DNA of 64,000 bases from a virus (lineage: Duplodnaviria; Caudoviricetes), in IMG/VR virus record IMGVR_UViG_3300049182_000044, positions 32,001 through 96,000 of that record; one strand, written 5' to 3'. The notes under the pieces were generated by a model. It did no database searches and had not been told where the DNA came from. It worked only from the letters and a program-made list of their open reading frames with translations. Of the stretch, positions 1 through 64,000 are shown piece after piece. Both the position numbers and the translations under genes were made by a program. How positions within the stretch are numbered: the first letter of the stretch is position 1; every line of letters starts with the position of its first letter.

Positions 1-36
1 AATTCTCATTTCAATTTCCTAACAAGGAGTAACACC

Positions 37-942
37 ATGGCAATCCAACGCCGCCTGAAGAACGTGGCTGACACGTCCATCGCAAAGAAACGCAAGAAGA
101 AAAAGACCGACGCCAAGTCGATCGCCGCTCGCAAGAAGGCAAAAGCTTACCGCATGAAGAACAAGGGCAAGCTGAAGGTCGCGCGCAAGAAGCGCGAGAT
201 GAAGAAGACGGCCGCTGAAAAAGCGTTCGAGAAGAAGCACAAGGAAATCGTTGCCGAGAAGCTGCACGGCAAGAAGAAGAAGGCCAAGAAGGCAGGCAAG
301 GTCGCCGCTGGTGATGCCAAGGGCGCACGCGCCAAGGCAAAGGAAGAGCGTCTGAAGGCCAAGGCAGCGAAGAAGGCCGCTGCTGAAGCCAAGAAGAAGG
401 CAGCCGCTGCCAAGAAGGAACTCGCCAAGGCTCACAAGGCTGCGAAGAAGTCCCTGGTCACCAAGCACAAGCAAGCGCTGAAGAAGCTCGTCGGCGATCA
501 CAAGAAGAAGTTGTCCTCGCTCGGCGGCAAGGCCAAGACGGCGAAGAAGTCGGTTGCCAAGAAGGCCAAGGTCGTTGTGAAAGCAGCGAAGAAGACCGCT
601 AAGGTCGCTGTCAAGAAGGCGAAGAAAGTAGCCAAGAAGGCAGCAGCCGCTCCGGCAGCTAAGGCACCGAAGGCCAAGAAGGCGAAGAAGGCAAAAGCAG
701 CTAAGGCTGCTAAGCCGGCAGCCAAGAAGGCCAAGGCACCGAAGGCCAAGAAGGCAGCTAAGGTAGCAAAGGCACCGAAGGCTAAGAAGGCCAAAGTCGC
801 CAAGGCACCGAAGGCCAACAAGGTCCCGAAGGCAGCCAAGAAGGCAGCTAAGAAAGTCGCTTCCAAGACCACGACCAAGAAGGTCGGTCTGAAGAAGAAG
901 ACCGCAAAGCCGCTCGCTAAGAAGGCACGTCCGCATCTGTAA
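37..942 (+). CDS. Histone H1-like Lys/Ala-rich basic protein (paralog 1)
   Basis: 301 aa, over a third Lys, KAPKAKKA/AAKKA repeats; AAGGAG RBS upstream; AAG-dominated codons. Confidence 0.85.
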   Translation: MAIQRRLKNVADTSIAKKRKKKKTDAKSIAARKKAKAYRMKNKGKLKVARKKREMKKTAAEKAFEKKHKEIVAEKLHGKKKKAKKAGKVAAGDAKGARAKAKEERLKAKAAKKAAAEAKKKAAAAKKELAKAHKAAKKSLVTKHKQALKKLVGDHKKKLSSLGGKAKTAKKSVAKKAKVVVKAAKKTAKVAVKKAKKVAKKAAAAPAAKAPKAKKAKKAKAAKAAKPAAKKAKAPKAKKAAKVAKAPKAKKAKVAKAPKANKVPKAAKKAAKKVASKTTTKKVGLKKKTAKPLAKKARPHL

Positions 943-977
943 TCTCAGGTCGGAAAGCTGAATAAGCGATCTTAATG

Positions 978-1018
978 AAATGGGCCCAAATGTTTAATCG
1001 CATTTCGGGCCCATTTTT
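978..1018 (+). terminator. Rho-independent terminator-like hairpin
   Basis: aaatgggccc-aaatg / cattt-c-gggcccattt followed by T run. Confidence 0.7.
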
Positions 1019-1043
1019 GTATCTACACTCAATCGAGGCAAAC

Positions 1044-2006
1044 ATGGCAACGAAGAAAACCGCAGCAAAGAAACCCGCTGCAAAGAAGAAAGCTGCGGCG
1101 AAGAAGCCAGCAGCCAAGAAAACCACTGTGAAGAAAGTGGCGAAGAAGACCACAGCCAAGAAGACTGCGGCGAAGAAACCGGCAGTGAAGAAGGCCAAGC
1201 CTGCTGCAAAGAAAGCTGCACCGGCTAAGAAGAAGCGCAAGCTGAAGGGCGTTAACGATCTGAGCATCGTCAAACAACGTGCCAAGGGCAAGAAGAAAGG
1301 CGCAGCTGCAGTCAAAGCTCGTCTGAAGAACAAGCAATACCGCCTGAAGAACAAGGCGAAGATCAAGCAGAAAGCCAAGGTCCGCAAGGCCAAGATGACG
1401 GCGGCGGAAAAGGCTTTCAACAAGAAGCACAAGGAAGTCATCAAGAAGCATCACGCCAAGACCAAGGGCAAGATCGCTAAGCTGAAAGAAAACCACACCG
1501 CCAAGATCGCGAAGCTGAAAGCCAAGAAGCAGACGCCGAACGTCAAGGCAAAGATCCAGGCTACGAAGGCCAAGCACACCGAGAAGGTCACGGCGCTGAA
1601 GCAGGCTCACGAGAAGAAGAAAGAATCGCTCCTTTCCAAACTCGGCGGCCTGGCTAAGAAGGCTGTGAAGACCGGAACAAAGGCGGTCAAGAAGGCCCTG
1701 AACATGGGCAAGAAGACCAAGAAGGTCAAGATCGACAAAGGCTTCAAGAACGTCACTCCGAAACAAGGCGCTAAGGCGAACAAGGCTCGTAAGGCCAAGC
1801 TTGGCGCGAAGAAAGTTCCGACCGTGAAGAAACGTTCTGCAAAAGAACTTGAGTCGTTCGAGGGATCGCCGCGCAAGAAGTCCAAGATCTCAAAGATCGT
1901 TCCGAGCAAAAAGGGCTCTAAGAAGGTCACGAAGGTAGTCAAGAAAGCAGCGAAGAAAGTCTCGCTGAAGAAGGCTAAGAAGCCGGCCAAGAAGTCCAAG
2001 AAGTAA
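1044..2006 (+). CDS. Histone H1-like Lys/Ala-rich basic protein (paralog 2)
   Basis: Start at MATKK (GAGG RBS) rather than 975; KKPAAKK repeats; shares YR(L/M)KNK..K...TAAEKAF.KKHKE with paralog 1. Confidence 0.85.
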   Translation: MATKKTAAKKPAAKKKAAAKKPAAKKTTVKKVAKKTTAKKTAAKKPAVKKAKPAAKKAAPAKKKRKLKGVNDLSIVKQRAKGKKKGAAAVKARLKNKQYRLKNKAKIKQKAKVRKAKMTAAEKAFNKKHKEVIKKHHAKTKGKIAKLKENHTAKIAKLKAKKQTPNVKAKIQATKAKHTEKVTALKQAHEKKKESLLSKLGGLAKKAVKTGTKAVKKALNMGKKTKKVKIDKGFKNVTPKQGAKANKARKAKLGAKKVPTVKKRSAKELESFEGSPRKKSKISKIVPSKKGSKKVTKVVKKAAKKVSLKKAKKPAKKSKK

Positions 2007-2021
2007 CCAACGGAGGTCACC

Positions 2022-2213
2022 ATGGCCTATAAAACCGTTCGTGTGAAAACACGTAAGTTGACGCCGATGCAGAGCATCACCCGGCGACGCAAGTTCATCG
2101 CAAAGTTGCAACGCAGTAAAGACCCACGTAAAGTGGAGAAGATTGCGTTCCACAATGCTGCGATCAAATCGTTGCAGGCGAAGATGCGTCTGAAGAACCA
2201 AAAGCGTAAGTAG
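2022..2213 (+). CDS. Small basic protein
   Basis: 63 aa Arg/Lys-rich ORF with GGAGG RBS, followed by terminator. Confidence 0.75.
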   Translation: MAYKTVRVKTRKLTPMQSITRRRKFIAKLQRSKDPRKVEKIAFHNAAIKSLQAKMRLKNQKRK

Positions 2214-2220
2214 TAACGTA

Positions 2221-2251
2221 GGGACCCATATCTAAACGGTATGGGTCCTTT
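2221..2251 (+). terminator. Terminator hairpin
   Basis: ggacccata / tatgggtcc stem then TTT. Confidence 0.7.
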
Positions 2252-2271
2252 CGTCATTTGAGGTCGAAAAA

Positions 2272-2631
2272 ATGAACGCACATCCTGAATTTCCTGTCGC
2301 CCTGAAGTACAACACTTTGCAGTTTGCAGCGAATGTGCTGATGCATATCCGTGGCCGTGAAGATACCGAAATGGGCACAATCGGTGAGCAGATGCTGGAA
2401 CTGCTTTCTTCTTTCCGCCGAGTGCGACCCGAATACATCGACGAGTTCTATGAACTCCTAACCGGCCTGTGCACCTACCTGATTAAATACTCTGGACTCG
2501 CAGAATCCTGCTCGAAGTCCGGTGCGTACAAAGCACGCCGTCTCGAGTGTTTGGCCACAATCAAAACGCTTATTCAAGGTATCGAAAAGCAAGAAGATGT
2601 GATGAAACTGCTCCGGAATATGCGTCGCTAA
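2272..2631 (+). CDS. Hypothetical protein
   Basis: 119 aa ORF, GAGG RBS. Confidence 0.7.
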   Translation: MNAHPEFPVALKYNTLQFAANVLMHIRGREDTEMGTIGEQMLELLSSFRRVRPEYIDEFYELLTGLCTYLIKYSGLAESCSKSGAYKARRLECLATIKTLIQGIEKQEDVMKLLRNMRR

Positions 2632-2741
2632 TCTGTCCAAAAACGGGCCTTATTGGTGCTCCGTATGTCTGCGGTTTTGCAAGCGAAAATGTAATTTGAA
2701 TGTATAGTTTCAACAAATACCAGCATCTATAAGGTCCTATA

Positions 2742-4142
2742 ATGAAGGCGAAATCTGCATTAGACACGATGGAACGCATTCGCAAGGCTCGTAGCCTGAA
2801 CGACGTTGTATCCATCGTCCGCGACATTGCAAAGAACGTCGTTGCACAGCAAAAGAGTGTGACGAAAATGGGTGTATCCCTATCCGCCGGCAAGAAAATC
2901 AAAGACGAGACACTTGACATTGACCACACTGGCAAGAAGCCGGTTCGTGTGCGAGTCGGATCGAAGAAAAAGAAGGGTTCTGCACCTTTGAGTAGCGGAG
3001 CCAAGCTGGAGGGTTTCAAAGCTCCTCCTGCCGGACAAGTCAAAGAACACATGGAAGTCGTGCACCAGTTGCATGACAACGTAAAGCAACTGGAAGCCGC
3101 TCGTGCGCTGATCGAGCAGGCGTTTTCCCGTTCTGCGAAGAAGGATGTTGCCTTGAAGGGTATTGATGCCCTGATTAAGGACAGCACCAAGATCGTGAAC
3201 AACGCTTACGACATGATGGAAGAAATCTCGAAAAAGCACATTCCTGAAGAACTCGAAGAGATGAATCAATCTCTGTTCGACTTCTTGCTCGAGGCTGTTC
3301 CACAAGACAAGTACGCCAACATCATCCAGGGCACCTACGTGACTCTGCGTGAAACGGATTCCTCAGTTGCTCCTGCTGGCAAAGGTCCGAGTAAGCTGAA
3401 GATGAATACGGACTTCGTGTTCTCGTGCTACAACGTTCTCGAAAATCTGGAAGCCAGCGATGGCTACTTCTTCCCGAAATACGTACTGGTGCTGACCGGC
3501 GTGGTCGACCACCGTACCAAGGAAGGAAAGCCACATAGCGTCCTGCGTTACTTCCTGAATGCTTTGCCGGATTTCCGCGAGCCAGGAAAATACGATCTGG
3601 GCGCTGAAGTGCGGGACGAAGCGGACATGATGCATCGTGCGTCCCTCCTGCTTGCTCACAATTCCGTAGTCGTTCCGTTTGAACGTAAACCGATGCCACT
3701 CACCGATTCCGATGTGAAGACCAAAGGCTTCCACGGCATCCCGAACGTAGCTCGCGCTTATGTAGATGACGATCAACTGTGCGTCGTGGTCAAGAAGGGC
3801 AAGGCCAATACGGCTAACATTCAGAAGATTCAGACTGAAGTGATGTCTCTTCTGACTGCTGTCATCCGCACACCGAAGAAGGTCAAAGAAGCGGGGCCGA
3901 CGGGTAAGGGTGGTACTGTATTCAAATCCGCAGGTCGCGGCTCGGTCATTCTGCCGGCGCGTCCGGTGAAGGAAGGCGACAACACGGTTCTCAAGTTCTC
4001 GCTAATCCCTAACATCCCGGAAACCGATGCACAGCAGAAGTACACGGTCAATGTGGCTAAGCTGAAAGATCTGCAGGAGATGCTGGAACTGCCTGATGAC
4101 GTTATGTCCGAAGTCAAGAAGGCCTTGAAGCATCACATCTAA
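2742..4142 (+). CDS. Hypothetical protein, probable virion protein
   Basis: 466 aa ORF with phage-typical codons; KMGVSLSA motif at aa 42-49. Confidence 0.75.
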   Translation: MKAKSALDTMERIRKARSLNDVVSIVRDIAKNVVAQQKSVTKMGVSLSAGKKIKDETLDIDHTGKKPVRVRVGSKKKKGSAPLSSGAKLEGFKAPPAGQVKEHMEVVHQLHDNVKQLEAARALIEQAFSRSAKKDVALKGIDALIKDSTKIVNNAYDMMEEISKKHIPEELEEMNQSLFDFLLEAVPQDKYANIIQGTYVTLRETDSSVAPAGKGPSKLKMNTDFVFSCYNVLENLEASDGYFFPKYVLVLTGVVDHRTKEGKPHSVLRYFLNALPDFREPGKYDLGAEVRDEADMMHRASLLLAHNSVVVPFERKPMPLTDSDVKTKGFHGIPNVARAYVDDDQLCVVVKKGKANTANIQKIQTEVMSLLTAVIRTPKKVKEAGPTGKGGTVFKSAGRGSVILPARPVKEGDNTVLKFSLIPNIPETDAQQKYTVNVAKLKDLQEMLELPDDVMSEVKKALKHHI

Positions 4143-4154
4143 AGTTTGGCTGAG

Positions 4155-4204
4155 AATGCTCGATACTTCTGCGCTATCAAGTGTAAGCGGTATCGAGCAT
4201 TTTT
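4155..4204 (+). terminator. Terminator hairpin
   Basis: aatgctcgatac / gtatcgagcatt 12-bp stem then TTT. Confidence 0.7.
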
Positions 4205-4226
4205 ACCATGGGTCATGGAGTTCTAA

Positions 4227-5408
4227 ATGCAACATCGTCAACAGGTGGTGAACTTCCGAACGTCAGAGTTTCCTCTGTCGGGAGCATTTGCACCTTTCCT
4301 ACTCAAGCCGAGGATGACGTACATCAACATCGGTGACCTCTTTGAATATGTCGCTGATCTGCTCTGGCACACAACTGGCGTCTTGACCAATCGCGTTGAC
4401 TTCACACTCGTCAACGCTTTCTCGCCCTTCACCGGATTCTCATACGGCTCTCACCCCATCCCGCCTAAACTTGCTTGGCCGACTGGGAAGAGCCTTATCC
4501 TTACCTTTGCGATCAGTGCGATCGACCCGTACACTGAAACGACAGAGCTGAAACTGAATCAAACGGCACGGCTGAGCAACAAGCATACTCGCTGGAGCTA
4601 TAGAGACGGTGCGCAGGACTATGTTTCGATTTCGGTGGACACCACAGTCGGTGCAGAGCTTGGCATTCGCTACCCCAAATTCAATGAGCTGCAATACATC
4701 TACAACTTGATCGGTGCAATGTCGAAGTCTATGGTTCGCCGTCAGACGGTTTATCGCAGCCCGAACGAGTCGTATGAAGAGCTGCACGAAAGCTATTCTC
4801 TGGTGAATTTGCATTCGCGCATTTTCAACATGCCGATCAAGAACTTGTTCAATCAGATTCCGTACCACTTGTGGGTGTTCAATGGCAACCTCTGGCGTTT
4901 GGCACCTAATGTCATCCCCCAGCGTTTGATTACCCCTCAGGCAGCCCTGTACTTCTTCATGTATCTGAGCGATGTAACTCGCTTCTCGCGCTGTGTCGGC
5001 GACGTGACGATGAAACGTCTCGGTCTCGAACTTGGAACTACGGAAGAAGGCATCGTCGGTCTGCTGACCAAGAGCGTGCTGAATATGGTGCAAATGATTA
5101 AGACTCCGGGCGACCGTGATCTGTCTGATCTGGAATTGCTTGCACCAGCGGTCCTTCAGGCGCTCCTGATTACAGGCAGCTCGACGATCAAGACACGTTC
5201 CTCATATCGTGCAGATCTCATTGCAAGTACAAAGATGTTGATCGAGGACCTTCAGGCACGCGAGAACGATCTCGGGCACTTGTTTATGCCGCCACGCGAA
5301 ACAGCACGCAAACTCATTTTAGAGGATCGCAACTACATTCGGATGATCGAGAACGCAATGGTGTTCCCTCAGTCGGATTTAGATAGCGATCCAATGGAGG
5401 TATCATGA
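4227..5408 (+). CDS. Hypothetical protein
   Basis: 393 aa ORF, GGAG RBS, overlaps next gene (ATGA). Confidence 0.75.
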   Translation: MQHRQQVVNFRTSEFPLSGAFAPFLLKPRMTYINIGDLFEYVADLLWHTTGVLTNRVDFTLVNAFSPFTGFSYGSHPIPPKLAWPTGKSLILTFAISAIDPYTETTELKLNQTARLSNKHTRWSYRDGAQDYVSISVDTTVGAELGIRYPKFNELQYIYNLIGAMSKSMVRRQTVYRSPNESYEELHESYSLVNLHSRIFNMPIKNLFNQIPYHLWVFNGNLWRLAPNVIPQRLITPQAALYFFMYLSDVTRFSRCVGDVTMKRLGLELGTTEEGIVGLLTKSVLNMVQMIKTPGDRDLSDLELLAPAVLQALLITGSSTIKTRSSYRADLIASTKMLIEDLQARENDLGHLFMPPRETARKLILEDRNYIRMIENAMVFPQSDLDSDPMEVS

Positions 5409-6550
5409 TTCACTATGCGATTGACGGAGCCGTACTTGCGGTGACGCAGAAGTTCATTGACGAGGACTCGGAACAGCCTTTGCTTGCCGCTCCTGGGTAT
5501 CCTCAAGTCAAACTGATTGATGCGGAAAAGAATCGCCTGAGTTCTACTATCGGTAGCCCGACCGCTATCCCAGGTGAATGGAGTGCCAATATCTCTATTC
5601 CGAATCTGGGAGTTGCTGACAAGACTGAGCTACGTTTGATCTGGCGTTTTCTCACCACCGATAACGAGCGCATTGTCGAGAAGGATGTGGTGGTTGTCGA
5701 GCCGCGTGTGGAGTCTCGCGTTTCGGATATCGTTGCGGTGTTCGGTGATCAGAAATTCGCACTGACGTTGCCCGTGTACTTCGGTGGCACAGATACGGCT
5801 GAGTATTATCTGTATCGTGACAACGATATGATTCTGAGTGCCCCAGGTAACCTGGCTGACACCGCGCTCTATCAACGCACTACAACGGTTGACCGTACCA
5901 ATTTCCTACTTCCTCTGAATGTGCCGAATCCTTCGCTTCAAGCCTATCTGGTACGTGTCGATGTGGTGCCATGTGGCGTCGGTCACAAGAAGACGTTCAC
6001 GTACAAGTTGTGGGCGGTGACTCCTCAAATCATGAAGGGCATGTCCTTCTTGGAGGACTTCCTGAATAAGGCAAAAATCGAGAACACGATCCCCGAATTG
6101 CAGTACACGGATGGCGACTTGATTAACTATCTCGAACGCGGTCTGAATCTGTTCAACATGGTAGGCTCTATGCCCACCGCCTTCACCGGCACGAACATGC
6201 AGGGTGTGCTGTTTGATGCATGGGTGACCTGTGCTTCGTACTATGCGCTGGGCGCTCAATTGATGGCTGAGGGCGCATTGGCATTCGATTTCAGTGGTCA
6301 AGGTATTTCGCTGAACGTTGATCGTACCCCGCAGCTTGACTCTGCGCTGGGGCGTATTGAGAGCATGATCGACAGCCGCATCGTCCCGCTCAAGAAAGCT
6401 CTGCAAACTCAGGGCGTTACCAGTGGTGACGGTTCTGTGGGTAAGACCACAATGCGTAATTCAGCTAATCTCGGAACACTCGGACTGACGAATGCTGCGA
6501 CAACTCGTATCCGCGGTGTGCAGAACACCTTCGTCGGCAAGAGGTGGTGA
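5405..6550 (+). CDS. Hypothetical protein, possible head/neck structural protein
   Basis: 381 aa ORF; beta-rich N-terminus and helical C-terminus; function inferred from context only. Confidence 0.6.
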   Translation: MIHYAIDGAVLAVTQKFIDEDSEQPLLAAPGYPQVKLIDAEKNRLSSTIGSPTAIPGEWSANISIPNLGVADKTELRLIWRFLTTDNERIVEKDVVVVEPRVESRVSDIVAVFGDQKFALTLPVYFGGTDTAEYYLYRDNDMILSAPGNLADTALYQRTTTVDRTNFLLPLNVPNPSLQAYLVRVDVVPCGVGHKKTFTYKLWAVTPQIMKGMSFLEDFLNKAKIENTIPELQYTDGDLINYLERGLNLFNMVGSMPTAFTGTNMQGVLFDAWVTCASYYALGAQLMAEGALAFDFSGQGISLNVDRTPQLDSALGRIESMIDSRIVPLKKALQTQGVTSGDGSVGKTTMRNSANLGTLGLTNAATTRIRGVQNTFVGKRW

Positions 6551-6783
6551 TGAGTTCTCTTTGGGAAAGTCCTTCGATTGTCCCAGCGTTATACAAACAG
6601 TTTGGCTGGAAGAAGTCCAGTCAGACTGAAAAGAGTTACAGCATTACAGAGCGTACAGATGGACAGTACGAAGTGAATGTAGACATATTTAGAAGCTTAG
6701 GTGGCTGTCTTGTTGAGGCTGGCCATCAGCATAAAGTATGCCGCAGTTTGACTGAAGCTCAGTCCTATTTAAAACGTTTATGA
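6550..6783 (+). CDS. Hypothetical protein
   Basis: ATG overlapping upstream TGA; 77 aa. Confidence 0.55.
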   Translation: MSSLWESPSIVPALYKQFGWKKSSQTEKSYSITERTDGQYEVNVDIFRSLGGCLVEAGHQHKVCRSLTEAQSYLKRL

Positions 6784-6790
6784 GGCTAAC

Positions 6791-8092
6791 ATGCCATTAG
6801 TTTATGTCCCCCGCAAAAAGAAGCTCGCTCAGATCATTCAAGAGCTATTCGTTAATGCGTCCTCTGTAGGAGCTTTCGGTACTGCGCTGAATGTGCCAGT
6901 CCCGTCAGGCGTGCAGAACGGCGACCTGCTGATTATGTGTATCACAGCAGCCTCTGCCTATACCGACCCGGTCGGCTGGACGCTGGTGTCAGCCTACACC
7001 TGGTCCTATGGATATCATAGCCGGATCTACAAGCGTACAGCCAGCAACGAGCCTGCAGCTTATTCGGTGGTTCCCTCTCAGACTGAGAGCCTCGGAACGA
7101 TCATGGCGTACCGTGGGAAGACAGAGGTGGACGTCGTAGGAACATGGAGTGAGGGCTTGCAGAACTTGGCTATGTCGAGTATAACTACTACGGTGCCAGA
7201 CACGATCCTCATTTCCTATGCTGCAGATCGTTCGCCAACTAGCCCTTCAGCCCCTGCTGGAATGACCTCCCGCGCAGCCTATGCAGGAACATATCTGGGT
7301 TTCCGCGCATCCGATCAAACTCTCGGTGCCGCTGGAGCAACCGGAACACGAAGTGCGGTCGGAGGCACTCAATACAACAGCGCAGGCATCTTGTTTGCGT
7401 TGAGGGGCGGTTTCGACCCATACTGGAATAAGGTAGTCGCGTTGCTGCATCTGGACGGCGCTAACGGCTCCTCGGTGTACACAGACTCGTCGTCACTTGC
7501 TAAGTCCTATAGTTCTCTTGGATCGACGCTGCTGCTCTCAACTACTCAAAAGAAATTTGGCGCTTCCAGTTTACGTACTGCTAATTCAGGAGCTATAGCT
7601 ACCTCTAACCGGGACGGCGCTTTCGATTTCGGCACGGAAGACTTCACGATTGAATTCCAGCATTTCTACGTCCCTGGTGAAGCTGCATCTTATGGTACAT
7701 TCTTCGATATCGGTAGTCAGAAGCTGTCAGTTCAGTTCGGAAATGACACCTCTAAGATGCTCTTCTACGCTTCCGGCGGAGGCGTAACTGGACTGTCGGA
7801 CGGCGTAGGTGTCGCACACGGAATGGTAGCGAATACATGGAATCACGTGGCTGCAGTTCGGCATGGCTCAAACGCATATTTGCTCATTAACGGCGTGAAG
7901 CAGGTCATTTCCACTAACGTATCAGGGTCTATCATTGGTTCCACTGCCTCCAGTACAGTGGCGGCTATCGGCAATTACAGTGGTGGCCAAACATATTCAC
8001 CTGGCGGCTATATGGACGAAGTTCGAGTTACGAAGGGCGTCGCTCGTTACACTGCAGATTTCTCGGTCCCGTCAGCTGCTTTCACTGCGTAA
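6791..8092 (+). CDS. LamG/concanavalin A-like lectin-domain virion protein (tail or adhesion)
   Basis: C-terminal DPYWNKVVALLHLDG...FGTEDFTIEF...WNHVAAVR...GYMDEVRVTKGVARYTADFSVP, typical of phage Laminin_G_3 proteins. Confidence 0.8.
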   Translation: MPLVYVPRKKKLAQIIQELFVNASSVGAFGTALNVPVPSGVQNGDLLIMCITAASAYTDPVGWTLVSAYTWSYGYHSRIYKRTASNEPAAYSVVPSQTESLGTIMAYRGKTEVDVVGTWSEGLQNLAMSSITTTVPDTILISYAADRSPTSPSAPAGMTSRAAYAGTYLGFRASDQTLGAAGATGTRSAVGGTQYNSAGILFALRGGFDPYWNKVVALLHLDGANGSSVYTDSSSLAKSYSSLGSTLLLSTTQKKFGASSLRTANSGAIATSNRDGAFDFGTEDFTIEFQHFYVPGEAASYGTFFDIGSQKLSVQFGNDTSKMLFYASGGGVTGLSDGVGVAHGMVANTWNHVAAVRHGSNAYLLINGVKQVISTNVSGSIIGSTASSTVAAIGNYSGGQTYSPGGYMDEVRVTKGVARYTADFSVPSAAFTA

Positions 8093-8196
8093 TAGTTGCA
8101 GAACCAAGCAAAACATCGTAATTTTCATGCATAGGAAAGCGCATCCTATTAAACATCCTATGCATAGTAAACTCAATCCTTATAAGGAGCAAGAAA

Positions 8197-9069
8197 ATGA
8201 AGAATTCCCGTTCGCAAGGCACGATGCGTGCTGTTATTGCTGGCGCACGTACCGGTGAGCCAGTTGTTGAAGTCAAGAGCTACGCACTGGCTGGTGCGGG
8301 TATGGCTCGCGTCCTCGTGGAAGTGACCCACACGGAAGAATCTCGCAAGGACCCGTCCGTGATCGCATCCGCAATCCGCGCCCGTCTCGACAACAAGATG
8401 GAAGCTGTTGCAGGCTCCTTCACCACCGTCGAGAAAGGCTCCTTCGTTGAACGCATCACCGGCATCGTTTCGACGATTCGCAAGGCGATTCCGGTCACCG
8501 AAGAGAACATGAAGGGCTTCCGTGCTACGGCTGCCAATATGTTCATGGACGAAGAGAAGGAAATGTGGGCACTCCACAAGACCCAAGCAGGCCAGATTCT
8601 GGTCCAGACCACCGGCATCGGCGACGATATGTCCCTGGTCAATCTGCTTGATTCCTGCTCCAGCGCTGGCTTCCGCAACAGCCCTGACTACGGCCGTCTG
8701 AGCGCCATGGCTTCGGCTACCGCTACTCAAGTTCAAGGTGGCGATTTCGTCTCCTACGTGAACTTCGACAACTCGATCGGCCTGGGCTTTGTCGTGGCTA
8801 CCGCTGCTGACACCGACGACATTCTGGTACTGCCGCACGGCGCCGAAGAAGCAGAAGCAATCAAGCGCGCTGCTGTCACCCAGATCCATGCACAAGACGA
8901 GTTCCCGGCTCACGAGCTGACCTCGGAAGAGCAAGTCGAGCAAGTCGTGGCATCGGCACGTGGCGTGTCGGTTGAAGACCTCCTGTCGTTCTACAAGAAG
9001 GTGTTCGCACGTAACGCCAAGTTCTATGACCTGTTTGCCGCCCGCGTCCGTAGCCATCAGTTCATGTAA
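8197..9069 (+). CDS. Hypothetical protein, probable abundant structural protein
   Basis: 290 aa, AAGGAG RBS, strongly biased codons, own terminator. Confidence 0.75.
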   Translation: MKNSRSQGTMRAVIAGARTGEPVVEVKSYALAGAGMARVLVEVTHTEESRKDPSVIASAIRARLDNKMEAVAGSFTTVEKGSFVERITGIVSTIRKAIPVTEENMKGFRATAANMFMDEEKEMWALHKTQAGQILVQTTGIGDDMSLVNLLDSCSSAGFRNSPDYGRLSAMASATATQVQGGDFVSYVNFDNSIGLGFVVATAADTDDILVLPHGAEEAEAIKRAAVTQIHAQDEFPAHELTSEEQVEQVVASARGVSVEDLLSFYKKVFARNAKFYDLFAARVRSHQFM

Positions 9070-9088
9070 TCGGCAAGTGCAATAAATC

Positions 9089-9117
9089 GAGTGGCCGGGA
9101 AACCGGCCATTCCTTTT
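9089..9117 (+). terminator. Terminator with GAAA tetraloop
   Basis: gagtggccgg-gaaa-ccggccattc then TTTT. Confidence 0.8.
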
Positions 9118-9148
9118 ATGGAGCATTGAAAACATTCGGAATTTTAAC

Positions 9149-9871
9149 ATGGCCAAGATCCTTATTTCTCTTTCAGCTGCGGCTGACCCTAGCTGGAAGA
9201 AAAGCAAATGGTTTCCTAAGAAGGTCCCTAGTGGTGAATCTGCAACTAAGCTTGCCTACGATAATATGCTGAAGGAAGCTCTGCAATCGTTTCCGGCACC
9301 TATTATTAAGCTTCTTCAAACTCAGGGCGTACACGTCGGTGGTAATTCCGTGTTCGACGCAATTCCTGATTTCATGTATGATTTTGAAGAGGCGGCTGCA
9401 GACTGGTTGTTTGAGGTATCGCTCGAAAACTTCTACAAAAACATTACTACGACTGGCAAGTTCTTCACAAAGTTGCACACGCAACTCTCCAAGTGCATGA
9501 AGACCTGGGCGGCTTACAATAAGTTGAATATCGACAGTAAGTATCCCGAATACTCTGCAGCAGTTAAGAAGATCAAGATGCCAGTTATTTCCATATCTTC
9601 TGACAACTCGCTAGCACCAAAAACTATTTCGTATGAGCCGGAGCTTGGAGCATCTTACGTGCAGATGTTTGCTAACGGTAAGCTGGCGGAACAGTTTGGT
9701 TTTGATTCCAGGGCAGCAAATTCTGCAGATCTTGCAGTAGCTAATGCTTTCTTGCTTCTCGTATCGCGAACCGAAAGAGGATATTTTCAACTGTTCACCG
9801 ACACATGGCGTTTCAAGAGCACACTTGCGGCGCCAAAGCCTGCGTCGAAAAAAGACTATACAAACTTTTAG
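9149..9871 (+). CDS. Hypothetical protein with KILISLSA N-terminal motif
   Basis: 240 aa ORF. Confidence 0.7.
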   Translation: MAKILISLSAAADPSWKKSKWFPKKVPSGESATKLAYDNMLKEALQSFPAPIIKLLQTQGVHVGGNSVFDAIPDFMYDFEEAAADWLFEVSLENFYKNITTTGKFFTKLHTQLSKCMKTWAAYNKLNIDSKYPEYSAAVKKIKMPVISISSDNSLAPKTISYEPELGASYVQMFANGKLAEQFGFDSRAANSADLAVANAFLLLVSRTERGYFQLFTDTWRFKSTLAAPKPASKKDYTNF

Positions 9872-9882
9872 AGAGCTTGATA

Positions 9883-10029
9883 ATGAAAACCGCTCTTTTG
9901 ATGGTAACGTGGCAGAAGCACTTCATCGAAGCCGTGTTTGGCCCGTATGTCGCAATGACAGAGGCCATGATGTCTATCGTGATGAAAAACGCGATTTCCC
10001 GCACGGCGCAATTGCTCAAACCTACGTGA
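9883..10029 (+). CDS. Small hypothetical protein
   Basis: 48 aa ORF from ATG after GAGAG; fills the gap between genes. Confidence 0.35.
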   Translation: MKTALLMVTWQKHFIEAVFGPYVAMTEAMMSIVMKNAISRTAQLLKPT

Positions 10030-10175
10030 TTCTGCGTCGTACCTGAACCCCTGTGCGTCGTTTGACAGATCGTGAACTTTGTGATATACTGGAATCGTGA
10101 AGGAGCTCTGCACCGCGTCGTTCAGGACCTTCAGGTTTGCGAAATTCACCAACCATCAAATTCAGGGAGTTCATC

Positions 10176-10799
10176 ATGGCACGCAAAGCACAACCGAAGA
10201 GCAGCAATAAGCGCTACTTCATCGTTGATGATCTGGCTAAGGTCATCCACTACGGCCCGTTCAACAGCTTTAAAGAAGGCGGTGCAGAATGGGACAGGCT
10301 TGAGGCCGAGTGGGTTGCTGCAAACCCCAGGCCCAAGCGTAAAAATCTGCCTCACGCATATCCGCTGTGCTTGGTTCCCGAACATGACCTCGACAAAGAG
10401 TTCAAGTTCGCTAAGGGCGTGAAGCGCGTGAAGCTGCGTCTGCCGATTCATTTGACCACGAAGTCCGGCTTCAACGTGATGCAGTACGGGGCCGAGGTTG
10501 AAGTCGATTTCGCCAGCATGGACTACGTTGGTCGCATCGACTACACGGACCTCGAAAAGGTGTTCGACCTGCGCAAAGGCGTTCCTGTCAGGCTGTTTGA
10601 TTCGACGCGCTTGTTCATGCGCGGTACACCTGAGAAGATTCTCCCGGCGTTGCAGACGATGTTGAACAATACGCCGAAAACATTTACCGCGCTGAGCAAG
10701 CTGAACTTCACTAGAAACTTCGTGAAAGCGCTTTTCACTTACGTCGGCGATTTGCAGGCAGCGATCAATGCTGTTCAGCAGTACGTCGATAGCGAATAA
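10176..10799 (+). CDS. Hypothetical protein
   Basis: Start MARKAQ after GGGAG RBS; 207 aa. Confidence 0.75.
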   Translation: MARKAQPKSSNKRYFIVDDLAKVIHYGPFNSFKEGGAEWDRLEAEWVAANPRPKRKNLPHAYPLCLVPEHDLDKEFKFAKGVKRVKLRLPIHLTTKSGFNVMQYGAEVEVDFASMDYVGRIDYTDLEKVFDLRKGVPVRLFDSTRLFMRGTPEKILPALQTMLNNTPKTFTALSKLNFTRNFVKALFTYVGDLQAAINAVQQYVDSE

Positions 10800-10807
10800 T
10801 AGAAGTA

Positions 10808-10825
10808 AATACTGTAAAAAGACGG
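10808..10825 (+). promoter_or_regulatory. Putative phage promoter element (TGTAAA family)
   Basis: aatactgtaaaaagacgg, identical 18-mer at 36891-36908; both copies intergenic. Confidence 0.55.
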
Positions 10826-10884
10826 TGCAAACGCACTGTTTCACCCCGTTTTCCACAACAAACCTTTCATAGAAAGACCATACC

Positions 10885-11679
10885 GTGAACGCTAAAGTCA
10901 TCGTTTCCCTGTCCGCTTCCAGCAACAACTTCCTGAACAACGACAATCATCTGAACGTCGCCAAGGTTCAGGAACTGAATGGCAAGATCAAGGAAGCTCT
11001 CAAGGAACTCCCGACCGTCAATGAAAAAGGCAAGGCAATCAAGCCGCCGAAGCCGCTCACCACTTACACGATCAAGCGTAAGGCCAAGATCGTCAAGTTC
11101 GACAGCGCGCTCAACAACGCTGGCAACCTGACATACCTGGCACGTCGCGCAATCCCGGTTAAGGAATGCAAGCGCCTGACCGAACGCGGTGCAGTTCGCA
11201 ACCTCGACATCCTGACCGTGTACGACAAGGAAGTCATCGGCGACAAGCTGTACAAGCAGTGCAAGGAAGCAATGGCGGCAATGAAGACCCACATGGGCCG
11301 TGCCGACAAGACCAAGGAATCGGTCAAGAAGGAAAAGCTGGTCATTCGTGATGCCAATAACAAGGAATTCGCTCGTGGCGTCGCTGCATTCAAGAAATTC
11401 CTGAAGGCAGCAGGCGTTGACCTGGGCAAGGACCTCGTTGAATCGTCCGGCGGCATGGGTGGCAAGGCTGTGCTGTTCCGCCTCGACAAAGAGACGGTTG
11501 TCAGCATCGGTCGTTCCGACACCTCGAAGTTCAAGGCTGCAAAGAAGGCAGCTGAAGAAGCGGGCGACGAAGGCGACGACGAAGATGTGAAGCCGGCCAA
11601 GAACGTCAAGAAGGTCAAGAAAGACGGCGACAAGAAGAAGGTCAAGAAGAACGGCCTGAAGAAGAAGTCCAAGAAGTAA
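10885..11679 (+). CDS. Lys-rich hypothetical protein with KVIVSLSA N-terminal motif
   Basis: 264 aa; acidic then highly basic C-terminal tail. Confidence 0.8.
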   Translation: MNAKVIVSLSASSNNFLNNDNHLNVAKVQELNGKIKEALKELPTVNEKGKAIKPPKPLTTYTIKRKAKIVKFDSALNNAGNLTYLARRAIPVKECKRLTERGAVRNLDILTVYDKEVIGDKLYKQCKEAMAAMKTHMGRADKTKESVKKEKLVIRDANNKEFARGVAAFKKFLKAAGVDLGKDLVESSGGMGGKAVLFRLDKETVVSIGRSDTSKFKAAKKAAEEAGDEGDDEDVKPAKNVKKVKKDGDKKKVKKNGLKKKSKK

Positions 11680-11695
11680 TAACTGATAGCCGGCG

Positions 11696-11723
11696 AGGGA
11701 ACGTGTTCATTCACGTTCCCTTT
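11696..11723 (+). terminator. Terminator hairpin
   Basis: agggaacgtg / cacgttccct 10-bp stem then TT. Confidence 0.7.
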
Positions 11724-11742
11724 CCTGCGTTATGGAGCAATC

Positions 11743-12021
11743 ATGTCTAAGATTCAGATTAGCATCGGTAGTGTAGGGCGCATCAAGAATGCAAAAATCC
11801 GCATACCTATCGGTCGCGATTTCTCTTCGATCTTCAAACGTGTGCAGAACCAAGCTGCGATCATGCAGAATGCTGGCGCACAGATGAAGGAAGACCTTGT
11901 TACGTTGACCAAAGCCGCCACGCCTCAGGCGATGACTTCCGAGGAAGTTGATAATTTATTGGCATCGTTGGATGAGGTCGAGAAGTATCTTAAGCTTGCT
12001 CGTTCCAAAGTCAAACAATAA
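11743..12021 (+). CDS. Hypothetical protein (KIQISIGS N-terminus)
   Basis: 92 aa, GGAG RBS. Confidence 0.7.
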   Translation: MSKIQISIGSVGRIKNAKIRIPIGRDFSSIFKRVQNQAAIMQNAGAQMKEDLVTLTKAATPQAMTSEEVDNLLASLDEVEKYLKLARSKVKQ

Positions 12022-12041
12022 CCCACTAATTGGAGTAGCTC

Positions 12042-12719
12042 ATGACTAAGAAAGCTAAAGTAATCGTCGCAAAGACCAAACCCGCAGCCACAAAGAAAGC
12101 AAAGGTGTTGATCGCAACTTCGGCTGCCAAGAAAGCACCTAAGCCTGCAACCAATGCACAGCACGGAACCTTGATGGGCGTGTATGCCGACCTGGAACAG
12201 ATTCATGAAGAGCTCGAGGACAGCCTCGACAACGTGTCTGATCTGATGGACGAAGTTGAGGCATTGAAAGAAGGCACCTTCACTACTGAAGGCGCTAAGG
12301 CTTTCATCGCCAAGCTGAAAGATGCAATGAAGACCGTGAAGCCTATGATCTCGGCATCGCGCAACCTCGAAAAGGCCCTTATCAAGGCACGTGACGTTGG
12401 CACGAAGAGCGAGATCAAGCCCACTGAAACTGGAGGCGATGCAAACGTCCCGGTGGGTGACGACAGTGACAAAGCCTCGCCTCAAGGCGACATATACACT
12501 GTATACTCCACACTCGGCAACGATGACATTAACTCGATCGTTCGCGCCAAGTCGAAGGCCGAGGCGAAGAAAAAAGCAAAAGATCTGGTCGCGGGCACCG
12601 TGCAATCTGTGATGAAAATGGCTGAGCATGAGATCGAAGGCCAAGGCATTACTGCGAAGCACATTGCACGTATGGACAGCAAAGGCTTTTACGAGTATCG
12701 ACGCGACGGTGGCATTTAA
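12042..12719 (+). CDS. Hypothetical protein (KVIVA / KVLIATSA N-terminus)
   Basis: 225 aa, GGAG RBS. Confidence 0.75.
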   Translation: MTKKAKVIVAKTKPAATKKAKVLIATSAAKKAPKPATNAQHGTLMGVYADLEQIHEELEDSLDNVSDLMDEVEALKEGTFTTEGAKAFIAKLKDAMKTVKPMISASRNLEKALIKARDVGTKSEIKPTETGGDANVPVGDDSDKASPQGDIYTVYSTLGNDDINSIVRAKSKAEAKKKAKDLVAGTVQSVMKMAEHEIEGQGITAKHIARMDSKGFYEYRRDGGI

Positions 12720-12734
12720 ACAGCTGAGGCCTAT

Positions 12735-13163
12735 ATGACCAAGAAGATCAAAATCATGGTGTCGCAATCGAAGTCGAAATTCGGCACCGCTTGGGCTGTC
12801 ATTCGTGACCCCAGCAATGGCAAGTACCTTATCTGTCGCCGTGGCCCTACTGCTAACAACGCGGGTCAGTGGGGCTTCCCTGGTGGCGGAGTGGATGAAG
12901 GTGAGATGCACATCGAGGCCTGCGCTCGTGAAACCTGGGAAGAAATTCAGGTCCGGCTCGCTGTGAAGAACTTTCATGCTGTCGCGCATAGCCCTGACTC
13001 TGCGGTCATCTGGTTCGAGGTATTCAAGCTCGTTCAGCCAAAGGCTACGGAAGAAGTCGATCAGTTCAAGTGGGTACACCCGTATGACCTATACAAGTAC
13101 ACCTTGCACAAGAGCATCAAGGACTATTTCAAGGCACTTCGCTTAGGTGCAAAGACTCTCTAA
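12735..13163 (+). CDS. NUDIX hydrolase
   Basis: Nudix box GQWGFPGGGVDEGEMHIEACARETWEEIQV. Confidence 0.9.
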   Translation: MTKKIKIMVSQSKSKFGTAWAVIRDPSNGKYLICRRGPTANNAGQWGFPGGGVDEGEMHIEACARETWEEIQVRLAVKNFHAVAHSPDSAVIWFEVFKLVQPKATEEVDQFKWVHPYDLYKYTLHKSIKDYFKALRLGAKTL

Positions 13164-13172
13164 GGAAGCATC

Positions 13173-13982
13173 ATGCGAAAACTTTCTCAAGCAGACTACG
13201 AGGCAAAGCTGAAAACGATAGTTCCTACTATCGAATGTCTCGGTCTCTACAAGTCGTCTGCTAAGAAGGTCAAGCACGCCTGTACCGTTTGTGGCTACTG
13301 CTGGGATGTGGTTCCGTCCTCATTCCTGCATCGTGGTTACGGCTGTCCAAAGTGCAACGGTACAGGTGGCAATGGTGGTATGCAAGAGGGCATTTACGTT
13401 GACCGTTTGTTTGAAGTCAACCCAAACATCCTGTTCATCGGCCCTTTTGTGTCAACTGACAGGGACGCTTTGCATAACTGCTTGCAGTGCGGTGAAGACT
13501 TCGAGATACTTCCTGCAAACGCTTTACGTGGTCGCGGGTGTTCGTCATGTTCTACTGAAAACCGTTCTGCATTTGGCAATGCATGGAAGACTCACGAAAG
13601 CACAGGTATGCGAGTACAAGGATTTGAGACCTTTGCACTCGACTATTTGAAAAAGAGCTTGCACGATTTCAGGCACTACACCTTCAAAATAAGCGAAGGC
13701 AAGCCTGTCATCCAGTATGTCGAGAATGGGAAAACTCGCAAATACTTTCCTGACTTCTATCGCCCCTTTAGCAGGACGGTTATCGAAGTGAAATCAACGT
13801 ACACCTTCTTAGGCACGAAAGAGATGTTTCAAAACATCAGTGCCAAAAGGCAAGCCTGCGTAACACAAGGATACAAATTCAAGCTGTTGCTTATGAGTCG
13901 CACTGGTAGGCGCTTGAAGGTGCCGATCAATTGGTGGCTCATGCCTTACGAGGAATTACACGCAAAGGTTTATCATGCTTAA
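13173..13982 (+). CDS. Zinc-ribbon / PD-(D/E)xK endonuclease, homing-endonuclease-like
   Basis: Two CxxC...CxxC repeats then YFPDFY...IEVKSTYT nuclease motif. Confidence 0.7.
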   Translation: MRKLSQADYEAKLKTIVPTIECLGLYKSSAKKVKHACTVCGYCWDVVPSSFLHRGYGCPKCNGTGGNGGMQEGIYVDRLFEVNPNILFIGPFVSTDRDALHNCLQCGEDFEILPANALRGRGCSSCSTENRSAFGNAWKTHESTGMRVQGFETFALDYLKKSLHDFRHYTFKISEGKPVIQYVENGKTRKYFPDFYRPFSRTVIEVKSTYTFLGTKEMFQNISAKRQACVTQGYKFKLLLMSRTGRRLKVPINWWLMPYEELHAKVYHA

Positions 13983-14607
13983 GAAGAAAGACTCCTCAGG
14001 GCTTGGGAAGAAAAAGAAAGTCAGCACCGAAATGGTGGTGGTTGATTCTAGCAAGCCTGTAGAAAAGAAGAAAAAGAAACTGAAGGCACATTCGCCTAAA
14101 GCAATCGAAAAGGCAAAGAACAAGTTGGTTGCGAAAGAGGCAGAAATCGAGCAAGAGCTTCAAACGCTGGAAATTCCAAAAGGTCGGACGCCGGATGAAC
14201 GCCGAATGCTTGAAGAGTATTCGCGCATGCTGTACATGAACTCCCAACTGATTAAGCGGATGAAAAAGAAGCTTAAGGAGAACTTGAACAGCAAGGACAT
14301 CTATGCGTTGTCAACTCTCATGAGTCAGCAGCGCGAAGTGATTGCCGATATTCGTTCCGTGTCTGATATGTCAGGTCAGGTTGCGACGTTGGAAGCGAAT
14401 ATGTTGCAACCCATGGTGCGTAGCATCGGCCAGAACATGCTCGATTCGTTCTACCAATTGCGCAAGCTTATTATCGAGACCTCGAAGCCGAACGAAACGC
14501 AATTCGCATTACAGAAGCTGGACGAGATCACCAAAGAGCAGGGCAAGTTCCTGCACATGCAGTACGGTGATGCGGTCGGCAAGATCAGTCAAATCATGAT
14601 GGGATAA
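13975..14607 (+). CDS. Hypothetical helical protein with basic N-terminus
   Basis: 210 aa ORF. Confidence 0.7.
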   Translation: MLKKKDSSGLGKKKKVSTEMVVVDSSKPVEKKKKKLKAHSPKAIEKAKNKLVAKEAEIEQELQTLEIPKGRTPDERRMLEEYSRMLYMNSQLIKRMKKKLKENLNSKDIYALSTLMSQQREVIADIRSVSDMSGQVATLEANMLQPMVRSIGQNMLDSFYQLRKLIIETSKPNETQFALQKLDEITKEQGKFLHMQYGDAVGKISQIMMG

Positions 14608-14610
14608 ATC

Positions 14611-14973
14611 ATGGCTAAACTTCATGTAGCACTTGCATCACAGCCCGAGCACAAATTCACGGGCTCGATCAAACTTCCCGGTATGACTCCTTTCTATTTC
14701 AATACAAAGGCCGTATCGGACAAGCAGGCAAAGAACAATGGCGTGGCTCAATTCGCCCGCAAGTTGAATATGTCAGTGGCGAACTTGCAGCGTCACATGA
14801 AGGACTATAAGCCGAAGATTGACATTTCGATGACTGAAGAGGCAAAGCCACCGAAAGAGGCTAAGCCCAAGCAACCCAAGCCTACGAAGGTCAAGATCGA
14901 TCACGAAGAAGCTCCAAAGGCTCCTATAATCGTAGCACCGAAGAAAGACAACCCGCAAGGCTCTTTATTCTAA
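14611..14973 (+). CDS. Hypothetical protein (KLHVALAS N-terminus)
   Basis: 120 aa ORF, Lys/Pro-rich tail. Confidence 0.7.
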   Translation: MAKLHVALASQPEHKFTGSIKLPGMTPFYFNTKAVSDKQAKNNGVAQFARKLNMSVANLQRHMKDYKPKIDISMTEEAKPPKEAKPKQPKPTKVKIDHEEAPKAPIIVAPKKDNPQGSLF

Positions 14974-14985
14974 CTGGAAGACATC

Positions 14986-16275
14986 ATGAAAGTTCAAATC
15001 AGCCTCTCGGCCACCTCCTTTGAAAAGGGTGACCGCATCATTGCCAAGATCGCTAAAAACGAATGGCACACTGGAACCGTAACACGCGCTGGGGCTAAAC
15101 TTGGTTTGAAATTCGATGACGGCGCAACTGCGACTGTCGATCCCGAAGACTTTAAACTGGTCAAGAAGTTGACTACCGATAAGGTCTCGAAGAAACCTTT
15201 GACCGACGTTCAGGCAAAGCCATTGTTCGCCAAGGTAAAGAAAGAAAAGGCGACAAAGGATCCGAAGCCGGGTAAGAAGGTAAAGGTCGATGTGTCGGCT
15301 CTCCCCAGCGAGAAGCAGCAGAAGACTACGACCGTCGATCTCGACGCTCCGAACTACGATGACTGGATCAGCAAGTTCACCAAAGAGAAGGCTCAGAAGC
15401 AAATCGAAAAGCTGAAAGCCAAGATCGAAAAGATCAATGCAGCGGGGATGCGTGGTGCTCGCAAGTACGAAGACGCAGGTCCTATGGACCTCGCTTGGGA
15501 GAAGGCACAGCCTCTGCAAAACCAAGTAGACTTGCTTGAGTTCTGGCTGAAGAATCCGAAGAAGCAACCGCCGAAGGAAATGATTGCTGCATTCAACGAG
15601 CACCAAAGCCGTGAGCAGCGTAGTAAGCAATTCAAAGCACAACGCAAAGAGGCTGCTAGCAAGTTCCCTAGCTTGATTGGCAAGACCATCCAGTTCCAGA
15701 GCAAACGTGGGCTAATCGAAGCAGTCGTTATCAAGCAGTTGCCTGGTAAGTGGAGCGACAAGCCGCGTTACAAAGCACAGGAAGAAGGCAGGGGCACATG
15801 GACTGTGTCTCATGATCTGGTGCTGAAGGTGATTGACAAGGGCACGAATGCCAACTTGAAGAAGATCAACGAAGCTGCGGACAACAAGAAGGCATTGGCT
15901 AAACTGCTCAAAGAGAGCATCGGCGGTGAGATCACTTGGACCTCGTCCCGCCTGAACAAATCGGTGAAGGGTAGACTTACAGCAGTCGGACCTTCCAAGG
16001 TCAAAGCTACTGCGTTGGACAGTGGCGGTGATTGGAAGATTCCGCTCAACTTAATTACCCACGTAGGCGGCCAGCCGCTCGATAAGGGCATTGCAGGCTT
16101 GAAGCCGGCTAAGCCGTTGGTGGAGTCTGGACTGTTCATGGTTTATGACCGTCAAGGCAAACCGTTGATGAATAAGCCGGGTACGAAAGCAGAAGCGGAA
16201 AAGGCTTCTATGGAATACCTGAAGAACAACATGCGTCCGGGTGTCATGACTATGACGCGACCAGTCTACAAGTAA
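14986..16275 (+). CDS. Lys-rich hypothetical protein (KVQISLSA N-terminus) with repeated small SH3/KOW-like beta modules
   Basis: 429 aa; recurring G..I...G.V....K/W.V pattern suggests 3-4 small barrels (inference). Confidence 0.7.
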   Translation: MKVQISLSATSFEKGDRIIAKIAKNEWHTGTVTRAGAKLGLKFDDGATATVDPEDFKLVKKLTTDKVSKKPLTDVQAKPLFAKVKKEKATKDPKPGKKVKVDVSALPSEKQQKTTTVDLDAPNYDDWISKFTKEKAQKQIEKLKAKIEKINAAGMRGARKYEDAGPMDLAWEKAQPLQNQVDLLEFWLKNPKKQPPKEMIAAFNEHQSREQRSKQFKAQRKEAASKFPSLIGKTIQFQSKRGLIEAVVIKQLPGKWSDKPRYKAQEEGRGTWTVSHDLVLKVIDKGTNANLKKINEAADNKKALAKLLKESIGGEITWTSSRLNKSVKGRLTAVGPSKVKATALDSGGDWKIPLNLITHVGGQPLDKGIAGLKPAKPLVESGLFMVYDRQGKPLMNKPGTKAEAEKASMEYLKNNMRPGVMTMTRPVYK

Positions 16276-16279
16276 TATC

Positions 16280-16588
16280 ATGGCACGTTTTCGTCCTGTA
16301 GGCCCGAAGCGTCCGTCAGTCGTTGCAAAGATCAGGCGCACAAAGACTCAGGCCTATGGGACGAAAGACCAGTGGGCTGTAATGTCAGCGGCATGTATTG
16401 CACGAGACGGGCATCGCTGTAAGCAATGCGGCAACCCGTCTCGTCCCGGCAATAGACTGAACGCGCATCACATTATCCCAGTTGCAAAGGGTGGCAAAAC
16501 CGTTCTCTACAATCTCAAAACACTGTGCGAAACGTGTCACTCGAAACAACCCGGGCATGGGCACATGCTTCGCAGACATAGACACTGA
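16280..16588 (+). CDS. HNH endonuclease (small, McrA/gp74-like)
   Basis: RDGHRCKQCG...AHHIIPVAKGG....NLKTLCETCHSK. Confidence 0.9.
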   Translation: MARFRPVGPKRPSVVAKIRRTKTQAYGTKDQWAVMSAACIARDGHRCKQCGNPSRPGNRLNAHHIIPVAKGGKTVLYNLKTLCETCHSKQPGHGHMLRRHRH

Positions 16589-16721
16589 AAGGCATCACCA
16601 TGGCTGTACCCAAGACACTTAACTCATGACGACGTATGGGCTCCCTCGAAAGACGGAGCCTGTCCTCGTTTATGCGCCAATAAATATAATTTAAAGTATC
16701 GAACCACTAAGAGGATTCCTT

Positions 16722-17573
16722 ATGGATGCCCAGGCAATCACAGGGCGTATGTTGACCTCGCTGAGTGCAGACAAGCACACTATGATCCGGCATTACTTGT
16801 TAGCCTTCGGGATCACTAATGCCGGCAGCGATAAACTTCCGCCCGTATTCAAAGAGAAGCACCAGCCAGAATGGGAAGCGTTCACACGCGAGTTTGAGCT
16901 GAGCGTTCCTCGTGCAACGAAAGAGAAGATCGCCCTGTACCGCGTACTGGAGTTTGTGCGCTACATGAAACATATGGGCATCAACCCATTCCAAGGAGCG
17001 TTTAAGCATCCTGCTGAAGCGAAGATTGCTAGCAAGGGTGTCGATCCGGTCAAGGTGTACGAGAAGCTGCTTGAATCGAGTATGTTCGACGTTGCGCGGT
17101 CGATTTCGAGACTGGCTCACAAGACGCATTTGCTTTTGCAGATGAAGATCGCGAAGTCAGTGTCAGATGTGAAGGCGAAGAACGGGCAGTATGTTCTTAC
17201 AACAGCGTTCATTCTTAAACCTCAACGCAAAGATGACACTTTGGACGGGGTCTTGACAAACATGCGTGGTCTGTTGTATAATGACAGTAAAGTGCCAGTT
17301 CAACTCACTGAGCGCAAGCAAGCCCTGCCAAAGACCTCCCGCGCAAAACCCAAGATTCAAAATAGCAAAGCTGAAGTGCTGCTCCGAAGCGAATCCTTCA
17401 TGGGATGGTATCCGCTGTCCAAGAACGATCACTTCGTTGCGTACTTGATCCGCGCACGGGAAGACCTGCTTGTGTTCAAAGTCAAAGTGGCACTTGATGT
17501 AGACGTAAACCTAGGCTCTTCTACCAAGCAGACAATCATGCGTCTTTGGACGAAGGCGTTTAAATCAATTTAA
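16722..17573 (+). CDS. Hypothetical protein (RMLTSLSA motif near N-terminus)
   Basis: 283 aa, GAGG RBS. Confidence 0.7.
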   Translation: MDAQAITGRMLTSLSADKHTMIRHYLLAFGITNAGSDKLPPVFKEKHQPEWEAFTREFELSVPRATKEKIALYRVLEFVRYMKHMGINPFQGAFKHPAEAKIASKGVDPVKVYEKLLESSMFDVARSISRLAHKTHLLLQMKIAKSVSDVKAKNGQYVLTTAFILKPQRKDDTLDGVLTNMRGLLYNDSKVPVQLTERKQALPKTSRAKPKIQNSKAEVLLRSESFMGWYPLSKNDHFVAYLIRAREDLLVFKVKVALDVDVNLGSSTKQTIMRLWTKAFKSI

Positions 17574-17601
17574 TGTAAATCGAAGGAAATGGGCATTCAC
17601 C

Positions 17602-18045
17602 ATGAATGAGAAAATCAGAAGTACCATCGAAAAGATCTCGGCTCTTTCGTTTAACGCTCGCGTGATCGCTGATCGCCTCGGGGTTAAGGGTTCGGCCAAA
17701 CAGGTATCTACCAGTGCGGGTGTCGAGGACGTTAATACGCTCAAGGATCAGATCATTACGCTCAACAAAGAAGTCGATGCATTGCGCGACCTCATTGATG
17801 ACGAGCATGATGCAGTCTTCACCGACGAACAGGCAAGCACATTCACCGCGGCTTTCGAGAAGAGCCTCGCTGATTTGCCGCATGTGGTCATCAGCTCGGT
17901 GTACACAGCAGAATACTTGAAGGCAAACCCGCGTAACATTCGTTACCTGATCTGCCTGACTCTGGTGAACACGTTCACCACTCGCAACCTTGTGCCGATG
18001 CCTTTGTGGTACACGGTCATCGCAAACAACGGTTCTCTTAATTAA
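17602..18045 (+). CDS. Hypothetical protein
   Basis: 147 aa ORF. Confidence 0.7.
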   Translation: MNEKIRSTIEKISALSFNARVIADRLGVKGSAKQVSTSAGVEDVNTLKDQIITLNKEVDALRDLIDDEHDAVFTDEQASTFTAAFEKSLADLPHVVISSVYTAEYLKANPRNIRYLICLTLVNTFTTRNLVPMPLWYTVIANNGSLN

Positions 18046-18057
18046 CAGGGAAGAACA

Positions 18058-21000
18058 ATGAACAACAGTTCCATTCATGAGGCAAGTGCTCTCGGCAATG
18101 CACTCGAGGGCGGTGAAGGCATGACTCCTCTGGAGCGTGCTCAGACTTCACTCTCGAACACTTCGTTCGAGGCGTTGTTGCCTATTCAGCTCGATCCGGA
18201 TTCACAAGTTGCAAAGGACTACGACCAGGTATTCTACCCGCGTCGTAAGCCGCTGAAAGGTGCGTTCACCAATCGCGGTATGTATCCTGAACTGGCGAAA
18301 TACCTCGCCGAAGTCAGCGGCTATCTCAATGCGGTGTTCAGCCAAGCTCGTTACCTGCTCAGTGAAGCACCTCTGCTGGCTACGATGCCGAAAGATGCGA
18401 CGATGGCGATGACCACTCGCCACCTCGATACGGTCATCAAACGCATCGACAAAGACAACATCAACATCGCGCAAAAGGCGTTCATCGAATCCGTTAGCAG
18501 CGGTAAGGCTCACATCATCAAGCCGTCCAACCGTTACAAGAACGGCTTCGATGTGATCTACAGTGGCTTGCCGACGTTTGGTGGTGCGAAGGGTACCGCG
18601 ATCTCTCTGCAGCCCGGTGCCGGTGGCATCAATCACGCTTTGCCGGAAAGCACTCGTGACGCAGGCTGGCGTGGTATGCGTGAAGAAGGCGGCTCGTTGA
18701 CACTCGAAATAGGCAAGCGTTCGCTCACTATGTGCCGCGAACTCATTACCGACCTCTTCGAGGACGCAAACATCGGTACGCTGGCCACCGCGCACAATCG
18801 TCACACGAAGATCCTCCCGCTTGACTTTGACTTCCGTAAGGTTGTTGGTGATGCGGTTGATGCAATGAAGGGCCTTGGCGTTGACATGCGCCCTCTCGCA
18901 GACATCCCGAAGGTGGACCCGCTGCTGTTCAAAGGTCTCGGTAAGTACTTCTCTATCGTAGCCATCTACGAAGCCAACCACAACATCGTTCGCAAGCGTT
19001 TGATCGACGAAACCCAAACGCCTGAGAACTACAACATGAACGAGGACTTCCTCGCGATGCAGCCGAACATCGGCTTCTCTATCGTGATGCACCTCCCGCA
19101 GGAAATCGTTTCGTTCATCACCCAGACGAAGCCGAGTGATCGCGTTCCTCTCGCAGCACTCAATACCTGGGTGTCTGCATGGTCGCGCGCTCTGTTGAAG
19201 ATTCCGAAAGCGAAGGCCAAGAAGGGCGAGCGTGTTACCGTTATGGGCAGCCCGCGATATGTCCTGCCTGCATCGACAACAACTGCACTGATCGAGCGTC
19301 GTAAGCAGCTGGGCTTCTTCACTGAGGAAGGTCGTACTAACGAAGACAACCTCTATGTGTCGAATGTCGGTACGTTGAACTTCTGCCCGAAGTCGTCTGA
19401 TCTGGCGATGGAGAACGCTCGCAATTACGAGCGCCTGCTGGAGGAAGCACTTCAGTTGTCTTTCGACGCGGGTACTCCGCTCAATGCTTCTCAGATGGGT
19501 GAAACGAATCCGGTATTCGGCCTCGTGCATCCTGAATATCGTGAGAAGATTGCAGGCTTGAAGTCGCAACTCAAGCGTTACGCCGGTGCTGTGCAGACCT
19601 ACAGCTGGGATTACAACTGCATTCTGACCAGTGCTATGAGTGACCCGGACAAGCTGATCGCTACCAATCTGGCCGGTGCTGCAAAGCCTGATGAACTGTC
19701 CGTCGCAGATTACCTGCGTAAGCCGTTCGCACAGTCTATGATGCTTCTGTTCCCCGACTCGAAGGCAGACGTAGTTGACGAATCGGATCCGATGAAGAAG
19801 GTCACTGCTGACGGCAAGACCGAAAGCAAGACCAAGCCGGCTACGATGGCCACTTACGGTCACGGCGGTTCTGCCACTCCGATGCTGCGTACCTCGGTGT
19901 TTCAGAACGCGAAGAAGCTGTACACCTACCTGCTTCAAGACAAAGCTGTACCTTCATTTCAAGAGCTGGTCGATAAAGCTGCTCAAGACCTAAACGTCAA
20001 GAACTTGGAGACAGACGAGCACGTAGCACCGTATGAGAAGAATCTTTTCAACGGCCTGCTCACAGCGGATCTGAAGGTGTCTCCTGTACTTAATCCGGCA
20101 ACGTCCTCTCCTCAGCGTCAAGTTGACGCGATCTGGACGATGCTGGAACGAGCTATTCGTGACTCTTCCGGCTTTCCTGGCTCGAATCTGGCGCGGCATT
20201 GTTATGCAACTGGTGAGAACATCGACGAGAACGATCACTTCTTCAACCCGGAGCATTTCACACTGGCCGAGTTCAAGAACGTCTACAAGTATTTCGGTGG
20301 GCGTATTTTCTACCATGCGATGCAGGCACTGGCGCATGCTGATCGCAAGAAGCTGATGGTGATCAACCTCGAAAACCCGCAGCCGCAAGTGAACTTCACT
20401 GCACTCGTGAACGAGGTAATACCGCTTGCTGTCATGCTCAGCAAGTACGTCCCGCAGTCGGAACAGATCTACACGAAGGCAGACGAACTGGCAGAGAAGA
20501 ACAAGCGCAACACTTCGATCACGGCTGATGACATCCATGTGCCGGGCTCGAAAGGTCCGAATGCTCAAACAGGCGATCCGGGCTTCCAATTGTTCCCGCA
20601 CCAGATCGAAAGTCACCAATACCTGCGTAATGCTCCTCGCTTCGCTGTGCTGGACATTGCACCGGGCGGTGGTAAGACCATTGCAGTTCTGTCTGATATT
20701 GCGAACTTGGTTCGTGATAAGAAGTGCACGAAGCCGTTGATCGCATGCCCGAATGGCCTGGTACGTAACTGGGTTGAGGACATGCACAAGATCACCCAGG
20801 GCAAGTGGAATATCATCCCGATCACCACTTCAATCTATCGTACCTGGGGTGACGAGCGTCTGACCAAGATGATTCACAATGCACCGCGAAACACTATCGT
20901 GGTCGTCGGCTTGTCAGTTCTCAAGCTGCAGAAGTATCCGGTCGTTATCGGCAATCACGTTGAAGTCGTCTCCGGTACGCTGGAGTTCATCAAGAAGTTC

Positions 21001-23832
21001 GGCTTCGACTACGTTGCACTGGACGAATCGCATCGCGTTAAGAACCCGAAGACTGCTGTCCACAAAGCTGTTAAGCAATTGTGTACCGCATCGTCGGTCA
21101 AGTACATTCGTTTGGCCACTGGTACGCTGATCTCGAACAAGCTGACAGACGTAGTTGGTCAGGCAGCGATGTTCTCGTCGCAGATTTTCCGTACACCGGA
21201 AGAGTACGAAGCAGCGAACAGCGAACAGATCGGCGACACTAAGGTGTGGACGTGGAAGAAAGAGACGCCGCGTCTTGCGCGTGAACAGTTGTCGCGCCAC
21301 TCAGCAGTCATTACGTTCAAGCGTAAAGAGTGGGCATTCATGCTCCCAGTACCGAAAGAGAAGTTCATCGCGGTTGCCCTTAGCAAGTCTGAGAAGGAAG
21401 GCGGCGATGCTCACCAGCTGATGTACGATGCAATTCTCAAGCAGACCCTCGAGGAGTTGAAGAAGGACGAGGACGTCATGAAGTTGCTGAAAGGCGATGA
21501 TGACGACGAGAATGGTGACGACGACGAGAACGGTGACGAAGACAACGGGCCGTTGATGCCTGAAGACCTCGATGATGCCACGATGGCTGAACTTGAAATG
21601 TCGCTGCGCCCGTACTTGCAGCGTCTAGAGATGATGCTTGTCGATCCGTTGGGCGACCCGTTCGGTGAAGTGTACTTCAAGGGCATGAAGCGCGGTGACT
21701 TTGTCTCCAATAAGGTGCTGAGGGTTATCGAGCGTATCAAGCTCAACTTCATTGACTTCCATTGGGAGAAGGGCAAGGTATACAGCAAGAAGGGTGTTGA
21801 CGAACAAGGCAACGACCTCGACCTGTGTGACTTCAATGGCAAGCGTTATGCGTTGATGCCGCCACCCAATGTCAATCCTCTGGATCGTGAAGCGTACTAT
21901 GCACCGTACAAGTCGATCATTGAGCCGGACAAGGATCCACGTTGGAAGGAAGAGCCTCGTGGTAAGGTCATTGTGTTCTGCCGCTACACCCGTTCGGTGA
22001 ATGCGATCTTCCATGCACTTGAGCAGTTGAGTCCTACACTCGCTAAGATGGCAGTACGCTTCCACGGCGAGATCAAGGACAAGTGGGCCAACCTCGATGC
22101 GTTCAAGTCTACGCCTATCAGCAAGAACAAAGGCGTACAGATCCTGATCGCAAACGAGCAAGCTATCTCTGAAGGCCACAACCTGCAGATGGCATCCCGC
22201 TTGATTCGTGTTGAATCGCCCTGGGCACCAGGTGAGCTCGATCAGTCGTCTGCTCGTATCTTCCGTCCTGATCCGACTGGGGCATTCACACGCGAAAACG
22301 TGTACCTTGATTGGGTGATGGCGAACGGTTCGATGGAAGTCGCTAAGATGGGTCGTTTGATCTCGAAGATGCTGACGAAAGCTCAGTTCGACGAGGCCGG
22401 CAATCCACTGTACGAAGCTCTCAACGAGTATCAGTTGGCACCGATTTCGATGTCGCTGGAGACAATCGCATCGACGCCGCTGCTGTCTGATATTGAGGAG
22501 TACACCAGCGCATACGGCGACCTCGCAAGTATCATGAGTTCAGAGTTCCGTGAGATGCGTGCTACGCGTCCTGCGAAGATGTTCTCTATCGAGCCGGAGC
22601 CGATGCTGGAAGATGCGAAGATCATCGACTACGTACCGTATGTCCCGAACATGCGTGTGCCGGATCGTAACAACTTCGGTCTGATTGCATTGCCTGAGTT
22701 CTTGCAAGACACGGAGAACGAAGAAGCAGTCGAGATCCTTAGCGACCCGAAGAAGTTGATCGGTATGTATGCACATACTGAAATGGGTAATGGTACGATC
22801 ACGAATGTAACGTTCCGTACCAGCAAGGATAATCCGAATGCCCCGAAGCGTATCATTCGTGTTGAGGTAACGCTTGCAGGCAGCGAAGAGAAGTACGAAG
22901 GTGACCCGTCAATGATTCACATGGCGACAAACCTGACCGCTGAAACAATCAAGAACTTCCAAGTCAAAGCCAAGGTCGCGACGAAGAAGGACAAGGAACG
23001 TGCTGAGAAGTTGCGCAAGAAGGCAGCATTGAAGGCGGAAAAGGAAGCAAAAAAGATCGCACGGCAGAAGAAGCGTGAGAAGGAATCGCTTAAGAAGCTG
23101 AAGGAGATCGAGAAGCTGAAGGACAAGAAGGGCAAGGTGTCGGCACCTAAAAAACCAAAGGTTGAAGAGCCTGAGGAAGACGAGGATGATGATGTTGAAG
23201 ATAACACCAGCGTCGAGCTTTACCCGGTTGTGTACAACGGCTTCCTCGCACTCGAAGCGATTCCTGAAGACGAAGACCTGAATCTGAAGAAGTATGGGTT
23301 TAAGCCTTTCGGCGATTATGCGTACATTGGTATCAAGGACTATGTGACGTTCGATGCGGTAATGAAAGCGCTCACGAAGAAATTCAAGATCGCCAAACCC
23401 GTGTTGAAGCGCTTGGAGTTGCTGCACGATTCGTTCCAGACGGGTCGTGGCCGCAAGTTCGACGTTGCACAAGCACCGATCAGCGAGTTCAAGAACTTCT
23501 ACCGACTGAGCCACACAATGGCTAAGAAGGATGAAGAGACTGGTAAGGTCGAACTCAAGATCTATCCGGTCATCATGAACGGCCAGTTGATGCTGACAGT
23601 AGACTTGGCGACCAACCCGATTGTTCGCAAACTCCTGAACAAGACGATTCCGAAGTCCAAGTCCAAGTTCCAATTGGCGCATGGACTCGATGTGCAGTTC
23701 TTTAAGTCCAAGGCTGAAATGAAAACCGTCTTCAAGAAGATGGTGGCCGGCGGCATCGAGATCACGAATCGTAAAGAGTACGAGAAGGAGTTCGAGGCTC
23801 TCAAGCTGAAGCAGGACAAGGTCAAGAAGTAA
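18058..23832 (+). CDS. Very large SNF2-family (SF2) helicase/ATPase
   Basis: DIAPGGGKT (Walker A), LDESHRVKN (Walker B), ATGTLISN (III), EGHNLQMAS...ESPWAPGELDQSSARIFR (V/VI). Confidence 0.9.
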   Translation: MNNSSIHEASALGNALEGGEGMTPLERAQTSLSNTSFEALLPIQLDPDSQVAKDYDQVFYPRRKPLKGAFTNRGMYPELAKYLAEVSGYLNAVFSQARYLLSEAPLLATMPKDATMAMTTRHLDTVIKRIDKDNINIAQKAFIESVSSGKAHIIKPSNRYKNGFDVIYSGLPTFGGAKGTAISLQPGAGGINHALPESTRDAGWRGMREEGGSLTLEIGKRSLTMCRELITDLFEDANIGTLATAHNRHTKILPLDFDFRKVVGDAVDAMKGLGVDMRPLADIPKVDPLLFKGLGKYFSIVAIYEANHNIVRKRLIDETQTPENYNMNEDFLAMQPNIGFSIVMHLPQEIVSFITQTKPSDRVPLAALNTWVSAWSRALLKIPKAKAKKGERVTVMGSPRYVLPASTTTALIERRKQLGFFTEEGRTNEDNLYVSNVGTLNFCPKSSDLAMENARNYERLLEEALQLSFDAGTPLNASQMGETNPVFGLVHPEYREKIAGLKSQLKRYAGAVQTYSWDYNCILTSAMSDPDKLIATNLAGAAKPDELSVADYLRKPFAQSMMLLFPDSKADVVDESDPMKKVTADGKTESKTKPATMATYGHGGSATPMLRTSVFQNAKKLYTYLLQDKAVPSFQELVDKAAQDLNVKNLETDEHVAPYEKNLFNGLLTADLKVSPVLNPATSSPQRQVDAIWTMLERAIRDSSGFPGSNLARHCYATGENIDENDHFFNPEHFTLAEFKNVYKYFGGRIFYHAMQALAHADRKKLMVINLENPQPQVNFTALVNEVIPLAVMLSKYVPQSEQIYTKADELAEKNKRNTSITADDIHVPGSKGPNAQTGDPGFQLFPHQIESHQYLRNAPRFAVLDIAPGGGKTIAVLSDIANLVRDKKCTKPLIACPNGLVRNWVEDMHKITQGKWNIIPITTSIYRTWGDERLTKMIHNAPRNTIVVVGLSVLKLQKYPVVIGNHVEVVSGTLEFIKKFGFDYVALDESHRVKNPKTAVHKAVKQLCTASSVKYIRLATGTLISNKLTDVVGQAAMFSSQIFRTPEEYEAANSEQIGDTKVWTWKKETPRLAREQLSRHSAVITFKRKEWAFMLPVPKEKFIAVALSKSEKEGGDAHQLMYDAILKQTLEELKKDEDVMKLLKGDDDDENGDDDENGDEDNGPLMPEDLDDATMAELEMSLRPYLQRLEMMLVDPLGDPFGEVYFKGMKRGDFVSNKVLRVIERIKLNFIDFHWEKGKVYSKKGVDEQGNDLDLCDFNGKRYALMPPPNVNPLDREAYYAPYKSIIEPDKDPRWKEEPRGKVIVFCRYTRSVNAIFHALEQLSPTLAKMAVRFHGEIKDKWANLDAFKSTPISKNKGVQILIANEQAISEGHNLQMASRLIRVESPWAPGELDQSSARIFRPDPTGAFTRENVYLDWVMANGSMEVAKMGRLISKMLTKAQFDEAGNPLYEALNEYQLAPISMSLETIASTPLLSDIEEYTSAYGDLASIMSSEFREMRATRPAKMFSIEPEPMLEDAKIIDYVPYVPNMRVPDRNNFGLIALPEFLQDTENEEAVEILSDPKKLIGMYAHTEMGNGTITNVTFRTSKDNPNAPKRIIRVEVTLAGSEEKYEGDPSMIHMATNLTAETIKNFQVKAKVATKKDKERAEKLRKKAALKAEKEAKKIARQKKREKESLKKLKEIEKLKDKKGKVSAPKKPKVEEPEEDEDDDVEDNTSVELYPVVYNGFLALEAIPEDEDLNLKKYGFKPFGDYAYIGIKDYVTFDAVMKALTKKFKIAKPVLKRLELLHDSFQTGRGRKFDVAQAPISEFKNFYRLSHTMAKKDEETGKVELKIYPVIMNGQLMLTVDLATNPIVRKLLNKTIPKSKSKFQLAHGLDVQFFKSKAEMKTVFKKMVAGGIEITNRKEYEKEFEALKLKQDKVKK

Positions 23833-23841
23833 TTGAAGCAC

Positions 23842-23863
23842 GCCACGGCCTTCGGGTCGTGGC
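23842..23863 (+). terminator. cUUCGg hairpin after helicase
   Basis: gccacggcc-ttcg-ggtcgtggc; U tract weak. Confidence 0.55.
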
Positions 23864-23881
23864 TCTAACGGAGAATCCATC

Positions 23882-24217
23882 ATGCAAGTCACTAAGTCAC
23901 AACTGGAACGTCAACAGTTGATCCTCAAAGCCCTCGGTTTCTACTTCGGTAAGCTGGACGGCATTTGGGGCCCTATGTCAATTGAGGCGAAGAAGAAGTA
24001 CGAAGCCGATGCTTCGTTCCGTCCAGGGATCCCGAACAACGGTATGCCTTTCGGTGAGCGTCCGCCTTATCCGGCAGGCATCACTCTCGATCATGCAACT
24101 GGCCTTCTGCATCATCCGCGGATCGATCTGCATACTCTTCCTACCGCAGCGCCTCAGCCTTCTGAGGAAGAGCTGGAGCAACTTACCGCTCCTGACACGG
24201 ACACAGGCAACGAGTAA
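23882..24217 (+). CDS. Peptidoglycan-binding domain protein (PG_binding_1-like)
   Basis: QQLILKALGFYFGKLDGIWGPMSIEAKKKYE. Confidence 0.75.
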   Translation: MQVTKSQLERQQLILKALGFYFGKLDGIWGPMSIEAKKKYEADASFRPGIPNNGMPFGERPPYPAGITLDHATGLLHHPRIDLHTLPTAAPQPSEEELEQLTAPDTDTGNE

Positions 24218-24336
24218 TCCTCTATCCCACCACCCAAAGGCGGCCTCGTGTCGCCTTTCCTCACCTTTAGGCTCTCTTCGCCCCAAACGCAAAACTGTAA
24301 ATACGATATGCGTGATTTAATGCGTTGAGAGAACCT

Positions 24337-27300
24337 ATGCCTGCCTATAAATATACAACCTTTGAGTATCAGTTCGGAGGCTCGTTTGCAGAGGTGTCTG
24401 ATTCCTACGGCTATGTCAAACTCCCGTATCGTCAAGAGGCGAATACGAAGAAGATATTGTTCGTTCTGGATTTCGTACCTACTGAGGACTTGAAGTCGGG
24501 GAAATTGTTATCGGGTGAGACCGGTGACATCCTTGAGAACTTGATGATCGTAGCAAAAGATGTTTTCCTCAAGGATCAGTACGAGCCATTTTCATGGCTC
24601 GCCTGCACCTTTAACGCATTTCGGACGATGGGGAAGTCCAAGCAGTTTCAAGATCAAGCACGAGAAGCTTTCGCAGACCGTGTTAAGGCTTTGATTGTCA
24701 AATACAAGCCGGATGTAGTTGTTGCATTCGGAGCACAGCCGATACGTGCATTGCTCCCCAAGAAGGTAGAACTGAGCCGTGGCCGCCTAGCCAACTGGTA
24801 TGGTGTGCCGATCAAATCGACCATCAAGACCGACAAGGGCGAGCACAAGTGTCGCATCATGCCTACACTGTCTCTCAATCCACTATCGAGTGGTGACAGT
24901 GCAGCACCTTCGATCATGGGTTACATGGCTCGCAATCTTGCGAATGCAATAAATGGCAAGCTGATGTACGCCATTGACGCAGACGAGATTGAGAATCACA
25001 AGTCCGTGCTGATCGACACGATCAAAAAGTTCGACAAGATGATGGACATGCTCGCTGAGCAGAAAGTCGTCTCAATCGACACGGAGGACGAAGGCCTGCT
25101 CAAGGTCACCAACCGAGTGCTGACAGTTCAGTTCGCGAAGTGTACCAAGTTCGGTTACGTGCTTCCATACCTGCACAAGGACACACCGTTCGATGGCAAG
25201 GAACTGAATTACATCCAGCAACGCTTGTGTGCCTTCTTTGAGGGCGAGAACAAGAACGACTATCACGTTTATGCCAACGCGCAGTTCGACTTGAACGTGA
25301 TGCGTACTGCGTTCAAGACATCCTACATGGCGAATCGAGTGTGGGATATCTTCGCAGGTGAGTATGGCCTGGACGAGAACATGAAGTTCCTCCAAGCAGT
25401 CACCGGCGACTATTACTACTCGTTGGGTAATCTCTCGACGCAGTACGGCTTCGACGGCTATTTGAAGGCAGCGTTCGGTAAGGAAGATCGTAAGAACATA
25501 TCCAAGCATGATCTGAATGACGACCTCGTTCGATACATGACACTGGACGTTGTGGTGCCGTTTGCAATTCACCTGAAGCAGCAAGAGCAGGCAATACGGC
25601 TCGGACACGGCAAGTACAACTCGTTGGTGAGTGAGCAGTTGAGTGACTTGATTCACGGCTTCTCGCGTATGGAAACAGTAGGCTCCGGCTTGGATGTCAA
25701 CTACTTGTTCCACTTGCGCACACCTGCATCGCCAATCGAGAAGGTCATTAACGAAATGACCTCGGACTTGATGAACACTCCGGCGGTCAAAGAAGCGAAC
25801 AAACTGCTGCTCAAGAAGGAAGGCATTCCCGAGAAGATGGGTGGCTGGGCAGCACAAGGAGCAACGACGCAGAAGTTCTCGTTGCGTACCGATGCTCACA
25901 AGAAGCTGCTGTTCTTCAATGTGCTTGGCCTCGAACCGATTTCGTTCGGTAAGGCAAAGGAAGGCGGCCAAGGCGCTGGTAAGCTCGACAAGCACTTCCA
26001 GAAGCATTACGAGAACATACCCGAAGTCAAGATGTACACAGCGTTGGGTAAGGCGAAGAAGCTCAAGACTGCATACGTCAACAACTTCCTCAAGCTGCTG
26101 GCATCAGACGCCGACTTCAAGTCAGACTATCGCATTCGACCCAACTACAACTATTTGGGCGTTGTGACGGGACGTACCTCAGCGTCAGATCCGAACTTGC
26201 AACAGATTCCGGCACACTCGGAGCTGGGCAAGCACATCAAGCGTTTGTTCGTTGCACGCCCAGGCTTCCTCTACATCAAGGTCGACTATCGCGTACACGA
26301 AGTTCGTGGTTGGGGTTTGATCTCGTTCGACCGCGCATTGGCCTCGGTGTTCCAGGCAGCAAAGAACTTGCGCGATGCGTATCGTCTGCATCCTACCGCA
26401 GAGATGGCCAAGCGTTTGAAGTATGAGGCAGACATTCACATTATCAACGCAGCCTACTTCTTCACGGTTGCAATTGAGAAGGTGGACAAGCCGCTGCGTA
26501 ATGCTGTTAAGGGTGTTATCTTCGGTTTGATTTATCAGATGTCGATTAAGTCCTTGGCAAAGACGCTGAACAAAGAGCTGGAGTTCACGAAGAAGCTGGT
26601 GAAGGACTTCAACAAGCGTTTCCCGGCAGGTATGAAGTGGATCGAGACTTGCAAGAAGTTTGCGCAAGAGCATCTGTACTACGAGAATCCACTGGGCTTC
26701 CGTCGTCACTTGTGGGGCTATCTCCTGCCAGAGTCTACGCAAAACGGCAGCAAAGTACACGCAGAGATGGATCGCCGTGCAGTGAACTCACCGATTCAAG
26801 GTATGTGTGCGCAGTTCATGGCAATCGGTTCGCGTCAGCTCGACAAGATGGTGTTCGATCTGCGTAAGGCCAAGAAGCGTGTGATGAAGCTGTTCATCAA
26901 CAACTCGGTGCATGACTCGCTCGAAAACGAAGTGGCGTACAAGGACTTCATCCTCGGACTGGACTACGTCGAACAGGCGTTGACCACCAAGGTGCGTGAA
27001 GAGGTAGCACGCCGTCATGGTTTCGAGTTCGTAGTTGACCTCGAGATCGACTTTGAAATCGGTGCAGCGCTGTCGCAAGTGCAAGCATGGGACTTCTCGG
27101 TGCCTGAATTGGAGCGTATCGTCAAAGATGCTCTGGTCTTCCAACGTGACGAACTGAAGTACGATGTGAACGTTGACAGTGCTTTGAAGAAGATCTTCAG
27201 CCAGAAGGAGGACATGCCGACTTGGATGACGAAGCAGATCAAGAACATCGGCTACAAGTTCGACTACGAAAAGACTCCTGAAGAGCGCGCTGCAGAAGCG

Positions 27301-27420
27301 AAGGCTAAGGCAAAGGCTGAAGCGAAAGCCAAGGCAGAAGCCGAAGCAAAGGCCGAGGCTGAAGCTAAAGCGAAAGCAAAAGATGGAAAAGGAAAGGAAG
27401 AAAAAGCTAAGAAGAAGTGA
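24337..27420 (+). CDS. polA: Family A DNA polymerase with N-terminal UDG-like domain and 3'-5' exonuclease
   Basis: Exo motifs SIDTE and YMTLD; TGRTSASDPNLQQIP; motif A DYRVHEVR; motif B RNAVKGVIFGLIY; motif C SVHDS; UDG-fold-like N-terminus KPDVVVAFG. Confidence 0.93.
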   Translation: MPAYKYTTFEYQFGGSFAEVSDSYGYVKLPYRQEANTKKILFVLDFVPTEDLKSGKLLSGETGDILENLMIVAKDVFLKDQYEPFSWLACTFNAFRTMGKSKQFQDQAREAFADRVKALIVKYKPDVVVAFGAQPIRALLPKKVELSRGRLANWYGVPIKSTIKTDKGEHKCRIMPTLSLNPLSSGDSAAPSIMGYMARNLANAINGKLMYAIDADEIENHKSVLIDTIKKFDKMMDMLAEQKVVSIDTEDEGLLKVTNRVLTVQFAKCTKFGYVLPYLHKDTPFDGKELNYIQQRLCAFFEGENKNDYHVYANAQFDLNVMRTAFKTSYMANRVWDIFAGEYGLDENMKFLQAVTGDYYYSLGNLSTQYGFDGYLKAAFGKEDRKNISKHDLNDDLVRYMTLDVVVPFAIHLKQQEQAIRLGHGKYNSLVSEQLSDLIHGFSRMETVGSGLDVNYLFHLRTPASPIEKVINEMTSDLMNTPAVKEANKLLLKKEGIPEKMGGWAAQGATTQKFSLRTDAHKKLLFFNVLGLEPISFGKAKEGGQGAGKLDKHFQKHYENIPEVKMYTALGKAKKLKTAYVNNFLKLLASDADFKSDYRIRPNYNYLGVVTGRTSASDPNLQQIPAHSELGKHIKRLFVARPGFLYIKVDYRVHEVRGWGLISFDRALASVFQAAKNLRDAYRLHPTAEMAKRLKYEADIHIINAAYFFTVAIEKVDKPLRNAVKGVIFGLIYQMSIKSLAKTLNKELEFTKKLVKDFNKRFPAGMKWIETCKKFAQEHLYYENPLGFRRHLWGYLLPESTQNGSKVHAEMDRRAVNSPIQGMCAQFMAIGSRQLDKMVFDLRKAKKRVMKLFINNSVHDSLENEVAYKDFILGLDYVEQALTTKVREEVARRHGFEFVVDLEIDFEIGAALSQVQAWDFSVPELERIVKDALVFQRDELKYDVNVDSALKKIFSQKEDMPTWMTKQIKNIGYKFDYEKTPEERAAEAKAKAKAEAKAKAEAEAKAEAEAKAKAKDGKGKEEKAKKK

Positions 27421-27694
27421 CGGCCCAAGGGTTGTGCATCATAAACGAGAGCCTTTCGACGTATTCATCGCACGTCCTAGCAAGTGGTCGAATCCATTTC
27501 GCATAGGCGTGCATGGTACTCGCAAAGAAGTGATTCAAATGTACCGTGAATGGATCGTGCAGCAGCCAGAACTTATGGCCAGTCTGCATGAGCTTCGTGG
27601 GAAGACTCTTGGATGCTGGTGCCACCCTAAGCGTTGTCACGGCGAAGTGCTAGTCGAATTAGCTAATCGCCCAATCGCTCCCTGGCTAAGATAA
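27383..27694 (+). CDS. DUF4326 family protein
   Basis: VFIARPSKWSNPF...LRGKTLGCWCHPKRCHGEVL. Confidence 0.85.
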   Translation: MEKERKKKLRRSDGPRVVHHKREPFDVFIARPSKWSNPFRIGVHGTRKEVIQMYREWIVQQPELMASLHELRGKTLGCWCHPKRCHGEVLVELANRPIAPWLR

Positions 27695-27698
27695 TCTT

Positions 27699-29057
27699 AT
27701 GAGACAACTACATACTGAAAAAGATGGTATCACTTACATCGACGACATACCGTTCAATGAAGTGAAATGGTACTACATGGCTCCAGTTCCGGATCGCGCT
27801 GCGTTGCAAGAGCCGCCAGAAGGCACTGAGTTCGCCATGTGCAACGATATGTCGAAACGCACGACCCATCCTGGAAGCTTCTTCGTCTGGATTTATCAGA
27901 ACGGGAAGTGGTCTGATATTTCGATTGAAATCGTCCGCAACATCCCCGATTTCATGTCGTACAACGCTGGCGAATGCCCGTGTGGGATCAAACGGCATAC
28001 CGGCATGATCGCTGGGCCTGCGGTACACAACACCGGCCCTCGCGGTACGTTCGGAGGACTGATTCACATCGACGATGCATGGGCATGCGGTCAGGATCAG
28101 ATGTGTAAAGAGAACGTAGATAACACCCGAACAAAGGAACCACAAATGACAATGCCGAGTGATGAAGAACTCGAATTGAACGAGCCGGAAAAGCGTCTGC
28201 GCATCTCCGAAGCATTTTACTCCATCGAAGGTGAAGGCCCGCTTACTGGTGTGCCTACCGTTTTCATCCGCACGTTCGGATGTAACTTCACCTGCTCCGG
28301 TTTCAGCAATCCGACTGGTCAGAAGGTCATTCCGATCAAGATCGACACTTTGCAGAAATTCAAATCGACGGTCGGTTGCGATTCCATCTATTCGTGGCAT
28401 CCGGATTACAAAGACCTCTCTCAGTGGCATACGATCTCGCAACTGGCATCGCACGTAGTTGAAGGATTGCTGCCCGGCGGCAAGGTATTGAATCCCCGCA
28501 CAGGTCAATCGCCCATCCTTTCGTTGACGGGCGGTGAACCGACAATGCACCAGGACGCGATCATTCAGTTGATTAACCATCCGATGATGCAGGACTTCGA
28601 CAAGCTGCTGATCGAAACCAATGCGGCATTCCCGTTGAAGGACGAGTTCATCGAAGGCCTCAATGTGTGGAAAGAGAAGGGTCGTGAGCGTCTTATTATC
28701 TGGGCCTGTTCGCCTAAGCTGAGCATTAGTGGTGAACCGCGTCACAAGGCGATTCGCCCGGAGATCATCGCCGCTCAAATGCAGGTGCGCGATAGTCTCC
28801 ACTATCTCAAGTTCGTTAGTGACGGGTCTACGGAGTCGTTTGAGGAAATCGTTGACACTGTAAAAGAGTACAATGATTACTTGTCGAACTTCATGATGGA
28901 ACTCGATCCGCATTCGATCTACGTCATGCCGATGGGTGCCACCCACGAACAACAAATGGAGATACAGCGCAAGGTCGCAGACAAGTGCCTCGAATACGGG
29001 TACAGCTTCTGCATTCGCGCTCACTGCTTCGTCTATAACAATGAGGTAGGGACATAA
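27699..29057 (+). CDS. queE: 7-carboxy-7-deazaguanine synthase QueE-like radical SAM protein, with ~149-aa N-terminal extension or in-frame upstream gene
   Basis: ISEAFYSIEGEG...GVPTVFIRTFGCNFTC...GCDS; LTGGEP; SPKL; YVMP; AAAGGA RBS before internal ATG 28146. Confidence 0.85.
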   Translation: MRQLHTEKDGITYIDDIPFNEVKWYYMAPVPDRAALQEPPEGTEFAMCNDMSKRTTHPGSFFVWIYQNGKWSDISIEIVRNIPDFMSYNAGECPCGIKRHTGMIAGPAVHNTGPRGTFGGLIHIDDAWACGQDQMCKENVDNTRTKEPQMTMPSDEELELNEPEKRLRISEAFYSIEGEGPLTGVPTVFIRTFGCNFTCSGFSNPTGQKVIPIKIDTLQKFKSTVGCDSIYSWHPDYKDLSQWHTISQLASHVVEGLLPGGKVLNPRTGQSPILSLTGGEPTMHQDAIIQLINHPMMQDFDKLLIETNAAFPLKDEFIEGLNVWKEKGRERLIIWACSPKLSISGEPRHKAIRPEIIAAQMQVRDSLHYLKFVSDGSTESFEEIVDTVKEYNDYLSNFMMELDPHSIYVMPMGATHEQQMEIQRKVADKCLEYGYSFCIRAHCFVYNNEVGT

Positions 29058-29545
29058 TGCCAGTCGATGACGTTGAGTTAGAGGACATGACCGTTGCGGA
29101 GAAGAAGCTCTTTTTCGATGGGGCCCCTTTCTCAGCGCATCGCATCATTTTGTCGACTGGTCTGTCATTGGCCATGAACTCGCTCACGCCGAAATTCTTG
29201 CCGATGTTTCAGACCGAACAGGCGGATATGATGGAGCAGTTTTGTAAGGTGGCGTTGAAGGTAGATAAGCGTCACTGGGACTTTTTCGATTTGTTGATCG
29301 AGACCTTCCACTTGTTCTACAACTGCTTATCTATGTCAACAGGCCCGATTGAGCCTGCAGTGCGAGAGCGTTTAATCATCGTCTATAACGAGCGCCTGAC
29401 GATGAACTTCTATGTCTCTCCTGACAAGGCATTGACGTTAATGGCAGACCTGCTTCCCATCGAAGTGTATCAAGATCCTTACCGCACGGATAAGTTCAAA
29501 GCATCCCGTGTGGCATTTGAATCAATTCTCAACCCCGTACATTGA
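29057..29545 (+). CDS. Hypothetical protein
   Basis: 162 aa, coupled to queE stop. Confidence 0.7.
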   Translation: MPVDDVELEDMTVAEKKLFFDGAPFSAHRIILSTGLSLAMNSLTPKFLPMFQTEQADMMEQFCKVALKVDKRHWDFFDLLIETFHLFYNCLSMSTGPIEPAVRERLIIVYNERLTMNFYVSPDKALTLMADLLPIEVYQDPYRTDKFKASRVAFESILNPVH

Positions 29546-29554
29546 AAGACCAAC

Positions 29555-30754
29555 ATGACTCTCAAGATCGCATTGAACGAGGATATCAAGAAATTCTCGT
29601 TCTCCATGGCTGCAAAAGACCTCGATGCAGCGATCTCCCGTGCAGGCAACGTGATCGCATCTGCCGGCTCTAATGTGAAGAACTTTATCCTTGCAGGCAG
29701 CGAAGGCAAGGTGCTTCTATTAGCATATAACCCCGACACCTACGTACTGATGCGCCTAAATGGCAAGTCGAAGGGTGAAGGCTCGTTCGGCTTCTCGAAC
29801 ACGACGCTCCAGGGCGTTATCAAAGGCCGTGGTGACATGGAGTTCGAGTTCAACGGTTCGGAGTTCGAGTTCAAACAAACCAAGGGCAAGTACGCCGGCA
29901 AGATTCTCACGACGCCTGTTACGTCCGATCAGATTTCGATCATCAATACCAAGTTCGCAGAGATCAAGAAGAAGTCCAAGGACAAAGAGAAGCTCAAGCT
30001 GCATGCTCCGGCGCCTTCGGTTCTCCCGCGTGATGTGCTGAACGTCCTGAAAGAAGGTGTTCGCCTCACGGGCATCAAGGATGTGTACACTGATACTGCG
30101 CTGCTGAACTACATGCAGCTGAACGAGAAGGGCATCTTGACTGTTTCAGCGTTCGACAATCATCACTTCGGCTACTACAAGTGCAAGGTGGACGCAGGCG
30201 GCATGACGTTCAAGGCAGCGCTCCCGTCGTCCCACTTCCTTATCATCGACCGCATGGTTGAGGGCACTGAAGCAACGTTCCATGTTATGAACGAGAGCAT
30301 TCGCGTCGAAGGCGAGGACTTCACTCTGATCCTCCCAGGCACTCAGGCAGACGAAAAGAGCTTCGGCCTGATCGCGTCGTACATCAAGGAACTGGACAAG
30401 GCAGACTTCGCAGCGACCTACGATAATGACAAGCTGCTTTCGGTCGTGGACAATCTGTTCACACTGCATTCGGTGAACACTTCGTTCGAGATCAGTCACA
30501 AAGCCAAGGGCACGAATTTGCGCGTTGACTTTAACACCGCAAATGGCTCGGCGAACGATGCCGTGAAGGTTGCTCCAACGGTGTCGAACGACATTAAGGC
30601 GAAGGTCGAGCCGAAGATTCTGAAGGACATCCTTGGTCTGTTCAAAGGCCAGAAGGAAGCTACATTCAGCGTCATCAAAGACAAGGTGATTCGCCTCGAC
30701 GCGAAGACCAAGTCGAATGCAACGGTCACACTCGTTAGTGCGCTGTCCAGCTAA
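29555..30754 (+). CDS. DNA sliding clamp, beta-clamp-like
   Basis: 399 aa three-domain-sized alpha/beta pattern; LTVSAFDNHHFGY resembles the clamp aTDGhRL motif; lies near the polymerase. Confidence 0.6.
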   Translation: MTLKIALNEDIKKFSFSMAAKDLDAAISRAGNVIASAGSNVKNFILAGSEGKVLLLAYNPDTYVLMRLNGKSKGEGSFGFSNTTLQGVIKGRGDMEFEFNGSEFEFKQTKGKYAGKILTTPVTSDQISIINTKFAEIKKKSKDKEKLKLHAPAPSVLPRDVLNVLKEGVRLTGIKDVYTDTALLNYMQLNEKGILTVSAFDNHHFGYYKCKVDAGGMTFKAALPSSHFLIIDRMVEGTEATFHVMNESIRVEGEDFTLILPGTQADEKSFGLIASYIKELDKADFAATYDNDKLLSVVDNLFTLHSVNTSFEISHKAKGTNLRVDFNTANGSANDAVKVAPTVSNDIKAKVEPKILKDILGLFKGQKEATFSVIKDKVIRLDAKTKSNATVTLVSALSS

Positions 30755-30756
30755 TC

Positions 30757-31377
30757 ATGAGTGGCCAACGCCGCGTACAAGGTGCCGATGGTAACCCCGT
30801 CGGCATTCATCCAGATAGCACAGGCTGGACAGAAACCTATCCGAAAGCCGTATCGGAGGGCATATCCGAGTGGGTGCAGAAATCACAAACCGGCCTAAAC
30901 GAAAACTACCCGATTATTGGCAGAGAAGCTGCCGCAAAATGGATGCACCAGATGAAAGCACAAATCGAACCCGGAAGCACGACGCTGTATTCTGAAAAGG
31001 GCCGCCTCGAAGTTGATCCTAAGACCTTCGATTGGCCGATTGACACCTCTAAGGCAGAAGTGAGCCTCAACGTATCCGTTGAAATGCTGGCCGAAGCCCC
31101 GTGCGATCATGAGCACAAGGAAGGCGAAGAACACCACCATGGCACCACCACGATCCGTTACGCAATCAGTGACGATGGTAAGCTCGTATTCGAGACAGTA
31201 CCACCCGGTGGTTCGTTTGCGGTGACATTCCCGTATTCGCATCCTGAAGAGCGCCACATGCAGCATCAAATCAATGAGCTTCGCCGCATCAATAAGGTGC
31301 GTCCGGCTATTGATCGCAGCAAGGTGAAGGCGAAGAAGAAACAAGCAGCAGCATCACGAAAGCGAAACAGGAAATGA
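30757..31377 (+). CDS. Hypothetical protein
   Basis: 206 aa ORF. Confidence 0.7.
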   Translation: MSGQRRVQGADGNPVGIHPDSTGWTETYPKAVSEGISEWVQKSQTGLNENYPIIGREAAAKWMHQMKAQIEPGSTTLYSEKGRLEVDPKTFDWPIDTSKAEVSLNVSVEMLAEAPCDHEHKEGEEHHHGTTTIRYAISDDGKLVFETVPPGGSFAVTFPYSHPEERHMQHQINELRRINKVRPAIDRSKVKAKKKQAAASRKRNRK

Positions 31378-31802
31378 GTTCACCTATTAAGTTCGATGAC
31401 AAGTTCGTGTTGCCGCATTACTCGACCAACAAGTTTATTCCACTTGGGCAACAACGCGGTAACAAAGGCATCACGCACACGTTGTTTCTAGGTAAGCAGC
31501 CGATTCATGCATCGTTCTTTGTAGGTGAACCAGTGACTATTACTGGTTACTGCTCGTATCGGCTGTTGTTCAACAATAACGAGAGCCTGCTGACAGGTGT
31601 TCTATTCCTGTCACCCAGTGCTCAAACAGTAGTGTCAGACTACACTCTTTCAGTAGGCAACAATCCCGCAGCGTTGCCTGAACACTTCGAGCCGTCCTTC
31701 ATCCTTGAGAACTCTGGCATCTTGGTATTCAAGGGTTCCGACAGCTCGATCCTCGCGATACCGAGTGAAGTGGATTCGTCGCTGCTAATCAAAACGGAGT
31801 AA
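31374..31802 (+). CDS. Hypothetical protein
   Basis: 142 aa, ATGA overlap. Confidence 0.7.
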   Translation: MSSPIKFDDKFVLPHYSTNKFIPLGQQRGNKGITHTLFLGKQPIHASFFVGEPVTITGYCSYRLLFNNNESLLTGVLFLSPSAQTVVSDYTLSVGNNPAALPEHFEPSFILENSGILVFKGSDSSILAIPSEVDSSLLIKTE

Positions 31803-31805
31803 CAA

Positions 31806-32345
31806 ATGGCAGTTAGTCGAGACGTAGAATCGGTAGTGAAGGCAATGAAACGCGACAAGCGCTACAAACGCTTGAAAGAGGCGTTCGATACATTGCCCAT
31901 CTATCAACTCAAGATCGGGGCGTTGAACGATGAGCTGGCGAATTTGCACAAGATTCGTGAGATCAGACGGTTGAACGTCGCCGATCCTGCCTTCGTTGAT
32001 GCACTCATTAAGGCCAACCTTCAGGAGATGTCTACTCGCGGTCGTGCGAGTGAGATCATGATGGAGTGTGTGCGCGTAGTGAGTAAGCTCGGGCGTGCTG
32101 TCAAGTCATTGCAGGAGCACTTCCTGATCACCTATCAAAGCGATCTCCGTTCGTTCCGCACAAAGGAAGAACGTTTGCAGATCGTCGGTATGGTGTTGAG
32201 ACCGTTCGAGAAGTACATTAGTGACGCAGAGGCGTTGAAGGAAGTGGCTCAGTTGATCGTCACAGACATCGACAAGGACAACTTCACGATGGACAAGATT
32301 CTGCGCGCCCTTGAAATGCACGTTGCAAAGGAGAGGAAGATATGA
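31806..32345 (+). CDS. Hypothetical helical protein
   Basis: 179 aa, GGAG RBS. Confidence 0.7.
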   Translation: MAVSRDVESVVKAMKRDKRYKRLKEAFDTLPIYQLKIGALNDELANLHKIREIRRLNVADPAFVDALIKANLQEMSTRGRASEIMMECVRVVSKLGRAVKSLQEHFLITYQSDLRSFRTKEERLQIVGMVLRPFEKYISDAEALKEVAQLIVTDIDKDNFTMDKILRALEMHVAKERKI

Positions 32346-33019
32346 ACAATGAAGACAAGGCAGGCATACTCGGTAGTGCATACGGCACTGCACGGCACGG
32401 TGATGTACCTGGCCCGAAAGGTGAGAGAACATCTTGTTGCGATGCAGGACACCTTAAAGGTCCTGGGGTACCTGTGCGTGAAGGAAGCATGAATCCTGAC
32501 ACGCTGTCCATTCCTCCGTTGGCCGACCTGAACTTGGTGCGTTACACCGCCAACCCTCAGACGGACTTTGAGCGTTTGGTGAATACCGTTCTGGAAGCGG
32601 GCTTCGCTCGCGGGGTGATTGGCCCGTACACCGAAGGCCAGACGATCCCGATGGCCTCCGTGCTGTTCCTCGTCAGGATCTTGACACACGTTCCCAAGCA
32701 GCAGCGTGACCCTGCTATCCCGGTCGAGATTCCGAACTATCGCTTCGTGTTCAATGACTGGCGTCCTGATCGCTGCAGCCTGTACGGCCCGCACGGCCCG
32801 ATCACCAGCGGCTTGACCATGCACCAGGCTCGTGACTTGCGCTGCCATTTCATGCAAGAAGCGGATCGTATGCGTAACAGCGCCTATTCACTGACCCGTT
32901 ATTCGTGCTTCGAGCATGAGGACGGCGTGTACGAAAGGCGTGATGGCAGCTACGTCCTGTTCAAGGATGTTCTCGCCATGTTCGACTCCCCAACAGTTAC
33001 TGAAGAGAAATCGCAATGA
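32342..33019 (+). CDS. Hypothetical protein
   Basis: 225 aa, GGAGAGG RBS. Confidence 0.65.
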   Translation: MNNEDKAGILGSAYGTARHGDVPGPKGERTSCCDAGHLKGPGVPVREGSMNPDTLSIPPLADLNLVRYTANPQTDFERLVNTVLEAGFARGVIGPYTEGQTIPMASVLFLVRILTHVPKQQRDPAIPVEIPNYRFVFNDWRPDRCSLYGPHGPITSGLTMHQARDLRCHFMQEADRMRNSAYSLTRYSCFEHEDGVYERRDGSYVLFKDVLAMFDSPTVTEEKSQ

Positions 33020-33333
33020 AGCTCAACATTCCCCTGAACTCACCGATGCAGTCCAATTCTGGACATTCCGGCGAAGGTCAAATGTCCTATGCTCAATGGC
33101 AGGATAAGATGGAGAAGACTCAGTCGTTCGCCAAGTTCGAGCGAGTTGACTCCAACACGGTAGCTGCATACGACAAGGATGGGAACGTCCTCGACACGTA
33201 CACTAACCACGTTGCGAATCGTGGTGCGACGATGCAGCCGGTCGATACCCTGGACAGCAAACAAGCGAGCTTCCCGTCCGACAAGACGGAGAACGACATT
33301 GATGCTCCAACTGATCTCGAAGAGGGTGCATGA
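33016..33333 (+). CDS. Hypothetical protein
   Basis: 105 aa, ATGA overlap. Confidence 0.65.
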   Translation: MKLNIPLNSPMQSNSGHSGEGQMSYAQWQDKMEKTQSFAKFERVDSNTVAAYDKDGNVLDTYTNHVANRGATMQPVDTLDSKQASFPSDKTENDIDAPTDLEEGA

Positions 33334-33758
33334 TGCTTACCCTGATTGCCTATAAGCCAGATGGTTCCTGCATAAGCATGGGACACGTAGTTGAGAACTA
33401 CAGCTCTGAGTTCGAGCTTCATCATTGCGAAACCGTCGAGAAGCTCGCCCAGCACTACGTGCGGATCGAAGCTCACAAGCCGGACGTTCAAGAGCCTCCG
33501 TACGAGATTCACGTTCTCGTTTCCGGCGTACCGCTCGAACGTCAAAGTGATACGATGCGTATCAGCATTAACCGAGCAATAGAGTCTGCCCGCGAAGTGT
33601 TTTTGGCAGAGCAGAAACGCAAGGATGAAGAGGCCACTGCTCAAGCTGAAGCAGCCGCGAAAGCGCTCGCCGAAACACAGCGTCAACGCGAACTCGATCA
33701 GTTCTTCGCACAGGGTAAGAAGCTCGGCTACAACGTTGTGCCCTCTCAGGACTGCTGA
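33330..33758 (+). CDS. Hypothetical protein
   Basis: 142 aa, ATGA overlap. Confidence 0.65.
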   Translation: MMLTLIAYKPDGSCISMGHVVENYSSEFELHHCETVEKLAQHYVRIEAHKPDVQEPPYEIHVLVSGVPLERQSDTMRISINRAIESAREVFLAEQKRKDEEATAQAEAAAKALAETQRQRELDQFFAQGKKLGYNVVPSQDC

Positions 33759-33759
33759 C

Positions 33760-33990
33760 ATGTCCCATTACCTATACGATGTGAAGCTCGGTAAAGAGAA
33801 GTTGCCCCGTGTGCAAAGCTCTTCACCGATTCAGGTAGGACACCGTCTGAAGATTAACTTCCGGGGTAAAAGGCTTCACACGTATGAGGTCATTTCTATT
33901 GAACATATCTTTGAACGTGAACCCGCACTGAACAGCGAGCATGTGTTCAATCGACCCTGCGGCGTCGTCCTGAAAGTTAAGGAAGTCTAA
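33760..33990 (+). CDS. Hypothetical protein
   Basis: Start MSHYLYDV immediately after upstream stop; 76 aa. Confidence 0.6.
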   Translation: MSHYLYDVKLGKEKLPRVQSSSPIQVGHRLKINFRGKRLHTYEVISIEHIFEREPALNSEHVFNRPCGVVLKVKEV

Positions 33991-33991
33991 C

Positions 33992-34516
33992 ATGGCACAA
34001 TTTCTCGGTAATTGCGAGTTCAGGAAAATCGACCTTTCGGAACGCCTCGCAATACCTCCTTTCCCAAACAAGTTTCCCACGCATCATCGCCTGTCGAAGG
34101 CCGTGCGTCGCATTAAGCTCGGTGCGCGCAAGAACCCGAGTGCAATCTACCGCACCACGTTCATGGTATTTGTCGCCGACGATAAGTTTGGAATATGTAA
34201 ATTGACGATTGTGCATGGCCGTCATGCGCGTCGCAATTCTCGTAACGGCAAGATGCACCTGGACTTCCATACCGACTATCCAAAACATCAAGTGATCGTG
34301 TTCGCCATGACTGACACTGGTTCGTACAGCACGGAAAAGCTGAATGAACTGTTCGACGAAACACATGCTCATCTGTGCCAAGGTCTCGACAACATCTCGT
34401 TTGGCTGGGTGCCGCCCTCTGGAACGAATCGAGGCAATGTACGCCAGACGTTCAACGTGTTTCCCCAGGAGCCGGGCATGACACCGATCAATACCGTAGA
34501 AGAAAGCAAAACATGA
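33992..34516 (+). CDS. Hypothetical protein
   Basis: 174 aa ORF. Confidence 0.65.
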   Translation: MAQFLGNCEFRKIDLSERLAIPPFPNKFPTHHRLSKAVRRIKLGARKNPSAIYRTTFMVFVADDKFGICKLTIVHGRHARRNSRNGKMHLDFHTDYPKHQVIVFAMTDTGSYSTEKLNELFDETHAHLCQGLDNISFGWVPPSGTNRGNVRQTFNVFPQEPGMTPINTVEESKT

Positions 34517-35904
34517 ATGTAACAGTTATTGGGACAGGCTATGTCGGACTTGTGACCGGCACCTGTCTGGCTGAATTGGGGAACAATGTCGTATGTCTCG
34601 ACGTTGACGCAGACAAGATCGCCATGCTCAAGAACGGTGAATGCCCGATCTACGAGCCGGGTCTGAAAGAAATGATCCAGCGTAACGTCGCGGCTCGCCG
34701 TTTGCAGTTCACTACAGATGTGGCCTTCTCCGTAGATCATGGACTGTTCCAGTTCATTGCAGTAGGTACGCCTCCTGCCACTGACGGTTCGGCTGATTTG
34801 CAGTACGTCTATGCAGCGGCTCGTAACATCGCCGTTCATGCGCGTGGCATGAAGATCATCGTCAATAAGTCTACGGTGCCTGTCGGCACGGGTGACGAGG
34901 TCGAGCGAATCATTATAAGTGCTCAACGCGAAGAGCGTATGGGTACTAACTGGATCGTCGTTTCCAATCCAGAGTTCCTGAAAGAGGGAGCTGCGATTGA
35001 AGACTTCATGCGGCCTGATCGTATCGTGATCGGCATGAATCAGATGGCGGATGCCTACATCAACACCGCAACTCGTGAGGCGTTGACTCGTCTCTATGCT
35101 CCGTTGAATCGCAACCACCAACGTACCATCTGGATGGGTCGTCGTGCAGCAGAACTCACCAAGTATGCTGCGAACGCTATGCTTGCGACACGCATTTCGT
35201 TTATGAACGAACTGGCTTGCCTTGCGGAGAAAGTGCATGTTGATATTGACGATGTACGGCGTGGCATCGGCAGTGACACTCGCATCGGTTACGACTTCCT
35301 GTATGCGGGTCTCGGCTACGGTGGCTCGTGCTTTCCCAAGGACGTTCGTGCCCTGAGCGAAACCGGAATGCAGAACGACTGCCAGATGCACATCCTCGAT
35401 TCCGTCCACTACGTCAATCAGAACCAGCGCATCAACATGCTGAAGAAGATCGACGAGCGCTTTAATCACGACCTTGGCGGCAAGACGATTGCAGTATGGG
35501 GCTTGTCATTCAAGCCAAATACCGACGATATGCGCGAGGCACCTTCGCTCGACATTATCAAGCGTCTGATCCATACCGGAGTTACCGTCAACATCTATGA
35601 CCCGGTTGCTCAACACGTTGCGTACAAAGAGCTTGAAGCGCTTTGTGAAGAAGGTGGTATGGACATCGGCATGGTGAACCGCTGTGTCAGCATGCTCGAC
35701 GCCGTTGCGGGTGCAGACGCCCTTCTCATTTGCACTGAATGGAAGGAGTTTAAGACACCTTCTTTCCACGAAATGGCTCGTCTGATGAAACACAAGATCA
35801 TTTTCGACGGTCGCAATCTCTACAATCTCGAACAGATGGAAGAGCATGGATTCGAGTACTACGGTGTAGGTCGTTCAGCTGGAGCTTATCGTGCTAAGAA
35901 CTGA
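34513..35904 (+). CDS. ugd: UDP-glucose/GDP-mannose 6-dehydrogenase
   Basis: MNVTVIGTGYVGL Rossmann start; KSTVPVGT; NPEFLKEG; catalytic GGSCFPKD; WGLSFKPNTDDMREAPS. Confidence 0.95.
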   Translation: MNVTVIGTGYVGLVTGTCLAELGNNVVCLDVDADKIAMLKNGECPIYEPGLKEMIQRNVAARRLQFTTDVAFSVDHGLFQFIAVGTPPATDGSADLQYVYAAARNIAVHARGMKIIVNKSTVPVGTGDEVERIIISAQREERMGTNWIVVSNPEFLKEGAAIEDFMRPDRIVIGMNQMADAYINTATREALTRLYAPLNRNHQRTIWMGRRAAELTKYAANAMLATRISFMNELACLAEKVHVDIDDVRRGIGSDTRIGYDFLYAGLGYGGSCFPKDVRALSETGMQNDCQMHILDSVHYVNQNQRINMLKKIDERFNHDLGGKTIAVWGLSFKPNTDDMREAPSLDIIKRLIHTGVTVNIYDPVAQHVAYKELEALCEEGGMDIGMVNRCVSMLDAVAGADALLICTEWKEFKTPSFHEMARLMKHKIIFDGRNLYNLEQMEEHGFEYYGVGRSAGAYRAKN

Positions 35905-36097
35905 TCCGAGCGAAGAGCATAGCAATCCTCATCTTGCAGCACGCGCAAAAGCTATCCGTGAGCAACTGGAAGGAATGGTCAAACCGTGCTGTGAGACACC
36001 GTTGCCCAGCGTATGCGACAGACTGGCTTCTGGCGACGCGAAGATCGTTCCCGGCCCTTTCGGCGGTATGAGCATTGTGCCTAACGACGAGAGGTGA
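35891..36097 (+). CDS. Small hypothetical protein
   Basis: 68 aa ORF filling gap. Confidence 0.45.
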   Translation: MLRTDPSEEHSNPHLAARAKAIREQLEGMVKPCCETPLPSVCDRLASGDAKIVPGPFGGMSIVPNDER

Positions 36098-36100
36098 CCT

Positions 36101-36421
36101 ATGAACAAGATAACGCATAAGGCTTTGCAATTCGGCAACTGCGACATTACGACCATAGTTCAGGAGAAGGAAACTCCTCTGTGCTATGTTCGTGCACCGT
36201 TGCGAGTAGTGCACGGTGACCCTAAGGCTTTGACTTCCGAGTTTCGAGGCCTCGAAGCTGGTGAAGCTGCGATCCTCGTAAAGGTGTGGCTGAATTTTCA
36301 TGGCTGGTGGTGCCGTGTGCGACGTACTAATGGACAGTTCGTCGATGTACGCGACACTGATTTGAACTGGATTCCAAAAGAAGAGTACGAAAATGAACAG
36401 AAGAAAACTAGCGGCGTATAG
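36101..36421 (+). CDS. Hypothetical protein
   Basis: 106 aa, GAGGTG RBS. Confidence 0.65.
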   Translation: MNKITHKALQFGNCDITTIVQEKETPLCYVRAPLRVVHGDPKALTSEFRGLEAGEAAILVKVWLNFHGWWCRVRRTNGQFVDVRDTDLNWIPKEEYENEQKKTSGV

Positions 36422-36692
36422 CATGCTTGTACTTATTGCGCTTGTTATGGCGTCGTGTGTTGCCTCATTCGCCTATGCGAAAGGCGGTGGTGCGCGAGGT
36501 GGAAGTTTCCGTGGGAGCTTCCGCAATTCTCCGAAACCTCCTGCAGCCCCATCGAACGCTCGTCAAGCCTCAGACTCTAGCTCTACTACGTCCTCAAGTA
36601 ACAGCTCGTGGTGGCCAAACTTTTTCTTTTTCGGTAACAGCCGGCGTACCGAGTGTACCGAGGACATTAAACGTGAAGGAGGTTGTCGATGA
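36393..36692 (+). CDS. Secreted/membrane protein with Gly/Arg-rich and Ser-rich segments
   Basis: Signal-peptide-like N-terminus then AKGGGARGGSFRGSFR. Confidence 0.6.
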   Translation: MNRRKLAAYSMLVLIALVMASCVASFAYAKGGGARGGSFRGSFRNSPKPPAAPSNARQASDSSSTTSSSNSSWWPNFFFFGNSRRTECTEDIKREGGCR

Positions 36693-36841
36693 AACGGAAC
36701 AAGGGTTTTACGCTGGTCGAGTTGATGATTGTGATCGCAATTATCTTCATTCTCGCGACAGCTGTTAAGAACATGTTCTTTGCAGAGGGCGGATCAGTGC
36801 AGGACCTCCTGCGCGGTGAAACGTGTATCAATTGCAATTGA
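36689..36841 (+). CDS. 50-aa type IV pilin-like peptide (prepilin N-methylation motif)
   Basis: Hand translation MKRNKG/FTLVELMIVIAIIFILATAVKNMFFAEGGSVQDLLRGETCINCN*; AAGGAGG RBS; terminator follows. Confidence 0.85.
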   Translation: MKRNKGFTLVELMIVIAIIFILATAVKNMFFAEGGSVQDLLRGETCINCN

Positions 36842-36849
36842 TAATTCAG

Positions 36850-36884
36850 AAGGGTCATGTGCTTTCGAGTGCATGACCCTTTTG
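36850..36884 (+). terminator. Terminator with TTCG loop
   Basis: aagggtcatgtgct-ttcg-agtgcatgaccctt then TT. Confidence 0.8.
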
Positions 36885-36890
36885 TCGTCT

Positions 36891-36908
36891 AATACTGTAA
36901 AAAGACGG
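36891..36908 (+). promoter_or_regulatory. Putative phage promoter element (TGTAAA family)
   Basis: Identical to 10808-10825; lies between a terminator and the helicase start. Confidence 0.6.
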
Positions 36909-36926
36909 ATATAGATTGAGGTCATC

Positions 36927-38585
36927 ATGTCCAAAAGCAACACCGTAATCATCCGGGATCGAGTGTATATTCCCCTCAGACTGGTCAATCCGTCCGAAGT
37001 AAAGGAGAACTACACAAAGCTCATGTACGACGATAAAGCGTGCATGAAATGCCCTAATTTTCAGGACCGCCACAGCTATCTGTGCGATACATGCGAGGCC
37101 TACAAAGGTAAGGTCAAGCTGTATAACGTCAAGGAAAAGAACGGCATCAACTACATCGGCATACCAGTCGGCGACAAGAAGAATTTCGAGCGTAAGACCG
37201 GCCTGCTCAAGGAAGAGGTCAAGTTCAAAGACCTTCGCAGACGCCAGCCGTTCACCGTTAAGTTCAAGATGATTATCGACCCACGGGATTATCAACAGCC
37301 CGTGATTGACGACTTCCTGAAAAAGAAGTACGGCCTTATCAAAGCGCCTCCGCGCACTGGTAAGACCTTCATGATGCTCTACATTGCCTACAAGTTGGGT
37401 CATCGCGCAGTGCTTTTGGCTAACCAGCACGAGTTCCTTACTCAGTTCTTGGATCACATCCATGGTAACGAGAAGGAAGGCATTCCGAAGTGTACCAATC
37501 TCCCCGAAGTCGAAAAGAAGCTGAAGAGGAAGCTGTACGGATTCCCTAAGACTGACGAAGACTTCAAGAACTTTCAGTTCTTCGTGATGACGTATCAGCA
37601 GTTCATTAGTGAGAAGAACGGCAAGAACCGTTTCAAGAAGATCGCTAAGAACGTGGGTACGTTGATGATCGACGAAGTGCACAAAGCCAACTCAGATGAG
37701 TTTGCAAAGGTCATTGCTAAGTTCCCAACGCTGTATAAGTTTGGTGTTACGGGTACCGTTGAGCGTAAGGACAAGCGCCACTTCATCATCAAGAACTTGA
37801 TCGGCCCGGTCGTTGCACAGACTGATCGTGAGGCGTTGACACCCACTGTCATACTGCACAAGACAGAGTTTAGCACGACACGTAAGTACACGGGCAAGCG
37901 TGCTTGGGTGTTTGCGATGCAGGCACTCGCTAAGGACAAGAAGCGCAATCGAATGATCGTTGACTGGGTGATGAAGGACTTGGCTAATGGCCACAACATC
38001 GTCATTCCGGTAACGTTCAAGAAACATGCGCTTGATCTTCAAGCTGCGATCAACAAAGAGTGGCAAGAACGTAAGAACACTAACAAGAAGATTTGCGCGG
38101 TGTTCACAGGTGGTGGCGGCAAGAAGAACAAGGAAGCGCGTAAGGACATTCTCTCCGAAGTCAAGGCCAACAAGATTCGAGTGACAGTGGGTATTCGTTC
38201 GATGCTGCAATTGGGCTTGAACGTGCCTGCATGGTCTGCGATCTATACTGCTATGCCGATCTCGAACGAGCCGAATTATAGGCAAGAGACGAAGCGTATT
38301 TGCACACCGATGGAGAACAAGCGTGAGCCAATCGTGCGCCTGTTCGTTGATATGGATCTCGGCCAGTCCATCGGCTGTGCGCGTAACTGCATCCGTCACA
38401 TGCAGGGTTTCGGTTACAGCTTCAAAAAGAATGAGAAGCAGTCGGCCTTGATGTACGAAGTCCTGGGCAATCAGCACCGTGACGAAGGTGAATACGGTGC
38501 CAATCCAGATGATGCTATGTTCAAGCCAACTAAATCGTTGTTTGATAAAGAGCAGCCGAAGCGCATTCCAGTAAAACGACTATGA
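36927..38585 (+). CDS. SF2 DNA helicase (UvsW/XPB-like)
   Basis: KAPPRTGKT, MIDEVHK, VTGTVERKD, LQLGLNVP; N-terminal CxxC pairs. Confidence 0.88.
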   Translation: MSKSNTVIIRDRVYIPLRLVNPSEVKENYTKLMYDDKACMKCPNFQDRHSYLCDTCEAYKGKVKLYNVKEKNGINYIGIPVGDKKNFERKTGLLKEEVKFKDLRRRQPFTVKFKMIIDPRDYQQPVIDDFLKKKYGLIKAPPRTGKTFMMLYIAYKLGHRAVLLANQHEFLTQFLDHIHGNEKEGIPKCTNLPEVEKKLKRKLYGFPKTDEDFKNFQFFVMTYQQFISEKNGKNRFKKIAKNVGTLMIDEVHKANSDEFAKVIAKFPTLYKFGVTGTVERKDKRHFIIKNLIGPVVAQTDREALTPTVILHKTEFSTTRKYTGKRAWVFAMQALAKDKKRNRMIVDWVMKDLANGHNIVIPVTFKKHALDLQAAINKEWQERKNTNKKICAVFTGGGGKKNKEARKDILSEVKANKIRVTVGIRSMLQLGLNVPAWSAIYTAMPISNEPNYRQETKRICTPMENKREPIVRLFVDMDLGQSIGCARNCIRHMQGFGYSFKKNEKQSALMYEVLGNQHRDEGEYGANPDDAMFKPTKSLFDKEQPKRIPVKRL

Positions 38586-38601
38586 GTACAGGGAGTAGGA
38601 A

Positions 38602-38988
38602 GTGAGCAATATTGACAAAGTAGACGAAGACGCAATGCCAGACATGTTCCCGCAAGATGGTTTTACCTTGCTGGGTATGAGCCTCGATCACCGTTGCATC
38701 ATGAGCGCGTCGTTGATCCGCAATCGCAAAGAAGGAACGTTGCTCGACGTTAACTACGCGATCACGAAAGACAACGTGGACATGCTGACCGCTGACCTCG
38801 ACAACTTCACTACTGACGAGGCTTACCTCACGCTGTACGATGACGACGAACGCCCTCGAAGCGTTATCACTCTGACGGATCTTCAACTTGATCACCTGGA
38901 ACTCGTCACCGACGAGGACAGCGATGAAGAGCCGATGTATGCGATCCTCTCCTATCGTGTCGGATCGATTTCTCAACAAAAGAAATAA
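38602..38988 (+). CDS. Acidic hypothetical protein
   Basis: 128 aa, GTG start with AGGA RBS. Confidence 0.65.
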   Translation: MSNIDKVDEDAMPDMFPQDGFTLLGMSLDHRCIMSASLIRNRKEGTLLDVNYAITKDNVDMLTADLDNFTTDEAYLTLYDDDERPRSVITLTDLQLDHLELVTDEDSDEEPMYAILSYRVGSISQQKK

Positions 38989-38989
38989 C

Positions 38990-39160
38990 ATGGACGCAGA
39001 AGACTTCAGCTATCACAGCCTCGCACTTCCGACAGAGGACTCGAACGAGACTCACTGTGAGAAATGTGACCAGACATTCAATCTGGTGCATACCCCTCTT
39101 AGTGAGATCAAGAATCTCTACTGCGTTCCGAGGCGGCTCGGATCGAAGCCCTCGAGATAA
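38990..39160 (+). CDS. Small hypothetical protein with CxxC
   Basis: Start MDAEDF; 56 aa. Confidence 0.5.
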   Translation: MDAEDFSYHSLALPTEDSNETHCEKCDQTFNLVHTPLSEIKNLYCVPRRLGSKPSR

Positions 39161-39199
39161 TGTAAAGATCATGCATACAAGAACACAATAGGGTTGAAC

Positions 39200-39826
39200 A
39201 TGAGTGACGAGGGCGAAATCCTAATCAAGGGCTTCTCCAAGGAACGTGCAAAGTTGATGTTGGCGCGTGGCGTTCCAGGACAAGACATGATTCCAAAGAA
39301 GGCAAAGATCGACGTTACAGAAGCGTTGGTCAAGATGGACCCAAACATCCCAAGAGTCTTGCCGAAAGGTATTTCGACAGGCAAGCAACTTCGTGCATTG
39401 ACGCACATTCTGGAAAATCCACTACGCGGTTCATACACCGTGGGTATCGGCAGCTTCCCAAGTGATCTCCGTGCGAAGTACATGGCACAGACAATCATGG
39501 ACGCAGCAATAGACGCCTACAACACGCATCGACGCCCTGGACGTTCATTGCCTTTATGGCATCGAGTGTACGGTGGACTCACTGATAACTTGCGAGACAA
39601 GCCGATTCAGGAGATGCCCTGTATGCTTATCCTGAGCAATGTCAACGAGGGTTCCTCCAATTTCAAGCTCGAAAAGGTGCGTGATCTCCTTGAGAAATTT
39701 TCGGAGATTCCTCGAATCGTTATCACGGGTGGTGAACCTCCTTGTGATTTGTTCGCAAACAAGCTGTACTATCCAATGCGCTACGGTATCTATTTAGGGC
39801 CGTCGAACGCAATTCGGGAGGTATGA
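39200..39826 (+). CDS. Hypothetical protein, possibly degenerate P-loop/helicase-loader-like
   Basis: 208 aa; MLILSNV and RIVIT strands weakly recall DnaC/IstB but no intact Walker A. Confidence 0.6.
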   Translation: MSDEGEILIKGFSKERAKLMLARGVPGQDMIPKKAKIDVTEALVKMDPNIPRVLPKGISTGKQLRALTHILENPLRGSYTVGIGSFPSDLRAKYMAQTIMDAAIDAYNTHRRPGRSLPLWHRVYGGLTDNLRDKPIQEMPCMLILSNVNEGSSNFKLEKVRDLLEKFSEIPRIVITGGEPPCDLFANKLYYPMRYGIYLGPSNAIREV

Positions 39827-40185
39827 TGAAGCTCATTCATGCGGCAAAGAATCTCGTCGAGCCAAAGTTCTTGGAAATTGAAGGCTACCAGCCAGGATGG
39901 TTTGGCAAGCTGTTAAAATTCCCGAAGCGCCGACACATAGTAGTGCCAAATCCTGTGTATGAGCTTTCACAGCGTGAGCGGTACGTGACTGCCACTATCG
40001 ACTTTGAGCTTTCTCCTGCAGCTATCGGACAAGTGCACTATCAGCCGGTTGCTTTCGGCTCCCACTTGTATGAAGGTGTCATGCCTGTCTCGCACGTATG
40101 CGATAATATCTGGGAATGTTCAGTCAATAAGGTGACGCATATTCAGCTCGCCCCTAAGTACAAACCAATCCCGGAGATGCGATGA
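39823..40185 (+). CDS. Hypothetical protein
   Basis: 120 aa, GGAGG RBS. Confidence 0.65.
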   Translation: MMKLIHAAKNLVEPKFLEIEGYQPGWFGKLLKFPKRRHIVVPNPVYELSQRERYVTATIDFELSPAAIGQVHYQPVAFGSHLYEGVMPVSHVCDNIWECSVNKVTHIQLAPKYKPIPEMR

Positions 40186-40469
40186 TTCGTTACATTCGAC
40201 GCCTTATCAAACGGCACAAGCGTTGGAAGGCCAGACGGCACGAACAGGCTAAGGCAGAGCAGCACCGCAAAGGGTATGACTATGCTGCTGGAGCACTGTT
40301 ACGTGGTGATCGGACTCCTATTCAACTGCAATACGAGTATGATACGAGCACTACGTTCAATGAGTCTGAAACGGCAAAAGCCTTCGACAACGGGATGCTG
40401 CAAGCTGTAGACAAGCTCTGCGCATTGGGCTTCGTAGAAGATGACCGCGTTCCTTACTTCTTAGGGTGA
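40182..40469 (+). CDS. Hypothetical protein
   Basis: 95 aa, ATGA overlap. Confidence 0.6.
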   Translation: MIRYIRRLIKRHKRWKARRHEQAKAEQHRKGYDYAAGALLRGDRTPIQLQYEYDTSTTFNESETAKAFDNGMLQAVDKLCALGFVEDDRVPYFLG

Positions 40470-40472
40470 CAG

Positions 40473-40745
40473 ATGAAGAACACACTCAAATTTTGGCTCG
40501 GATGCACACTCGAGGCATGGTGGTGGCTGTTTCAATGTTTCGTGTTCACACTCGCTCTACTACTGTACTTCGTTGTGGCGCGTTCGTTCCACGTAAAGTT
40601 GATAAGCAACGGCATCGGTTGGCCCCTATACGCGGCTCCAATGCTGTGTTTGAATGTCGTACTACTTTACTTGCTGGTTCCCTGGGATATGCTGTTCCCC
40701 GTAGAGCTATCTGAAGAAGATCAAGCCAAATTCGATAGGCTATAA
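40473..40745 (+). CDS. Small membrane protein
   Basis: 90 aa with two hydrophobic helices. Confidence 0.6.
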   Translation: MKNTLKFWLGCTLEAWWWLFQCFVFTLALLLYFVVARSFHVKLISNGIGWPLYAAPMLCLNVVLLYLLVPWDMLFPVELSEEDQAKFDRL

Positions 40746-40747
40746 CC

Positions 40748-41104
40748 ATGACTACAATGCATCGGAGAAAAGAAATGCACCAGCACGAACATGCAAAGAA
40801 GCAAGCACATCCCATCAGGCCTGTTGGCCTGATTCGTCGCCTTCGCCTCGGTGACACGCCTCAAACGGTCGAACAGATTGAGGCCGAAGCGATGGACAAC
40901 GAATGCCCGTCGATGCCGCACTATCACAAGAACGAAGACGGTGTGATCGTACAGTGCTATCACAAGTGCGCTAAGGGCGTTCGCACTACGCTCGGCAGTC
41001 CAGCATTCTGGATCGGCGTCACGCTCACATATCCGATTGAACATCTGTTATGGGAGAAAGTGTGGGGCTTCCGGCACATCGCCGAGTGGTTGGGCATGCA
41101 TTGA
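40748..41104 (+). CDS. Hypothetical protein
   Basis: 118 aa ORF. Confidence 0.6.
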   Translation: MTTMHRRKEMHQHEHAKKQAHPIRPVGLIRRLRLGDTPQTVEQIEAEAMDNECPSMPHYHKNEDGVIVQCYHKCAKGVRTTLGSPAFWIGVTLTYPIEHLLWEKVWGFRHIAEWLGMH

Positions 41105-41105
41105 T

Positions 41106-41393
41106 ATGGCACTCAAACGTTATGAAGAGAAGGGCAACAAGTTCATCGTTCGTTACTCCGCCACGAAGGCCGGTATCATCGAACTCACTGGATGGCTTGA
41201 CCCTAAAGTGACTCCGCCTACACGCAACGGCTGGTACAACACCAAGACGCCCGAGGGACTCGAACACGGCGATCGACATTATTGGGAAGACGGCGAGTTT
41301 TGGGAGTTCGGTCAAGTGGCTGGAGGTATTTTGAAAGTGCGTCGCTCTGTTGCAGTAAACGCTTATCAAGGATTGCAAGAAAAATGTCAGTAA
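41106..41393 (+). CDS. Hypothetical protein
   Basis: Start MALKRYEE; 95 aa. Confidence 0.6.
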   Translation: MALKRYEEKGNKFIVRYSATKAGIIELTGWLDPKVTPPTRNGWYNTKTPEGLEHGDRHYWEDGEFWEFGQVAGGILKVRRSVAVNAYQGLQEKCQ

Positions 41394-41776
41394 CCATAAA
41401 AGAAATTGATCTGTCGGAGCGTGTCGTAGGCTCTTCTACAGTAGCTGCCATCCTTCCTCCAATGTCGAACGACTGGGGCGAGCGTGAGCCGACCCGTGTT
41501 AAGCGCATCGCCAAGCTGTACACTCTCGCTGAGTATGCTGAGAACTTCACGCTCGAAGAGATTCCACGCAAGTTCAAGCATCGTACCCGGCGCAAAGCCA
41601 AGTGGTTCTTCGGCAAACGTATTCACCTAGTCGGCAGCGCAAAGCAAATGCGGTGCGTGTTCGGCAAACCCAGCCCGAGTTCGTTTGGTGCCACAGCGGA
41701 TGCCCTGTGTCAAGCGCCGGGCAACACAGTCATGGTCGTGCGTGTTCCTGCTGAGGAGAATGGGAATGCAGATTGA
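41384..41776 (+). CDS. Hypothetical protein
   Basis: Start MSVTIKE; 130 aa. Confidence 0.6.
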   Translation: MSVTIKEIDLSERVVGSSTVAAILPPMSNDWGEREPTRVKRIAKLYTLAEYAENFTLEEIPRKFKHRTRRKAKWFFGKRIHLVGSAKQMRCVFGKPSPSSFGATADALCQAPGNTVMVVRVPAEENGNAD

Positions 41777-42032
41777 TTTCGAGAAGCTGAAAAGCATCGC
41801 AATCGTTCACCGCGGTCTACGTCTCGATGATGGTAATCAGTGGGTCGAAATCGCAGCCTCCAATAAGCAACTGGGTAAGCTCGCTGCTGCACACGGGCGT
41901 ATGACTGCAAAAGGCGCACCGCCTGAAGCTAAGACTGAATTTCAGCAGCTGCTGACCAATATCGTCGTGAAATTTAACGGCACAGTGCCAGATTGGTTAC
42001 AACAAAATGTTCAACGTCCCCAAGCTGCGTGA
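41766..42032 (+). CDS. Hypothetical protein
   Basis: Start MQIDFEKL after GAGGAG; 88 aa. Confidence 0.6.
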   Translation: MQIDFEKLKSIAIVHRGLRLDDGNQWVEIAASNKQLGKLAAAHGRMTAKGAPPEAKTEFQQLLTNIVVKFNGTVPDWLQQNVQRPQAA

Positions 42033-42573
42033 GCGCAGTGGCCGTTATCACATAACGGAATCGAAGTTCGAGAACACGGACTACTGCCTTCACTTCCTGA
42101 AGAATCATGGTCCTGACATTCAGTGCGTGAATGTTTCAGATGTCCCGGATTGCTACGAGTACAAGCTGCCTTTCAGGGATACGCTTCATGTTAGCCCACA
42201 AGCTTACGTAGATCATTTAGAGAAGTTCTTCACGTACCTGTGCCTCGAGACTTACGCTATGGCGGTCGTCAACTGCGCAGGCAATCCTCTAGATGGTGTG
42301 ACTCGCCTAGTGTTCAAGGACATGATGGAGAAACGCCTGCAAGCGCATGTGCGTCTGCAGGACAATAGCCGTGCGTTCCTCCTCAATCGCTTTGAAGTCG
42401 TGTGCGACGAACGTAACAATCCGGTCAACGTGATCGACAACAATGACATAGTGATATCCATAATGTACTTCCCATTCCTTGGTGTGGGTGGATATATTCT
42501 GACAATCGCTAAACATCGAGAATCTCTGATTGGAGAGAAACATGACGCAGCTGAACTTCATTCGGTCGTATAA
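42007..42573 (+). CDS. Protein with tail-sheath C-terminal-domain-like segment
   Basis: FEVVCDERNNPVNVIDNNDIVISIMYFP resembles the myovirus sheath F.V.CDe.NNt...Id.n.l...I...P motif. Confidence 0.55.
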   Translation: MFNVPKLRERSGRYHITESKFENTDYCLHFLKNHGPDIQCVNVSDVPDCYEYKLPFRDTLHVSPQAYVDHLEKFFTYLCLETYAMAVVNCAGNPLDGVTRLVFKDMMEKRLQAHVRLQDNSRAFLLNRFEVVCDERNNPVNVIDNNDIVISIMYFPFLGVGGYILTIAKHRESLIGEKHDAAELHSVV

Positions 42574-43312
42574 CGGCCTCGATATTCCCAAAGAGGGTCC
42601 GTACAGCGACGAAACGCTCTATCAGATCGATATGCAGATGCGTTGCAAGATGGTCGATGACGCAATGGGCTACTACAGGACGCCTGGACGTTTCTATCAT
42701 GCTCAGCCGCATCCAATCCGCATGTTGAACAACCATGTTGACTACTGGCACTCTCATCCGACCGATGCACTCTTCCTTTCTATCTTGATGCACGACGCGG
42801 TGTACGTACCCGGTCAATCGCCTGCCTCGGAAGAGATGAGTATGCATCTCGTACCTGTCATGTACCACCGTGTTGTGGGTACCCGCATTCCAATCGAACT
42901 GTGCGACAATGTGTTCTTGTACATTCGCTGGACAATGCCGAAGTACCATGTGCGTCACAACACCATGCTCGACCCAGAAGGCCCAATCGCTCGACTACTT
43001 GATCTCGACCTAGCTGGAATGAGCGACGATTGGAATGACTTCATCGAAACGCAGCAGAAGATCGAGCGAGAGTTTGCACATCTAGGTGCATCGGATAAAC
43101 TGAAGATCGACGCTGCGAACTTCTTACACAGCTTCGTGCGTAAGGGCTATGTGTACTATACCCAGGCATTTCGCCCCGACAACGAGAAAGCCCTGCGCAA
43201 TTTGAAAGCGTTAGTTCAGGCTGTACTCGTTCACCGTGAATTTTCATGGGGCTGGCTGGCCGCTAAGAATCCAGACGTACTCGAACAGGAATACGGAAAC
43301 TCGAATCTGTAA
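42542..43312 (+). CDS. HD-superfamily metal-dependent phosphohydrolase (COG4339-like)
   Basis: RFYH...H, ILMHDAVY, LLDLDLAGM..DW..F...Q.KI.REF. Confidence 0.75.
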   Translation: MTQLNFIRSYNGLDIPKEGPYSDETLYQIDMQMRCKMVDDAMGYYRTPGRFYHAQPHPIRMLNNHVDYWHSHPTDALFLSILMHDAVYVPGQSPASEEMSMHLVPVMYHRVVGTRIPIELCDNVFLYIRWTMPKYHVRHNTMLDPEGPIARLLDLDLAGMSDDWNDFIETQQKIEREFAHLGASDKLKIDAANFLHSFVRKGYVYYTQAFRPDNEKALRNLKALVQAVLVHREFSWGWLAAKNPDVLEQEYGNSNL

Positions 43313-43343
43313 AGAACAGGCATTATTGAACAGGGAGAACATA

Positions 43344-43514
43344 ATGTTTTCTAAGCAGCGACTCCAATATCATCAGACGGTGCTGAACGAAATCGAACAG
43401 ATGCGTGTGGATGCAGTATCTCGCGCAAACGCAATGAAGTCGCAGAAGTCCAACAAGGACAACAACTGGGCGCGCAACAAAGTTGCCTCACTTATCACTG
43501 CTGTGAAGTCATAG
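43344..43514 (+). CDS. Small hypothetical protein
   Basis: GGGAG RBS; 56 aa. Confidence 0.55.
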   Translation: MFSKQRLQYHQTVLNEIEQMRVDAVSRANAMKSQKSNKDNNWARNKVASLITAVKS

Positions 43515-43516
43515 TC

Positions 43517-43747
43517 ATGGCAGAAGTCGAACGTGAAGTCCGGACCTTCCATGTTGAACGCCAGTGCGATGTAGGTGCCTGTTCAGGAGTCATGCGCAAG
43601 GATCGCGATCAAACTACCCAGCTTAAGAAGTGGAGCGAAGGCGGATATGTCGGTGAACCTCTGCGAGTACATACGTGCAATGCATGTGGTGCGAAAGCTG
43701 AGTACGACGTTGATTATCCGAAATTGGTCTATAGATTTACCACGTAA
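43517..43747 (+). CDS. Small zinc-ribbon protein
   Basis: CDVGAC and HTCNAC; 76 aa. Confidence 0.6.
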   Translation: MAEVEREVRTFHVERQCDVGACSGVMRKDRDQTTQLKKWSEGGYVGEPLRVHTCNACGAKAEYDVDYPKLVYRFTT

Positions 43748-43752
43748 CGGTT

Positions 43753-43929
43753 ACGTTGATGCAGCCCGCGAGGGTTGATCGCCTGAGTAATAGTTCTTCA
43801 AGCGTAGAAAAAGAACTTGCTTCCTTTATCTTGTGGTGCCACGAACCCCTCAGATAGAGTGTATGTCATTGACGGCCGGCCTTACATTCTAGACGCCGGT
43901 ACACTTACGCAGACGGGTTGTATCAGCGT
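43753..43929 (+). ncRNA. Putative structured ncRNA (~177 nt)
   Basis: 15-bp closing stem acgttgatgcagccc / gggttgtatcagcgt; internal ctgag/ctcag, agttctt/aagaact, agtgta/tacact; intergenic. Confidence 0.55.
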
Positions 43930-43947
43930 ATTCATTAAGGAAAGAAC

Positions 43948-44154
43948 ATGGTCACAAAAGCAATCGCCTACATCGACAAGATCGCGCCTGAACATGAAAG
44001 AATTAGCTGCTCGGAACTGAATGGCGATAAAAGCGCACCGAACGCACGCTACAAGGCGGATGACTTCGGCGGTTGTTATCGCTGCACGTTGATGCAGGTG
44101 CACAATCTTGCAATGTCCGGAGAAGAGGCGGAAGATGACGACGATGACACTTGA
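43948..44154 (+). CDS. Small Cys-containing protein
   Basis: 68 aa, AAGGA RBS. Confidence 0.6.
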   Translation: MVTKAIAYIDKIAPEHERISCSELNGDKSAPNARYKADDFGGCYRCTLMQVHNLAMSGEEAEDDDDDT

Positions 44155-44326
44155 AGCAGCACTGGTGGTTCTTGACCAGGACAACACCTCAGCCTACATT
44201 TGCCGCGAACAGGACAACACTCCCACGGTGTTCGGCACTGGTGAAACGGCCTGCGTTGCTATTGACGGCAACTTCAACATCGCACAACTGAAAGCGTTAA
44301 TCACCGTGATCGAAAGCACTCAATGA
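44135..44326 (+). CDS. Small hypothetical protein
   Basis: 63 aa; start could be 44144. Confidence 0.55.
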   Translation: MTTMTLEAALVVLDQDNTSAYICREQDNTPTVFGTGETACVAIDGNFNIAQLKALITVIESTQ

Positions 44327-44562
44327 GCAGCGAGGACCTGGAGAAGGCAATGCAGGAGCTAGGTGACGCGCAGAAGGAAGGCGTCAACCTTATACTGGAT
44401 AGTATTCGACGCCGTGCGTTGTATCCTACATTGGCCTCTATGGAACCGCGCACTCGCGAGATAATGCTGAAGTACGCAAGCATCCCGATAAATGAGACGA
44501 ATCAGGAGATCGAACACCTACTTCGTCACATTGACATGCTGAAGAAAGAAATTCGCAAATGA
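44323..44562 (+). CDS. Small hypothetical protein
   Basis: 79 aa, ATGA overlap. Confidence 0.6.
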   Translation: MSSEDLEKAMQELGDAQKEGVNLILDSIRRRALYPTLASMEPRTREIMLKYASIPINETNQEIEHLLRHIDMLKKEIRK

Positions 44563-45248
44563 AAGAATTTTCAAACACCGGAGTGTATTTGTCGTCTGGT
44601 TCCGCGTGTGCGAAGGCACTAGCAGAAGGCAACGTGAAACTTGCAAGCCAAATCTTCAGTCAGACTAGCGTAGACTTCAAAAAGCTGATTCCTAGCCGTT
44701 ATGATCGCGCATGGCTCATGGCGAAATCGAAGGGTGAAGATCCTCCTGCATCTCCACCGCCATTGGTGCTAGGCAGTTTGCGTGCTGACGTTGAACAGCT
44801 TCGCCTTCTCGCGTATATGCTGTACTGCAATCGAGTACCGTATGACTGCTGGCTGCCGTTACCTCCTCCGCCGCAGACCGACGCATTCATCGAGCCTGGA
44901 TCAGACGCAGAGAAAGCTGAAATCGCTCAGCTCTTGTATCAGATTCGCGAGCACTATTGCCTCATGGCTTTCAAACTCGCCGACGATCAATCTACCAACG
45001 CTGAACGCGAGCGTGTACGTCAACACACGGTCTTCAAACAGCTTCACTGGTATATGCCGGAACATACCTGGAAGGACGTTGTGAAGATGAAGGTGCCTGA
45101 GGGCATGGATCATCAAGACTACATCTTCTTGATTAAGAATTGTGAGGGGCACACTTCGCAAGATCGAAAACACCTCATGTTCGTAGGCCACGAGAACATG
45201 AAACGCTTTGAGCAGTACTTCACCAACAAACAAAGGGGAAACGCATGA
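44559..45248 (+). CDS. Hypothetical protein
   Basis: 229 aa, ATGA overlap. Confidence 0.7.
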
Positions 45249-45529
45249 ACACCGCAACTCAAGAAGCACAAGATAGCACCAACGGCACTATCACCCATCG
45301 CGTCAAGCGCGTGATCGCGCAACAGCTGGGTGTATCTGAACTGGATGTGAAGCCAGACAGCAACTTCGTCAATGACCTCGGCGCTGACAGCCTCGACGGC
45401 GTTGAACTGCTGATGGCCATCGAAGACGAGTTCGAGTTCGAGATCAGCGACGAAGACGGCGAACAGTTGACTACGCCGCAAGCCTACATCGACTTCATCG
45501 CCAAGAACAAGCCAGAACTCGCTAAATAA
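45245..45529 (+). CDS. acpP: Acyl carrier protein
   Basis: [12 protein letters not shown]...[34 protein letters not shown] with the phosphopantetheine Ser. Confidence 0.92.
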
Positions 45530-45555
45530 ACAGCAACCACAACAACAAGGGGAAT

Positions 45556-45864
45556 ATGATGGAAACGACGAACAACACGGAAGTGTTTGACATAAATTCA
45601 CCGCAGTACGATCCGAATATGCTGCTCGACGGCATTCTCGAACAGTTGAATCTGAAGAACGATGCTGTGCTGTCCCGCGCCCTTGAGGTAGCCCCTCCGG
45701 TGTTGAGCAAGATTCGTCACCGTCGTATCCCCGTCGGCCCGATGATGCTGATCCGTATGCACGAACTCACCGGGTCGTCGATTCAGGAATTGCGTTCGCG
45801 CATGGGTGATCGCCGTGAGAAGTTCTCGCTGCTTGGCCTGGCAACTGACAAACGAGCCAAGTAA
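45556..45864 (+). CDS. XRE-like helix-turn-helix protein of a family recalled from Oxalobacteraceae
   Basis: YDPNMLLD...LNLKNDAVLSRALEVAPPVLSKIRHRRIPVG..MLIRMHELTG.SI.ELR..MGDRR. Confidence 0.7.
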   Translation: MMETTNNTEVFDINSPQYDPNMLLDGILEQLNLKNDAVLSRALEVAPPVLSKIRHRRIPVGPMMLIRMHELTGSSIQELRSRMGDRREKFSLLGLATDKRAK

Positions 45865-45865
45865 C

Positions 45866-46144
45866 ATGCTTTCGGTGCACCTGAAACGATTTTATCGGTT
45901 CATCCTTAAAGAGACCGAGGACACAACTTCTCATGTCAATTCGGCTTGCACGGCCATCTGTGAGCCGAAGTGGCTGGCGGTCGATAAGAATGGCAAGTGC
46001 TATGCCTTCTCAGTCAAGCCTATTCTCGAAGGTAATTTCTGGATGAACCAGGACAAGAACAAAGTTTTCGTGATGACGATGCCTCAGGGTACCGATTACG
46101 ATTACTCCCAATCACTTCACGAAATAGGAAGAAGAATAGCGTGA
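45866..46144 (+). CDS. Hypothetical protein
   Basis: 92 aa; WLAVDKNG..YAFS.KP phage-type motif. Confidence 0.6.
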   Translation: MLSVHLKRFYRFILKETEDTTSHVNSACTAICEPKWLAVDKNGKCYAFSVKPILEGNFWMNQDKNKVFVMTMPQGTDYDYSQSLHEIGRRIA

Positions 46145-46596
46145 CGCTCCTCGAACAAATCAAAGCAGATCAACTGCAGGCGCGCAAAGACCGGCTGACG
46201 TTGAAAGCAACCCTGCTCACCACGTTGATCGGTGAAGCGGTAATGAAAGGCAAAAACGACGGCAACCGTGAATCGACGGATGACGAAGTGGTCGAGGTCG
46301 TCAAGAAGTTCATCAAGAACATCAACGATACGATCAAGTTTCTGACTGAAGGCGGCGCCACAGAAACTGACGAACGGCTCATTACTGTAAAGAACGAGCG
46401 TCAGATACTCGAAGCGTACCTGCCACAGCAGTTGACAGAAGACCAAATCGTCGGCTTCCTGAAAGCTTCGGGTCTGCAAACGGCTGGTATCAACAAAGGC
46501 ATTTGCATGAAGTACCTGAAAGAGAACTTCGCCGGTCGTTATGACGGCAAGGTCGCCTCTGCAGCCGTTGACCGTTTCATCAGTACCGGTCAGTAA
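46141..46596 (+). CDS. GatB/YqeY-domain protein
   Basis: LLEQIKAD...ARK...TDDEV..VVKK...E..ILEAYLPQQLTEDQI...MKYLK....GRYDGK. Confidence 0.85.
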   Translation: MTLLEQIKADQLQARKDRLTLKATLLTTLIGEAVMKGKNDGNRESTDDEVVEVVKKFIKNINDTIKFLTEGGATETDERLITVKNERQILEAYLPQQLTEDQIVGFLKASGLQTAGINKGICMKYLKENFAGRYDGKVASAAVDRFISTGQ

Positions 46597-46645
46597 CTGT
46601 AAAGCAGTATTCGTAGCAAACGTTCCAACTAACAAGAACAAGGAG

Positions 46646-46816
46646 ATGCTCGGATTACTTTCATATCTGGGTGATTTCTTTAGGAGCGGATGGTTTTGTC
46701 GTATTGAGTTGTCCGAACCGCTTCAGCGGCCTAGGAACGAGAGCGCGCCTAGCAGCGCAATTAGACCCAAACGCCTAAATCGTGAAGCCACGTCCACGTG
46801 TTACAGGGATACGTAA
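46646..46816 (+). CDS. Possible small protein (or part of an RNA element)
   Basis: AAGGAG RBS, 56 aa; region also has hairpins. Confidence 0.3.
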   Translation: MLGLLSYLGDFFRSGWFCRIELSEPLQRPRNESAPSSAIRPKRLNREATSTCYRDT

Positions 46817-47105
46817 GGACACCTAAAACGGGAATTACCCATCCCATTACAATTTGCCGAAACACCCAAGACACAATGTCTTATTAGAGTGAAGCAGTCA
46901 ACATGCACGACGCCATAAGCAAAGCTTTCACCTAGCTTTTGGGCTTGCAGGACGAGTGAGGTACTCCTTTGAAATAGCTATTGATTATAGCCGTAAGCCG
47001 GGGCCACACATACGCCAGTCAACGATGCCGTCTTCGCGGGATGGGTCGGGGGAGTCGATTCCTGAGTGGGCGGTTTATGGATGTAATCAACAAGAAAAGA
47101 CAATC

Positions 47106-47708
47106 ATGCTTAAATGGCTAGATAAGATCCTTGGACGGAATAACGAGGAAGGTTCACTGAAAAGTATCACGTTCGATCCAGTTGAATTGATTCAGTTCCG
47201 CGTTGATCGTCGTGTGTTGACAGGCGATCCTGAAGTGACAGTCTACGTCCCGCAATATCGTACTAGGGTCTTTTACGAGTCTAACACACGCCTCAAGGTA
47301 GCCGAAGGTGGATACTTCAGGCGTGCGGTGTTGACCTCTCAACCACCTGAAAACAAGTGGACACCTTGGCAGGACTTCCAAGCGACAGATGATTGCGGTT
47401 GCCCGCTGCATTTCTCGCTCACTGCATACAGTGCAACGCGCACGGTGAAGACCGAAAACTGTAAAAACGTGGTACAGGCGTTGCGGCCAATTCGCATCAT
47501 CGAAACAGAAGGTTCGATGGGTATGGATAAGAACACCTGGGTCGGGAACATCTTGCGCAACGAAACACGTAAGGTGTACTGCGGCAGCGGTGACGGCGTG
47601 GAAGAAGAGTTCTATGTCGTGCGTACCCTTGGTGGCATGAAAGAGATGTGGGTGGCTGTCTCCGCTACTACTCGCGCCGAAGACGGTGTGATCGAGTATC
47701 GGTATTAG
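47106..47708 (+). CDS. Hypothetical protein
   Basis: Start MLKWLDK preferred over 46956; 200 aa. Confidence 0.65.
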   Translation: MLKWLDKILGRNNEEGSLKSITFDPVELIQFRVDRRVLTGDPEVTVYVPQYRTRVFYESNTRLKVAEGGYFRRAVLTSQPPENKWTPWQDFQATDDCGCPLHFSLTAYSATRTVKTENCKNVVQALRPIRIIETEGSMGMDKNTWVGNILRNETRKVYCGSGDGVEEEFYVVRTLGGMKEMWVAVSATTRAEDGVIEYRY

Positions 47709-47747
47709 TTCTGTAAATCGTAATTAGGTAGTTCATTTTAGTACCGT

Positions 47748-47823
47748 GGGGCGTTAACTCAGTTGGTAGAGTAGCGGACTCTTAATCCGTTTGTCGTAAG
47801 TTCGATCCTTACACGCCCTACCA
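47748..47823 (+). tRNA. tRNA-Lys(CTT)
   Basis: 76-nt cloverleaf, gcgga-ct-CTT-aa-tccgt, TTCGATC loop, encoded CCA. Confidence 0.95.
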
Positions 47824-47881
47824 AAGTTTCCATAGTAGTGCAGATGCGCGAAAGCGAGTTCTTACTTCTGCATTACTCACC

Positions 47882-47957
47882 GGGTCGTTAGCTCAGTCGG
47901 TAGAGCAGCGGACTTTTAATCCGTTGGTCGCGTGTTCGAGTCACGCACGGCCTACCA
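47882..47957 (+). tRNA. tRNA-Lys(TTT)
   Basis: 76-nt cloverleaf, gcgga-ct-TTT-aa-tccgt, encoded CCA. Confidence 0.95.
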
Positions 47958-47979
47958 AGTTTGTCGTAGTAAAGAGTTG

Positions 47980-48101
47980 TAACTGCCATGTGGGTGGGTA
48001 CCTGCATGTTGTCGTAAGAATGGCCAAAAAGCCGGACCTCAATTTGTGCGAGTCGAAAGGCTCTCACCAGTGTAGACAGTCCTTACAGGGGATCGCAGTT
48101 A
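47980..48101 (+). ncRNA. Structured inter-tRNA element
   Basis: taactgc/gcagtta closing stem; gagtc-GAAA-ggctc hairpin at 48050-48063. Confidence 0.35.
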
Positions 48102-48111
48102 GCTGTTACGT

Positions 48112-48187
48112 GGGGCGTTAGCTCAGTTGGGAGAGCAGCGAACTTTTAATCCGTTGGTCGCTGGTTCAAACCCAGCACGCCCTACCA
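48112..48187 (+). tRNA. tRNA-Lys(TTT), variant with A30.C40 anticodon-stem mismatch
   Basis: 76-nt cloverleaf, gcgaa-ct-TTT-aa-tccgt, TTCAAAC loop, encoded CCA. Confidence 0.9.
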
Positions 48188-48205
48188 AATTTTAGAAAGT
48201 GCGTT

Positions 48206-48409
48206 ATGTCCAATGAGTACAAGATTGCAACCTACAGCTTCGCTGTAGCAGAAGCAGTACGCGTGGTCTTCAATCACGAAAAGATTCCGTTTGAAAGCGC
48301 AGTCGGTGCGGGTTCGGTGATCGTCATCCTTGTACCCATGGAGCATAAGGCTACCGCACAGAACGTGCTACGTCAATGGAAGTCCGCCATAGCGCAGATT
48401 CAGATTTAA
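48206..48409 (+). CDS. Small hypothetical protein
   Basis: 67 aa within RNA island. Confidence 0.6.
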   Translation: MSNEYKIATYSFAVAEAVRVVFNHEKIPFESAVGAGSVIVILVPMEHKATAQNVLRQWKSAIAQIQI

Positions 48410-48410
48410 C

Positions 48411-48539
48411 GCGGGTATCGTCGAAGGTATGGCTATCGTAGTAAAGGCGTACAGTCATGTGCGTCTACATGGGGCAACTTAACAGTTGCAGCTACGACGT
48501 TCCCATGTTTCGTGAGTTCAAGTCTCACTACCCGCACCA
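48411..48539 (+). ncRNA. tRNA-like RNA, Leu-type acceptor, 129 nt, non-canonical anticodon/variable region
   Basis: gcgggta/tacccgc-A-CCA; gtgag-ttcaagt-ctcac T arm; gtc/ggc D arm; extra stems acatggg/cccatgt and gcaact/agttgc. Confidence 0.8.
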
Positions 48540-48561
48540 CTCCCTTATAAGAGAAAAAGAA

Positions 48562-48651
48562 ATGGGAATCAAAGGCTACGTGATTGCCTGTGCAATCGCT
48601 TCATTGCTCGTCGCCGTGATCGCCACATCTAATTTGTTGACGATGCAGTAA
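48562..48651 (+). CDS. 29-aa membrane peptide
   Basis: MGIKGYVIACAIASLLVAVIATSNLLTMQ, single hydrophobic helix. Confidence 0.4.
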   Translation: MGIKGYVIACAIASLLVAVIATSNLLTMQ

Positions 48652-48657
48652 CAACAG

Positions 48658-48894
48658 TGTGTTTAACACCCCGTCTAAGTGGAAAACGTTGCATTAAGCG
48701 TAGAAACGAACTTAGGCATTGAGCAAGCCAAGTGTTCTTGGACAAGACAAGGGATACTCTTTTGGTTCGCAGGTACCTGTGGACATACAAGTCTGAAGAG
48801 AAACGAAGTCCTGGGTAGGCCGCCCAGGCTAAGTCTAACTTGAACCGAGTGATTGCCTGATGTGGCAGCAATCTGTCACGGGGTGCTAAACACA
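48658..48894 (+). ncRNA. Putative structured ncRNA (~237 nt)
   Basis: 17-bp closing stem tgtgtttaacaccccgt / acggggtgctaaacaca (1 mismatch); internal ctaagt/acttag and cctggg/cccagg. Confidence 0.65.
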
Positions 48895-48905
48895 TTTCAA
48901 AGAAT

Positions 48906-48994
48906 ACGTTCTGCGAGAGATCAATACACAGTGAGTTCGGAGGTGCGGCGGGAACCATGCCTCGGAGCGGACAACAGTCTGTGCAGCAGAACGT
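48906..48994 (+). ncRNA. Unknown RNA motif, copy 1
   Basis: acgttctgc/gcagaacgt closing stem around GAGAG..TACACAGTGAGTTCGG..CGGACAACAGTCTGTGCAGC. Confidence 0.7.
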
Positions 48995-49013
48995 TATATG
49001 CGTATGTATTGAC

Positions 49014-49106
49014 GTAGGCAGTTAGACGCTGGCGCGCGATGATGGTAACTGGCAACGGTTACTTGGGCCATGCGAGACAAAACGATCACAGACCGTTACT
49101 GCTTAC
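49014..49106 (+). ncRNA. Putative structured RNA domain
   Basis: gtaggcagt/actgcttac 9-bp closing stem; gtaac/gttac inner hairpin. Confidence 0.45.
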
Positions 49107-49118
49107 TTCAATATGTAT

Positions 49119-49324
49119 TCAGTGTGTTTATGACGCACCACATTTGCGCGCACTTGCTAGAGACAGGTGTGTTCGCCCAGGTCGAAAGGCCCTCCTGCTT
49201 AACTAGCGGGCGGTTGTATAGGCTGCGAGGGCGTTTAGCAAGCAGTACGGCGTTCTGTTAGCCTGTAAGGGTGTGGGCCGGGTAGTGAAATAGCTACGAA
49301 CGTGGGGCGCCATAAATACATTGA
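49119..49324 (+). ncRNA. Putative structured ncRNA (~206 nt)
   Basis: 18-bp closing stem tcagtgtgtttatgacgc / gcgccataaatacattga (2 G.U, 1 mismatch). Confidence 0.6.
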
Positions 49325-49333
49325 GTTTATTCT

Positions 49334-49506
49334 GGCGGGGTATGCATATTGGAGTAGCTGCGATTGACCGAACCGTGGAGTCCTAGGGTCGGTGAGGTCG
49401 TCGTGGTCGAGTTGGGAACAAGCACTTTGGGAGGTCGGGTAACGTGCTCGATTGAACATTGTGACTCCGACTCGGCGTGAAAGTTCGATCCTTTCCCCTG
49501 CTGCCA
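49334..49506 (+). ncRNA. tRNA-like RNA, 173 nt, G73 discriminator, large insertion in place of the anticodon/variable arms
   Basis: ggcgggg/ccctgct-G-CCA; gaaag-ttcgatc-ctttc T arm; tgca/tgcg D stem with GG in loop. Confidence 0.8.
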
Positions 49507-49587
49507 ACGATTTCGGGACTCGTAGTTTATTCTTCGTCGAGCCGCGTTCAGCATGGGTGACCAGGTCACGTAAGTGCTGATGTTAGT

Positions 49588-49675
49588 CGGGGCGAGGGAG
49601 TAAGAACGTGTTGACTGTGATGCGCTATGCTAAATGGTCAATAAGGTGCAGGTTGAAACCCTGTCGGCCCGACCA
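49588..49675 (+). ncRNA. tRNA-like RNA, Pro-type acceptor (C1-G72, A73), 88 nt, 21-nt anticodon loop
   Basis: cggggcg/cggcccg-A-CCA; gcagg-ttgaaac-cctgt T arm; ttgac/gtcaa stem; no D stem. Confidence 0.7.
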
Positions 49676-49690
49676 ATTTCAAGGAATACC

Positions 49691-50083
49691 ATGAGTAACG
49701 CCACACCCCGATATGCAACGGTAGACGCGAACAAGATGATTATCACAGATGGTAATCATGGCGGTTATCGCACTGGCTTCTGCGCGGTCTGCGAAGCGAG
49801 CGGTTGGTTGGATGTACCGAAAGGTGCGTCGAACGGGATAGTTCATAAACCAGACTGCGTAGTTGGCATTGCACTGAGCGCACTTCAAGAGATGAAAGTG
49901 CTCGACCTGGTGAAGATGTCAAATTTGACCTACTCACTGCCATCCAACAATTTCGCCAATCAGCCGTTTATAATGGCTGATGCATTGAAACGCAGCGATC
50001 TGGAAATGGTCATGAGCTGCCGTGACTTTGACCGCATTGAAGCAGACCAAGAACATACTGTGCTTATCTGGTACAAGCAGTAA
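49691..50083 (+). CDS. Hypothetical protein
   Basis: Start MSNATP after AAGGA; CAVC...H..DC motif; 130 aa. Confidence 0.65.
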   Translation: MSNATPRYATVDANKMIITDGNHGGYRTGFCAVCEASGWLDVPKGASNGIVHKPDCVVGIALSALQEMKVLDLVKMSNLTYSLPSNNFANQPFIMADALKRSDLEMVMSCRDFDRIEADQEHTVLIWYKQ

Positions 50084-50184
50084 GCACGAATCGAACAAGC
50101 GCATCGCGTATCTGGATGCCTCAAAAGTCACGGCTGAATGTGTAAGCTTAGTTAATCCGTGCCAGCCGGTGCGCTTGTTTCGAT

Positions 50185-50337
50185 TAAATTAGTCTGTGCT
50201 CCAGCGAAGATTAACTGGAACGAGAACGTTGGAACAACTCAGCTTTCCTAGGATCGGTGAGCCGACGTCCAGACCGGTAGTCCTTAATCCCCATACTCTC
50301 GTAGGGCGAGCCGGATGTTGGAGTACAGACCAATTTA
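50185..50337 (+). ncRNA. Putative structured ncRNA (~153 nt)
   Basis: 21-bp closing stem taaattagtctgtgctccagc / gttggagtacagaccaattta; inner gattaa/ttaatc and tcgg/ccga. Confidence 0.65.
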
Positions 50338-50349
50338 GAGGAGCTTCAA

Positions 50350-50508
50350 ATGAAACTGAAAGAAATGTTTTCAGTCGCCTGGTGGAAGAAGTACGTGGGC
50401 TTCCAATTCACGCGCTATGATTACAGCGGCAGCGATGGTCGCCGTGTCACAGACTGGATGTTGCATCTGGGCTTTTTCGCAATCACGAAGCATCGTATTG
50501 CGCGGTAA
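50350..50508 (+). CDS. 52-aa hypothetical protein
   Basis: Hand translation MKLKEMFSVAWWKKYVGFQFTRYDY...; GAGGAG RBS. Confidence 0.55.
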   Translation: MKLKEMFSVAWWKKYVGFQFTRYDYSGSDGRRVTDWMLHLGFFAITKHRIAR

Positions 50509-50513
50509 GGATT

Positions 50514-50615
50514 CCACAACGGCCCTAGTCGGGGCGGATCGTAGTTCAGGGGAAGAACAACCGCCGTAAGGTGGGAAGTCGCCGAATCATCTAAGGTCGA
50601 TCCTTTGCGTTGTGG
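50514..50615 (+). ncRNA. Putative structured RNA (~100 nt)
   Basis: ccacaacg/cgttgtgg closing stem; ggatcg/cgatcc inner stem. Confidence 0.5.
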
Positions 50616-50689
50616 TGCAGTCTTCAGTGCTAAGTCGCCAAGTCGTTGAAGAAGCTTAATAACCTTTTTCGACAACTTAGGAGGCGAGC

Positions 50690-51181
50690 ATGGGAGCAGC
50701 AGTAATTCAGCTGAAGTGCGCACGTTGCAAAGCGAAGTTTGAAAAGAAACTAGCTGAGTACACGTATCAATTGCGCAAGGCAGGCGTTTTAGACAAGCCA
50801 TTCTTTTGCAGCAGGGCATGCGGTCAAGCGTATTCAGGCGAGACGTTTCAAGCGTTCACCGATATTCGCGCAATCGCTAAAAGCCTCCGCAATCGAGAGT
50901 GGCCTTGATATGAGAAGTTAGACCGTTATCTAAAATCAACGGGGCTTACGTACCGATTCGAGTTCTTCTTCAAGAAGCACCGATTCGTGTACGACTTGGC
51001 GATAAAGGAACTGCGGTTGATATTCGAGTTCGATGAAGCGTATCACTACGATGAAACCGTCAGGCTTGTAGACAGAGCGAAGGACAAGCTCGCGAAGTCG
51101 AAAGGCTACACTGTGATTCGTGTGCCTTGTTCCAACGGTGCGGTTCTGTCACCGAAACTGATAAAGAAGCATTTGAAGTAG
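50690..51181 (+). pseudogene. Zn-finger + DUF559/Vsr-like endonuclease interrupted by one in-frame TGA (50906-50908)
   Basis: CARC..CSRAC..NREWP*YEKLDRYL...YRFEF...VYDLAI...IFEFDEAYH...KDKLAKSKGYTVIRV in one frame. Confidence 0.7.
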
Positions 51182-51189
51182 TACAGAAT

Positions 51190-51545
51190 TTATGGTTGTG
51201 TGCGTAGCGTAATCTACGCGAGACGTTTGCGTGAAGGCATGGCGGACGGGAGTTCGATTCTCCCCACCTCCACCACCAGCACTTTGAACACCCGGTGATG
51301 GCCGGGAGTTTGACCATGTAGGGTAACGGCCCCATAGCAGCCGCTACAGGACCAGTTGCGATACAACTGCAAAGCGCTGTTGATGGGGGTGACCTGGTTT
51401 CGACGGCGTGAGATAGCAAGAACTACAACTCAGCAGGCGATCGCTGACTCTTCGGAGTGAATCGAAGCAAAAATAGTAAATGCAAACGACTCGCATTTCC
51501 TGCAAGCTGCAAACGCCTAATTAAGCGTTTCACTTCAGGCTAAGT
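51190..51545 (+). ncRNA. ssrA: Circularly permuted (two-piece) tmRNA; outer ends approximate
   Basis: Acceptor piece ending GGGAG-TTCGATT-CTCCC-CACCTCC-A-CCA (51275) lies upstream of GGGGGTGACCTGGTTTCGAC (51385); G3.U70 pair; tag ANDSHFLQAANA* at 51482-51520 with H5 hairpin. Confidence 0.9.
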
Positions 51546-51686
51546 GACTACGGGGTCTGTTGACATAGCGCTACGGCGCGCCGTCTTCGTGTACGTAGTT
51601 AGTCCGGCCACTCCACCTTTCGCCGATAATGACGCGACTGCGCGTGGGTGTCTTAGTCAGCGCGTAAGCGCACCGAAGCCGGACTA
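51546..51686 (+). ncRNA. Structured RNA domains downstream of the tmRNA tag
   Basis: gactacg/cgtagtt and tagtccggc/gccggacta stems. Confidence 0.5.
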
Positions 51687-51698
51687 CCCAGTTTCAAA

Positions 51699-51819
51699 CC
51701 TCCAAGGTCAGAGAGCACTACACAGTGAGTTCGGTCTAAACTTTAACCATTTAGTCACCGAGAGACGATTTCCGTTATAGCAATCTGGATCGGACAACAG
51801 CCTGTGCAGCCAAAGGAGG
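51699..51819 (+). ncRNA. Unknown RNA motif, copy 2
   Basis: cctcc/ggagg closing stem around GAGAG..TACACAGTGAGTTCGG..CGGACAACAGCCTGTGCAGC. Confidence 0.7.
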
Positions 51820-51821
51820 GC

Positions 51822-51989
51822 CCAACGTAAAACGTTCTTCATCGAGCGTTTTACGTTGGTGACGGCAAAGCCGTTAAGGTGCGGACATAGAGCTATTGCA
51901 GCTTCAGCGTGGGTACGAACACTAATCGCATGGAGGAACCCCACCGGCGATGAAGTCGTAGGATGTGAAAGCCCGCTACGCTGTCACCA
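51822..51989 (+). ncRNA. Structured RNA: 13-bp hairpin plus a domain closed by a 10-bp stem
   Basis: ccaacgtaaaacg/cgttttacgttgg; tggtgacggc/gctgtcacca. Confidence 0.5.
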
Positions 51990-52055
51990 ACATTCTCAAA
52001 TCGCGACCTAAGGTGGTCCCGATCATTCAACTTTAATCCATTGAAAGGATTTATC

Positions 52056-52607
52056 ATGAACTCTGCAACACAATTCCCCACCTCGTCTTCTCTTCTCGAA
52101 AAAGCAGCACACTACGCGACAACATTGTTCGATGCGGATAATCTTAAGTTCGATGCGCCGATCTTCACCGATCAGTACGTATCCTTTCCCATGACACACA
52201 GCCTCAACATCGACGGCGACTTCTTTATCAGGGCGCAAAGCGTTGGTGTAACATTCAAAGGTGAGGACGTACGGCTGTTCTATCTACTGCAGGATATGGT
52301 CAAGCGCCATCACCTGCATTTCAGGGTTCAGCACGAAGGTAAATGGGAATACTTTAACCCGCACTTGGCTGGTGAAGGTCAGTTCTCGATGAAGAACCCT
52401 TGCACGTTCTATCTTGCGGGTATTGCAAGCGGAAATCTCAAGGGCTGGTCGGACATTCCTATCAGCCGTGACCCTGCAACATTCGATGACCGCGCAAAGT
52501 TCCTCGCGGTCTTGCTGTATCGTGAATGGGTGCGTCAGATGATGCCCATCATTAAGATGTATCAGTGGTTCCGTGCAAACGACTTACTTGCACCTATCGT
52601 CAAATAA
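52056..52607 (+). CDS. Hypothetical protein
   Basis: Start MNSATQ after AAAGGA; 183 aa. Confidence 0.7.
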   Translation: MNSATQFPTSSSLLEKAAHYATTLFDADNLKFDAPIFTDQYVSFPMTHSLNIDGDFFIRAQSVGVTFKGEDVRLFYLLQDMVKRHHLHFRVQHEGKWEYFNPHLAGEGQFSMKNPCTFYLAGIASGNLKGWSDIPISRDPATFDDRAKFLAVLLYREWVRQMMPIIKMYQWFRANDLLAPIVK

Positions 52608-52661
52608 TGTAAATGACGGGTGATCGAAAGGTCACCCATTTTCAACTTAGAAGGGAGAAAA

Positions 52662-53048
52662 ATGAAAACATGGCAAATCGTGGCGTTGGGTGTCCTGGCA
52701 CCCACAATCGCTGCGGGTATTTGGCTGGTGAATGCACCGGCTACCAAGGCAGTAGCACTCGTTGACAAGGCGACTGATACGACGAAGATGCTGGCGAACT
52801 ATGAATGGTTCCACGAAGCATCTACGAACTTCAACGCCCGTGTCAATCAGATCAAGTCGCACAAGACTTTGATCGCAAACGAGACTGACAAGGCTGAACT
52901 GTCTCGCCTCCGCATGGAAGCAGCAGCCGTACAACAAACATGCCGTGACCTCGTTGCGAAGTACGCGGCCAAAACCAACCAAGTCCACGTAGGCTACCTC
53001 AAAGGTAAGAGCCTGCCTGAAGCACTCGATGCAGGGAGCTGCGAATGA
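52662..53048 (+). CDS. Membrane-anchored coiled-coil protein
   Basis: Start MKTWQIVALG after GGGAG; N-terminal TM helix. Confidence 0.7.
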   Translation: MKTWQIVALGVLAPTIAAGIWLVNAPATKAVALVDKATDTTKMLANYEWFHEASTNFNARVNQIKSHKTLIANETDKAELSRLRMEAAAVQQTCRDLVAKYAAKTNQVHVGYLKGKSLPEALDAGSCE

Positions 53049-53539
53049 AACGCCTTCTGATTGCCCTTTTCCTCCTTCCTCTGACCTTCGTTCTCACCGC
53101 ATGTGAAGAAGACAAGCCGACGCCGGTGAAGGCAGAACAAGCAGCCAAAGCACGCGCGGCTGCGAACAGCATCAACTTCACTGAGAACGCTGAAATCGAC
53201 AACATCAAGAAGCGCCTGGAGTTGACCTCCAAGAACGATCTTGTCGGCTTCATCATCCTGTTGAACGAGAGCGGCCAGCCGGTGATGTACACTTCGATCA
53301 AAGGCAAGCCCACTTCGGGTGGCAAACGCCTGACGGAACCGGATCGTTACTGGGGCAACTCGACACATGCGGGGATGCGTGCCGCGCCGAGTGACGAGGG
53401 CACTTACGGCTCCTCTGGTGAGTATGTCTTCTTCTGGACGGTGGATGGCCAGTACATGCAATGGAACGGCAAGTACCTGTACTCGGACAAGCCTTTCCGC
53501 CTGAGCGTACAACCGCTGGTTGTCAACGTCAAGGAGTAA
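53045..53539 (+). CDS. Lipoprotein
   Basis: MKRLLIALFLLPLTFVLTA/C lipobox. Confidence 0.75.
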   Translation: MKRLLIALFLLPLTFVLTACEEDKPTPVKAEQAAKARAAANSINFTENAEIDNIKKRLELTSKNDLVGFIILLNESGQPVMYTSIKGKPTSGGKRLTEPDRYWGNSTHAGMRAAPSDEGTYGSSGEYVFFWTVDGQYMQWNGKYLYSDKPFRLSVQPLVVNVKE

Positions 53540-53543
53540 CGCT

Positions 53544-54908
53544 ATGGGTGTGGCTTCGGTCACACCCAATTGCCTTGATAGGTGCGTCTTCAATGAGGAT
53601 TCACCTATCAGATCAATGTCAGCGGAGTTTTACGTGTCAGCCCTCACCCTTAACGTGCAACAAAAAGAGGCGTATGACGGGATACTGAACTTCTTATCGT
53701 ATAACCAAAACGAGCATAAGTTTTATGTGCTCTCAGGATGGGCAGGCACCGGCAAGACGTACTTGCTCGGGGCGTTGCACGAAGCGTTAGACCGATACGG
53801 CTCAGTGTTCACAGCGCCAACGAACAAAGCAACTAAGGTAACATCTAGAACAATTGGTGCGGGAGCCCAATGCAAAACCATCTACTCGCTCCTGGGCATT
53901 CGCATGGTGGCGAACGAAGACCGCATGGTCTTAGAGTTTCCTAAGAAGCCCGTAGACCTCAGCGGCTATAGTCGAATCTATGTCGATGAAGCCTCAATGG
54001 TCAATGAGTCACTTCTGGCTTACATCCGTGATCGTAGTCGATACTCGGCCACCAAATGGATCTTCATCGGCGACCGTGGTCAGTTACCTCCTGTCGGTGA
54101 GAAAGAATCGAAGGTGTGGACACTAAAATGTCCTAAATCACACCTGGAGAAGGTAGAGCGCTACGACAACGAGATCCTTGAGTTTGCTACACACGTTCGC
54201 AAATGCATTCAGAGGTATCCAGATGGCTCTCTGCGTATGCGTAGCAATCACAGCGCAAGCGAAGGCGTGTGGAAGTACAATCGCGGCGGCTTCATGCGTA
54301 ACATTGAGCGTGCTGCCAAGAGAGGCCTGTTCACCGAAATAGATAACACAAAGGCCATCGCGTGGCGTAACAAGACGGTCAATGAGCTGAATCAATTCAT
54401 CCGCTACAACATCTTTGGTAAGGTCGCAGACAAACAACCGTGGCTGCCCGGTGATCGCGTGATGATGGGAGAGCCTGTTCAGATCGGCAGCGCAATCATT
54501 GCCCACGTTGATGATGAAGGTACCGTAGTCGAGGAAGGTGTCGCCTACCACAGCGAGTACAAAGACTTCAATGCGTATCATGTGACTGTTCAGATCGACG
54601 ATGGCCCGGCTGTCCAGTTGAACATCATTCACGAAGACTCGCAAGCCAAATTCGTCCGACGCCTAGGTGAATTAGCCTTAATGGCTAAGAAAGAAAAGCA
54701 CTACTGGCGGGAGTTTTGGGCGTTGAAGAACGCTTTTCAAAGCATTCGGCATAGCTATGCCTTAACTGCTCACCGGGCGCAGGGCAGTACGTTCACGAAT
54801 ACGTTCTTGGATACTGCTGATATTCTGGCTAATTCCAACTCGTATGAAGCACTTCGATGCTTGTACGTAGGTGCAACACGCGCTCAATCCAATCTTATTC
54901 TTGTCTAA
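53544..54908 (+). CDS. Dda/RecD-like SF1B DNA helicase
   Basis: GWAGTGKT, APTNKA, VDEASMV, IGDRGQLPPV, YALTAHRAQGSTF; ATG after AAGGAG. Confidence 0.9.
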   Translation: MGVASVTPNCLDRCVFNEDSPIRSMSAEFYVSALTLNVQQKEAYDGILNFLSYNQNEHKFYVLSGWAGTGKTYLLGALHEALDRYGSVFTAPTNKATKVTSRTIGAGAQCKTIYSLLGIRMVANEDRMVLEFPKKPVDLSGYSRIYVDEASMVNESLLAYIRDRSRYSATKWIFIGDRGQLPPVGEKESKVWTLKCPKSHLEKVERYDNEILEFATHVRKCIQRYPDGSLRMRSNHSASEGVWKYNRGGFMRNIERAAKRGLFTEIDNTKAIAWRNKTVNELNQFIRYNIFGKVADKQPWLPGDRVMMGEPVQIGSAIIAHVDDEGTVVEEGVAYHSEYKDFNAYHVTVQIDDGPAVQLNIIHEDSQAKFVRRLGELALMAKKEKHYWREFWALKNAFQSIRHSYALTAHRAQGSTFTNTFLDTADILANSNSYEALRCLYVGATRAQSNLILV

Positions 54909-54919
54909 AGGGGAACAAC

Positions 54920-55330
54920 ATGGTATCAAAAGCAAAAACCACTACACGCAAGCGCACAGCAGGAAGCCCAGGCACTCACGTACCGCAATTGAAGGCGGTC
55001 ACCTGTGGTGAAGGTTGCACTTGTAGCTCAGCACCGAAGGTCTTGCTACCCGTCGCTCAACCTATTGAGGCAACGCGAGCTTTGTCACCGCTCGAAGAAT
55101 TGCTCGACAGGGTTGCGGCAGCTATTGACTCGCAGGAAAACATCGTTAGCCTTCTGCGCCAAGACCTGAAACTCGTACTGAACGAAAGGCCGACGCTCGA
55201 GCAAGCCGTTGCAGGCGAAGACGATCTGCCCAACCCATCGCCCGTGTACAGCAAATTGCTTCACCTGCTCTATAGGCTGCGGTGCAACACCGATGCGGTC
55301 ACCACTATCCGAAATCAACTTGACTGTTAG
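54920..55330 (+). CDS. Hypothetical protein
   Basis: Start MVSKAK after GGGGA; 136 aa. Confidence 0.65.
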   Translation: MVSKAKTTTRKRTAGSPGTHVPQLKAVTCGEGCTCSSAPKVLLPVAQPIEATRALSPLEELLDRVAAAIDSQENIVSLLRQDLKLVLNERPTLEQAVAGEDDLPNPSPVYSKLLHLLYRLRCNTDAVTTIRNQLDC

Positions 55331-55341
55331 TAAGGAATCGC

Positions 55342-56385
55342 ATGAAGATCGAAATCAAAAAGCATGCTAGCGGTGAATACTTTGAGGTGTTTGAACGCAT
55401 GGCGTGTGCCAACGGTAATGCAGCACTGCACGGTACTAAGCCTACGATGGCGGAAGCTGTGGCGTATGCGGTGCAGCTTTTGGAAAGCATGGGATACAAG
55501 CAAGAGCACATCATCGTTACCTACGTGGACGAAGAAGCTGTTGTAGAAGCCGACCTTGTCAACATGCTGCGTGGCCGGTTGGAAGATGCTTTGTCCAACC
55601 CTGATTTGTTTTCGGCGAATCCCGTAAGCCGTGAAGCAATGGCTGAGCAAGTTCGATCTTCAATTGAGCAATTCCTGTCAGGCATTCCACACGGCCCGAT
55701 CAAGCACGATTTTGGTGTGCGGGTCGCTGAAATCCTCGACGATCAGACAATGAACATCGAGTTCACTTTGCCTGCTCACATGGTGCAGGATATGCAACTG
55801 CGTGAGGCCCAGCTTCGCCACATGCGCGAGGATACGTTCATGGGGTATTTCGATGACCACATTGAATACCCGCACGGCGTCGCATTCAATCCTCTGCCGA
55901 TCAACACCTGCTGGGACTACGTCAGCCACACGCTCCTGAATGGCTTCCTCAACTACGTGACTGTGATTGACGCTCACTTGCTTGATCGTTATCGACCGAT
56001 GACTGAAGAGCTGTCAAAGAGCGACCTCAGCAGCGTTTCGTACCAGGAACCTCCAGGGTCATTCAAGTGGAAGAACTTCGAGAAGGCGGTAACCAAGCAG
56101 GAACTGTTCGACCTGTTGACGCAAGAAGGCCGTACCTGTCATACGAAGCTCAGTGTATTTCGGGACGATGTACTGATCCTAGCCACTTGCGATAATGATG
56201 ACGGCCAGACGATGTACATGTACTTCTGGTTCGATCAAGACGTCAGCGACTGCTGCGTTGGCCGCTTCGTCACCAAGGACTCTCAAGACGTTGTGGTCGA
56301 GAAGTTCCGCAAGTGGATCGACGGTCTCGAGTACGGTCGCCACCAGCTTCCGCAGCATTTCTTCCAAGGGTGGCTCAGCTTTTAA
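55342..56385 (+). CDS. Hypothetical protein
   Basis: 347 aa, AAGGA RBS. Confidence 0.7.
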   Translation: MKIEIKKHASGEYFEVFERMACANGNAALHGTKPTMAEAVAYAVQLLESMGYKQEHIIVTYVDEEAVVEADLVNMLRGRLEDALSNPDLFSANPVSREAMAEQVRSSIEQFLSGIPHGPIKHDFGVRVAEILDDQTMNIEFTLPAHMVQDMQLREAQLRHMREDTFMGYFDDHIEYPHGVAFNPLPINTCWDYVSHTLLNGFLNYVTVIDAHLLDRYRPMTEELSKSDLSSVSYQEPPGSFKWKNFEKAVTKQELFDLLTQEGRTCHTKLSVFRDDVLILATCDNDDGQTMYMYFWFDQDVSDCCVGRFVTKDSQDVVVEKFRKWIDGLEYGRHQLPQHFFQGWLSF

Positions 56386-56419
56386 ACTGTAAAGCGTAGT
56401 CAACAATAACAAACAATAA

Positions 56420-56720
56420 GACCAATGCTATTCGAGATCAAAAGATTGATCGCCATAGGACTGGCGTTGCGGCACGAAACTCCTAGCAGAGCAGTGCTTG
56501 AGCGATACACGCCACCAGCGATCGCCGAAGAGGGCGTCCCCTCATACCCAGAGTATGGCAGTAGTGGCGATTCGGGTTGAGAGTGGCTGCTAGGAGCCCG
56601 CCTATCCCCGCCAAGAAACGCGATCATCGTCTAACACGCATGACAGATGACGCACCAGTAAGTCGTCCAGTCCTATCACTCCGCACCCCGCTACGAACTG
56701 GACGCAGGTATGGCCGCAAT
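56420..56720 (+). ncRNA. Putative stand-alone structured ncRNA (~300 nt)
   Basis: Between ACTGTAAA motif (56386) and terminator; stems taggactgg/ccagtccta, ctcctagcag/ctgctaggag, atcgcc/ggcgat, catac/gtatg. Confidence 0.65.
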
Positions 56721-56736
56721 AGAGAAGTAACCCTCG

Positions 56737-56767
56737 GGACCTGCCGCGATAGTGCAGGTCCGTTTTT
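56737..56767 (+). terminator. Rho-independent terminator
   Basis: ggacctgc/gcaggtcc then GTTTTT. Confidence 0.8.
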
Positions 56768-56782
56768 AATAATTCACACATC

Positions 56783-57286
56783 ATGCTACGTTTTTACGAG
56801 CCACTGGAAATAGAATACGAACGCGATCACAAGTCGAAGGATCCTATCCTCGGATTCAGCAACGAGCGATACAAATTTCTTTCTAATTTCTATCCGTGTA
56901 CGGTGCGGATGTACGACATTGATTTTCCTTCTAGCGAATATGCCTATATGTGGCATAAGAGCGACGATCTGGATTACAAGAAGTCGATCCTGAACGCTTA
57001 TTCGTCTGGTCAGGCCAAGAAGCTGGGTAACAACAAGCGCCTTGAAGATCTAGGCATACTGCGCAAGGACTGGCCGGATGATCTGGTCCGCATCAAGGTG
57101 ATGTATGAAATACTAAAAGCGAAGTTCAGTGACATCAACCTTTGGGTGATGTTGCAAGCCACAGAGAACCGATACATAGAAGAAACGAATTGGTGGTCTG
57201 ACGTTTTCTGGGGAAGATGTAGAGGTAAAGGTGAAAACCATCTTGGCAGGCTTCAGATGGTGATAAGGCATGAAACACGACGTTAA
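56783..57286 (+). CDS. NADAR (YbiA-like) family protein
   Basis: FLSNFY, FPSSEYAY...K, AKKLG, W, KAKF, L.AT....IEE.....D.FWG, GENHLGRLQM.IR. Confidence 0.9.
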   Translation: MLRFYEPLEIEYERDHKSKDPILGFSNERYKFLSNFYPCTVRMYDIDFPSSEYAYMWHKSDDLDYKKSILNAYSSGQAKKLGNNKRLEDLGILRKDWPDDLVRIKVMYEILKAKFSDINLWVMLQATENRYIEETNWWSDVFWGRCRGKGENHLGRLQMVIRHETRR

Positions 57287-57303
57287 ATTTTAGGACCATA
57301 ACC

Positions 57304-57759
57304 ATGAAACTCAATGTTGATCTCAAACCGAAAGATGAAAAGATGAATACGACTGCTTCCTCCTGTGACCAAGCCGCTGTTCCTGCAGAAGCTCCGGTCA
57401 CTGAGAACACTCCGACTACTGCACCGGCACCTGTAGCTGAGACTGCCGTCAACGTCACCACCGGTGTCGCATGTCTCGATCCAGGCCATGTGTACGAACT
57501 GGGCGGCGGCAACGTAGTCAAGTTCCTCAAGAAGGTCGATGGCACGCTGATTCATCACGGCACCACGAACGAGGAATGCCTGCAGATGTTGATTCATCGC
57601 ACCAAAGAACTCAACGCCAAATTCCCATGCAAGGAAAACGACCAGGCCATCATTCGCATGGAAGAGGCACTGATGTGGTTCAACGAGCGTACTGCGAAAC
57701 GCACTGCGCAAGGTGTTGAAACCCGCTATCAGAACCATGAGGACGTTCAGCACGGATGA
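57304..57759 (+). CDS. Tad1/Acb2-type signalling-molecule sponge (anti-Thoeris/CBASS candidate)
   Basis: KF...HGTTNEECL.MLI.R......FPCKEN..AI..MEEALMWFNERT..R..QGV resembles Tad1 HGV....LL.I...RL.......REN..AL..VEEALMW.N.R...R..R.V. Confidence 0.75.
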   Translation: MKLNVDLKPKDEKMNTTASSCDQAAVPAEAPVTENTPTTAPAPVAETAVNVTTGVACLDPGHVYELGGGNVVKFLKKVDGTLIHHGTTNEECLQMLIHRTKELNAKFPCKENDQAIIRMEEALMWFNERTAKRTAQGVETRYQNHEDVQHG

Positions 57760-57889
57760 TCAAGCCAAGGACGACGAAGACCCATTATGCCCTACTTGTA
57801 GATGGGTGCTGTTCATCTGCATAGGACTGCTGGTTCTTCTTAGCGTCTCTTGGCCGTTCATAGTGCCGTTCTTGAAAACTGTAAAGTAA
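57737..57889 (+). CDS. 50-aa membrane protein with CxxC
   Basis: Hand translation MRTFSTDDQAKDDEDPLCPTCRWVLFICIGLLVLLSVSWPFIVPFLKTVK*. Confidence 0.5.
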   Translation: MRTFSTDDQAKDDEDPLCPTCRWVLFICIGLLVLLSVSWPFIVPFLKTVK

Positions 57890-57894
57890 GGTCA

Positions 57895-58573
57895 TCGAAT
57901 CGAATCATTGAGTCGTGGTGACACGACATTGTGCATCTGCGTAAAATGCGTTGGTAGTCAATATGGACCGGATGAGGCCAAAAGCCGTTGATCCCGATTC
58001 AGGATGTTTGGCGTAACGACGCAACCGAAAGGCGTATAAAACATTAGCCCTAGCCAGTGCGGTACTTAAGTGGACGGCTGCTAGCGCATAATGGATGAAT
58101 GTTATCAAATTCGGCGAAAGCTAAGCTCTCCGGTAGTAACGTTTCCGGGTCACAGGTACCTCAAACGGTCCATACGCTTCGGGCTTGTCCCTTGCGCACA
58201 CCTACCTAAACAGCCACCGAGCAGTGACTGCTGAGTATGCCAACGCCGAGCCAAGCCTAGAACGATAGTCACAGGTAATCCTTCATAGCGACGACGCCTA
58301 AGGCAGTCAAGCGTAGAAGCGACACCACGGTGAATGTCCGATTAGGAAGGTGTAGAGACTGGTAGGTAACCACCGTAACAGCTGCTTTAACTTATGGGCG
58401 TGTCCCAACTCCGAACGCGACGGAGGTGAAGCAGCAGGTGAAGGCACAGTCCGGGCCATCAACGGTATGCGACACTAATCGAGGCCGGCCTTGTAAATGG
58501 GTCGGTGTACTCGAAATAGCTATTACCGCGTATAGGCGGCGAAAGCCGTGGTGGTGAGAATACGATTCGACTC
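57895..58573 (+). mobile_element. Group I intron-type ribozyme without evident host ORF; ends approximate
   Basis: P AAATTCGGCGAA (58107), Q GCCAACGCCGAGCCAAGC (58239), R GAAGGTGTAGAGACTG (58346), S AAGGCACAGTCC (58441); P3 gttatc/ggtaac, P4 ttcggcg/cgccgag, P7 gactg/cagtc, P8 cacc/ggtg, GAAA loops. Confidence 0.85.
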
Positions 58574-58586
58574 TTATTTTATAGAC

Positions 58587-59054
58587 ATGAAACGCTCAGA
58601 ACTACAAGCCTTACTACGTGAAGAGTGTAATCCCAACATAGTGCTAGCTACGGTTGGCTCTTGCTGGGAGTGCTCTTCACATAGTCGAAACGGTGGATAC
58701 TACTTCATTTATGAATTTTCTTCTAAGAAGAAAGTTCTGTTGCATCGACTAGCCTACAAGTTAGTCAAAGGAAAGATTCCAAAAGGCCACGTGATTCGGC
58801 ATCGTTGCGATAATCGTGGGTGTTTGAAGCCTAGCCATTTGATTAGCGGAACCGTCGGTGACAACAACCGAGACATGGTAGAACGAGGTAGGCAAGCTCG
58901 TGGCGAACGCAACCGCCACGCTAGGCTGACTGAAGCTCAAGCTCGAGAAATAAAGTATTCCAAGGAATCGAACAAGGTACTGCGTGAACGCTTCAACGTG
59001 CACCGCAATCTTGTGACAGGTATCCGTAACGGTACCTACTGGAAACATATTTAA
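58587..59054 (+). CDS. HNH homing endonuclease (HNH_3 / I-HmuI-like)
   Basis: LLHRLAYKL.KG.IP.GHVIRHRCDNRGC..PSHL..GT..DN.RDM..RGR, C-terminal HTH-like LTEAQAREIK. Confidence 0.9.
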   Translation: MKRSELQALLREECNPNIVLATVGSCWECSSHSRNGGYYFIYEFSSKKKVLLHRLAYKLVKGKIPKGHVIRHRCDNRGCLKPSHLISGTVGDNNRDMVERGRQARGERNRHARLTEAQAREIKYSKESNKVLRERFNVHRNLVTGIRNGTYWKHI

Positions 59055-59077
59055 CAACTACAACTGAAGGAACTCTA

Positions 59078-59467
59078 ATGAGTGCTATCGCTCTCCTGAA
59101 GCAGCTGCGCGGACTTGTTCCCACAGCAGAACTGCAGGGAAAGATTGACCAAGTTATCGCTGACGAAAACGTGGTCGAAAACGTAGGCCGCCATGAAGTT
59201 GGCAAGATCGTACGCTTTGCTCCTGACACCAGAGCACCTTTGTTCGGAACTGAAGCAAAGGTCATGCGCAATCGCGCAACGAGTAACGGGAAGGTGTTGT
59301 ACGATCTGGCTCTCACCGACGGTGACAGCGAAGAAGGATACTACGAGCGCTATCCGATCATCGGAGTTGATGCATGTTTCGTTCGTTCCCTCGACCCGCG
59401 TGAAGAGCAACTCGGTCAAAACGCAGAAACCGAAGCACGAATTGCAGACATTCGTACTGCAGGATAA
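59078..59467 (+). CDS. Hypothetical protein
   Basis: 129 aa, AAGGA RBS. Confidence 0.7.
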   Translation: MSAIALLKQLRGLVPTAELQGKIDQVIADENVVENVGRHEVGKIVRFAPDTRAPLFGTEAKVMRNRATSNGKVLYDLALTDGDSEEGYYERYPIIGVDACFVRSLDPREEQLGQNAETEARIADIRTAG

Positions 59468-59551
59468 GTTGTAAAGAACAGGCCGTTAATTCGGCCTGTC
59501 CTCACCTTCAAACTGTAAATGGGTCGTGTAGACCAACCACATAGGTGACCC

Positions 59552-59935
59552 ATGTTTGAAAATACTGAAGCCCTCCTGATCGACTTCGAGGCGAAAAAGC
59601 GCCCCATCAATGTCGATCTTATCCGTGAAGCCCTCAATCGTGACCGCGAAGCCGTTATGCGCAATGGCGATGAAGATATCGCCGAGCGTTTCGACAGCCT
59701 CGCCAAGTGCGTCGAAATTCAATGCTCCGAGGGCCACTGGAATCACAACGAGTACATGTACGGAATGGCGAATGGCTTGATCCTCGCCCTCCACATTATG
59801 ACTGGCTCCGTCAACGTCGAGCCTCCCTACCTCGATCGTCCTGAGAAGTGGCATTCTGAATCAGGTGCCGAAGAGCCTACTCCGCCTAACCCTAAGCGCC
59901 GGCTCGGTGACGGTACGGCTCCCCATGTGAAATGA
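59552..59935 (+). CDS. Hypothetical protein
   Basis: 127 aa; HWNHNEYMYGMANGLILA motif. Confidence 0.7.
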   Translation: MFENTEALLIDFEAKKRPINVDLIREALNRDREAVMRNGDEDIAERFDSLAKCVEIQCSEGHWNHNEYMYGMANGLILALHIMTGSVNVEPPYLDRPEKWHSESGAEEPTPPNPKRRLGDGTAPHVK

Positions 59936-60051
59936 GCACCATACATTGGCCGGATCTTACGTTCCCGCCCATCAATCTCTACAACGCCCCTCGTGTACAT
60001 ACTGTAAATAGAGGGAGTAGCATTCATCAACACTCTACTAGAAAGAGCACT

Positions 60052-60786
60052 ATGTCCCGCAAACCCTTCGTTCCGAAAATTCCCACCCAGTTCAAGCATC
60101 TGCGTTTCCTCGATACGGATTCCAGTGACATCATGAACAACGGCGGCTATTCGCTGGCCTACCGTCTGATCCTGGACGACGCAAACGATGCGGTCAAAGT
60201 TCAGTACGCATTCTCCGAAGTCAATCTGACAGACAATTTCAATCGTTCCGAAGGTCGCCGTCGTACCTACAATCGACTGAACTGCCTTTCTCCTGACCAC
60301 ACCGGCGAGTTCGTTCTCGGCCTGAATGAACTCGGCGTCGATTTCAAGACCCGTATCATCGACTTAGGTTCGGGCTTCATCGACGTTCGCAACAGCGAGT
60401 TCGATATTGCCAAGGCAGTCATCATGAACTTCCTGCAGGATTGGGAAGACTGCCTTACACTGGGCATCGAGGGCGTCGACCTCTCCGGCAACTTGGTCGA
60501 GAATGCACTTGGCATCTTCATCGACTCAGTGGCGCTGGACGCTCTGGACGAAGAAGACGAAGACATCGGCGACTACGAAGCTCTGTCTGAGACTTTGACG
60601 GCAGCCGAAGAAGGTTTGCTCCTGATCGAAAACTTCACCGACCCGGACAACGTGTTCCAGGTCAATTCGCTCCTCAAGGATCTGGCTGAGAAGTTCAACG
60701 CGATCAAGAGCGCGGCGCACAATGCCGGTGTGAACCACGATCCGGATGACCTCGATGAAGAAGAAGGCGACGAAGCCCAAGGTTAA
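60052..60786 (+). CDS. Acidic hypothetical protein
   Basis: Start MSRKPF downstream of ACTGTAAA (60001); 244 aa, strongly biased codons. Confidence 0.7.
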   Translation: MSRKPFVPKIPTQFKHLRFLDTDSSDIMNNGGYSLAYRLILDDANDAVKVQYAFSEVNLTDNFNRSEGRRRTYNRLNCLSPDHTGEFVLGLNELGVDFKTRIIDLGSGFIDVRNSEFDIAKAVIMNFLQDWEDCLTLGIEGVDLSGNLVENALGIFIDSVALDALDEEDEDIGDYEALSETLTAAEEGLLLIENFTDPDNVFQVNSLLKDLAEKFNAIKSAAHNAGVNHDPDDLDEEEGDEAQG

Positions 60787-61138
60787 GGTCGCAATTTGCG
60801 GCACTGAGACCTTGACGAAGAAGCAAGCTATTGACTCAGCTCGTTACTTGATTCAGGAGTTGATACAGCGCTATGATGTACGCTTAATCGCCACTGTGAA
60901 AGAGGACTTGCTGGGTAAGGCTGTACGATTCGTCGCCAAGAAGCACGATCTGAAGTTGAAGACACAGCGCGCTTCAGATCGTGCTGACCAATCGAATCCT
61001 CTCGAACTAGCTACGGCTGGTTTGATGTGGGATGCGAAACGTCTTATCGTGGTTGACGATGGCGGTAAAGGATGTGCGGTCTACGCTATGCAGATGGCTC
61101 TACGCATGAAGCGCAAGGTGCAGGTGTTCGACATTTGA
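60746..61138 (+). CDS. Hypothetical alpha/beta protein (SLOG/DUF2493-like possible)
   Basis: KVAICG strand-helix pattern; start uncertain. Confidence 0.6.
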   Translation: MTSMKKKATKPKVKVAICGTETLTKKQAIDSARYLIQELIQRYDVRLIATVKEDLLGKAVRFVAKKHDLKLKTQRASDRADQSNPLELATAGLMWDAKRLIVVDDGGKGCAVYAMQMALRMKRKVQVFDI

Positions 61139-61149
61139 GGGAGTAACAA

Positions 61150-61584
61150 GTGAAAGAGTGGGTACGTAAGCTAATGGGCAGAGCAATAGCTTGGTCGTTG
61201 AACACAACGCCTGAGCAACTGCGTCATGCTGAACAAATGACGGCGCAGCTCGTTGCTGAAATGGCTGCTGGTTCCAGGACACCTAATACAGGAAATCCTT
61301 GGACTGTGGCAAAGCGGGCTCTGCGTTTGGTTTGCACGAACAACGCGATTGTCCGAAACAGTCACGACAACGAGGTAACGCTCTTCCACGGACAGTTCAT
61401 CTGGTGTTTGGATGGTGCTTACTACGCAGCGGAGGACGTTACGTTCCAGGGTGTGTATCGAGTGCGTCGCGGCCCAGTCTCACTTAACTCTCTCGATATT
61501 CTTCTCGCTGTTCGGGAAGGCAAGATCATGCCACTGCATCCCGATACCGAAGTATATGACCTTCCAGTTGAGGTAATCCCATGA
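61150..61584 (+). CDS. Hypothetical protein
   Basis: 144 aa, GAGGGAG RBS. Confidence 0.65.
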   Translation: MKEWVRKLMGRAIAWSLNTTPEQLRHAEQMTAQLVAEMAAGSRTPNTGNPWTVAKRALRLVCTNNAIVRNSHDNEVTLFHGQFIWCLDGAYYAAEDVTFQGVYRVRRGPVSLNSLDILLAVREGKIMPLHPDTEVYDLPVEVIP

Positions 61585-61859
61585 CCGTGTTTGATAATTT
61601 GTTGGGAGTGCTGTATCGTTTGTGGTTGTACGACATTGAGGTATTGAGCCAGCCGTGGATGTACTGGTGCGCACTTATTCCGGCAATCTTGTACGCCATG
61701 TTCGTTCTCCTGAAATGGGCGATCCTAACTGCGCCAATCTGGCTGCCGGTAATGATCGTGTTCTCCGTCCTCGGAGACTTCCTCAAGGAACTCCTGAATC
61801 CAACCAAGATTCATGTTTGCAAATGTATGAAAAAGGAGATGCACGTTGAAAAGAACTAA
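61581..61859 (+). CDS. Small membrane protein
   Basis: 92 aa with hydrophobic helices. Confidence 0.65.
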   Translation: MTVFDNLLGVLYRLWLYDIEVLSQPWMYWCALIPAILYAMFVLLKWAILTAPIWLPVMIVFSVLGDFLKELLNPTKIHVCKCMKKEMHVEKN

Positions 61860-62286
61860 TGGCGTTGGTGGTGAATATCCACCGTATGGTATCTTCGTGA
61901 ACTTTCGTCTGCCTAGCGGCGACGAGGTGCTTTCCGGTTACACGGGCACGTTGACCAATACTCCCTCGGGCAAGATCGAGTTGGTGTTCATTGAGAGCAA
62001 TACGCGCAAGGTCTTCTTCGCACCGCAAGTGCTGGAATGGGAAGAGCGTTTGCCGACTCGTGCAGAGTTCGATATGTTCCAGCTGGCTTACATGCCTGGG
62101 TGTGCCAATCGTGAACAGCTGGGCAATCTCGACCCCTCAGTTGAAAGCGCAGTCGTCGTCGATATGTCGTTGTTCAAAAGCGACGTTGAAGATGAGGTGG
62201 TAAAGCGCGTCTACATTTACTTGTGGGAGTGGGCAAACGGCAAGTGGTCGGACAACCCGATTGAGGTCGTGCGGGAATTCAGCTAA
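61846..62286 (+). CDS. Hypothetical protein
   Basis: 146 aa, TTG start after AAGGAG. Confidence 0.6.
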   Translation: MKRTNGVGGEYPPYGIFVNFRLPSGDEVLSGYTGTLTNTPSGKIELVFIESNTRKVFFAPQVLEWEERLPTRAEFDMFQLAYMPGCANREQLGNLDPSVESAVVVDMSLFKSDVEDEVVKRVYIYLWEWANGKWSDNPIEVVREFS

Positions 62287-62305
62287 CAACCGAAGAGCAC
62301 CAAAC

Positions 62306-63187
62306 ATGGTCAAGAAGAAAAAGCACGGCACCTGGGAAGACCAGCCTGAACGTGGTAAGAAGTCGAAGAAAGACAAGGCTAATTACCGCAAAGGCAAAAC
62401 TGATACCAAGATCGAAGCGGAGGTAGATCGCTACGTACCTAAAGTAGCGAAGCTCGTCAACACACCGATCACAGCGAAGACCGCTGCTCAAAGATACTAC
62501 ATGGGCAGCATTGAGCGCAACATCCTCACGTTGGCCACTGGCCCTGCTGGTACGGGCAAGACGTTCGTGGGTTGTGCTATGGCGTGCGACATGCTTCGCG
62601 CTGACAAGATCGACCACATAATCATCTCTCGTCCTGCCGTGACTGACGAGGAAGATTGGGGTGCATTGCCTGGTGAACTGGACGAGAAGTACGCTCCGTT
62701 CCTGGAACCCTACTGGGAATCGTTTCACAAGCGTTTGGGCGTCAAGCTCACGGAATACTACATAAAGCAGGGACGGATCATAGCTGTTCCTCTCGGCTTT
62801 ATGCGCGGTCGAACATTCGAGAACTGCTGGGTATTCTTGGACGAAGCTCAAAACACCACCAAGAAGCAGATGGAGACTTTCCTGACTCGGGCAGGAGAGA
62901 ACTGTCGCATGGTTGTTAGTGGCGACCTTCATCAAATCGACCTTCCTATTTGGAAGGTCAGTGGGTTGCGGGACGCGATCAAGCGATTCCGCCATAGCAA
63001 AACAACAGGCATCATCAATTTTACTACCGAGGACATTGTGCGTTCTGGCTTTGCTCGTGAAGTGGTGGAAGCGTATGCCGTCAACATTGATAAAGAGGAC
63101 AAACAAACATGGACAATCTCAAATTGCATGAAGACGTTGCGGAATCTATTCGGAAGAACCTTCCGGAAGTCGCCGCAGCGGAGCTGA
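62306..63187 (+). CDS. phoH: PhoH-family ATPase
   Basis: ATGPAGTGKT, ISRPAV, LPG.L.EK..P, MRGRTF, LDEAQN, SGDLHQID, DIVRS. Confidence 0.93.
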   Translation: MVKKKKHGTWEDQPERGKKSKKDKANYRKGKTDTKIEAEVDRYVPKVAKLVNTPITAKTAAQRYYMGSIERNILTLATGPAGTGKTFVGCAMACDMLRADKIDHIIISRPAVTDEEDWGALPGELDEKYAPFLEPYWESFHKRLGVKLTEYYIKQGRIIAVPLGFMRGRTFENCWVFLDEAQNTTKKQMETFLTRAGENCRMVVSGDLHQIDLPIWKVSGLRDAIKRFRHSKTTGIINFTTEDIVRSGFAREVVEAYAVNIDKEDKQTWTISNCMKTLRNLFGRTFRKSPQRS

Positions 63188-63600
63188 AGAAGTTTATCGA
63201 CGAAGCGCAGAAGACTGCTCAAAGGCTCGCGATCAAGGAAAACGAGCTGAAAGTCGCTTCGGCTAAAGTCGGCGAGCTTACTAATCAGTTGAGCGAGCAT
63301 CGCACGCTTGACGAGAAGCTGAAAGAAATCGAGACCAAGAACAAGGACCTCGAAGCTCGCGAACTGGCACTGCGACTGTCTACTGCTGATAACAAGGCAC
63401 TGGTCGCAGAAGGCAGGCTCGCGTCTGCTATGGAAGTCATGGGATTGGTCTTCCGCAATCAAACGATCAGTCAGTCGATTCTCGGCACAGTTCCGGTTGC
63501 CGTTGAAGGCCAGAAGGCAAATCAGTACAACCCTTGCAGCAGCCCGGGGTATGTCGCACCGGGTGAGGTACGGCAGACGGTTGAAACAACTACGAAGTAA
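63109..63600 (+). CDS. Coiled-coil hypothetical protein
   Basis: 163 aa, GAGGA RBS. Confidence 0.7.
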   Translation: MDNLKLHEDVAESIRKNLPEVAAAELKKFIDEAQKTAQRLAIKENELKVASAKVGELTNQLSEHRTLDEKLKEIETKNKDLEARELALRLSTADNKALVAEGRLASAMEVMGLVFRNQTISQSILGTVPVAVEGQKANQYNPCSSPGYVAPGEVRQTVETTTK

Positions 63601-63604
63601 CGCG

Positions 63605-63638
63605 ATAGGGCGGGAGCATTCATTTGTTCTCGCCCTAT
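63605..63638 (+). terminator. Intergenic hairpin
   Basis: atagggcgggagca/tgttctcgccctat 14-bp stem; no clear U tract. Confidence 0.45.
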
Positions 63639-63660
63639 AGTCATATAAAACAGGTAAGCC

Positions 63661-64000
63661 ATGAGCAAAGATATAACATATCTCAACAAGCTGGTTCGTG
63701 ACAGAATACCCGACAACCTTGCTAACGAAGGCAAGCGCGCAGTTCTGACCATTGTCACCGGAGAGGAACTTCTCCAGGCGATGCGTCGCAAGATCATCGA
63801 GGAGGCTAACGAGCTGGCTACCGCTGAAGGCAAGGACAAGATAACAGAAGAAATAGGTGACTTGCTTGAAATCATCGCCGCATATCGAAACGCCTGTGAC
63901 GTTACGGCACACGATGTGCAAGCAGTAATGATGCGTAAAACCAGTAAGAGTGGTAATTTCACGCAAGGCAGATTCCTTATTTCCATTTCAGAAGAGACGA
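63661..64000 (+). CDS. MazG-like nucleotide pyrophosphohydrolase (PRA-PH family), truncated by window end
   Basis: NKLVRDRIPD...KIIEEANE...EEIGDLLEII; no stop before 64000. Confidence 0.8.
   Translation, partial: MSKDITYLNKLVRDRIPDNLANEGKRAVLTIVTGEELLQAMRRKIIEEANELATAEGKDKITEEIGDLLEIIAAYRNACDVTAHDVQAVMMRKTSKSGNFTQGRFLISISEET

Follow-up and report, generated by a model that had tools for sequence, protein, structure and literature searches.

The DNA analysed here is a stretch of 64,000 nucleotides (the window) from a complete 281,566-bp jumbo phage genome, whose relatives are the Pseudomonas phages PaBG and Lu11 and phage NCTB, and it raises the question of why so many otherwise dissimilar proteins should begin with the same short peptide. 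A sequence-only reading of the window had listed nine instances of this motif as N-terminal between positions 2742 and 17573, and had taken it for a sorting or cleavage code for head cargo. All nine quoted strings are present in the sequence, though not all of them at the N-terminus. Here, M-(x)-K-h-x-h-[SA]-L-[SA]-[AS] opens five window proteins (A1, A2, A3, A6, and A7; Table 1) and a degenerate version opens the NUDIX hydrolase A5, whereas A4, A8, and A9 carry the motif further in. The A4 string, listed earlier with its position unstated, lies 20 residues in and follows a weaker KKAKVIVAKT at residues 3–12, while in A8 an internal ATG at codon 10 would yield MLTSLSA. At the corresponding place in A9, the NCTB ortholog has KLLQGLSS and the PaBG ortholog is without that segment. 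To the earlier list we add the SNF2-type helicase, with RAQTSLSN at residues 27–34. An S-L-S-A/N core is found 5 to 49 residues in for four further window proteins (A4, A8, A9, and the helicase) and for the helicase orthologs, these being PaBG gp202 (LNSLSAA at residues 7–13) and its NCTB counterpart (LESLSAG).

Table 1. Coordinates of tag-bearing and neighbouring genes in the window (position 1 is its first nucleotide).
Feature	Coordinates	Strand	Length (aa)	Tag or motif	Family or remark
Basic protein, Lys/Ala/Pro-rich (context)	975..2006	+		none	positional counterpart of PaBG_00191
A9, protein	2742..4142	+	466	KMGVSLSA, aa 42–49 (nt 2865–2888)	
A1, tagged orphan	9149..9871	+	240	start MAKILISLSA	no Pfam or PHROG family
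A2, tagged orphan	10885..11679	+	264	NAKVIVSLSA	GTG start
A3, tagged orphan	11743..12021	+	92	MSKIQISIGS	
A4, protein	12042..12719	+	225	KVLIATSA, aa 21–28 (nt 12102–12125)	
A5, NUDIX hydrolase	12735..13163	+	142	degenerate tag MTKKIKIMVSQS	Pfam PF00293, E 3e-16, residues 19–130
A6, tagged orphan	14611..14973	+	120	MAKLHVALAS	
A7, tagged protein	14986..16275	+	429	start MKVQISLSATSFE (MKVQISLSA)	
A8, protein	16722..17573	+	283	RMLTSLSA, aa 9–16 (nt 16746–16769)	
SNF2-type helicase	18058..23832	+	1924	RAQTSLSNTSFE, aa 27–38 (nt 18136–18171)	Pfam SNF2-rel_dom and Helicase_C

Several of these proteins have particulars of their own. Gene A2 is preceded, 74 nt upstream, by a promoter-like motif (ACTGTAAA), A4 gives a weak match to Mrr_cat_2, and the small N-terminal beta domain of A7 is found again, likewise tagged, in relatives L032 and L036. 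In A5, the NUDIX domain begins at about residues 15–19, and the tag variant IMVSQS also opens a type IB topoisomerase (TopIB) in relative L038. The earlier placing of this enzyme in the tagged set is borne out, as NUDIX genes are clearly tagged in relative L036 (MKINIAIA) and in Erwinia phage Y3 (MMLNVSLSAK).

Across the genome, the consensus M-K-I-x-I-S-L-S-A, or in its degenerate form M-(x)-K-Phi-x-Phi-[S/A]-[L/I]-[S/A]-[A/S], opens about 24 of roughly 330 genes, which are clustered and encode unrelated proteins. In the six window proteins that have it at the extreme N-terminus, the copy begins 1–3 residues past a start codon that has a Shine-Dalgarno-like motif, and about 19 proteins genome-wide carry it at this distance from the start. 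When the genome was scanned in six frames with a scoring matrix, every one of the 16 matches of at least 17 bits in long ORFs fell 1–3 residues past a start codon. Moreover, a matrix trained solely on seven window instances, and then applied to the genome outside the window at a threshold of at least 14 bits, gave seven matches, six of which lie 1–2 residues past the start of ORFs of 154–672 aa, while the reversed genome as control gave one match, away from any start. The tag therefore occurs at N-termini far above chance.

Conservation of the tag is evidently at the level of the peptide, since the codons for S-L-S-A vary between copies (TCT, TCC, TCA, TCG, AGC, and AGT for serine; CTT, CTG, CTC, and CTA for leucine), which rules out a DNA- or RNA-level element lying over the start codons. 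Nor is this a paralogous family with a common N-terminal domain, because homology stops within the first ~15 residues. With the tags removed, all-against-all BLASTP linked just the two TopIB proteins to one another and one other pair (B10 and B11), so that the earlier description of the bearers as otherwise dissimilar stands, and their Pfam families differ as well (Topoisom_I twice, DNA_ligase_aden with OB and BRCT, Acb1, and NUDIX). A Sec, Tat, or lipoprotein signal peptide is likewise ruled out, there being no hydrophobic run (of at least 7 residues), no cysteine, and no RR.

We also weighed whether the bearers might have no common partner at all, the tag being either this lineage's favoured protein start (for expression or stability), spread by gene-start recombination, or a sequon for serine modification by a phage enzyme. 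Starts of the MK-Ile-x-Ile type are A/T-rich and frequent in highly expressed genes, and the head modules of PaBG, Y3, Lu11, and NCTB encode a GT2 glycosyltransferase. However, expression offers no reason for the S-L-S-A half, which is retained with varied codons, the tag is confined to clustered genes, and orthologs still have it when their bodies are only 45–55% identical. As for the sequon, no homolog of the PaBG glycosyltransferase was found in this genome, and no glycosyltransferase Pfam match appeared in the loci of eight metagenomic relatives. We regard both forms of this explanation as very improbable.

How the tag is joined to a folded protein can be seen in the Acb1-like bearer. Here, position 1 of the Acb1 profile aligns to residue 13, and residue 13 of T4 Acb1 aligns to residue 25. 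In the AlphaFold2 model, pLDDT is below 50 at residues 1–7 only and the fold begins near residue 15; on this model, then, the tag is a disordered extension. Among the orthologs, all eight of the close ones have retained the tag, with a linker of differing length behind it, and the four distant ones are without it. More generally, polar and hydrophobic residues alternate along the tag, and polar or charged residues come after it.

The cluster in the window is real, but the range of 2742–17573 proved too narrow, as a second and larger cluster was found outside the window at 191.4–203.0 kb of the genome. This includes 13 tagged proteins, among them an NAD-dependent DNA ligase, two TopIB proteins, and the anti-CBASS enzyme Acb1, and it lies directly upstream of the prohead protease gene, which is followed downstream by a scaffold-like gene and the major capsid gene, with one more tagged gene just past the latter. 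The protease belongs to phrog_18299 (E 1.5e-87) and has no match in Pfam or in a sequence search of the PDB. Judging from its AlphaFold2 model (pLDDT 87), it has the fold of T4 gp21 (PDB ID: 5JBL; Z 10.1, rmsd 3.1 Å, 139 aligned residues), the next-best structure match having a Z of 5.7.

With such a gene adjoining the cluster, the tag could mainly be what the prohead protease of gp21 fold, or some other protease, recognises and cleaves, namely a short pro-peptide for inactivity or timed processing that does not itself direct packaging. The internal S-L-S-A/N cores described above resemble propeptide cleavage sites, and the diverged form of the tag in PaBG has variants that finish with L-A-E, L-L-E, or S-A-E and have Ala or Asp as the next residue, in agreement with the T4 and phiKZ cleavage rule. 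Moreover, several PaBG virion proteins are proteolytically processed (PMC7412058). Against this, the cut by a gp21-type protease should fall after glutamate, and in the present genome a Glu stands at position 10 in only 3 of 19 tags, the first one elsewhere being 12–30 residues in at irregular spacing, so that here the sequence lends no clear support to cleavage at the tag. An eight-residue disordered N-terminus is also an unlikely inhibitor of so many different folds, and since a prohead protease works inside the prohead, its substrates must reach that place anyway. We thus consider a pure cleavage signal quite unlikely. Of the code for head cargo that had been proposed from the window, what holds is the shared peptide ahead of folded domains, near head genes and a gp21-fold protease, together with the NUDIX enzyme as one of its bearers and two virion proteins of the cultured relative PaBG described below.

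The same arrangement recurs in the eight metagenomic relatives, where, of the 170 ORFs lying no more than 10 kb from the protease, 22 have an N-terminal tag, as compared with 1.06 expected from the internal rate. These relatives tag orthologous as well as different proteins (ligase, TopIB, DRAT-like, NUDIX, GNAT, and DUF5856), and NCTB, Lu11, Y3, and PaBG each have their own version of the tag. For PaBG, virion mass spectrometry, with only 14 gel bands listed, detected gp83, gp202, and gp191 (PMC7412058). Of these, gp202, the ortholog of the helicase, was in band 1, and the basic protein gp191 (PaBG_00191) was seen in several bands (PMC7412058). PaBG gp83 has a tag-like start (MLIKINLLEA) and its gene adjoins the scaffold-like gene, and no homolog of it was detectable in the present phage genome.

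Placement near replication genes, on the other hand, could be taken to mean that the tag docks on a common partner other than the capsid. This might be the sliding clamp or the replisome of the phage itself, a chaperone that serves the tag alone, or the scaffold of a replication factory. The clearest tagged genes of Y3 (Y3_205, 206, 208, 231, and 240, annotated only as hypothetical) lie among genes for SbcC, Pol III, primase, and exonuclease, and the window cluster, too, adjoins replication genes. A clamp is encoded in the phage group (annotated as such in Lu11, and as a Pol III beta subunit in PaBG), and tags like KVQISLSA loosely resemble the bacterial clamp-binding motif QL[S/D]LF. Moreover, there are DNA enzymes among the bearers (the ligase, two TopIB, and the SNF2 helicase), of which the ligase and topoisomerase could be late replication or repair enzymes with some other common partner, and relative L034 has a SNase-family protein, itself untagged. 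Yet the resemblance to the clamp-binding motif failed on inspection: just 4 of the 19 tags have Gln at the matching third position, aromatic residues do not follow, and motifs of that kind have no strict placement after the initial Met. When this genome was scanned with the matrix, neither the DNA polymerase gene nor the other replication genes gave a tag that reached 12 bits, and binding to a clamp would make no sense for Acb1, NUDIX, the acetyltransferase-like and ADP-ribosyltransferase (ART)-like proteins, or the many small orphans. In addition, the clusters are concentrated around the genes for protease and capsid, and both the PaBG helicase gp202 and gp83 were found in virions (PMC7412058). 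On balance, we find a non-capsid partner unlikely.

What is observed, then, is a tag that exists, is selected as a peptide, is joined to unrelated folds, is conserved in the clade, and is enriched beside head genes. We give an even chance to its being a capsid-targeting tag analogous to the capsid-targeting sequence (CTS) of T4, albeit one without sequence similarity to it. In T4, a leader made up of the first 10 residues is enough to bring the internal proteins into the head, after which gp21 cuts it off, and the packaged ADP-ribosyltransferase Alt likewise loses propeptides at both ends to gp21 (PMC9026906). As with the CTS, the present tag is a peptide of about 10 residues, at the extreme N-terminus, and common to otherwise unrelated proteins. 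Likewise, the phage encodes a protease with a predicted gp21 fold, the proposed cargo varies between related phages, and it would include host-takeover and anti-defence enzymes (Alt and the anti-restriction protein IPI in T4). Even so, MKTYQEFIAE of T4 and MKIKISLSA have only Met-Lys in common, the T4 sequence ends in a gp21 site (L/I-x-E) for which the tag has no regular Glu, and the candidate cargo is far more numerous (about 24, including a 674-aa ligase and the 1924-aa helicase). Packaging, sufficiency, and cleavage in T4 were shown by experiment, while the present tag is known from sequence.

Other systems offer partial likenesses. Encapsulin cargo-loading peptides (e.g., SLGIGSLK) attach to an HK97-fold shell on its inner face, and they resemble the tag in being short and extended, with alternating hydrophobics, a Ser-Leu core, and a flexible linker. 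Diverse enzymes carry such a peptide, and the container is an HK97-fold protein, to which the present tag would bind only hypothetically. Encapsulin peptides, however, are usually C-terminal and come from cellular nanocompartments, whereas this tag is N-terminal and from a phage. Jumbo myophages phiKZ, 201phi2-1, and SPN3US similarly have a distant gp21-type protease, and many of their head-internal proteins reach the cell, with N-terminal propeptides cut at short motifs (S/A/G-x-E) (PMC7411985, PMC10052503). Unlike the tag, though, those propeptides are long and dissimilar, sharing just the three-residue cleavage site; no common eight-residue N-terminal tag is reported for these phages, and the present phage falls separately in the PaBG/Lu11 'Lupandier' group. 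The Dar antirestriction proteins of phage P1 are packaged via N-terminal signals in a manner linked to head morphogenesis, which parallels the loading of anti-defence proteins proposed here, but their incorporation is protein-specific and hierarchical, with no single short consensus tag on many proteins (PMC9024508, PMC12810830).

In the head-loading model, the tag would be a portable N-terminal address, a short, strand-like, amphipathic stretch joined by a flexible linker to the unrelated proteins that it fronts. Late in infection, it would attach the protein that carries it to some part of the growing prohead, candidates being the portal, the core protein that resembles a scaffold, and the HK97-fold capsid protein on its inner face. 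The cargo would be enclosed together with the DNA and then delivered into the next cell. As the least secure step, the gp21-fold protease may trim the tag or a nearby downstream site in the manner of T4 gp21. Cargo of this kind would include the NAD-dependent DNA ligase, two type IB topoisomerases, the Acb1 cyclic-nucleotide phosphodiesterase, the NUDIX hydrolase, a possible acetyltransferase, a possible ADP-ribosyltransferase, the giant SNF2 helicase, and many orphans, and may act as a pre-loaded toolkit for the first minute, covering DNA repair, DNA topology, and anti-defence. More tentatively, and with rather less than an even chance, one portable eight-residue beta-strand tag could serve the whole PaBG/Lu11/NCTB/Y3 clade and its uncultivated relatives as an encapsulin-like code for head cargo, with a swappable enzyme kit (DNA ligase, topoisomerase IB, giant SNF2 helicase, Acb1, NUDIX, and ADP-ribosyltransferases) that is injected with the genome and active before phage gene expression.

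Cultured relatives (PaBG, Lu11, and Y3) allow direct testing. Should the partner be another, the tag would mark an undescribed recognition system that joins about two dozen proteins per genome. If the head-loading model is true, this would be the first consensus head-loading signal defined for this large and mostly uncultivated group of jumbo phages, with the cargo list readable straight from the genome sequence, and its 8–10 residues would offer a handle for putting foreign proteins into large capsids. The phage would then inject enzymes for repair, topology, and anti-defence (ligase, TopIB, Acb1, NUDIX, and ART-like) along with its DNA, a parallel to poxviruses and giant viruses, whose virions come loaded with enzymes.

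All the strings quoted in the sequence-only reading, copies of a short peptide tag, were confirmed in the window. Six are at the extreme N-terminus with a Shine-Dalgarno-like motif ahead of each, and three lie deeper in their proteins. A tenth case beyond that list is the giant SNF2-type helicase, in which RAQTSLSNTSFE is almost identical to MKVQISLSATSFE of the 429-aa tagged protein. Because the Ser-Leu-Ser-Ala codons vary between copies, with serine drawn from both the TCN and AGY boxes, it is the peptide that is conserved, and not the DNA or RNA. Here, comparison of the window's tagged proteins with Pfam and PHROGs gave no family for any but the NUDIX enzyme, while for the 429-aa protein the protein atlas offered no usable lead and tblastn against phage records no match. 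The tagged genes of the window (cluster A) are bounded by a Lys/Ala/Pro-rich, histone-like basic protein and the giant helicase. Phage NCTB has this framework without most of the small tagged genes, which makes cluster A a lineage-specific expansion. Two homing-endonuclease-like genes interrupt the cluster: one, matching phrog_559, combines a treble-clef zinc finger and parts resembling DUF7487 and TnsA, and the other is a small HNH gene. We also noticed a protein that carries a LamG/ConA-like lectin domain at its C-terminus (Pfam PF13385, E 4e-11) between conserved structural-looking genes, and two long ORFs antisense to plus-strand genes; these ORFs are most likely spurious, yet a naive longest-ORF caller prefers them to the genuine genes.

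Tagged genes and other features of the phage (window coordinates unless stated; N, extreme N-terminus with a Shine-Dalgarno-like motif; (-), minus strand)
Feature	Position	Tag or remark
Lys/Ala/Pro-rich basic protein	975-2006	
Protein	2742	KMGVSLSA, internal, aa 42-49
Lectin-domain protein, 433 aa	6791-8092	
Antisense ORFs	8173-9207 (-), 11925-13079 (-)	
Tagged protein	9149	MAKILISLSA, N
ACTGTAAA and CTGTAAAT	10811 and 24295 (genome 42811 and 56295)	promoter-like
Tagged protein A2, GTG start	10885	NAKVIVSLSA, N
Tagged protein	11743	MSKIQISIGS, N
Protein	12042	KVLIATSA, internal, aa 21-28
NUDIX enzyme	12735	MTKKIKIMVSQS, degenerate copy, N
Homing-endonuclease-like genes	13173-13982 and 16280-16588	
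Tagged protein	14611	MAKLHVALAS, N
Tagged protein, 429 aa	14986	MKVQISLSA, N
Protein	16722	RMLTSLSA, internal, aa 9-16
SNF2-type helicase, 1924 aa	18058-23832	RAQTSLSNTSFE, aa 27-38
Major capsid protein	genome 180686-181804	
Tagged gene	directly after major capsid gene	MKLKISLSV
LigT/Acb1-like gene	genome 184798-185355 (L002)	no tag
Second cluster, 12 genes	genome 191.4-203.0 kb (-)	
132 aa	second cluster (-)	MKSKIRISLAG
198 aa, possible acetyltransferase (weak PHROG match)	second cluster (-)	MKIKISLSA
559 aa, TopIB-like (Pfam)	second cluster (-)	MKLNIALAA
674 aa, NAD-dependent DNA ligase (Pfam)	second cluster (-)	(GTG)AKIMISLSS
161 aa, Acb1 (Pfam)	second cluster (-)	(GTG)KIQISLSA
155 aa	second cluster (-)	MKIKVSLSA
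320 aa, TopIB (Pfam)	second cluster (-)	MKIQIALSK
184 aa	second cluster (-)	MKIKISLSS
378 aa	second cluster (-)	MKIKVALAS
165 aa	second cluster (-)	MKIKIPLFS
182 aa	second cluster (-)	MKLKIALSS
81 aa	second cluster (-)	MKLRIALSG
Zinc-finger endonuclease-like insert	L001:2316-3365	
Tagged protein used in complex prediction	L001:3779-4375	

The genome was scanned in all six frames, with a loose pattern and then with a scoring matrix, and this revealed a second, bigger cluster of 12 consecutive tagged genes, as well as a further tagged gene next to that of the major capsid protein. To avoid circularity, a matrix was trained on the seven window strings of the sequence-only reading alone; in the rest of the genome it gave seven matches of at least 14 bits, six of them only 1-2 residues behind the start codon in ORFs 154-672 aa long, whereas the reversed genome as control gave one match, away from any start. 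In the full scan, all 16 matches of at least 17 bits within long ORFs are N-terminal. The tags of this genome have the consensus M-K-[ILV]-x-[IV]-[SA]-L-[SA]-[SA], and 18 of 19 have Lys at position 2. We keep the alternative that the tag binds some other common partner, e.g. a clamp or the replisome, though the polymerase and the other replication genes in the window do not score in the scan, just as had been claimed from sequence. For the 378-aa tagged protein, the protein atlas gave a weak ART-like lead (scores up to 0.85, TM about 0.33). A second LigT/Acb1-like gene carries no tag, nor do its orthologs in two relatives' loci (L034 and L035), so that a tagged 2H-phosphoesterase exists beside an untagged one in this phage. 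Furthermore, ACTGTAAA and CTGTAAAT match the core of Lu11 elements annotated 'putative middle/late promoter'; there are 17 copies of CTGTAAAT genome-wide, and copies of the promoter-like element precede tagged gene A2, the tagged ligase (genome 197461), and DNA polymerase I.

The tag is a module added in front of proteins and not a family signature. When the first 15 residues (the first 50 for proteins with internal copies) were cut, the sole links left in all-against-all BLASTP were between the two TopIB proteins (23% identity) and within one small-paralog pair, in agreement with the earlier view that the proteins are otherwise dissimilar. In the Acb1-like protein, residue 13 corresponds to position 1 of the Pfam profile and residue 25 aligns to residue 13 of the solved T4 Acb1, while the AlphaFold2 model (mean pLDDT 89) is of low confidence only at residues 1-7 and is folded from about residue 15. 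Close Acb1 orthologs (45-55% identical) are tagged at the start in eight of eight cases (e.g. MKIQISLA, MKIQVSLC, MKLAISLS, and MRINISVS), the tag being followed by an indel-rich linker and then the domain, whereas all four distant orthologs start differently. Likewise, the NUDIX domain begins at about residue 15-19, and the TopIB N-terminus is about 25-36 residues longer than in the solved bacterial and poxvirus enzymes.

At its end, the second cluster is separated from the prohead protease solely by a zinc-finger endonuclease-like insert similar to the zinc-finger gene of cluster A. The protease shares 52% identity with its PaBG counterpart and, among PHROGs, hits phrog_18299 'head maturation protease' (E 1.5e-87); sequence searches of the PDB and Pfam gave no match. 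Its AlphaFold2 model (pLDDT 87) superposes on T4 gp21 (PDB ID: 5JBL) with a Z of 10.1 and a rmsd of 3.1 Å for 139 residues, the second-best match having a Z of 5.7 and herpesvirus proteases about 5. Located 3' of the protease are tail-fibre-like genes, a conserved 673-aa scaffold-like protein (genome 182597-184618; 'ATPase' in relatives' annotation), and a 229-aa virion protein, and further on an HK97-type major capsid protein and then sheath and tube genes. Complex prediction for the protease (84-row alignment) with residues 1-45 of a tagged protein returned a score of 0.01, 'no answer', which says nothing for or against. In the major capsid protein, a block A-L-S-[SA]-(S)-x-G-E-[FIL]-N-A at residues 31-42 recurs in all six capsid proteins compared, and the alignment also has a conserved S-[SA]-E near residue 75. 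Both may be maturation sites, the first of them resembling the ALSS form of the tag.

The window comes from one 281,566-bp contig (bases 32001-96000; 51% G+C), a virus record rated 100% complete. Its closest named relatives are Pseudomonas phage PaBG, phage NCTB, and Pseudomonas phage Lu11, with the Erwinia and Dickeya phages Y3, Yoloswag, Alexandra, and AD1 farther off. PaBG- and Lu11-like jumbo myophages form the 'Lupandier' group (PMC7412058), of which this phage, with protein identities of just 30-55%, is therefore a new, uncultivated member; megablast of the region against phage records gave no match, and relatives were found solely via ligase, protease, and helicase queries. With the protease as query, eight loci were taken (two IMG/VR and six metagenomic contigs; proteases 55-80% identical, among 223 homologs). 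Within 10 kb of the protease, the pattern Phi-x-Phi-[SAT]-[ILMV]-[SAG] falls in the first few residues of 22 of 170 ORFs, against 1.06 predicted from its rate inside those proteins. The tag is retained on orthologous ligases (MSKIQVSLST, MKLLISLAS, MTKIMISLSA, and MKMLVSLSA) and is found on relatives' TopIB (MKVIISLG, MKVYLNSLSA, MKFLVSMS, MKILLSVA, MTISKLIMVSQSA, and MSKVMVSLS). The remaining cargo varies by genome: locus L036 has two DRAT-like proteins, a NUDIX (MKINIAIA), and a DUF5856 protein, a family not found in this genome, and locus L039 a GNAT. Tags also occur in the NCTB head module (MKIISISA, MKIVSISA, MLISLSA, and MLKLNLLSISA, among others), in Lu11 (MIISLAAA, MFISIAW, and MKVYLAIAAS), and in Y3 (MKILISLSA, MKIFISLSA, MEIFVSLSK, MIVFISLSQ, MEMLISLSH, and a NUDIX with MMLNVSLSAK). 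The tagged genes of Y3, among them Y3_205, 206, 208, 231, and 240, are annotated just as hypothetical and sit amid replication genes, which counts against a capsid reading. Genes for T4 internal proteins, too, lie outside the T4 head cluster. A glycosyltransferase encoded by PaBG, Y3, Lu11, and NCTB was considered as the tag's reader and rejected, since neither this genome nor any of the eight metagenomic loci showed a homolog; that the tag is a modification sequon or an expression quirk is kept as an alternative. A literature search found no paper that describes this tag.

The PaBG virion proteome comprises 14 gel bands analysed by MALDI (PMC7412058), whose listed masses we matched to ORFs, checking gene numbers against the supplementary GenBank file of the same paper. 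Band 1 is gp202 (221 kDa), the ortholog of the window's helicase, with LNSLSAA at residues 7-13 (LESLSAG in NCTB), and because this ortholog is a virion protein by mass spectrometry, the giant helicase appears to travel inside the particle in this phage group. Band 8 is gp191, counterpart of the window's basic protein, which may be an internal DNA-binding head protein, since gp191 is a virion protein present in several bands. Band 9 is gp83 (start MLIKINLLEA), whose gene adjoins the scaffold-like gene and that of the PaBG topoisomerase (TopoI) with MHTSLSA. A capsid reading is weakened by the shallowness of the PaBG proteome, the sole one accessible among the relatives, and by the lack of a gp83 homolog in this phage. 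For Y3, Lu11, and the Dickeya phages, no open-access virion proteome turned up against which their tagged genes could be checked, and detection by mass spectrometry is not marked in the Lu11 and Y3 records. Several PaBG virion proteins are proteolytically processed, the capsid protein losing about 20% of its mass (PMC7412058), which fits the conserved S-[SA]-E.

Cleavage after Glu would be expected of a gp21-fold enzyme, and the diverged PaBG tags agree, ending in Glu (MKINVPLSSAE, MQLLIAMASAE, MQIKVAMYSAE, MAAIKINLAE, and MLIKINLLE). In this genome, Glu follows irregularly: 3 of 19 tags have it at position 10, while in the others the first Glu is 12-30 residues in, and a regular Glu was rejected for lack of enrichment above chance; the alternative that the tag is purely a protease signal is kept alongside. 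T4 internal proteins need no more than their first 10 residues to enter the prohead core, and gp21 cleaves these residues off, as it does the propeptides of Alt; related phages differ in their cargo sets (PMC9026906). The pattern here closely parallels that capsid-targeting sequence, and by this analogy the tag could be read as a head-loading address, a reading we put at an even chance. The logic would be like that of T4, while the sequence and the lineage are new and the enzymatic cargo is unusually rich.

Follow-up and report, generated by a model that had tools for sequence, protein, structure and literature searches.

A stretch of ~4.3 kb (47700–52030) in the genome of a 281.6-kb soil jumbo phage is a compact island of RNA genes, all on the plus strand. 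Positions refer to the window, the 64,000 nt of DNA that we analysed (positions 32,001–96,000 of IMGVR_UViG_3300049182_000044). In addition to three tRNA-Lys genes and a permuted tmRNA gene, which are the sole tRNA and tmRNA genes in the genome, the island holds at least three families of structured RNA that are outside Rfam, here called X, Y and Z, the last in two copies; this is shown by their conservation, covariation and strand specificity. We consider it highly probable that X, Y and Z are real structured RNA genes. A preliminary description had proposed an RNA island at this position, and the canonical genes, a codon-aperiodic stretch and the covarying modules show it to be real; the tRNAs, tmRNA, spacer hairpin, long closing helices and head element that were noted then are all present where they had been placed.

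The tRNA-Lys genes, found with ARAGORN, comprise one with a CUU anticodon (47748–47823; Rfam RF00005, 67.2 bits) and two with UUU (47882–47957, 70.8 bits; 48112–48187, 63.9 bits), the second UUU copy having an A30–C40 mismatch in its anticodon stem. In phage T5, a tRNA-Lys neutralises the PARIS nuclease (AriB), which cuts host tRNA-Lys, and infection is thereby rescued (PMC11464382). The island phage likewise has its own tRNA-Lys, here as the only tRNA identity in the 281-kb genome and in three copies, but it is not tied to a particular host nuclease; codon supply is a possible alternative role for these genes. The two-piece tmRNA (51183–51611; tag ANDSHFLQAANA), also detected by ARAGORN, matches RF04321 over its full length with 98.5 bits (gathering score 47) and has a homologue in the relative L103 (91.9 bits). 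Permuted tmRNAs have already been recorded in phages, where they make up 53 of 133 unique tmRNA structures (PMC9004378). Unlike most of these two-piece tmRNAs, which are marine or aquatic, that of the island phage is from soil, and its tag ends in ANA instead of the usual LAA or VAA.

Of the island's 4.33 kb, about 3.0 kb is not covered by plausible ORFs. Codon periodicity is missing over a longer run at 48581–49720, inside the island, than anywhere else in the genome; it is ‘low’ in 57% of the island's 240-nt windows compared with 10% genome-wide, and the ∼1.1 kb between 48655 and 49690 contains no credible ORF. The three large gaps of the island are non-coding. Small ORFs sit among the RNA modules, as does a broken homing-type endonuclease gene, a plus-strand Zn-ribbon and DUF559 ORF (50690–51181; Pfam PF04480, E = 1.9e-6; PHROG 559, HNH endonuclease) with an in-frame TGA at 50906–50908; a Dda helicase gene lies just downstream of the island. 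When the island was scanned against Rfam 15 at E ≤ 5, the hits were limited to tRNA, tmRNA and a YrlA match below threshold that echoes the tRNAs. None of the new modules was matched, in agreement with the earlier view that most of them belong to no known family.

Folding energy adds little to the case for the island. MFE z-scores in sliding 120-nt windows were not different from those of flanking coding sequence, and perfect stems of ≥ 9 bp showed no enrichment (the island has 7, a count equalled in 100 of 555 genome windows, and the mean is 4.75). Structures called by RNALfold at z ≤ −4 covered 0.20 of the island's non-ORF sequence and 0.13 of the rest of the window. Fixed-window z-scores, perfect-stem counts and RNALfold coverage were at most 1.5–2.5-fold those of flanking coding DNA, and the module-bounded z-scores of −3 to −6 rest on boundaries picked after the fact. 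We regard comparison with related sequences as the decisive evidence. On this evidence X, Y, both copies of Z, the tRNA-like RNA B, the modules M16 and M17 and two leader hairpins stand well above chance, which upholds for them what had been proposed for the modules generally; the energy signals lie near background.

X (49003–49122; z −4.3; 104 bits with CM R1) is a three-way-junction RNA with a closing helix, P0+P1, of ∼19 bp, junction strands UUAGA and AGACAAA and a conserved loop, GCGCGAUGAUGG / CUUGGGC. A CM trained on five copies recovered those held out, in L106 (E = 7e-18) and L188 (E = 4e-17), and found one copy only in the phage's own genome. In the alignment 95.5% of cells are paired (32–45% in slid controls), compensatory changes occur at 12 of 21 pairs, and none of 500 shuffles was as high, a statistic that, for each family, kinship inflates in a small set (4–8 sequences per family, all from metagenomic contigs). 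P0+P1 is canonical in 129 of 133 cells, with G-U in 11 and A-C in 2.

In five of seven cases X lies ≤ ∼100 nt ahead of the protein gene that comes first after the island, a 188-aa gene or the helicase (L104, L106, L241, L188 and the second copy in L187), so a cis-acting leader or processing signal fits this placement as well as a free RNA does. The modules might then be parts of mRNAs (RNase III sites, stabilising hairpins or translational operators) that set apart and regulate the small ORFs as well as the 188-aa and helicase genes further downstream, as do the inter-genic RNase III sites of T7. Helices of 15–20 bp, as at the ends of the modules with longer closing helices, are typical substrates of RNase III. 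In addition, two hairpins (52000–52051; GCGACC-UAAG-GUGGUC and AAUCC-AUUGAA-AGGAUU, the second of which holds a Shine-Dalgarno sequence) stand directly before the 188-aa gene in every relative; compensatory changes are seen in L103, L104, L105, L106, L187 and L241. We nevertheless think it unlikely that the modules are cis-acting elements instead of free RNAs. X in the window and the first copy in L187 have other RNA modules and tRNAs as neighbours, with no ORF; Y and Z are not beside ORFs, and the stretch 48655–49690 offers none to regulate. Moreover, the three-way junction of X and the eight helices of Y are conserved cores that far exceed what a cleavage site needs.

Y (49122–49328) is a 205-nt RNA for which RNAalifold predicts 8 helices and 55 pairs, the closing helix being of ∼16 bp. 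With CM R2 the island copy reaches 204 bits on the plus strand and 23 on the minus, the ranges for the copies overall being 201–213 and 20–29 bits, and a held-out copy in L241 was recovered by CM at E = 1e-8. Its pairing reaches 97.9%, with compensatory changes at 22 of the 55 pairs (0/500 shuffles as high). The Z motif consists of AGAGA.CA...CACAKUGAG, a variable insert and ACAA.AG..UGUGCAGC; it is present as Z1 (48905–48994; CM R3, 92 bits) and, with a longer insert, as Z2 (51699–51817; 101 bits). A fourth copy was recovered at E = 6e-10 by a CM built on the other three, and 95.9% of cells are paired, 8 of 19 pairs being compensatory (again 0/500 shuffles). X, Y and Z thus clearly covary, so the possibility that covariation would be absent outside the tRNA and tmRNA genes, against which the preliminary description was to be judged, does not hold.

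The many G-T and few A-C pairs in the helices (11 and 2 in X), together with CM scores that are strongly strand-specific, indicate RNA. It is therefore most improbable that the units act as DNA, whether as miniature transposable elements, homing-endonuclease cassettes or a replication origin beside replication genes. Such readings are suggested by units that are bounded by inverted repeats and vary in number and order, by the island's endonuclease gene and the fragment of a DUF4096 transposase in L187, and by the position of the island just upstream of the Dda helicase. However, the terminal helices differ in sequence from copy to copy yet stay complementary, as ends bound by a transposase do not; apart from the tRNAs, neither iterons nor direct repeats are present, the units are not repeated elsewhere in the genome, and GC skew does not turn at the island.

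Metagenomic relatives, whose helicases are 58–76% identical, carry the same kind of island, in which the same modules recur in differing order and number. In L187 the order is tRNA-Thr, two copies of Z, tRNA-Leu, X and Y, with another X further on; in L104, L106, L188 and L241, X stands by itself or is joined by a short Y, and L105 has Y but no X. tRNA identities also turn over, being Lys in the island phage and Thr and Leu in L104, L187 and L188.

Phages and prophages encode the elaborate RNAs ROOL and GOLLD, frequently in the neighbourhood of tRNA islands, and the linker of GOLLD can hold tRNAs (bioRxiv 10.1101/2024.12.08.627333). The island RNAs are similar in being phage-encoded, folded and non-coding, in lying beside or between tRNA genes, and in having no known protein partner or function. 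With this precedent, M4, Z1, X and Y (48655–49328) and the stretch 51612–51991 could be domains of one or two large ‘ornate’ RNAs of GOLLD/ROOL type that act whole, for example by multimeric assembly. The modules abut, with linkers of 3–10 nt, and each of the two large stretches has a copy of Z. We believe this to be rather improbable, as the Rfam models of GOLLD and ROOL were unmatched at E ≤ 5 and the island units are smaller (90–245 nt), independent and reordered: relatives have X alone, Y alone, or Z pairs split from X and Y by a tRNA, with no fixed multi-domain architecture kept. The only long-range pairing between modules, a 23-nt complementarity, is not kept in L187.

The island also contains at least three tRNA-shaped RNAs in which the acceptor and T arms are kept and an elongated or branched arm replaces the anticodon; two of them, A and B, have an encoded CCA. 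B (49334–49507), judged from sequence and fold, has acceptor, D and T arms and G73-CCA, with an insert of ∼95 nt replacing the anticodon arm. Compared with its homologue in L105 (1266–1462), compensatory changes are found in the acceptor (GGCGGGG/CCCTGCT and GGCGAAG/CTTCGTC) and T stems (GAAAG/CTTTC and GAAGG/CCTTC). A (48411–48539) combines an acceptor of 7 bp with A73-CCA and a T arm, and three hairpins replace the anticodon and variable arms (z −4.1, 0/200 shuffles); it had no RF00005 match in the Rfam 15 scan (E ≤ 5), and its 3′ end is 86% identical to that of the L187 tRNA-Leu, with a compensatory acceptor change. C (50515–50616; z −2.8) is closed by a terminal helix of 8 bp and has a hairpin like a T arm, with the loop GTCGATC; its T-arm repeat matches that of the first tRNA (47748–47823). 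Homologues of A and C were not found among the few relatives compared. It is folding energy alone that suggests A and C to be structured RNAs. C is degenerate, lacking CCA and having a flawed T loop, as expected of a decaying tRNA gene.

Decay might be extended to the island as a whole, which would then be a former tRNA cluster of tRNA-shaped pseudogenes with insertions and of neutral spacer that folds by chance. The fast turnover of tRNAs among relatives, the state of C, the resemblance of A to tRNA-Leu, the near-background thermodynamic signals and the broken endonuclease gene all fit. We think this very unlikely, and for X, Y and Z it is already contradicted, since they are kept, with compensatory changes and strand-specific scores, where the helicases are only 58–66% identical. 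The acceptor and T stems of B are preserved through compensatory changes, and phage genomes do not normally keep 2 kb of neutral DNA. As non-coding RNAs with a tRNA-like module, the tRNA-shaped RNAs also resemble YrlA and other bacterial Y RNA-like RNAs, and the YrlA type, a module with an Rsr-bound stem, occurs in some phages. The topology is, however, reversed, the ends of the island RNA forming the acceptor stem, and the phage genome has no Rsr/TROVE gene. YrlA identity was rejected, since the Rfam hit, at 31 bits where the gathering score is 69, does no more than cover two genuine tRNAs.

Among the other modules, M16 (51822–51859), a 16-bp hairpin without a U tail (z −6.0), has a homologue in L103 with compensatory changes. 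M17 (51855–51991; z −3.7), with a 12-bp closing helix and a conserved core, GCAUGGAGGAACCCCACC ... GUAGGAUG, is 80% identical in L103, where the closing helix GTTGGCAGC/GCTGCCAAC is kept. Homologues of M1, M4, M9b, M10 and M11 were not found among the relatives compared. M1 (47834–47877), the spacer between the first two tRNAs, forms a stem of 11 bp, where 10 bp (47835–47876) had been claimed, around a CGC-GAAA-GCG hairpin (MFE z −2.9, 5/200 shuffles). M4 (48655–48897) is a 243-nt multi-hairpin module with a closing helix of ∼19 bp (48656–48674 with 48878–48896), including a 17-nt inverted repeat that is 94% complementary (z −4.45; RNALfold z −4.6). M10 (50087–50186; z −2.3) is closed by ∼15 bp (50087–50101 with 50171–50186) with a perfect 10-bp core at 50094/50179, and M11 (50192–50331; z −3.0, 1/200 shuffles) by 14 bp. 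M4, M10 and M11 are candidates on folding energy alone, and M9b (49588–49675; z −2.4 only) is a weak candidate for a hairpin or tRNA-like module. M2 (47958–48111) and M14 (51612–51698), with z about −0.7, have no support and look like plain spacers. The long-helix modules were therefore found, but the claim that nearly all non-ORF sequence folds into modules does not extend to M2 and M14; ‘about a dozen’ is a fair count of candidates, of which only ∼8 beyond the tRNAs and tmRNA are backed by more than folding energy.

The head element noted earlier, TCTGTAAA, is present at 47710–47717, two bases past the upstream stop codon, and reads as a candidate phage promoter. Of the 22 plus-strand copies of CTGTAAA in the genome, 13 are in the window, mostly just past stop codons, and none is inside 47718–52040; CTGTAAAT is likewise upstream of the first tRNA in L187. 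Plus-strand intrinsic terminators in the island are not above chance, terminator-like sites on both strands numbering 6 against 5.9 expected. The head-only CTGTAAA, the lack of excess terminators and the short linkers are consistent with a single long precursor, to which we give an even chance.

The T4 tRNA cluster is co-transcribed, is processed from precursors by the RNase P of the host, and also yields two stable RNAs that are not tRNAs. The island resembles clusters of this type, which have the homing endonuclease gene segB inside, in being compact and in having small ORFs and an endonuclease gene; tRNA genes interspersed with such genes have been described in T4-type phages (PMC2330249). 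It differs in having one tRNA identity (Lys) plus a tmRNA, in being made up mostly of non-tRNA RNAs, and in that its endonuclease is of DUF559 type and interrupted by a stop codon.

On balance we lean slightly towards an island of RNA genes that is transcribed as one unit and processed into trans-acting RNAs. Transcription would probably start at the CTGTAAA element at 47710, giving one long transcript from which host enzymes would free the modules, RNase P and 3′ processing acting at tRNA-shaped ends and RNase III at the closing helices of 15–20 bp; genes for RNase III, a CCA-adding enzyme, RtcB, Rnl2, Rsr and SmpB are all absent from the phage genome. Should the host cut tRNA-Lys or mRNAs, the tRNA-Lys genes and the tmRNA would sustain translation; for these genes it is reasonable to suppose a part in translation or defence. 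We tentatively speculate that X, Y, Z and the tRNA-shaped RNAs might be stable RNAs that act in trans in this arena, perhaps by binding host factors specific for tRNA ends or structured RNA or by serving as their decoys.

The island (47700-52030) belongs to a 281,566-bp genome from a soil metagenome (IMG/VR; completeness 100% by CheckV), and every long ORF in the window is on the plus strand. It is flanked on one side by a structural module, which includes a tail-tape-measure-sized ORF of 1924 aa, and on the other by a replication module. A free-standing YqeY/GatB-C-terminal-like protein (46141-46596, plus strand; Pfam, 6e-17) is encoded 1.1 kb upstream of the island and is 41% identical to its counterpart in L188, a metagenome contig from a related phage. 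Domains of this type are tRNA-binding appendages, and the protein may act jointly with the island RNAs. Directly on the upstream side of the island lies a 250-aa ORFan, and on the downstream side a 188-aa ORFan (52041-52607), followed by a Dda-type helicase (53520-54908; PHROG 325, 1e-91), all on the plus strand. The 250-aa and 188-aa proteins and the small ORFs had no match in Pfam or PHROGs. A protein atlas query with the 250-aa protein was uninformative, and the structure that AF2 predicts for the 188-aa protein (pLDDT 83) had no significant match in PDB or AFDB, its likeness to the DNA-binding domain of T4 MotA being weak (Foldseek E 0.024).

Plausible ORFs within the island, all on the plus strand, are found at 48206-48409, 48562-48651, 49691-50083, 50350-50508 and 50690-51181, the last three with strong Shine-Dalgarno sequences. 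The 29-aa product of the second, the strongly hydrophobic peptide MGIKGYVIACAIASLLVAVIATSNLLTMQ, is encoded between tRNA-like A (48411-48539), a tRNA-shaped element, and the candidate module M4 (48655-48897), and its ORF has some codon periodicity. The ORF at 50690-51181, directly upstream of the tmRNA gene, joins a Zn-ribbon of 72 aa to a DUF559/Vsr-like endonuclease domain of 90 aa in one frame that contains a TGA at 50906-50908; the gene is either a free-standing homing endonuclease in decay or one expressed by read-through. No homologue of the 49691-50083 ORF was found among 5.8 billion proteins, and none of the island ORFs, including that of 29 aa, has a homologue in the loci of relatives. 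Outside the ORFs the island comprises ∼3.0 kb, of which tRNA and tmRNA account for only 0.66 kb. When codon periodicity was measured by a codon-position chi-square in 240-nt windows, the longest run in the genome without coding periodicity was 48581-49720; 51581-52180 and 47621-48160 were also among the top seven such runs, and 57% of the island windows fell in the lowest decile of the genome.

Three tRNA-Lys genes (CUU, UUU and UUU, at 47748-47823, 47882-47957 and 48112-48187 respectively) are called by both ARAGORN and Rfam and score 64-71 bits with RF00005 against a gathering score of 29. The tmRNA, permuted according to ARAGORN and carrying the tag ANDSHFLQAANA, scores 98.5 bits with the permuted tmRNA model RF04321 (model positions 1-213) against a gathering score of 47. 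No other tRNA or tmRNA gene is present in the whole genome. As the sole tRNA identity of the phage, the three tRNA-Lys would replace host tRNA-Lys destroyed by defence nucleases, a strategy demonstrated for T5 tRNA-Lys against PARIS (PMC11464382); alternatively, the genes might supply codons rather than counter nucleases. With no other tRNAs encoded in 281 kb, the three tRNA-Lys are a clear counter-defence candidate against lysine-tRNA nucleases. The tmRNA would release ribosomes stalled on damaged mRNAs; two-piece tmRNAs are already recorded in phages (PMC9004378).

The preliminary description held that most of the modules match no known family, and this was borne out, a permissive Rfam 15 scan adding nothing real: cmscan of 47400-52300 at E ≤ 5 returned tRNA, tmRNA, a YrlA match below threshold and noise from Plastid-ycf2, and nothing else. 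Neither GOLLD, ROOL nor any other Rfam 15 model matched the structured modules X, Y and Z, M4 or the candidate module M17 (51855-51991) at E ≤ 5. At gathering thresholds, scans of the loci of nine relatives gave tRNA and tmRNA only, and a scan of the whole window, 57895-58573 included, gave no intron family. The YrlA match (RF02553) was rejected, its 31.4 bits falling short of the gathering score of 69 and Rsr (TROVE, PF05731) being absent from the genome. A retron msr-msd RNA, considered because the closing helix of X precedes UUAG, was dismissed because reverse transcriptase (PF00078) is absent genome-wide. In an informal comparison, junction lengths and sequences misfit a relation of Z to hairpin ribozyme loop B, or of X to hammerhead or group I R/S elements, and Rfam gave no match to these.

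Judged by energy alone, folding of the island barely exceeds chance. Sliding 120-nt z-scores of the island look no different from those of the flanking genes, and it holds 7 perfect stems of ≥ 9 bp with spans of ≤ 320 nt, where genome windows of the same size have 4.75 on average. RNALfold coverage of the island's non-ORF bases at z ≤ -3, -4 and -5 is 0.60, 0.20 and 0.087 respectively, and elsewhere in the window 0.36, 0.13 and 0.035. Module-bounded z-scores serve as description only, because the boundaries were picked after looking: -6.0 for the hairpin M16 (51822-51859), -4.45 for M4, -4.3 for X, -4.1 for tRNA-like A, -3.7 for M17, -3.0 for M11 (50192-50331), -2.9 for M1 (47834-47877), -2.8 for the tRNA-shaped element tRNA-like C (50515-50616), and approximately -0.7 for the spacers M2 (47958-48111) and M14 (51612-51698). 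Folding is the sole support for M4, M9b (49588-49675), M10 (50087-50186), M11 and tRNA-like C.

For X, Y, Z and several other modules the support is comparative. Independent metagenome samples in Logan and ENA gave contigs with helicase relatives at 76-58% identity (L103, L104, L105, L106, L187 and L188), and a further contig, L241, was found via the 188-aa protein. No close relative is present among GenBank phages or in IMG/VR. By helicase, the top GenBank relative was MW202489, a 40-kb phage that is otherwise unrelated; searched with blastn, the island found nothing but tRNA-Lys in GenBank phages; and a helicase-based locus search of IMG/VR gave one distant jumbo relative (L115/G001), which has seven dispersed tRNAs and no X. 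The island is absent from the more distant Logan relatives L190, L191, L239 and L240, and no relative at helicase identity ≤ 55% has an island at the corresponding position. Among the close relatives, L103 carries a permuted tmRNA, L104 and L187 a tRNA-Thr, and L187 and L188 a tRNA-Leu. These sequences show the island to be a variable feature of the clade. In nearly all of L103, L105, L106 and L241-L243, the contig end coincides with a tRNA or tmRNA gene of the corresponding island. Because relatives' contigs break at these genes, we conclude that short-read assemblies systematically lose such islands; and because almost every contig breaks off at a tRNA or within the tmRNA, the relatives' islands are known from their 3' parts only. 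When the island and 48650-49510 were looked up by sample, no RNA sample and a single DNA sample, probably the source, were returned.

Module X (49003-49122) was detected by blastn as an element shared among the non-coding parts of the loci. Seven distinct copies from six phages, two of them in L187, have a common layout, in which a P0+P1 closing helix of ∼19 bp, with a one-base mismatch between its two parts, is followed by UUAGA, P2, AGACAAA, the hairpin P4, which is variable, and the return strands. The loop beyond P2 (GCGYGAUGAUGG ... CUUGGRC) is nearly invariant in five of the copies and has a variable hairpin cap. Support for P2 comes from the pairings CGATAGC/GCTATCG, CGACGTTC/GAACGTGCG, CGATGAC/GTCGTCG and CGC-TGGC/GCCA-GCG; the helix was read from the sequences, because RNAalifold favoured a competing 4-bp hairpin. 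Pairs were counted on anchor-based and covariance model-guided alignments, because MAFFT misaligned the 3' halves of some copies of X and Z. The comparative set consists of few relatives, all metagenomic and all cut off at the island; the pair statistics are those of related sequences and the tool-based counts those of model-guided alignments. In the anchor-based alignment, P0/P1 is canonical in 129 of 133 cells, with double changes in 12 of 19 pairs and G-U outnumbering A-C by 11 to 2, values reached in 0 of 2000 shuffles; in the model-guided alignment, 95.5% of cells are paired and 12 of 21 pairs have compensatory changes (0/500 shuffles; slid controls 32-45%). A covariance model trained on five copies recovered both held-out copies (E 7e-18 and 4e-17) and found no second copy in the 281-kb genome; a blastn search of that genome with the island as query gave no further copies. 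Pattern scans for X gave 0 matches in IMG/VR and 0 in GTDB genomes, and in JGI metagenomes 47 chance matches, none of them X-like.

For module Y (49122-49328), RNAalifold on four copies gave eight helices with 55 pairs; 97.9% of cells are paired and 22 of the 55 pairs have compensatory changes (0/500 shuffles; slid controls 32-45%). With its covariance model, plus-strand scores are 201-213 bits and minus-strand scores 20-29 bits, and the held-out, 5'-truncated copy of L241 was recovered (E 1e-8). Y occurs in a shorter form in L106 and L241, and without X in L105. Between the short Y and X of L106 (395-600) and L241 (135-342) is a further module, V, with a covarying closing helix of ∼20 bp, which is absent from the window. 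A 23-nt stretch of 87% complementarity was also seen between the 3' end of tRNA-like A (48525-48547; the 3' strands of T arm and acceptor, with ACCA) and Y (49266-49288), for which ∼0.01 chance matches are expected in the region by our estimate; it is not kept in L187.

Module Z has two copies in the window (48905-48994 and 51699-51817), which share blocks of 25 nt and 24 nt, and two more in L187. In its consensus an outer helix leads to a conserved bulge of 12 nt, (S)AGAGA.CA..A, and on to the helix CACAK/MUGUG; beyond an internal loop lies one more helix, with a tip that varies. Of all cells, 95.9% are paired, with compensatory changes in 8 of 19 pairs (0/500 shuffles). A covariance model from three copies recovered the fourth (E 6e-10) and nothing more in 468 kb. 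An exact-pattern scan of IMG/VR for CACAGTGAGTTCGG gave 100 matches, which we regard as chance because the second half of the motif is missing in all of them.

The tRNA-shaped elements A, B (49334-49507) and C have acceptor and T arms. As true tRNAs they were rejected, with no RF00005 match at E ≤ 5 and no 7-nt anticodon loop; ARAGORN needed a lowered threshold and its intron option to call A, and never called B or C. Nor do A and B appear to be intron-containing tRNAs, since no anticodon loop can be reconstructed, no Rfam intron model matched and no RtcB or Rnl2 ligase is encoded; the inserts, at 45-120 nt, are below group I intron size. tRNA-like B has a homologue in L105 (∼1266-1462) that retains its 5' and 3' ends; the acceptor and T stems differ by compensatory changes, and the insert is another, longer one. 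L104 provides a third element of the type (1046-1185), with a perfect D arm and an anticodon stem that extends into an arm of ∼20 bp with no anticodon loop. tRNA-like A is tRNA-Leu-like in its acceptor and T arm, and no orthologue was found among the relatives. Towards the 3' end of the island, the M16 hairpin and the closing helix and core of M17 are conserved in L103 with compensatory changes, and two short hairpins directly 5' of the 188-aa gene, one of which contains its Shine-Dalgarno sequence, covary in all relatives. Members of the 188-aa ORFan family (L103-L106, L187, L241 and the window) are always encoded after the RNA modules, behind these two hairpins.

In the window, M4, the first Z copy, X, Y and tRNA-like B follow one another with 3-10 nt between neighbours. 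The island of L187 is equally dense in the order tRNA-Thr, small module, Z, Z, module, tRNA-Leu, X, Y, ORF, X, and X is immediately 3' of a tRNA or tRNA-like end in L187, L188 and L104. On this evidence the modules behave as cassettes and not as fixed domains of one large RNA. The motif CTGTAAA is a candidate phage-specific promoter: 13 of the 22 genome copies on the plus strand are in the window, mostly just 3' of stop codons (e.g. at 24295, 36895, 43307, 46597 and 57879), one heads the island (47711) with the next only at 56387, and a copy also heads the island of L187. Sigma-70-like promoters and intrinsic terminators were not found above expectation, and the sequence would fit transcription of the island as one long RNA. 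Processing or repair by phage enzymes was rejected: the genome encodes no RNase III, SmpB, CCA-adding enzyme, RtcB, Rnl2, Rsr or reverse transcriptase, so that the RNAs must depend on host factors both to mature and to be used. Ends shaped like those of a tRNA are natural substrates for RNase P and 3'-end processing, and helices of 15-20 bp for RNase III.

The nearest known kind of locus is the phage tRNA island with the large structured RNAs ROOL and GOLLD (bioRxiv 10.1101/2024.12.08.627333), and T4-type tRNA clusters containing a homing endonuclease (PMC2330249) are also close. The type of island and its tRNA and tmRNA content are known; the novelty lies in X, Y, Z and the tRNA scaffolds, as new families. 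GOLLD and ROOL are enigmatic RNAs of phage tRNA islands, and the present island adds to them at least three unrelated, well-supported RNA families and anticodon-less tRNA scaffolds, in an arrangement that is compact, modular and variable among close relatives. As small RNAs of 90-205 nt they are tractable for structure probing, processing assays and tests of tRNA-targeting defence, and the covariance models of X, Y and Z can be used across large metagenome sets. Candidate roles for X, Y, Z and the anticodon-less scaffolds are as decoys for factors that recognise acceptor ends, as regulators of host RNA-binding proteins, or as processing or insulating elements. A more specific proposal, which we hold only tentatively and think rather improbable, is that a clade of jumbo phages from soil has a polycistronic RNA operon built from interchangeable cassettes (X, Y, Z and anticodon-less tRNA scaffolds with CCA encoded). 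Host tRNA- and dsRNA-processing enzymes would excise these RNAs, which would then work in trans, decoying or inhibiting either the RNA-targeting immunity of the host or the translation apparatus. If this is true, the cassette operon would be an RNA-based counter-defence arsenal beside the known tRNA-Lys and tmRNA strategies.

What the first reader, a model, noticed from the sequence alone, without database searches (positions are those of the whole stretch)
48411..48539. Leu-type tRNA shell with rebuilt interior (129 nt)
Perfect acceptor stem, A73, CCA, T arm and Leu-like D arm, but a 12-nt linker, an arm ggcgtaca-gtca-tgtgcgtc without a 7-nt anticodon loop, and a ~42-nt branched variable arm; tcgtag/ctacga could form a pseudoknot. 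Known: bacterial LeuRS largely ignores the anticodon. Inference: chargeable but non-decoding RNA (aminoacyl donor, decoy or sponge).
Basis: partly seen in the sequence, partly recalled or inferred. Interest (0 to 1): 0.78.

Follow-up and report, generated by a model that had tools for sequence, protein, structure and literature searches.

The report
Anticodon-less leucine-tRNA look-alike in jumbo phage
A giant soil phage carries a 129-base gene that keeps the outer frame of a leucine tRNA but has a tightly folded module where the codon-reading part should be; it is a real RNA gene of an old but still unexplained kind, and its job is unknown.

Summary
Window 48411-48539 (+) has a perfect 7-bp acceptor stem, A73-CCA, a perfect T arm with a consensus T loop, and a short D arm carrying U8, A14, A15, G18, G19. 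This frame occurs 5 times in the window against 0.01 per shuffle. The same acceptor and T-arm sequence occurs in a normal tRNA-Leu(GAG) from a metagenome. The interior is not a decoding arm. It holds three perfect helices (9, 7 and 6 bp; z = -3.8) plus a 6-bp pairing between the two largest unpaired segments (P about 0.01), which gives a pseudoknot or a switch.

It sits in a 281-kb phage (IMG/VR, soil), in an RNA island with three tRNA-Lys genes, a second such shell and a two-piece tmRNA.

No ortholog, RNA read or population variant could be found, so covariation, expression and charging remain untested. ARAGORN's 'tRNA-Cys with a 45-nt intron' reading is unlikely: A73, no phage RNA ligase, and the 'intron' pairs with the variable region.

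Best reading: a tRNA-Leu-derived, non-decoding tRNA mimic, cut out by tRNA-processing enzymes. It resembles phage T5 RNA1/RNA2 and T4 rnaC. Earlier notes of this scan report similar Leu-type shells in other phages; I did not verify those. Leucylation is possible but not assured.

The parts
48411..48417 (+). Acceptor stem, 5' strand (GCGGGUA); G+1 is the expected RNase P cleavage site, 1 nt after the stop codon of the upstream ORF
   Evidence: 7/7 Watson-Crick pairs with 48529-48535, pair probability 0.86-1.0
48418..48433 (+). U8, C9 and the D arm GUCG-AAGGUA-UGGC (carries A14, A15, G18, G19, U20, A20a)
   Evidence: ARAGORN -i drawing. The arm adds -2.1 kcal/mol to model A, but its pair probability is only about 0.1.
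48436..48441 (+). S1 5' strand (UCGUAG), in the position of an anticodon stem; pairs with 48492-48497
   Evidence: 6 Watson-Crick pairs, P=0.009 by shuffling the two segments; mutually exclusive with H2 in any nested fold
48445..48466 (+). H1: 9-bp hairpin (2 G-U pairs) with GUCA tetraloop, in the position of the anticodon arm; no 7-nt loop possible
   Evidence: pair probabilities 0.92-1.0
48467..48473 (+). H2 5' strand (ACAUGGG); pairs with 48502-48508
   Evidence: 7/7 Watson-Crick pairs, probability 0.65-0.76; P=0.025 in the insert-versus-variable-region test
48474..48489 (+). H3: 6-bp hairpin GCAACU-UAAC-AGUUGC, stacked on H2
   Evidence: pair probabilities 0.83-0.99
48492..48497 (+). S1 3' strand (CUACGA), inside the 12-nt bulge of the H2/H3 arm
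48502..48508 (+). H2 3' strand (CCCAUGU)
48512..48528 (+). T arm GUGAG-UUCAAGU-CUCAC (U54 U55 C56 A58 and G53-C61 all present)
48529..48539 (+). Acceptor 3' strand UACCCGC, discriminator A73, encoded CCA
47748..48187 (+). Context: three tRNA-Lys genes (CUU, UUU, UUU) on the same strand, upstream
48206..48409 (+). Context: 67-aa ORF ending 1 nt before the element; no homolog found
48562..48651 (+). Context: possible 29-aa hydrophobic ORF starting 23 nt after the CCA; not tested
   Evidence: read from sequence
49334..49506 (+). Context: second anticodon-less tRNA shell (173 nt; G1-U72, G73, CCA) with two long arms in the anticodon and variable positions

Best explanation
This is a gene for a non-decoding tRNA look-alike derived from a class II tRNA-Leu.

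Inferred: it is transcribed together with the neighbouring tRNA-Lys genes and small ORFs. The host's RNase P cuts at G48411. This also creates the 3' end of the upstream 67-aa ORF message. The 3' end is trimmed back to the encoded CCA at 48539.

Shown from sequence: the upper half (12-bp acceptor/T stack and the D/T elbow) is intact. It should therefore fold, be processed and be stabilised like a tRNA. The decoding half has been replaced by a 78-nt module of three perfect helices (H1, H2, H3). A fourth pairing (S1) knots the module or lets it switch between two folds, and it cannot read a codon.

Inferred and unproven: the product is a stable small RNA. The tRNA frame serves as a processing and stability handle. 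The interior, or the charged or uncharged CCA end, occupies some host or phage tRNA-binding protein.
For: - The shell is far beyond chance: 5 hits in the window against 0.01 per shuffle.
- All six forward T-arm+CCA pattern hits in the 281-kb genome fall in this one island.
- The acceptor, T arm and ACCA are identical to those of a normal tRNA-Leu(GAG) (L124:416-502). The interior cannot be aligned to it. Decay would not spare 35 of 35 shell bases.
- 20 of the 25 columns invariant in 25 tRNA-Leu genes are kept (my count against A1). Two of the five lost are the anticodon-loop positions.
- The interior alone folds at z = -3.76, with 0 of 200 shuffles as good. H1, H2 and H3 have no mismatch.
- S1 has P = 0.009.
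- Same strand and tight packing with three tRNA-Lys genes, a second shell and a tmRNA.
- Precedent: the T5 record annotates RNA1 and RNA2 as 'tRNA-like stable RNA with unknown functions', and the T4 record annotates rnaC as a small stable RNA. T5 RNA1 reads as a Leu(UAA)-type gene with about 40 nt inserted in the anticodon loop.
- A bacterial genome (Thalassobaculum litoreum, L023:4246-4360) has a 115-nt Leu shell with the same acceptor and T arm and a 9+11-bp hairpin in place of the anticodon arm.
Against: - No ortholog exists in any searched collection, so there is no covariation and no proof of selection.
- The D arm is weak: 2 G-U pairs and low pair probability.
- Relatives of the phage at about 43% DNA polymerase identity carry no such RNAs, so the element is young or dispensable.
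- Perfect hairpins can also arise from recent palindromic insertions rather than from selection.
Confidence: 0.58

Rival explanations
1. It is a relic. A former phage tRNA-Leu gene had its anticodon and variable arms destroyed by insertions or slippage. It is now neutral DNA, or at most a leftover RNase P site.
For: It is a singleton with no homolog. Phage relatives lack it. The D arm has drifted: G9 to C, a shortened loop, U48 to C (my count against A1). Jumbo phages tolerate spare DNA. The Thalassobaculum look-alike is unique within its order and could itself be a tRNA-Leu gene broken by a palindrome.
Against: All 12 shell base pairs, the T loop, A73 and CCA are intact, while the interior differs in both sequence and length. 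The interior is more structured than all 200 shuffles. Two non-nested helices each have P of 0.01-0.03. A second anticodon-less shell lies 800 nt away, which is hard to explain by independent decay.
Confidence: 0.2
2. One reading: the RNA is charged with leucine by host LeuRS and acts through its aminoacylated or CCA end. It could be a decoy for acceptor-end-directed tRNA toxins, a sponge for LeuRS or EF-Tu, or a leucine donor.
For: A73, C2-G71, U8, A14, A15, G18G19, A20a and the U54/U55/C56/A58 T loop are all present. According to PMC9976931, E. coli tRNA-Leu identity rests on A73 and the D/T elbow, not on the anticodon or variable arm, and truncated tRNA-Leu lacking both arms is still charged. 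The neighbouring three tRNA-Lys genes and the tmRNA suggest an island concerned with translation under attack (inference).
Against: The same review lists the A15-U48 pair and the placement of G18G19 as essential. Here position 48 reads C, the D loop lacks two nucleotides and G9 is C. The phage encodes no LeuRS-type synthetase. There is no evidence of any partner protein. The host LeuRS is unknown.
Confidence: 0.12
3. It is an interrupted working tRNA. On this reading the insert is removed and the product decodes.
For: ARAGORN -i call. With S1 as the anticodon stem, the residual loop UUGCAGC has U33 and a purine at position 37. Other phages do carry tRNA genes with 40-80-nt inserts in the anticodon loop (Lak megaphage 'enigmatic introns', PMC6784885).
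Against: A73 is a Leu determinant, whereas tRNA-Cys uses U73 (established knowledge), so the product would put Leu at Cys codons. The insert lies at 31/32 rather than in the loop. It lacks the stem-plus-ACCA ends of the tRNA-shaped inserts seen. It pairs 7/7 with the 'variable region', which has no hairpin of its own. It is far too short for a group I intron. The phage has no RtcB, Rnl1-type or Rnl2-type ligase (the Rnl1 search had no positive control).
Confidence: 0.06

Closest known systems
Phage T5 RNA1 and RNA2 (misc_RNA in NC_005859: 'tRNA-like stable RNA with unknown functions')
   Same: They lie inside a phage tRNA gene cluster, interleaved with small ORFs. They have a tRNA acceptor/T-arm frame of 125-144 nt and an interior that cannot decode. 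RNA1 has a Leu-type D arm (GGAAUUGGUAGA), and its loop reads C + about 40 nt + UUAAAA.
   Different: No sequence similarity in the interior. T5 RNA1 has a U1-U72 mismatch and no encoded CCA. T5 RNA2 carries a second T-arm-like hairpin inside. Neither has the S1/H2 non-nested pairing. The Leu model R1 does not find RNA1 at E<=0.01.
Phage T4 rnaC (species 1 RNA) and rnaD (species 2 RNA)
   Same: Small stable RNAs encoded at the end of the tRNA cluster, function unknown for decades. rnaC ends in a T-arm-like hairpin, CCGGG-UUCGAAU-CCCGG.
   Different: No perfect acceptor with encoded CCA, no Leu-type features, unrelated sequence.
Minimal tRNA-Leu substrates lacking the anticodon and variable arms (Larkin et al. 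2002, as summarised in PMC9976931)
   Same: Acceptor, T arm, D/T elbow and A73 are retained and the decoding parts are dispensable. This is the basis for thinking the RNA could be leucylated.
   Different: Those are engineered E. coli molecules with the native D loop and Levitt pair. Here the D loop is shortened and position 48 is C.
tRNA-shaped inserts ('enigmatic introns') in phage tRNA genes (Devoto et al. 2019, PMC6784885)
   Same: Over-long phage tRNA genes that default tRNA finders miss. I saw several in IMG/VR contigs while searching for homologs.
   Different: Those inserts lie in the anticodon loop of an otherwise normal tRNA. They start with a stem and end in ACCA, and they share the motif GGGGCAGYACC. 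This element has no internal ACCA, no residual normal anticodon arm and no such motif.
tmRNA tRNA-like domain; mascRNA and plant mitochondrial t-elements; engineered tRNA scaffolds (own knowledge)
   Same: A tRNA top half is used as a processing and stability handle while the anticodon side carries something else.
   Different: No G3-U70, no tag reading frame and no SmpB in the phage. The others are eukaryotic or synthetic.

Membership tests
Canonical decoding tRNA (Rfam RF00005; class II tRNA-Leu) | 7-bp acceptor stem, discriminator, CCA; 5-bp T stem with UUCRANY loop | tested here: met
   sequence identical to tRNA-Leu(GAG) L124:416-502 over the acceptor, T arm and ACCA
Canonical decoding tRNA (Rfam RF00005; class II tRNA-Leu) | 5-bp anticodon stem closing a 7-nt loop with U33 and an anticodon | tested here: not met
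   H1 is 9 bp with a 4-nt loop, and opening it gives loops of 6, 8 or 10 nt, never 7. ARAGORN default makes no call. A 7-nt loop appears only if 45 nt are deleted.
Canonical decoding tRNA (Rfam RF00005; class II tRNA-Leu) | Scores as tRNA with covariance models | tested here: not met
   No RF00005 hit at E<=10. The Leu model R1 gives a partial 21-bit hit at 48488-48539, against 81-85 bits for real tRNA-Leu and 45 bits for the Thalassobaculum shell.
Substrate of bacterial LeuRS (leucine identity set, PMC9976931) | A73; C2-G71; U8:A14; G18G19 pairing with U55 C56; U54:A58 | tested here: met
   All present in the sequence. Presence of the bases only; the tertiary fold was not tested.
Substrate of bacterial LeuRS (leucine identity set, PMC9976931) | A15-U48 Levitt pair and native placement of G18G19/A20a in the D loop | tested here: inconclusive
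   A15 and GGUA are present. The base before the T stem is C (48511) with U at 48509-48510, and the D loop lacks positions 16-17.
Substrate of bacterial LeuRS (leucine identity set, PMC9976931) | Actual aminoacylation | not testable with these tools
   Needs an in vitro charging assay or an acid-urea Northern blot
Phage tRNA-cluster tRNA-like stable RNAs (T5 RNA1/RNA2, T4 rnaC) | Encoded within a phage tRNA cluster, tRNA-like frame, non-decoding interior | tested here: met
Phage tRNA-cluster tRNA-like stable RNAs (T5 RNA1/RNA2, T4 rnaC) | Accumulates as a discrete stable RNA in infected cells | not testable with these tools
   No RNA run listed for this DNA
Phage tRNA-cluster tRNA-like stable RNAs (T5 RNA1/RNA2, T4 rnaC) | Sequence homology to a described member | tested here: not met
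   No blastn hit in 50,697 phage records. The interiors are unrelated by eye. The 'kind' is a functional class, not a homologous family.
tRNA with tRNA-shaped insert ('enigmatic intron') | Insert within the anticodon loop, bounded by a stem and ending in NCCA, flanked by a normal anticodon stem and loop halves | tested here: not met
   No internal ACCA, and the ends of the candidate insert do not pair. Compare L003, L006 and L007.
tmRNA | G3-U70, tag reading frame, SmpB partner | tested here: not met
   G3-C70. ARAGORN and Rfam find the phage's tmRNA elsewhere, at 51183-51611. No SmpB in the phage.

The most novel reading that the evidence does not exclude
The RNA is leucylated, or at least presents a genuine tRNA CCA end, without ever entering the ribosome. 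It works as a phage counter-defence decoy that soaks up host toxins or enzymes acting on the acceptor end or elbow of tRNAs. It would be one component of a 4-kb 'translation protection' RNA island, alongside spare tRNA-Lys genes and a phage tmRNA. The S1/H2 alternative pairing would act as a switch that hides or exposes the module.
Probability: 0.1. Interest if true: 0.8.

Novelty: new member of a known kind. Interest (0 to 1): 0.45.

Why it matters
Small tRNA-shaped stable RNAs have been known in the tRNA clusters of phages T4 and T5 since the 1970s-80s, and nobody knows what they do. This element is a particularly clean example. It has a flawless tRNA-Leu frame, an encoded CCA, a compact and well-folded interior, and a second shell, spare tRNA-Lys genes and a tmRNA next door.

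If such RNAs are charged or bind tRNA-handling proteins, they would be a new layer of phage interference with host translation or with tRNA-directed defence. If they are only RNase P handles, they show that phages use tRNA punctuation to cut polycistronic RNA, as mitochondria do.

On its own, without relatives or expression data, this copy does not settle either question.

Tried and rejected
Searches for homologs of the element, all negative:
- blastn of the element against 50,697 phage records: no match.
- Exact and degenerate pattern scans of IMG/VR: the 5' 22-mer; a Leu acceptor with a long interior (this found only a different class plus adjacency artefacts); T arm + ACCA (mostly ordinary tRNAs); the H1 and H3 motifs (chance hits in unrelated contexts).
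- The last IMG/VR scan was mis-specified by one N and is void.

Searches for relatives through flanking genes:
- The Dda-like helicase gave none in IMG/VR, and its best phage record is an unrelated 40-kb podovirus.
- The 250-aa and 67-aa ORFs found only themselves among 5.8 billion clusters.
- DNA polymerase relatives at 42-45% identity (the Erwinia Yoloswag / Dickeya AD1 group and two IMG/VR contigs) carry no tRNAs or shells.

Searches with the shell sequence:
- The exact 3' 24-mer gave one hit in genome contigs (the Thalassobaculum shell) and one in metagenome contigs (a normal tRNA-Leu).
- A long-Leu-shell pattern in 401 alphaproteobacterial genomes gave only artefacts apart from Thalassobaculum.
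- The Thalassobaculum element was not found in 62 other genomes of its order.
- ORFs near the Thalassobaculum and L124 loci have no similarity to the phage.

Sequencing runs:
- One DNA run, probably the source, holds the stretch.
- No RNA holder was listed.
- Laying that run's contigs showed no variants and no joints.

Rfam at E<=10: nothing for the element on its own strand.

PHROGs and Pfam on neighbouring ORFs: nothing except a YqeY/GatB-like protein upstream.

Ideas considered and dropped:
- A Y RNA-like RNA (YrlA): no Ro/TROVE gene, and the ends are tRNA ends rather than a Ro-binding stem.
- An att-site remnant: both tRNA halves are present.
- A protein-coding reading: the 64-codon open frame 48457-48651 is not longer than chance allows.
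- The 11-mer ATCGTAGTAAAG shared with 47963: chance level for a 4.4-kb region.

Full report
**What the window is.** The window is bases 32001-96000 of a 281,566-bp IMG/VR virus record that CheckV rates as complete. Its only sequencing-run holder is a soil metagenome. The DNA polymerase is about 44% identical to those of the Erwinia phage Yoloswag / Dickeya phage AD1 group of 260-kb jumbo phages. G+C is 51%, and the RNA island does not differ from the rest of the genome.

**The observation.**
- Acceptor GCGGGUA/UACCCGC, 7 of 7 pairs, followed by A73 and an encoded CCA.
- T arm GUGAG-UUCAAGU-CUCAC.
- A short D arm GUCG-AAGGUA-UGGC.
- An 11-nt linker.
- H1, a 9-bp hairpin with a GUCA loop.
- A 42-nt arm made of a 7-bp helix (H2) stacked on a 6-bp hairpin with a UAAC loop (H3), with a 12-nt bulge.

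RNAfold recovers the acceptor, T arm, H1, H2 and H3 at high probability (MFE -48.4 kcal/mol, z = -3.8). The 78-nt interior folded alone has z = -3.76, and none of 200 dinucleotide shuffles folds as well.

A descriptor (5-bp T stem, UUCRANY loop, 7-bp acceptor, NCCA) hits five places in 64 kb: the three tRNA-Lys genes, this element and 49334-49506. It hits 0.01 places per shuffled window. Across the whole phage genome, all six forward hits of a T-arm+CCA pattern lie in this island. The shell is therefore not chance.

**It is derived from tRNA-Leu.** The 24-nt 3' part (T loop, T stem, acceptor, ACCA) is rare.
- It has one exact match among one genome each of 185,579 prokaryotic species and one among 241 million metagenome records.
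- The metagenome match is an ordinary 87-nt tRNA-Leu(GAG) with the same 5' acceptor strand.
- Alphaproteobacterial tRNA-Leu(UAG) genes have the same GCGGGYR acceptor type.
- Against an alignment of 25 class II tRNA-Leu genes, the element keeps 20 of the 25 invariant columns. It loses G9, the A before the 3' D strand, U48 and the two anticodon-loop positions.

**It does not decode.**
- H1 can only give loops of even length, so a 7-nt anticodon loop is impossible there.
- Default ARAGORN and Rfam's tRNA model do not call the element, even at E<=10.
- A Leu covariance model built here scores real tRNA-Leu at 81-85 bits but gives this element only a partial 21-bit hit over its last 52 nt.

**The 'tRNA-Cys with an intron' reading is unlikely.** With introns allowed, ARAGORN proposes tRNA-Cys(GCA) with a 45-nt insert after position 31. 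It uses UCGUA/UACGA as the anticodon stem. I consider this unlikely for these reasons.
- The discriminator is A, not the U73 of tRNA-Cys.
- The insert is not in the loop.
- The insert has none of the features of the tRNA-shaped inserts that I found in other phages.
- The 'variable region' left behind has no hairpin of its own but pairs 7 of 7 with the supposed intron (P = 0.025).
- The phage has no RtcB, Rnl2-type or Rnl1-type RNA ligase. The Rnl1 search had no positive control.

**The long-range pairing.** In the minimum-energy fold the two largest unpaired stretches are the linker (48434-48444) and the bulge (48490-48501). They are complementary over six Watson-Crick pairs, UCGUAG/CUACGA, with P = 0.009 by shuffling. 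This helix (S1) lies exactly where an anticodon stem would be.

S1 and H2 cannot both form in a nested structure. The nested alternatives are close in energy: -46.7 kcal/mol with H2 and -43.2 with S1. A two-state switch fits equally well, and neither is proven.

**Context.** The element lies on the same strand as three tRNA-Lys genes (CUU, UUU, UUU; 47748-48187). It follows a 67-aa ORF whose stop codon ends 1 nt before G+1. A possible 29-aa hydrophobic ORF starts 23 nt after the CCA.

A second anticodon-less shell of 173 nt lies at 49334-49506, with long arms in both the anticodon and variable positions. A circularly permuted tmRNA lies at 51183-51611. A YqeY/GatB-like tRNA-binding-domain protein is encoded just upstream.

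The phage lacks SmpB, a CCA-adding enzyme, a LeuRS-type synthetase and Ro. Any processing or charging would therefore have to be done by the host.

**Comparative evidence is missing.**
- The flanking ORFs have no homolog other than themselves.
- The nearest phage relatives have no tRNAs or shells.
- No phage record, IMG/VR contig or earlier window of this scan holds a look-alike.
- The source run shows no variants, and no RNA run is listed.

Covariation, expression and charging therefore remain open.

**One related object.** Thalassobaculum litoreum carries a 115-nt gene with the same acceptor and T arm and a normal Leu D arm. In place of the anticodon arm it has a 9+11-bp hairpin. It scores 45 bits with the Leu model. 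It was not found in 62 other genomes of its order. Its first stem pairs share the G-U, C-G, G-C, U-G block with H1 of the phage element. This hints at common descent but does not demonstrate it.

**Comparison with what is known.** The T5 genome record annotates RNA1 (144 nt) and RNA2 (125 nt) as 'tRNA-like stable RNA with unknown functions' within its tRNA cluster. RNA1 reads as a Leu(UAA)-type gene with about 40 nt inserted after C32. T4 annotates rnaC and rnaD as small stable RNAs at the end of its tRNA cluster, and rnaC ends in a T-arm-like hairpin.

The present element belongs to this functional kind but is not homologous to any member. Earlier notes of this scan describe many further 'anticodon-less tRNA-Leu look-alikes' in unrelated phages. 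I could not verify those here. They are consistent with what I saw, and they lower the claim to uniqueness.

**Can it be charged?** According to the identity review PMC9976931, E. coli LeuRS relies on A73 and the D/T elbow and ignores the anticodon and variable arm. Truncated tRNA-Leu lacking both arms is still leucylated. The element has A73, C2-G71, U8, A14, A15, G18G19, A20a and a consensus T loop.

The same review lists A15-U48 and the placement of G18G19 as essential. Here position 48 reads C, and the D loop lacks two nucleotides. Leucylation is therefore possible but not assured.

**Verdict.** This is a real, tRNA-Leu-derived, non-decoding tRNA look-alike. It is most likely excised by tRNA-processing enzymes and stable. 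Its function is unknown. It is a new member of an old and unexplained kind.

My approximate odds:

| Reading | Odds |
|---|---|
| Functional tRNA-like RNA, role unknown | 0.58 |
| Relic | 0.20 |
| Charged decoy or donor | 0.12 |
| Interrupted decoding tRNA | 0.06 |

Noticed in passing
L007:10802-10934(-), L007:8376-8498(-), L006:1815-1950(+), L013:3967-4102(+), L003:2870-3008(+), L003:3330-3481(+): Unrelated IMG/VR phages carry tRNA genes (Leu-UAA, Glu and others) whose anticodon loops hold 47-77-nt inserts. Each insert starts with a stem and ends in ACCA. The inserts share AGUG and a hairpin loop GGCAGYA with covarying stems. The 77-nt insert in L003 has its own T arm and acceptor. They match the 'enigmatic introns' of Lak megaphages (PMC6784885).
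   Followed up: partly
L023:4246-4360(-) (Thalassobaculum litoreum DSM 18839): A 115-nt tRNA-Leu shell in a bacterial chromosome, with the anticodon arm replaced by a 9+11-bp hairpin. ARAGORN misses it. The blast-hit loci of this genome hold tRNA-Leu GAG, CAG, UAG and CAA but no UAA, so it may occupy the tRNA-Leu(UAA) slot. It was not found in 62 other genomes of its order.
   Followed up: partly
window 49334-49506 and 49588-49675: Two more tRNA-like shells. The first (173 nt; G1-U72, G73, CCA) passes the shell descriptor and has two long arms in the anticodon and variable positions. The second (88 nt) is weaker: one acceptor mismatch and a UUGAAAC T loop.
   Followed up: partly
window 51183-51611: A circularly permuted (two-piece) tmRNA with tag ANDSHFLQAANA, encoded by the phage. 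No SmpB gene was found in the 281-kb genome.
   Followed up: partly
window 48916-48987 and 51710-51810: Two blocks (25 nt and 24 nt, each 92% identical) recur 2.8 kb apart in ORF-poor sequence. They look like two copies of an unknown structured RNA motif. Rfam found nothing there.
   Followed up: no
window 47748-48187: Three tRNA-Lys genes (one CUU, two UUU) are the only canonical tRNAs in the whole phage. Host tRNA-Lys is the target of known anticodon-nuclease defences (own knowledge), so these may be replacement tRNAs.
   Followed up: no
window 46141-46596: A free-standing YqeY/GatB-like protein (phrog_1460, E = 2e-39) is encoded just upstream of the RNA island. In GatB this domain contacts tRNA (own knowledge).
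   Followed up: no
L022:2502-2645(-) (phage T5 RNA1): T5 RNA1 reads as a tRNA-Leu(UAA)-type gene. It has a Leu D arm, an ACUGC/GCGGU anticodon stem, and a loop of C + 40 nt + UUAAAA. It also has a U1-U72 mismatch and no CCA.
   Followed up: partly
G000:C1:113863-114173 (outside the window): ARAGORN with introns also calls a 'tRNA-Met with a 221-nt intron'. Its stems are mostly G-U pairs and it lies in repetitive, coding-like sequence. It is almost certainly a false positive.
   Followed up: partly
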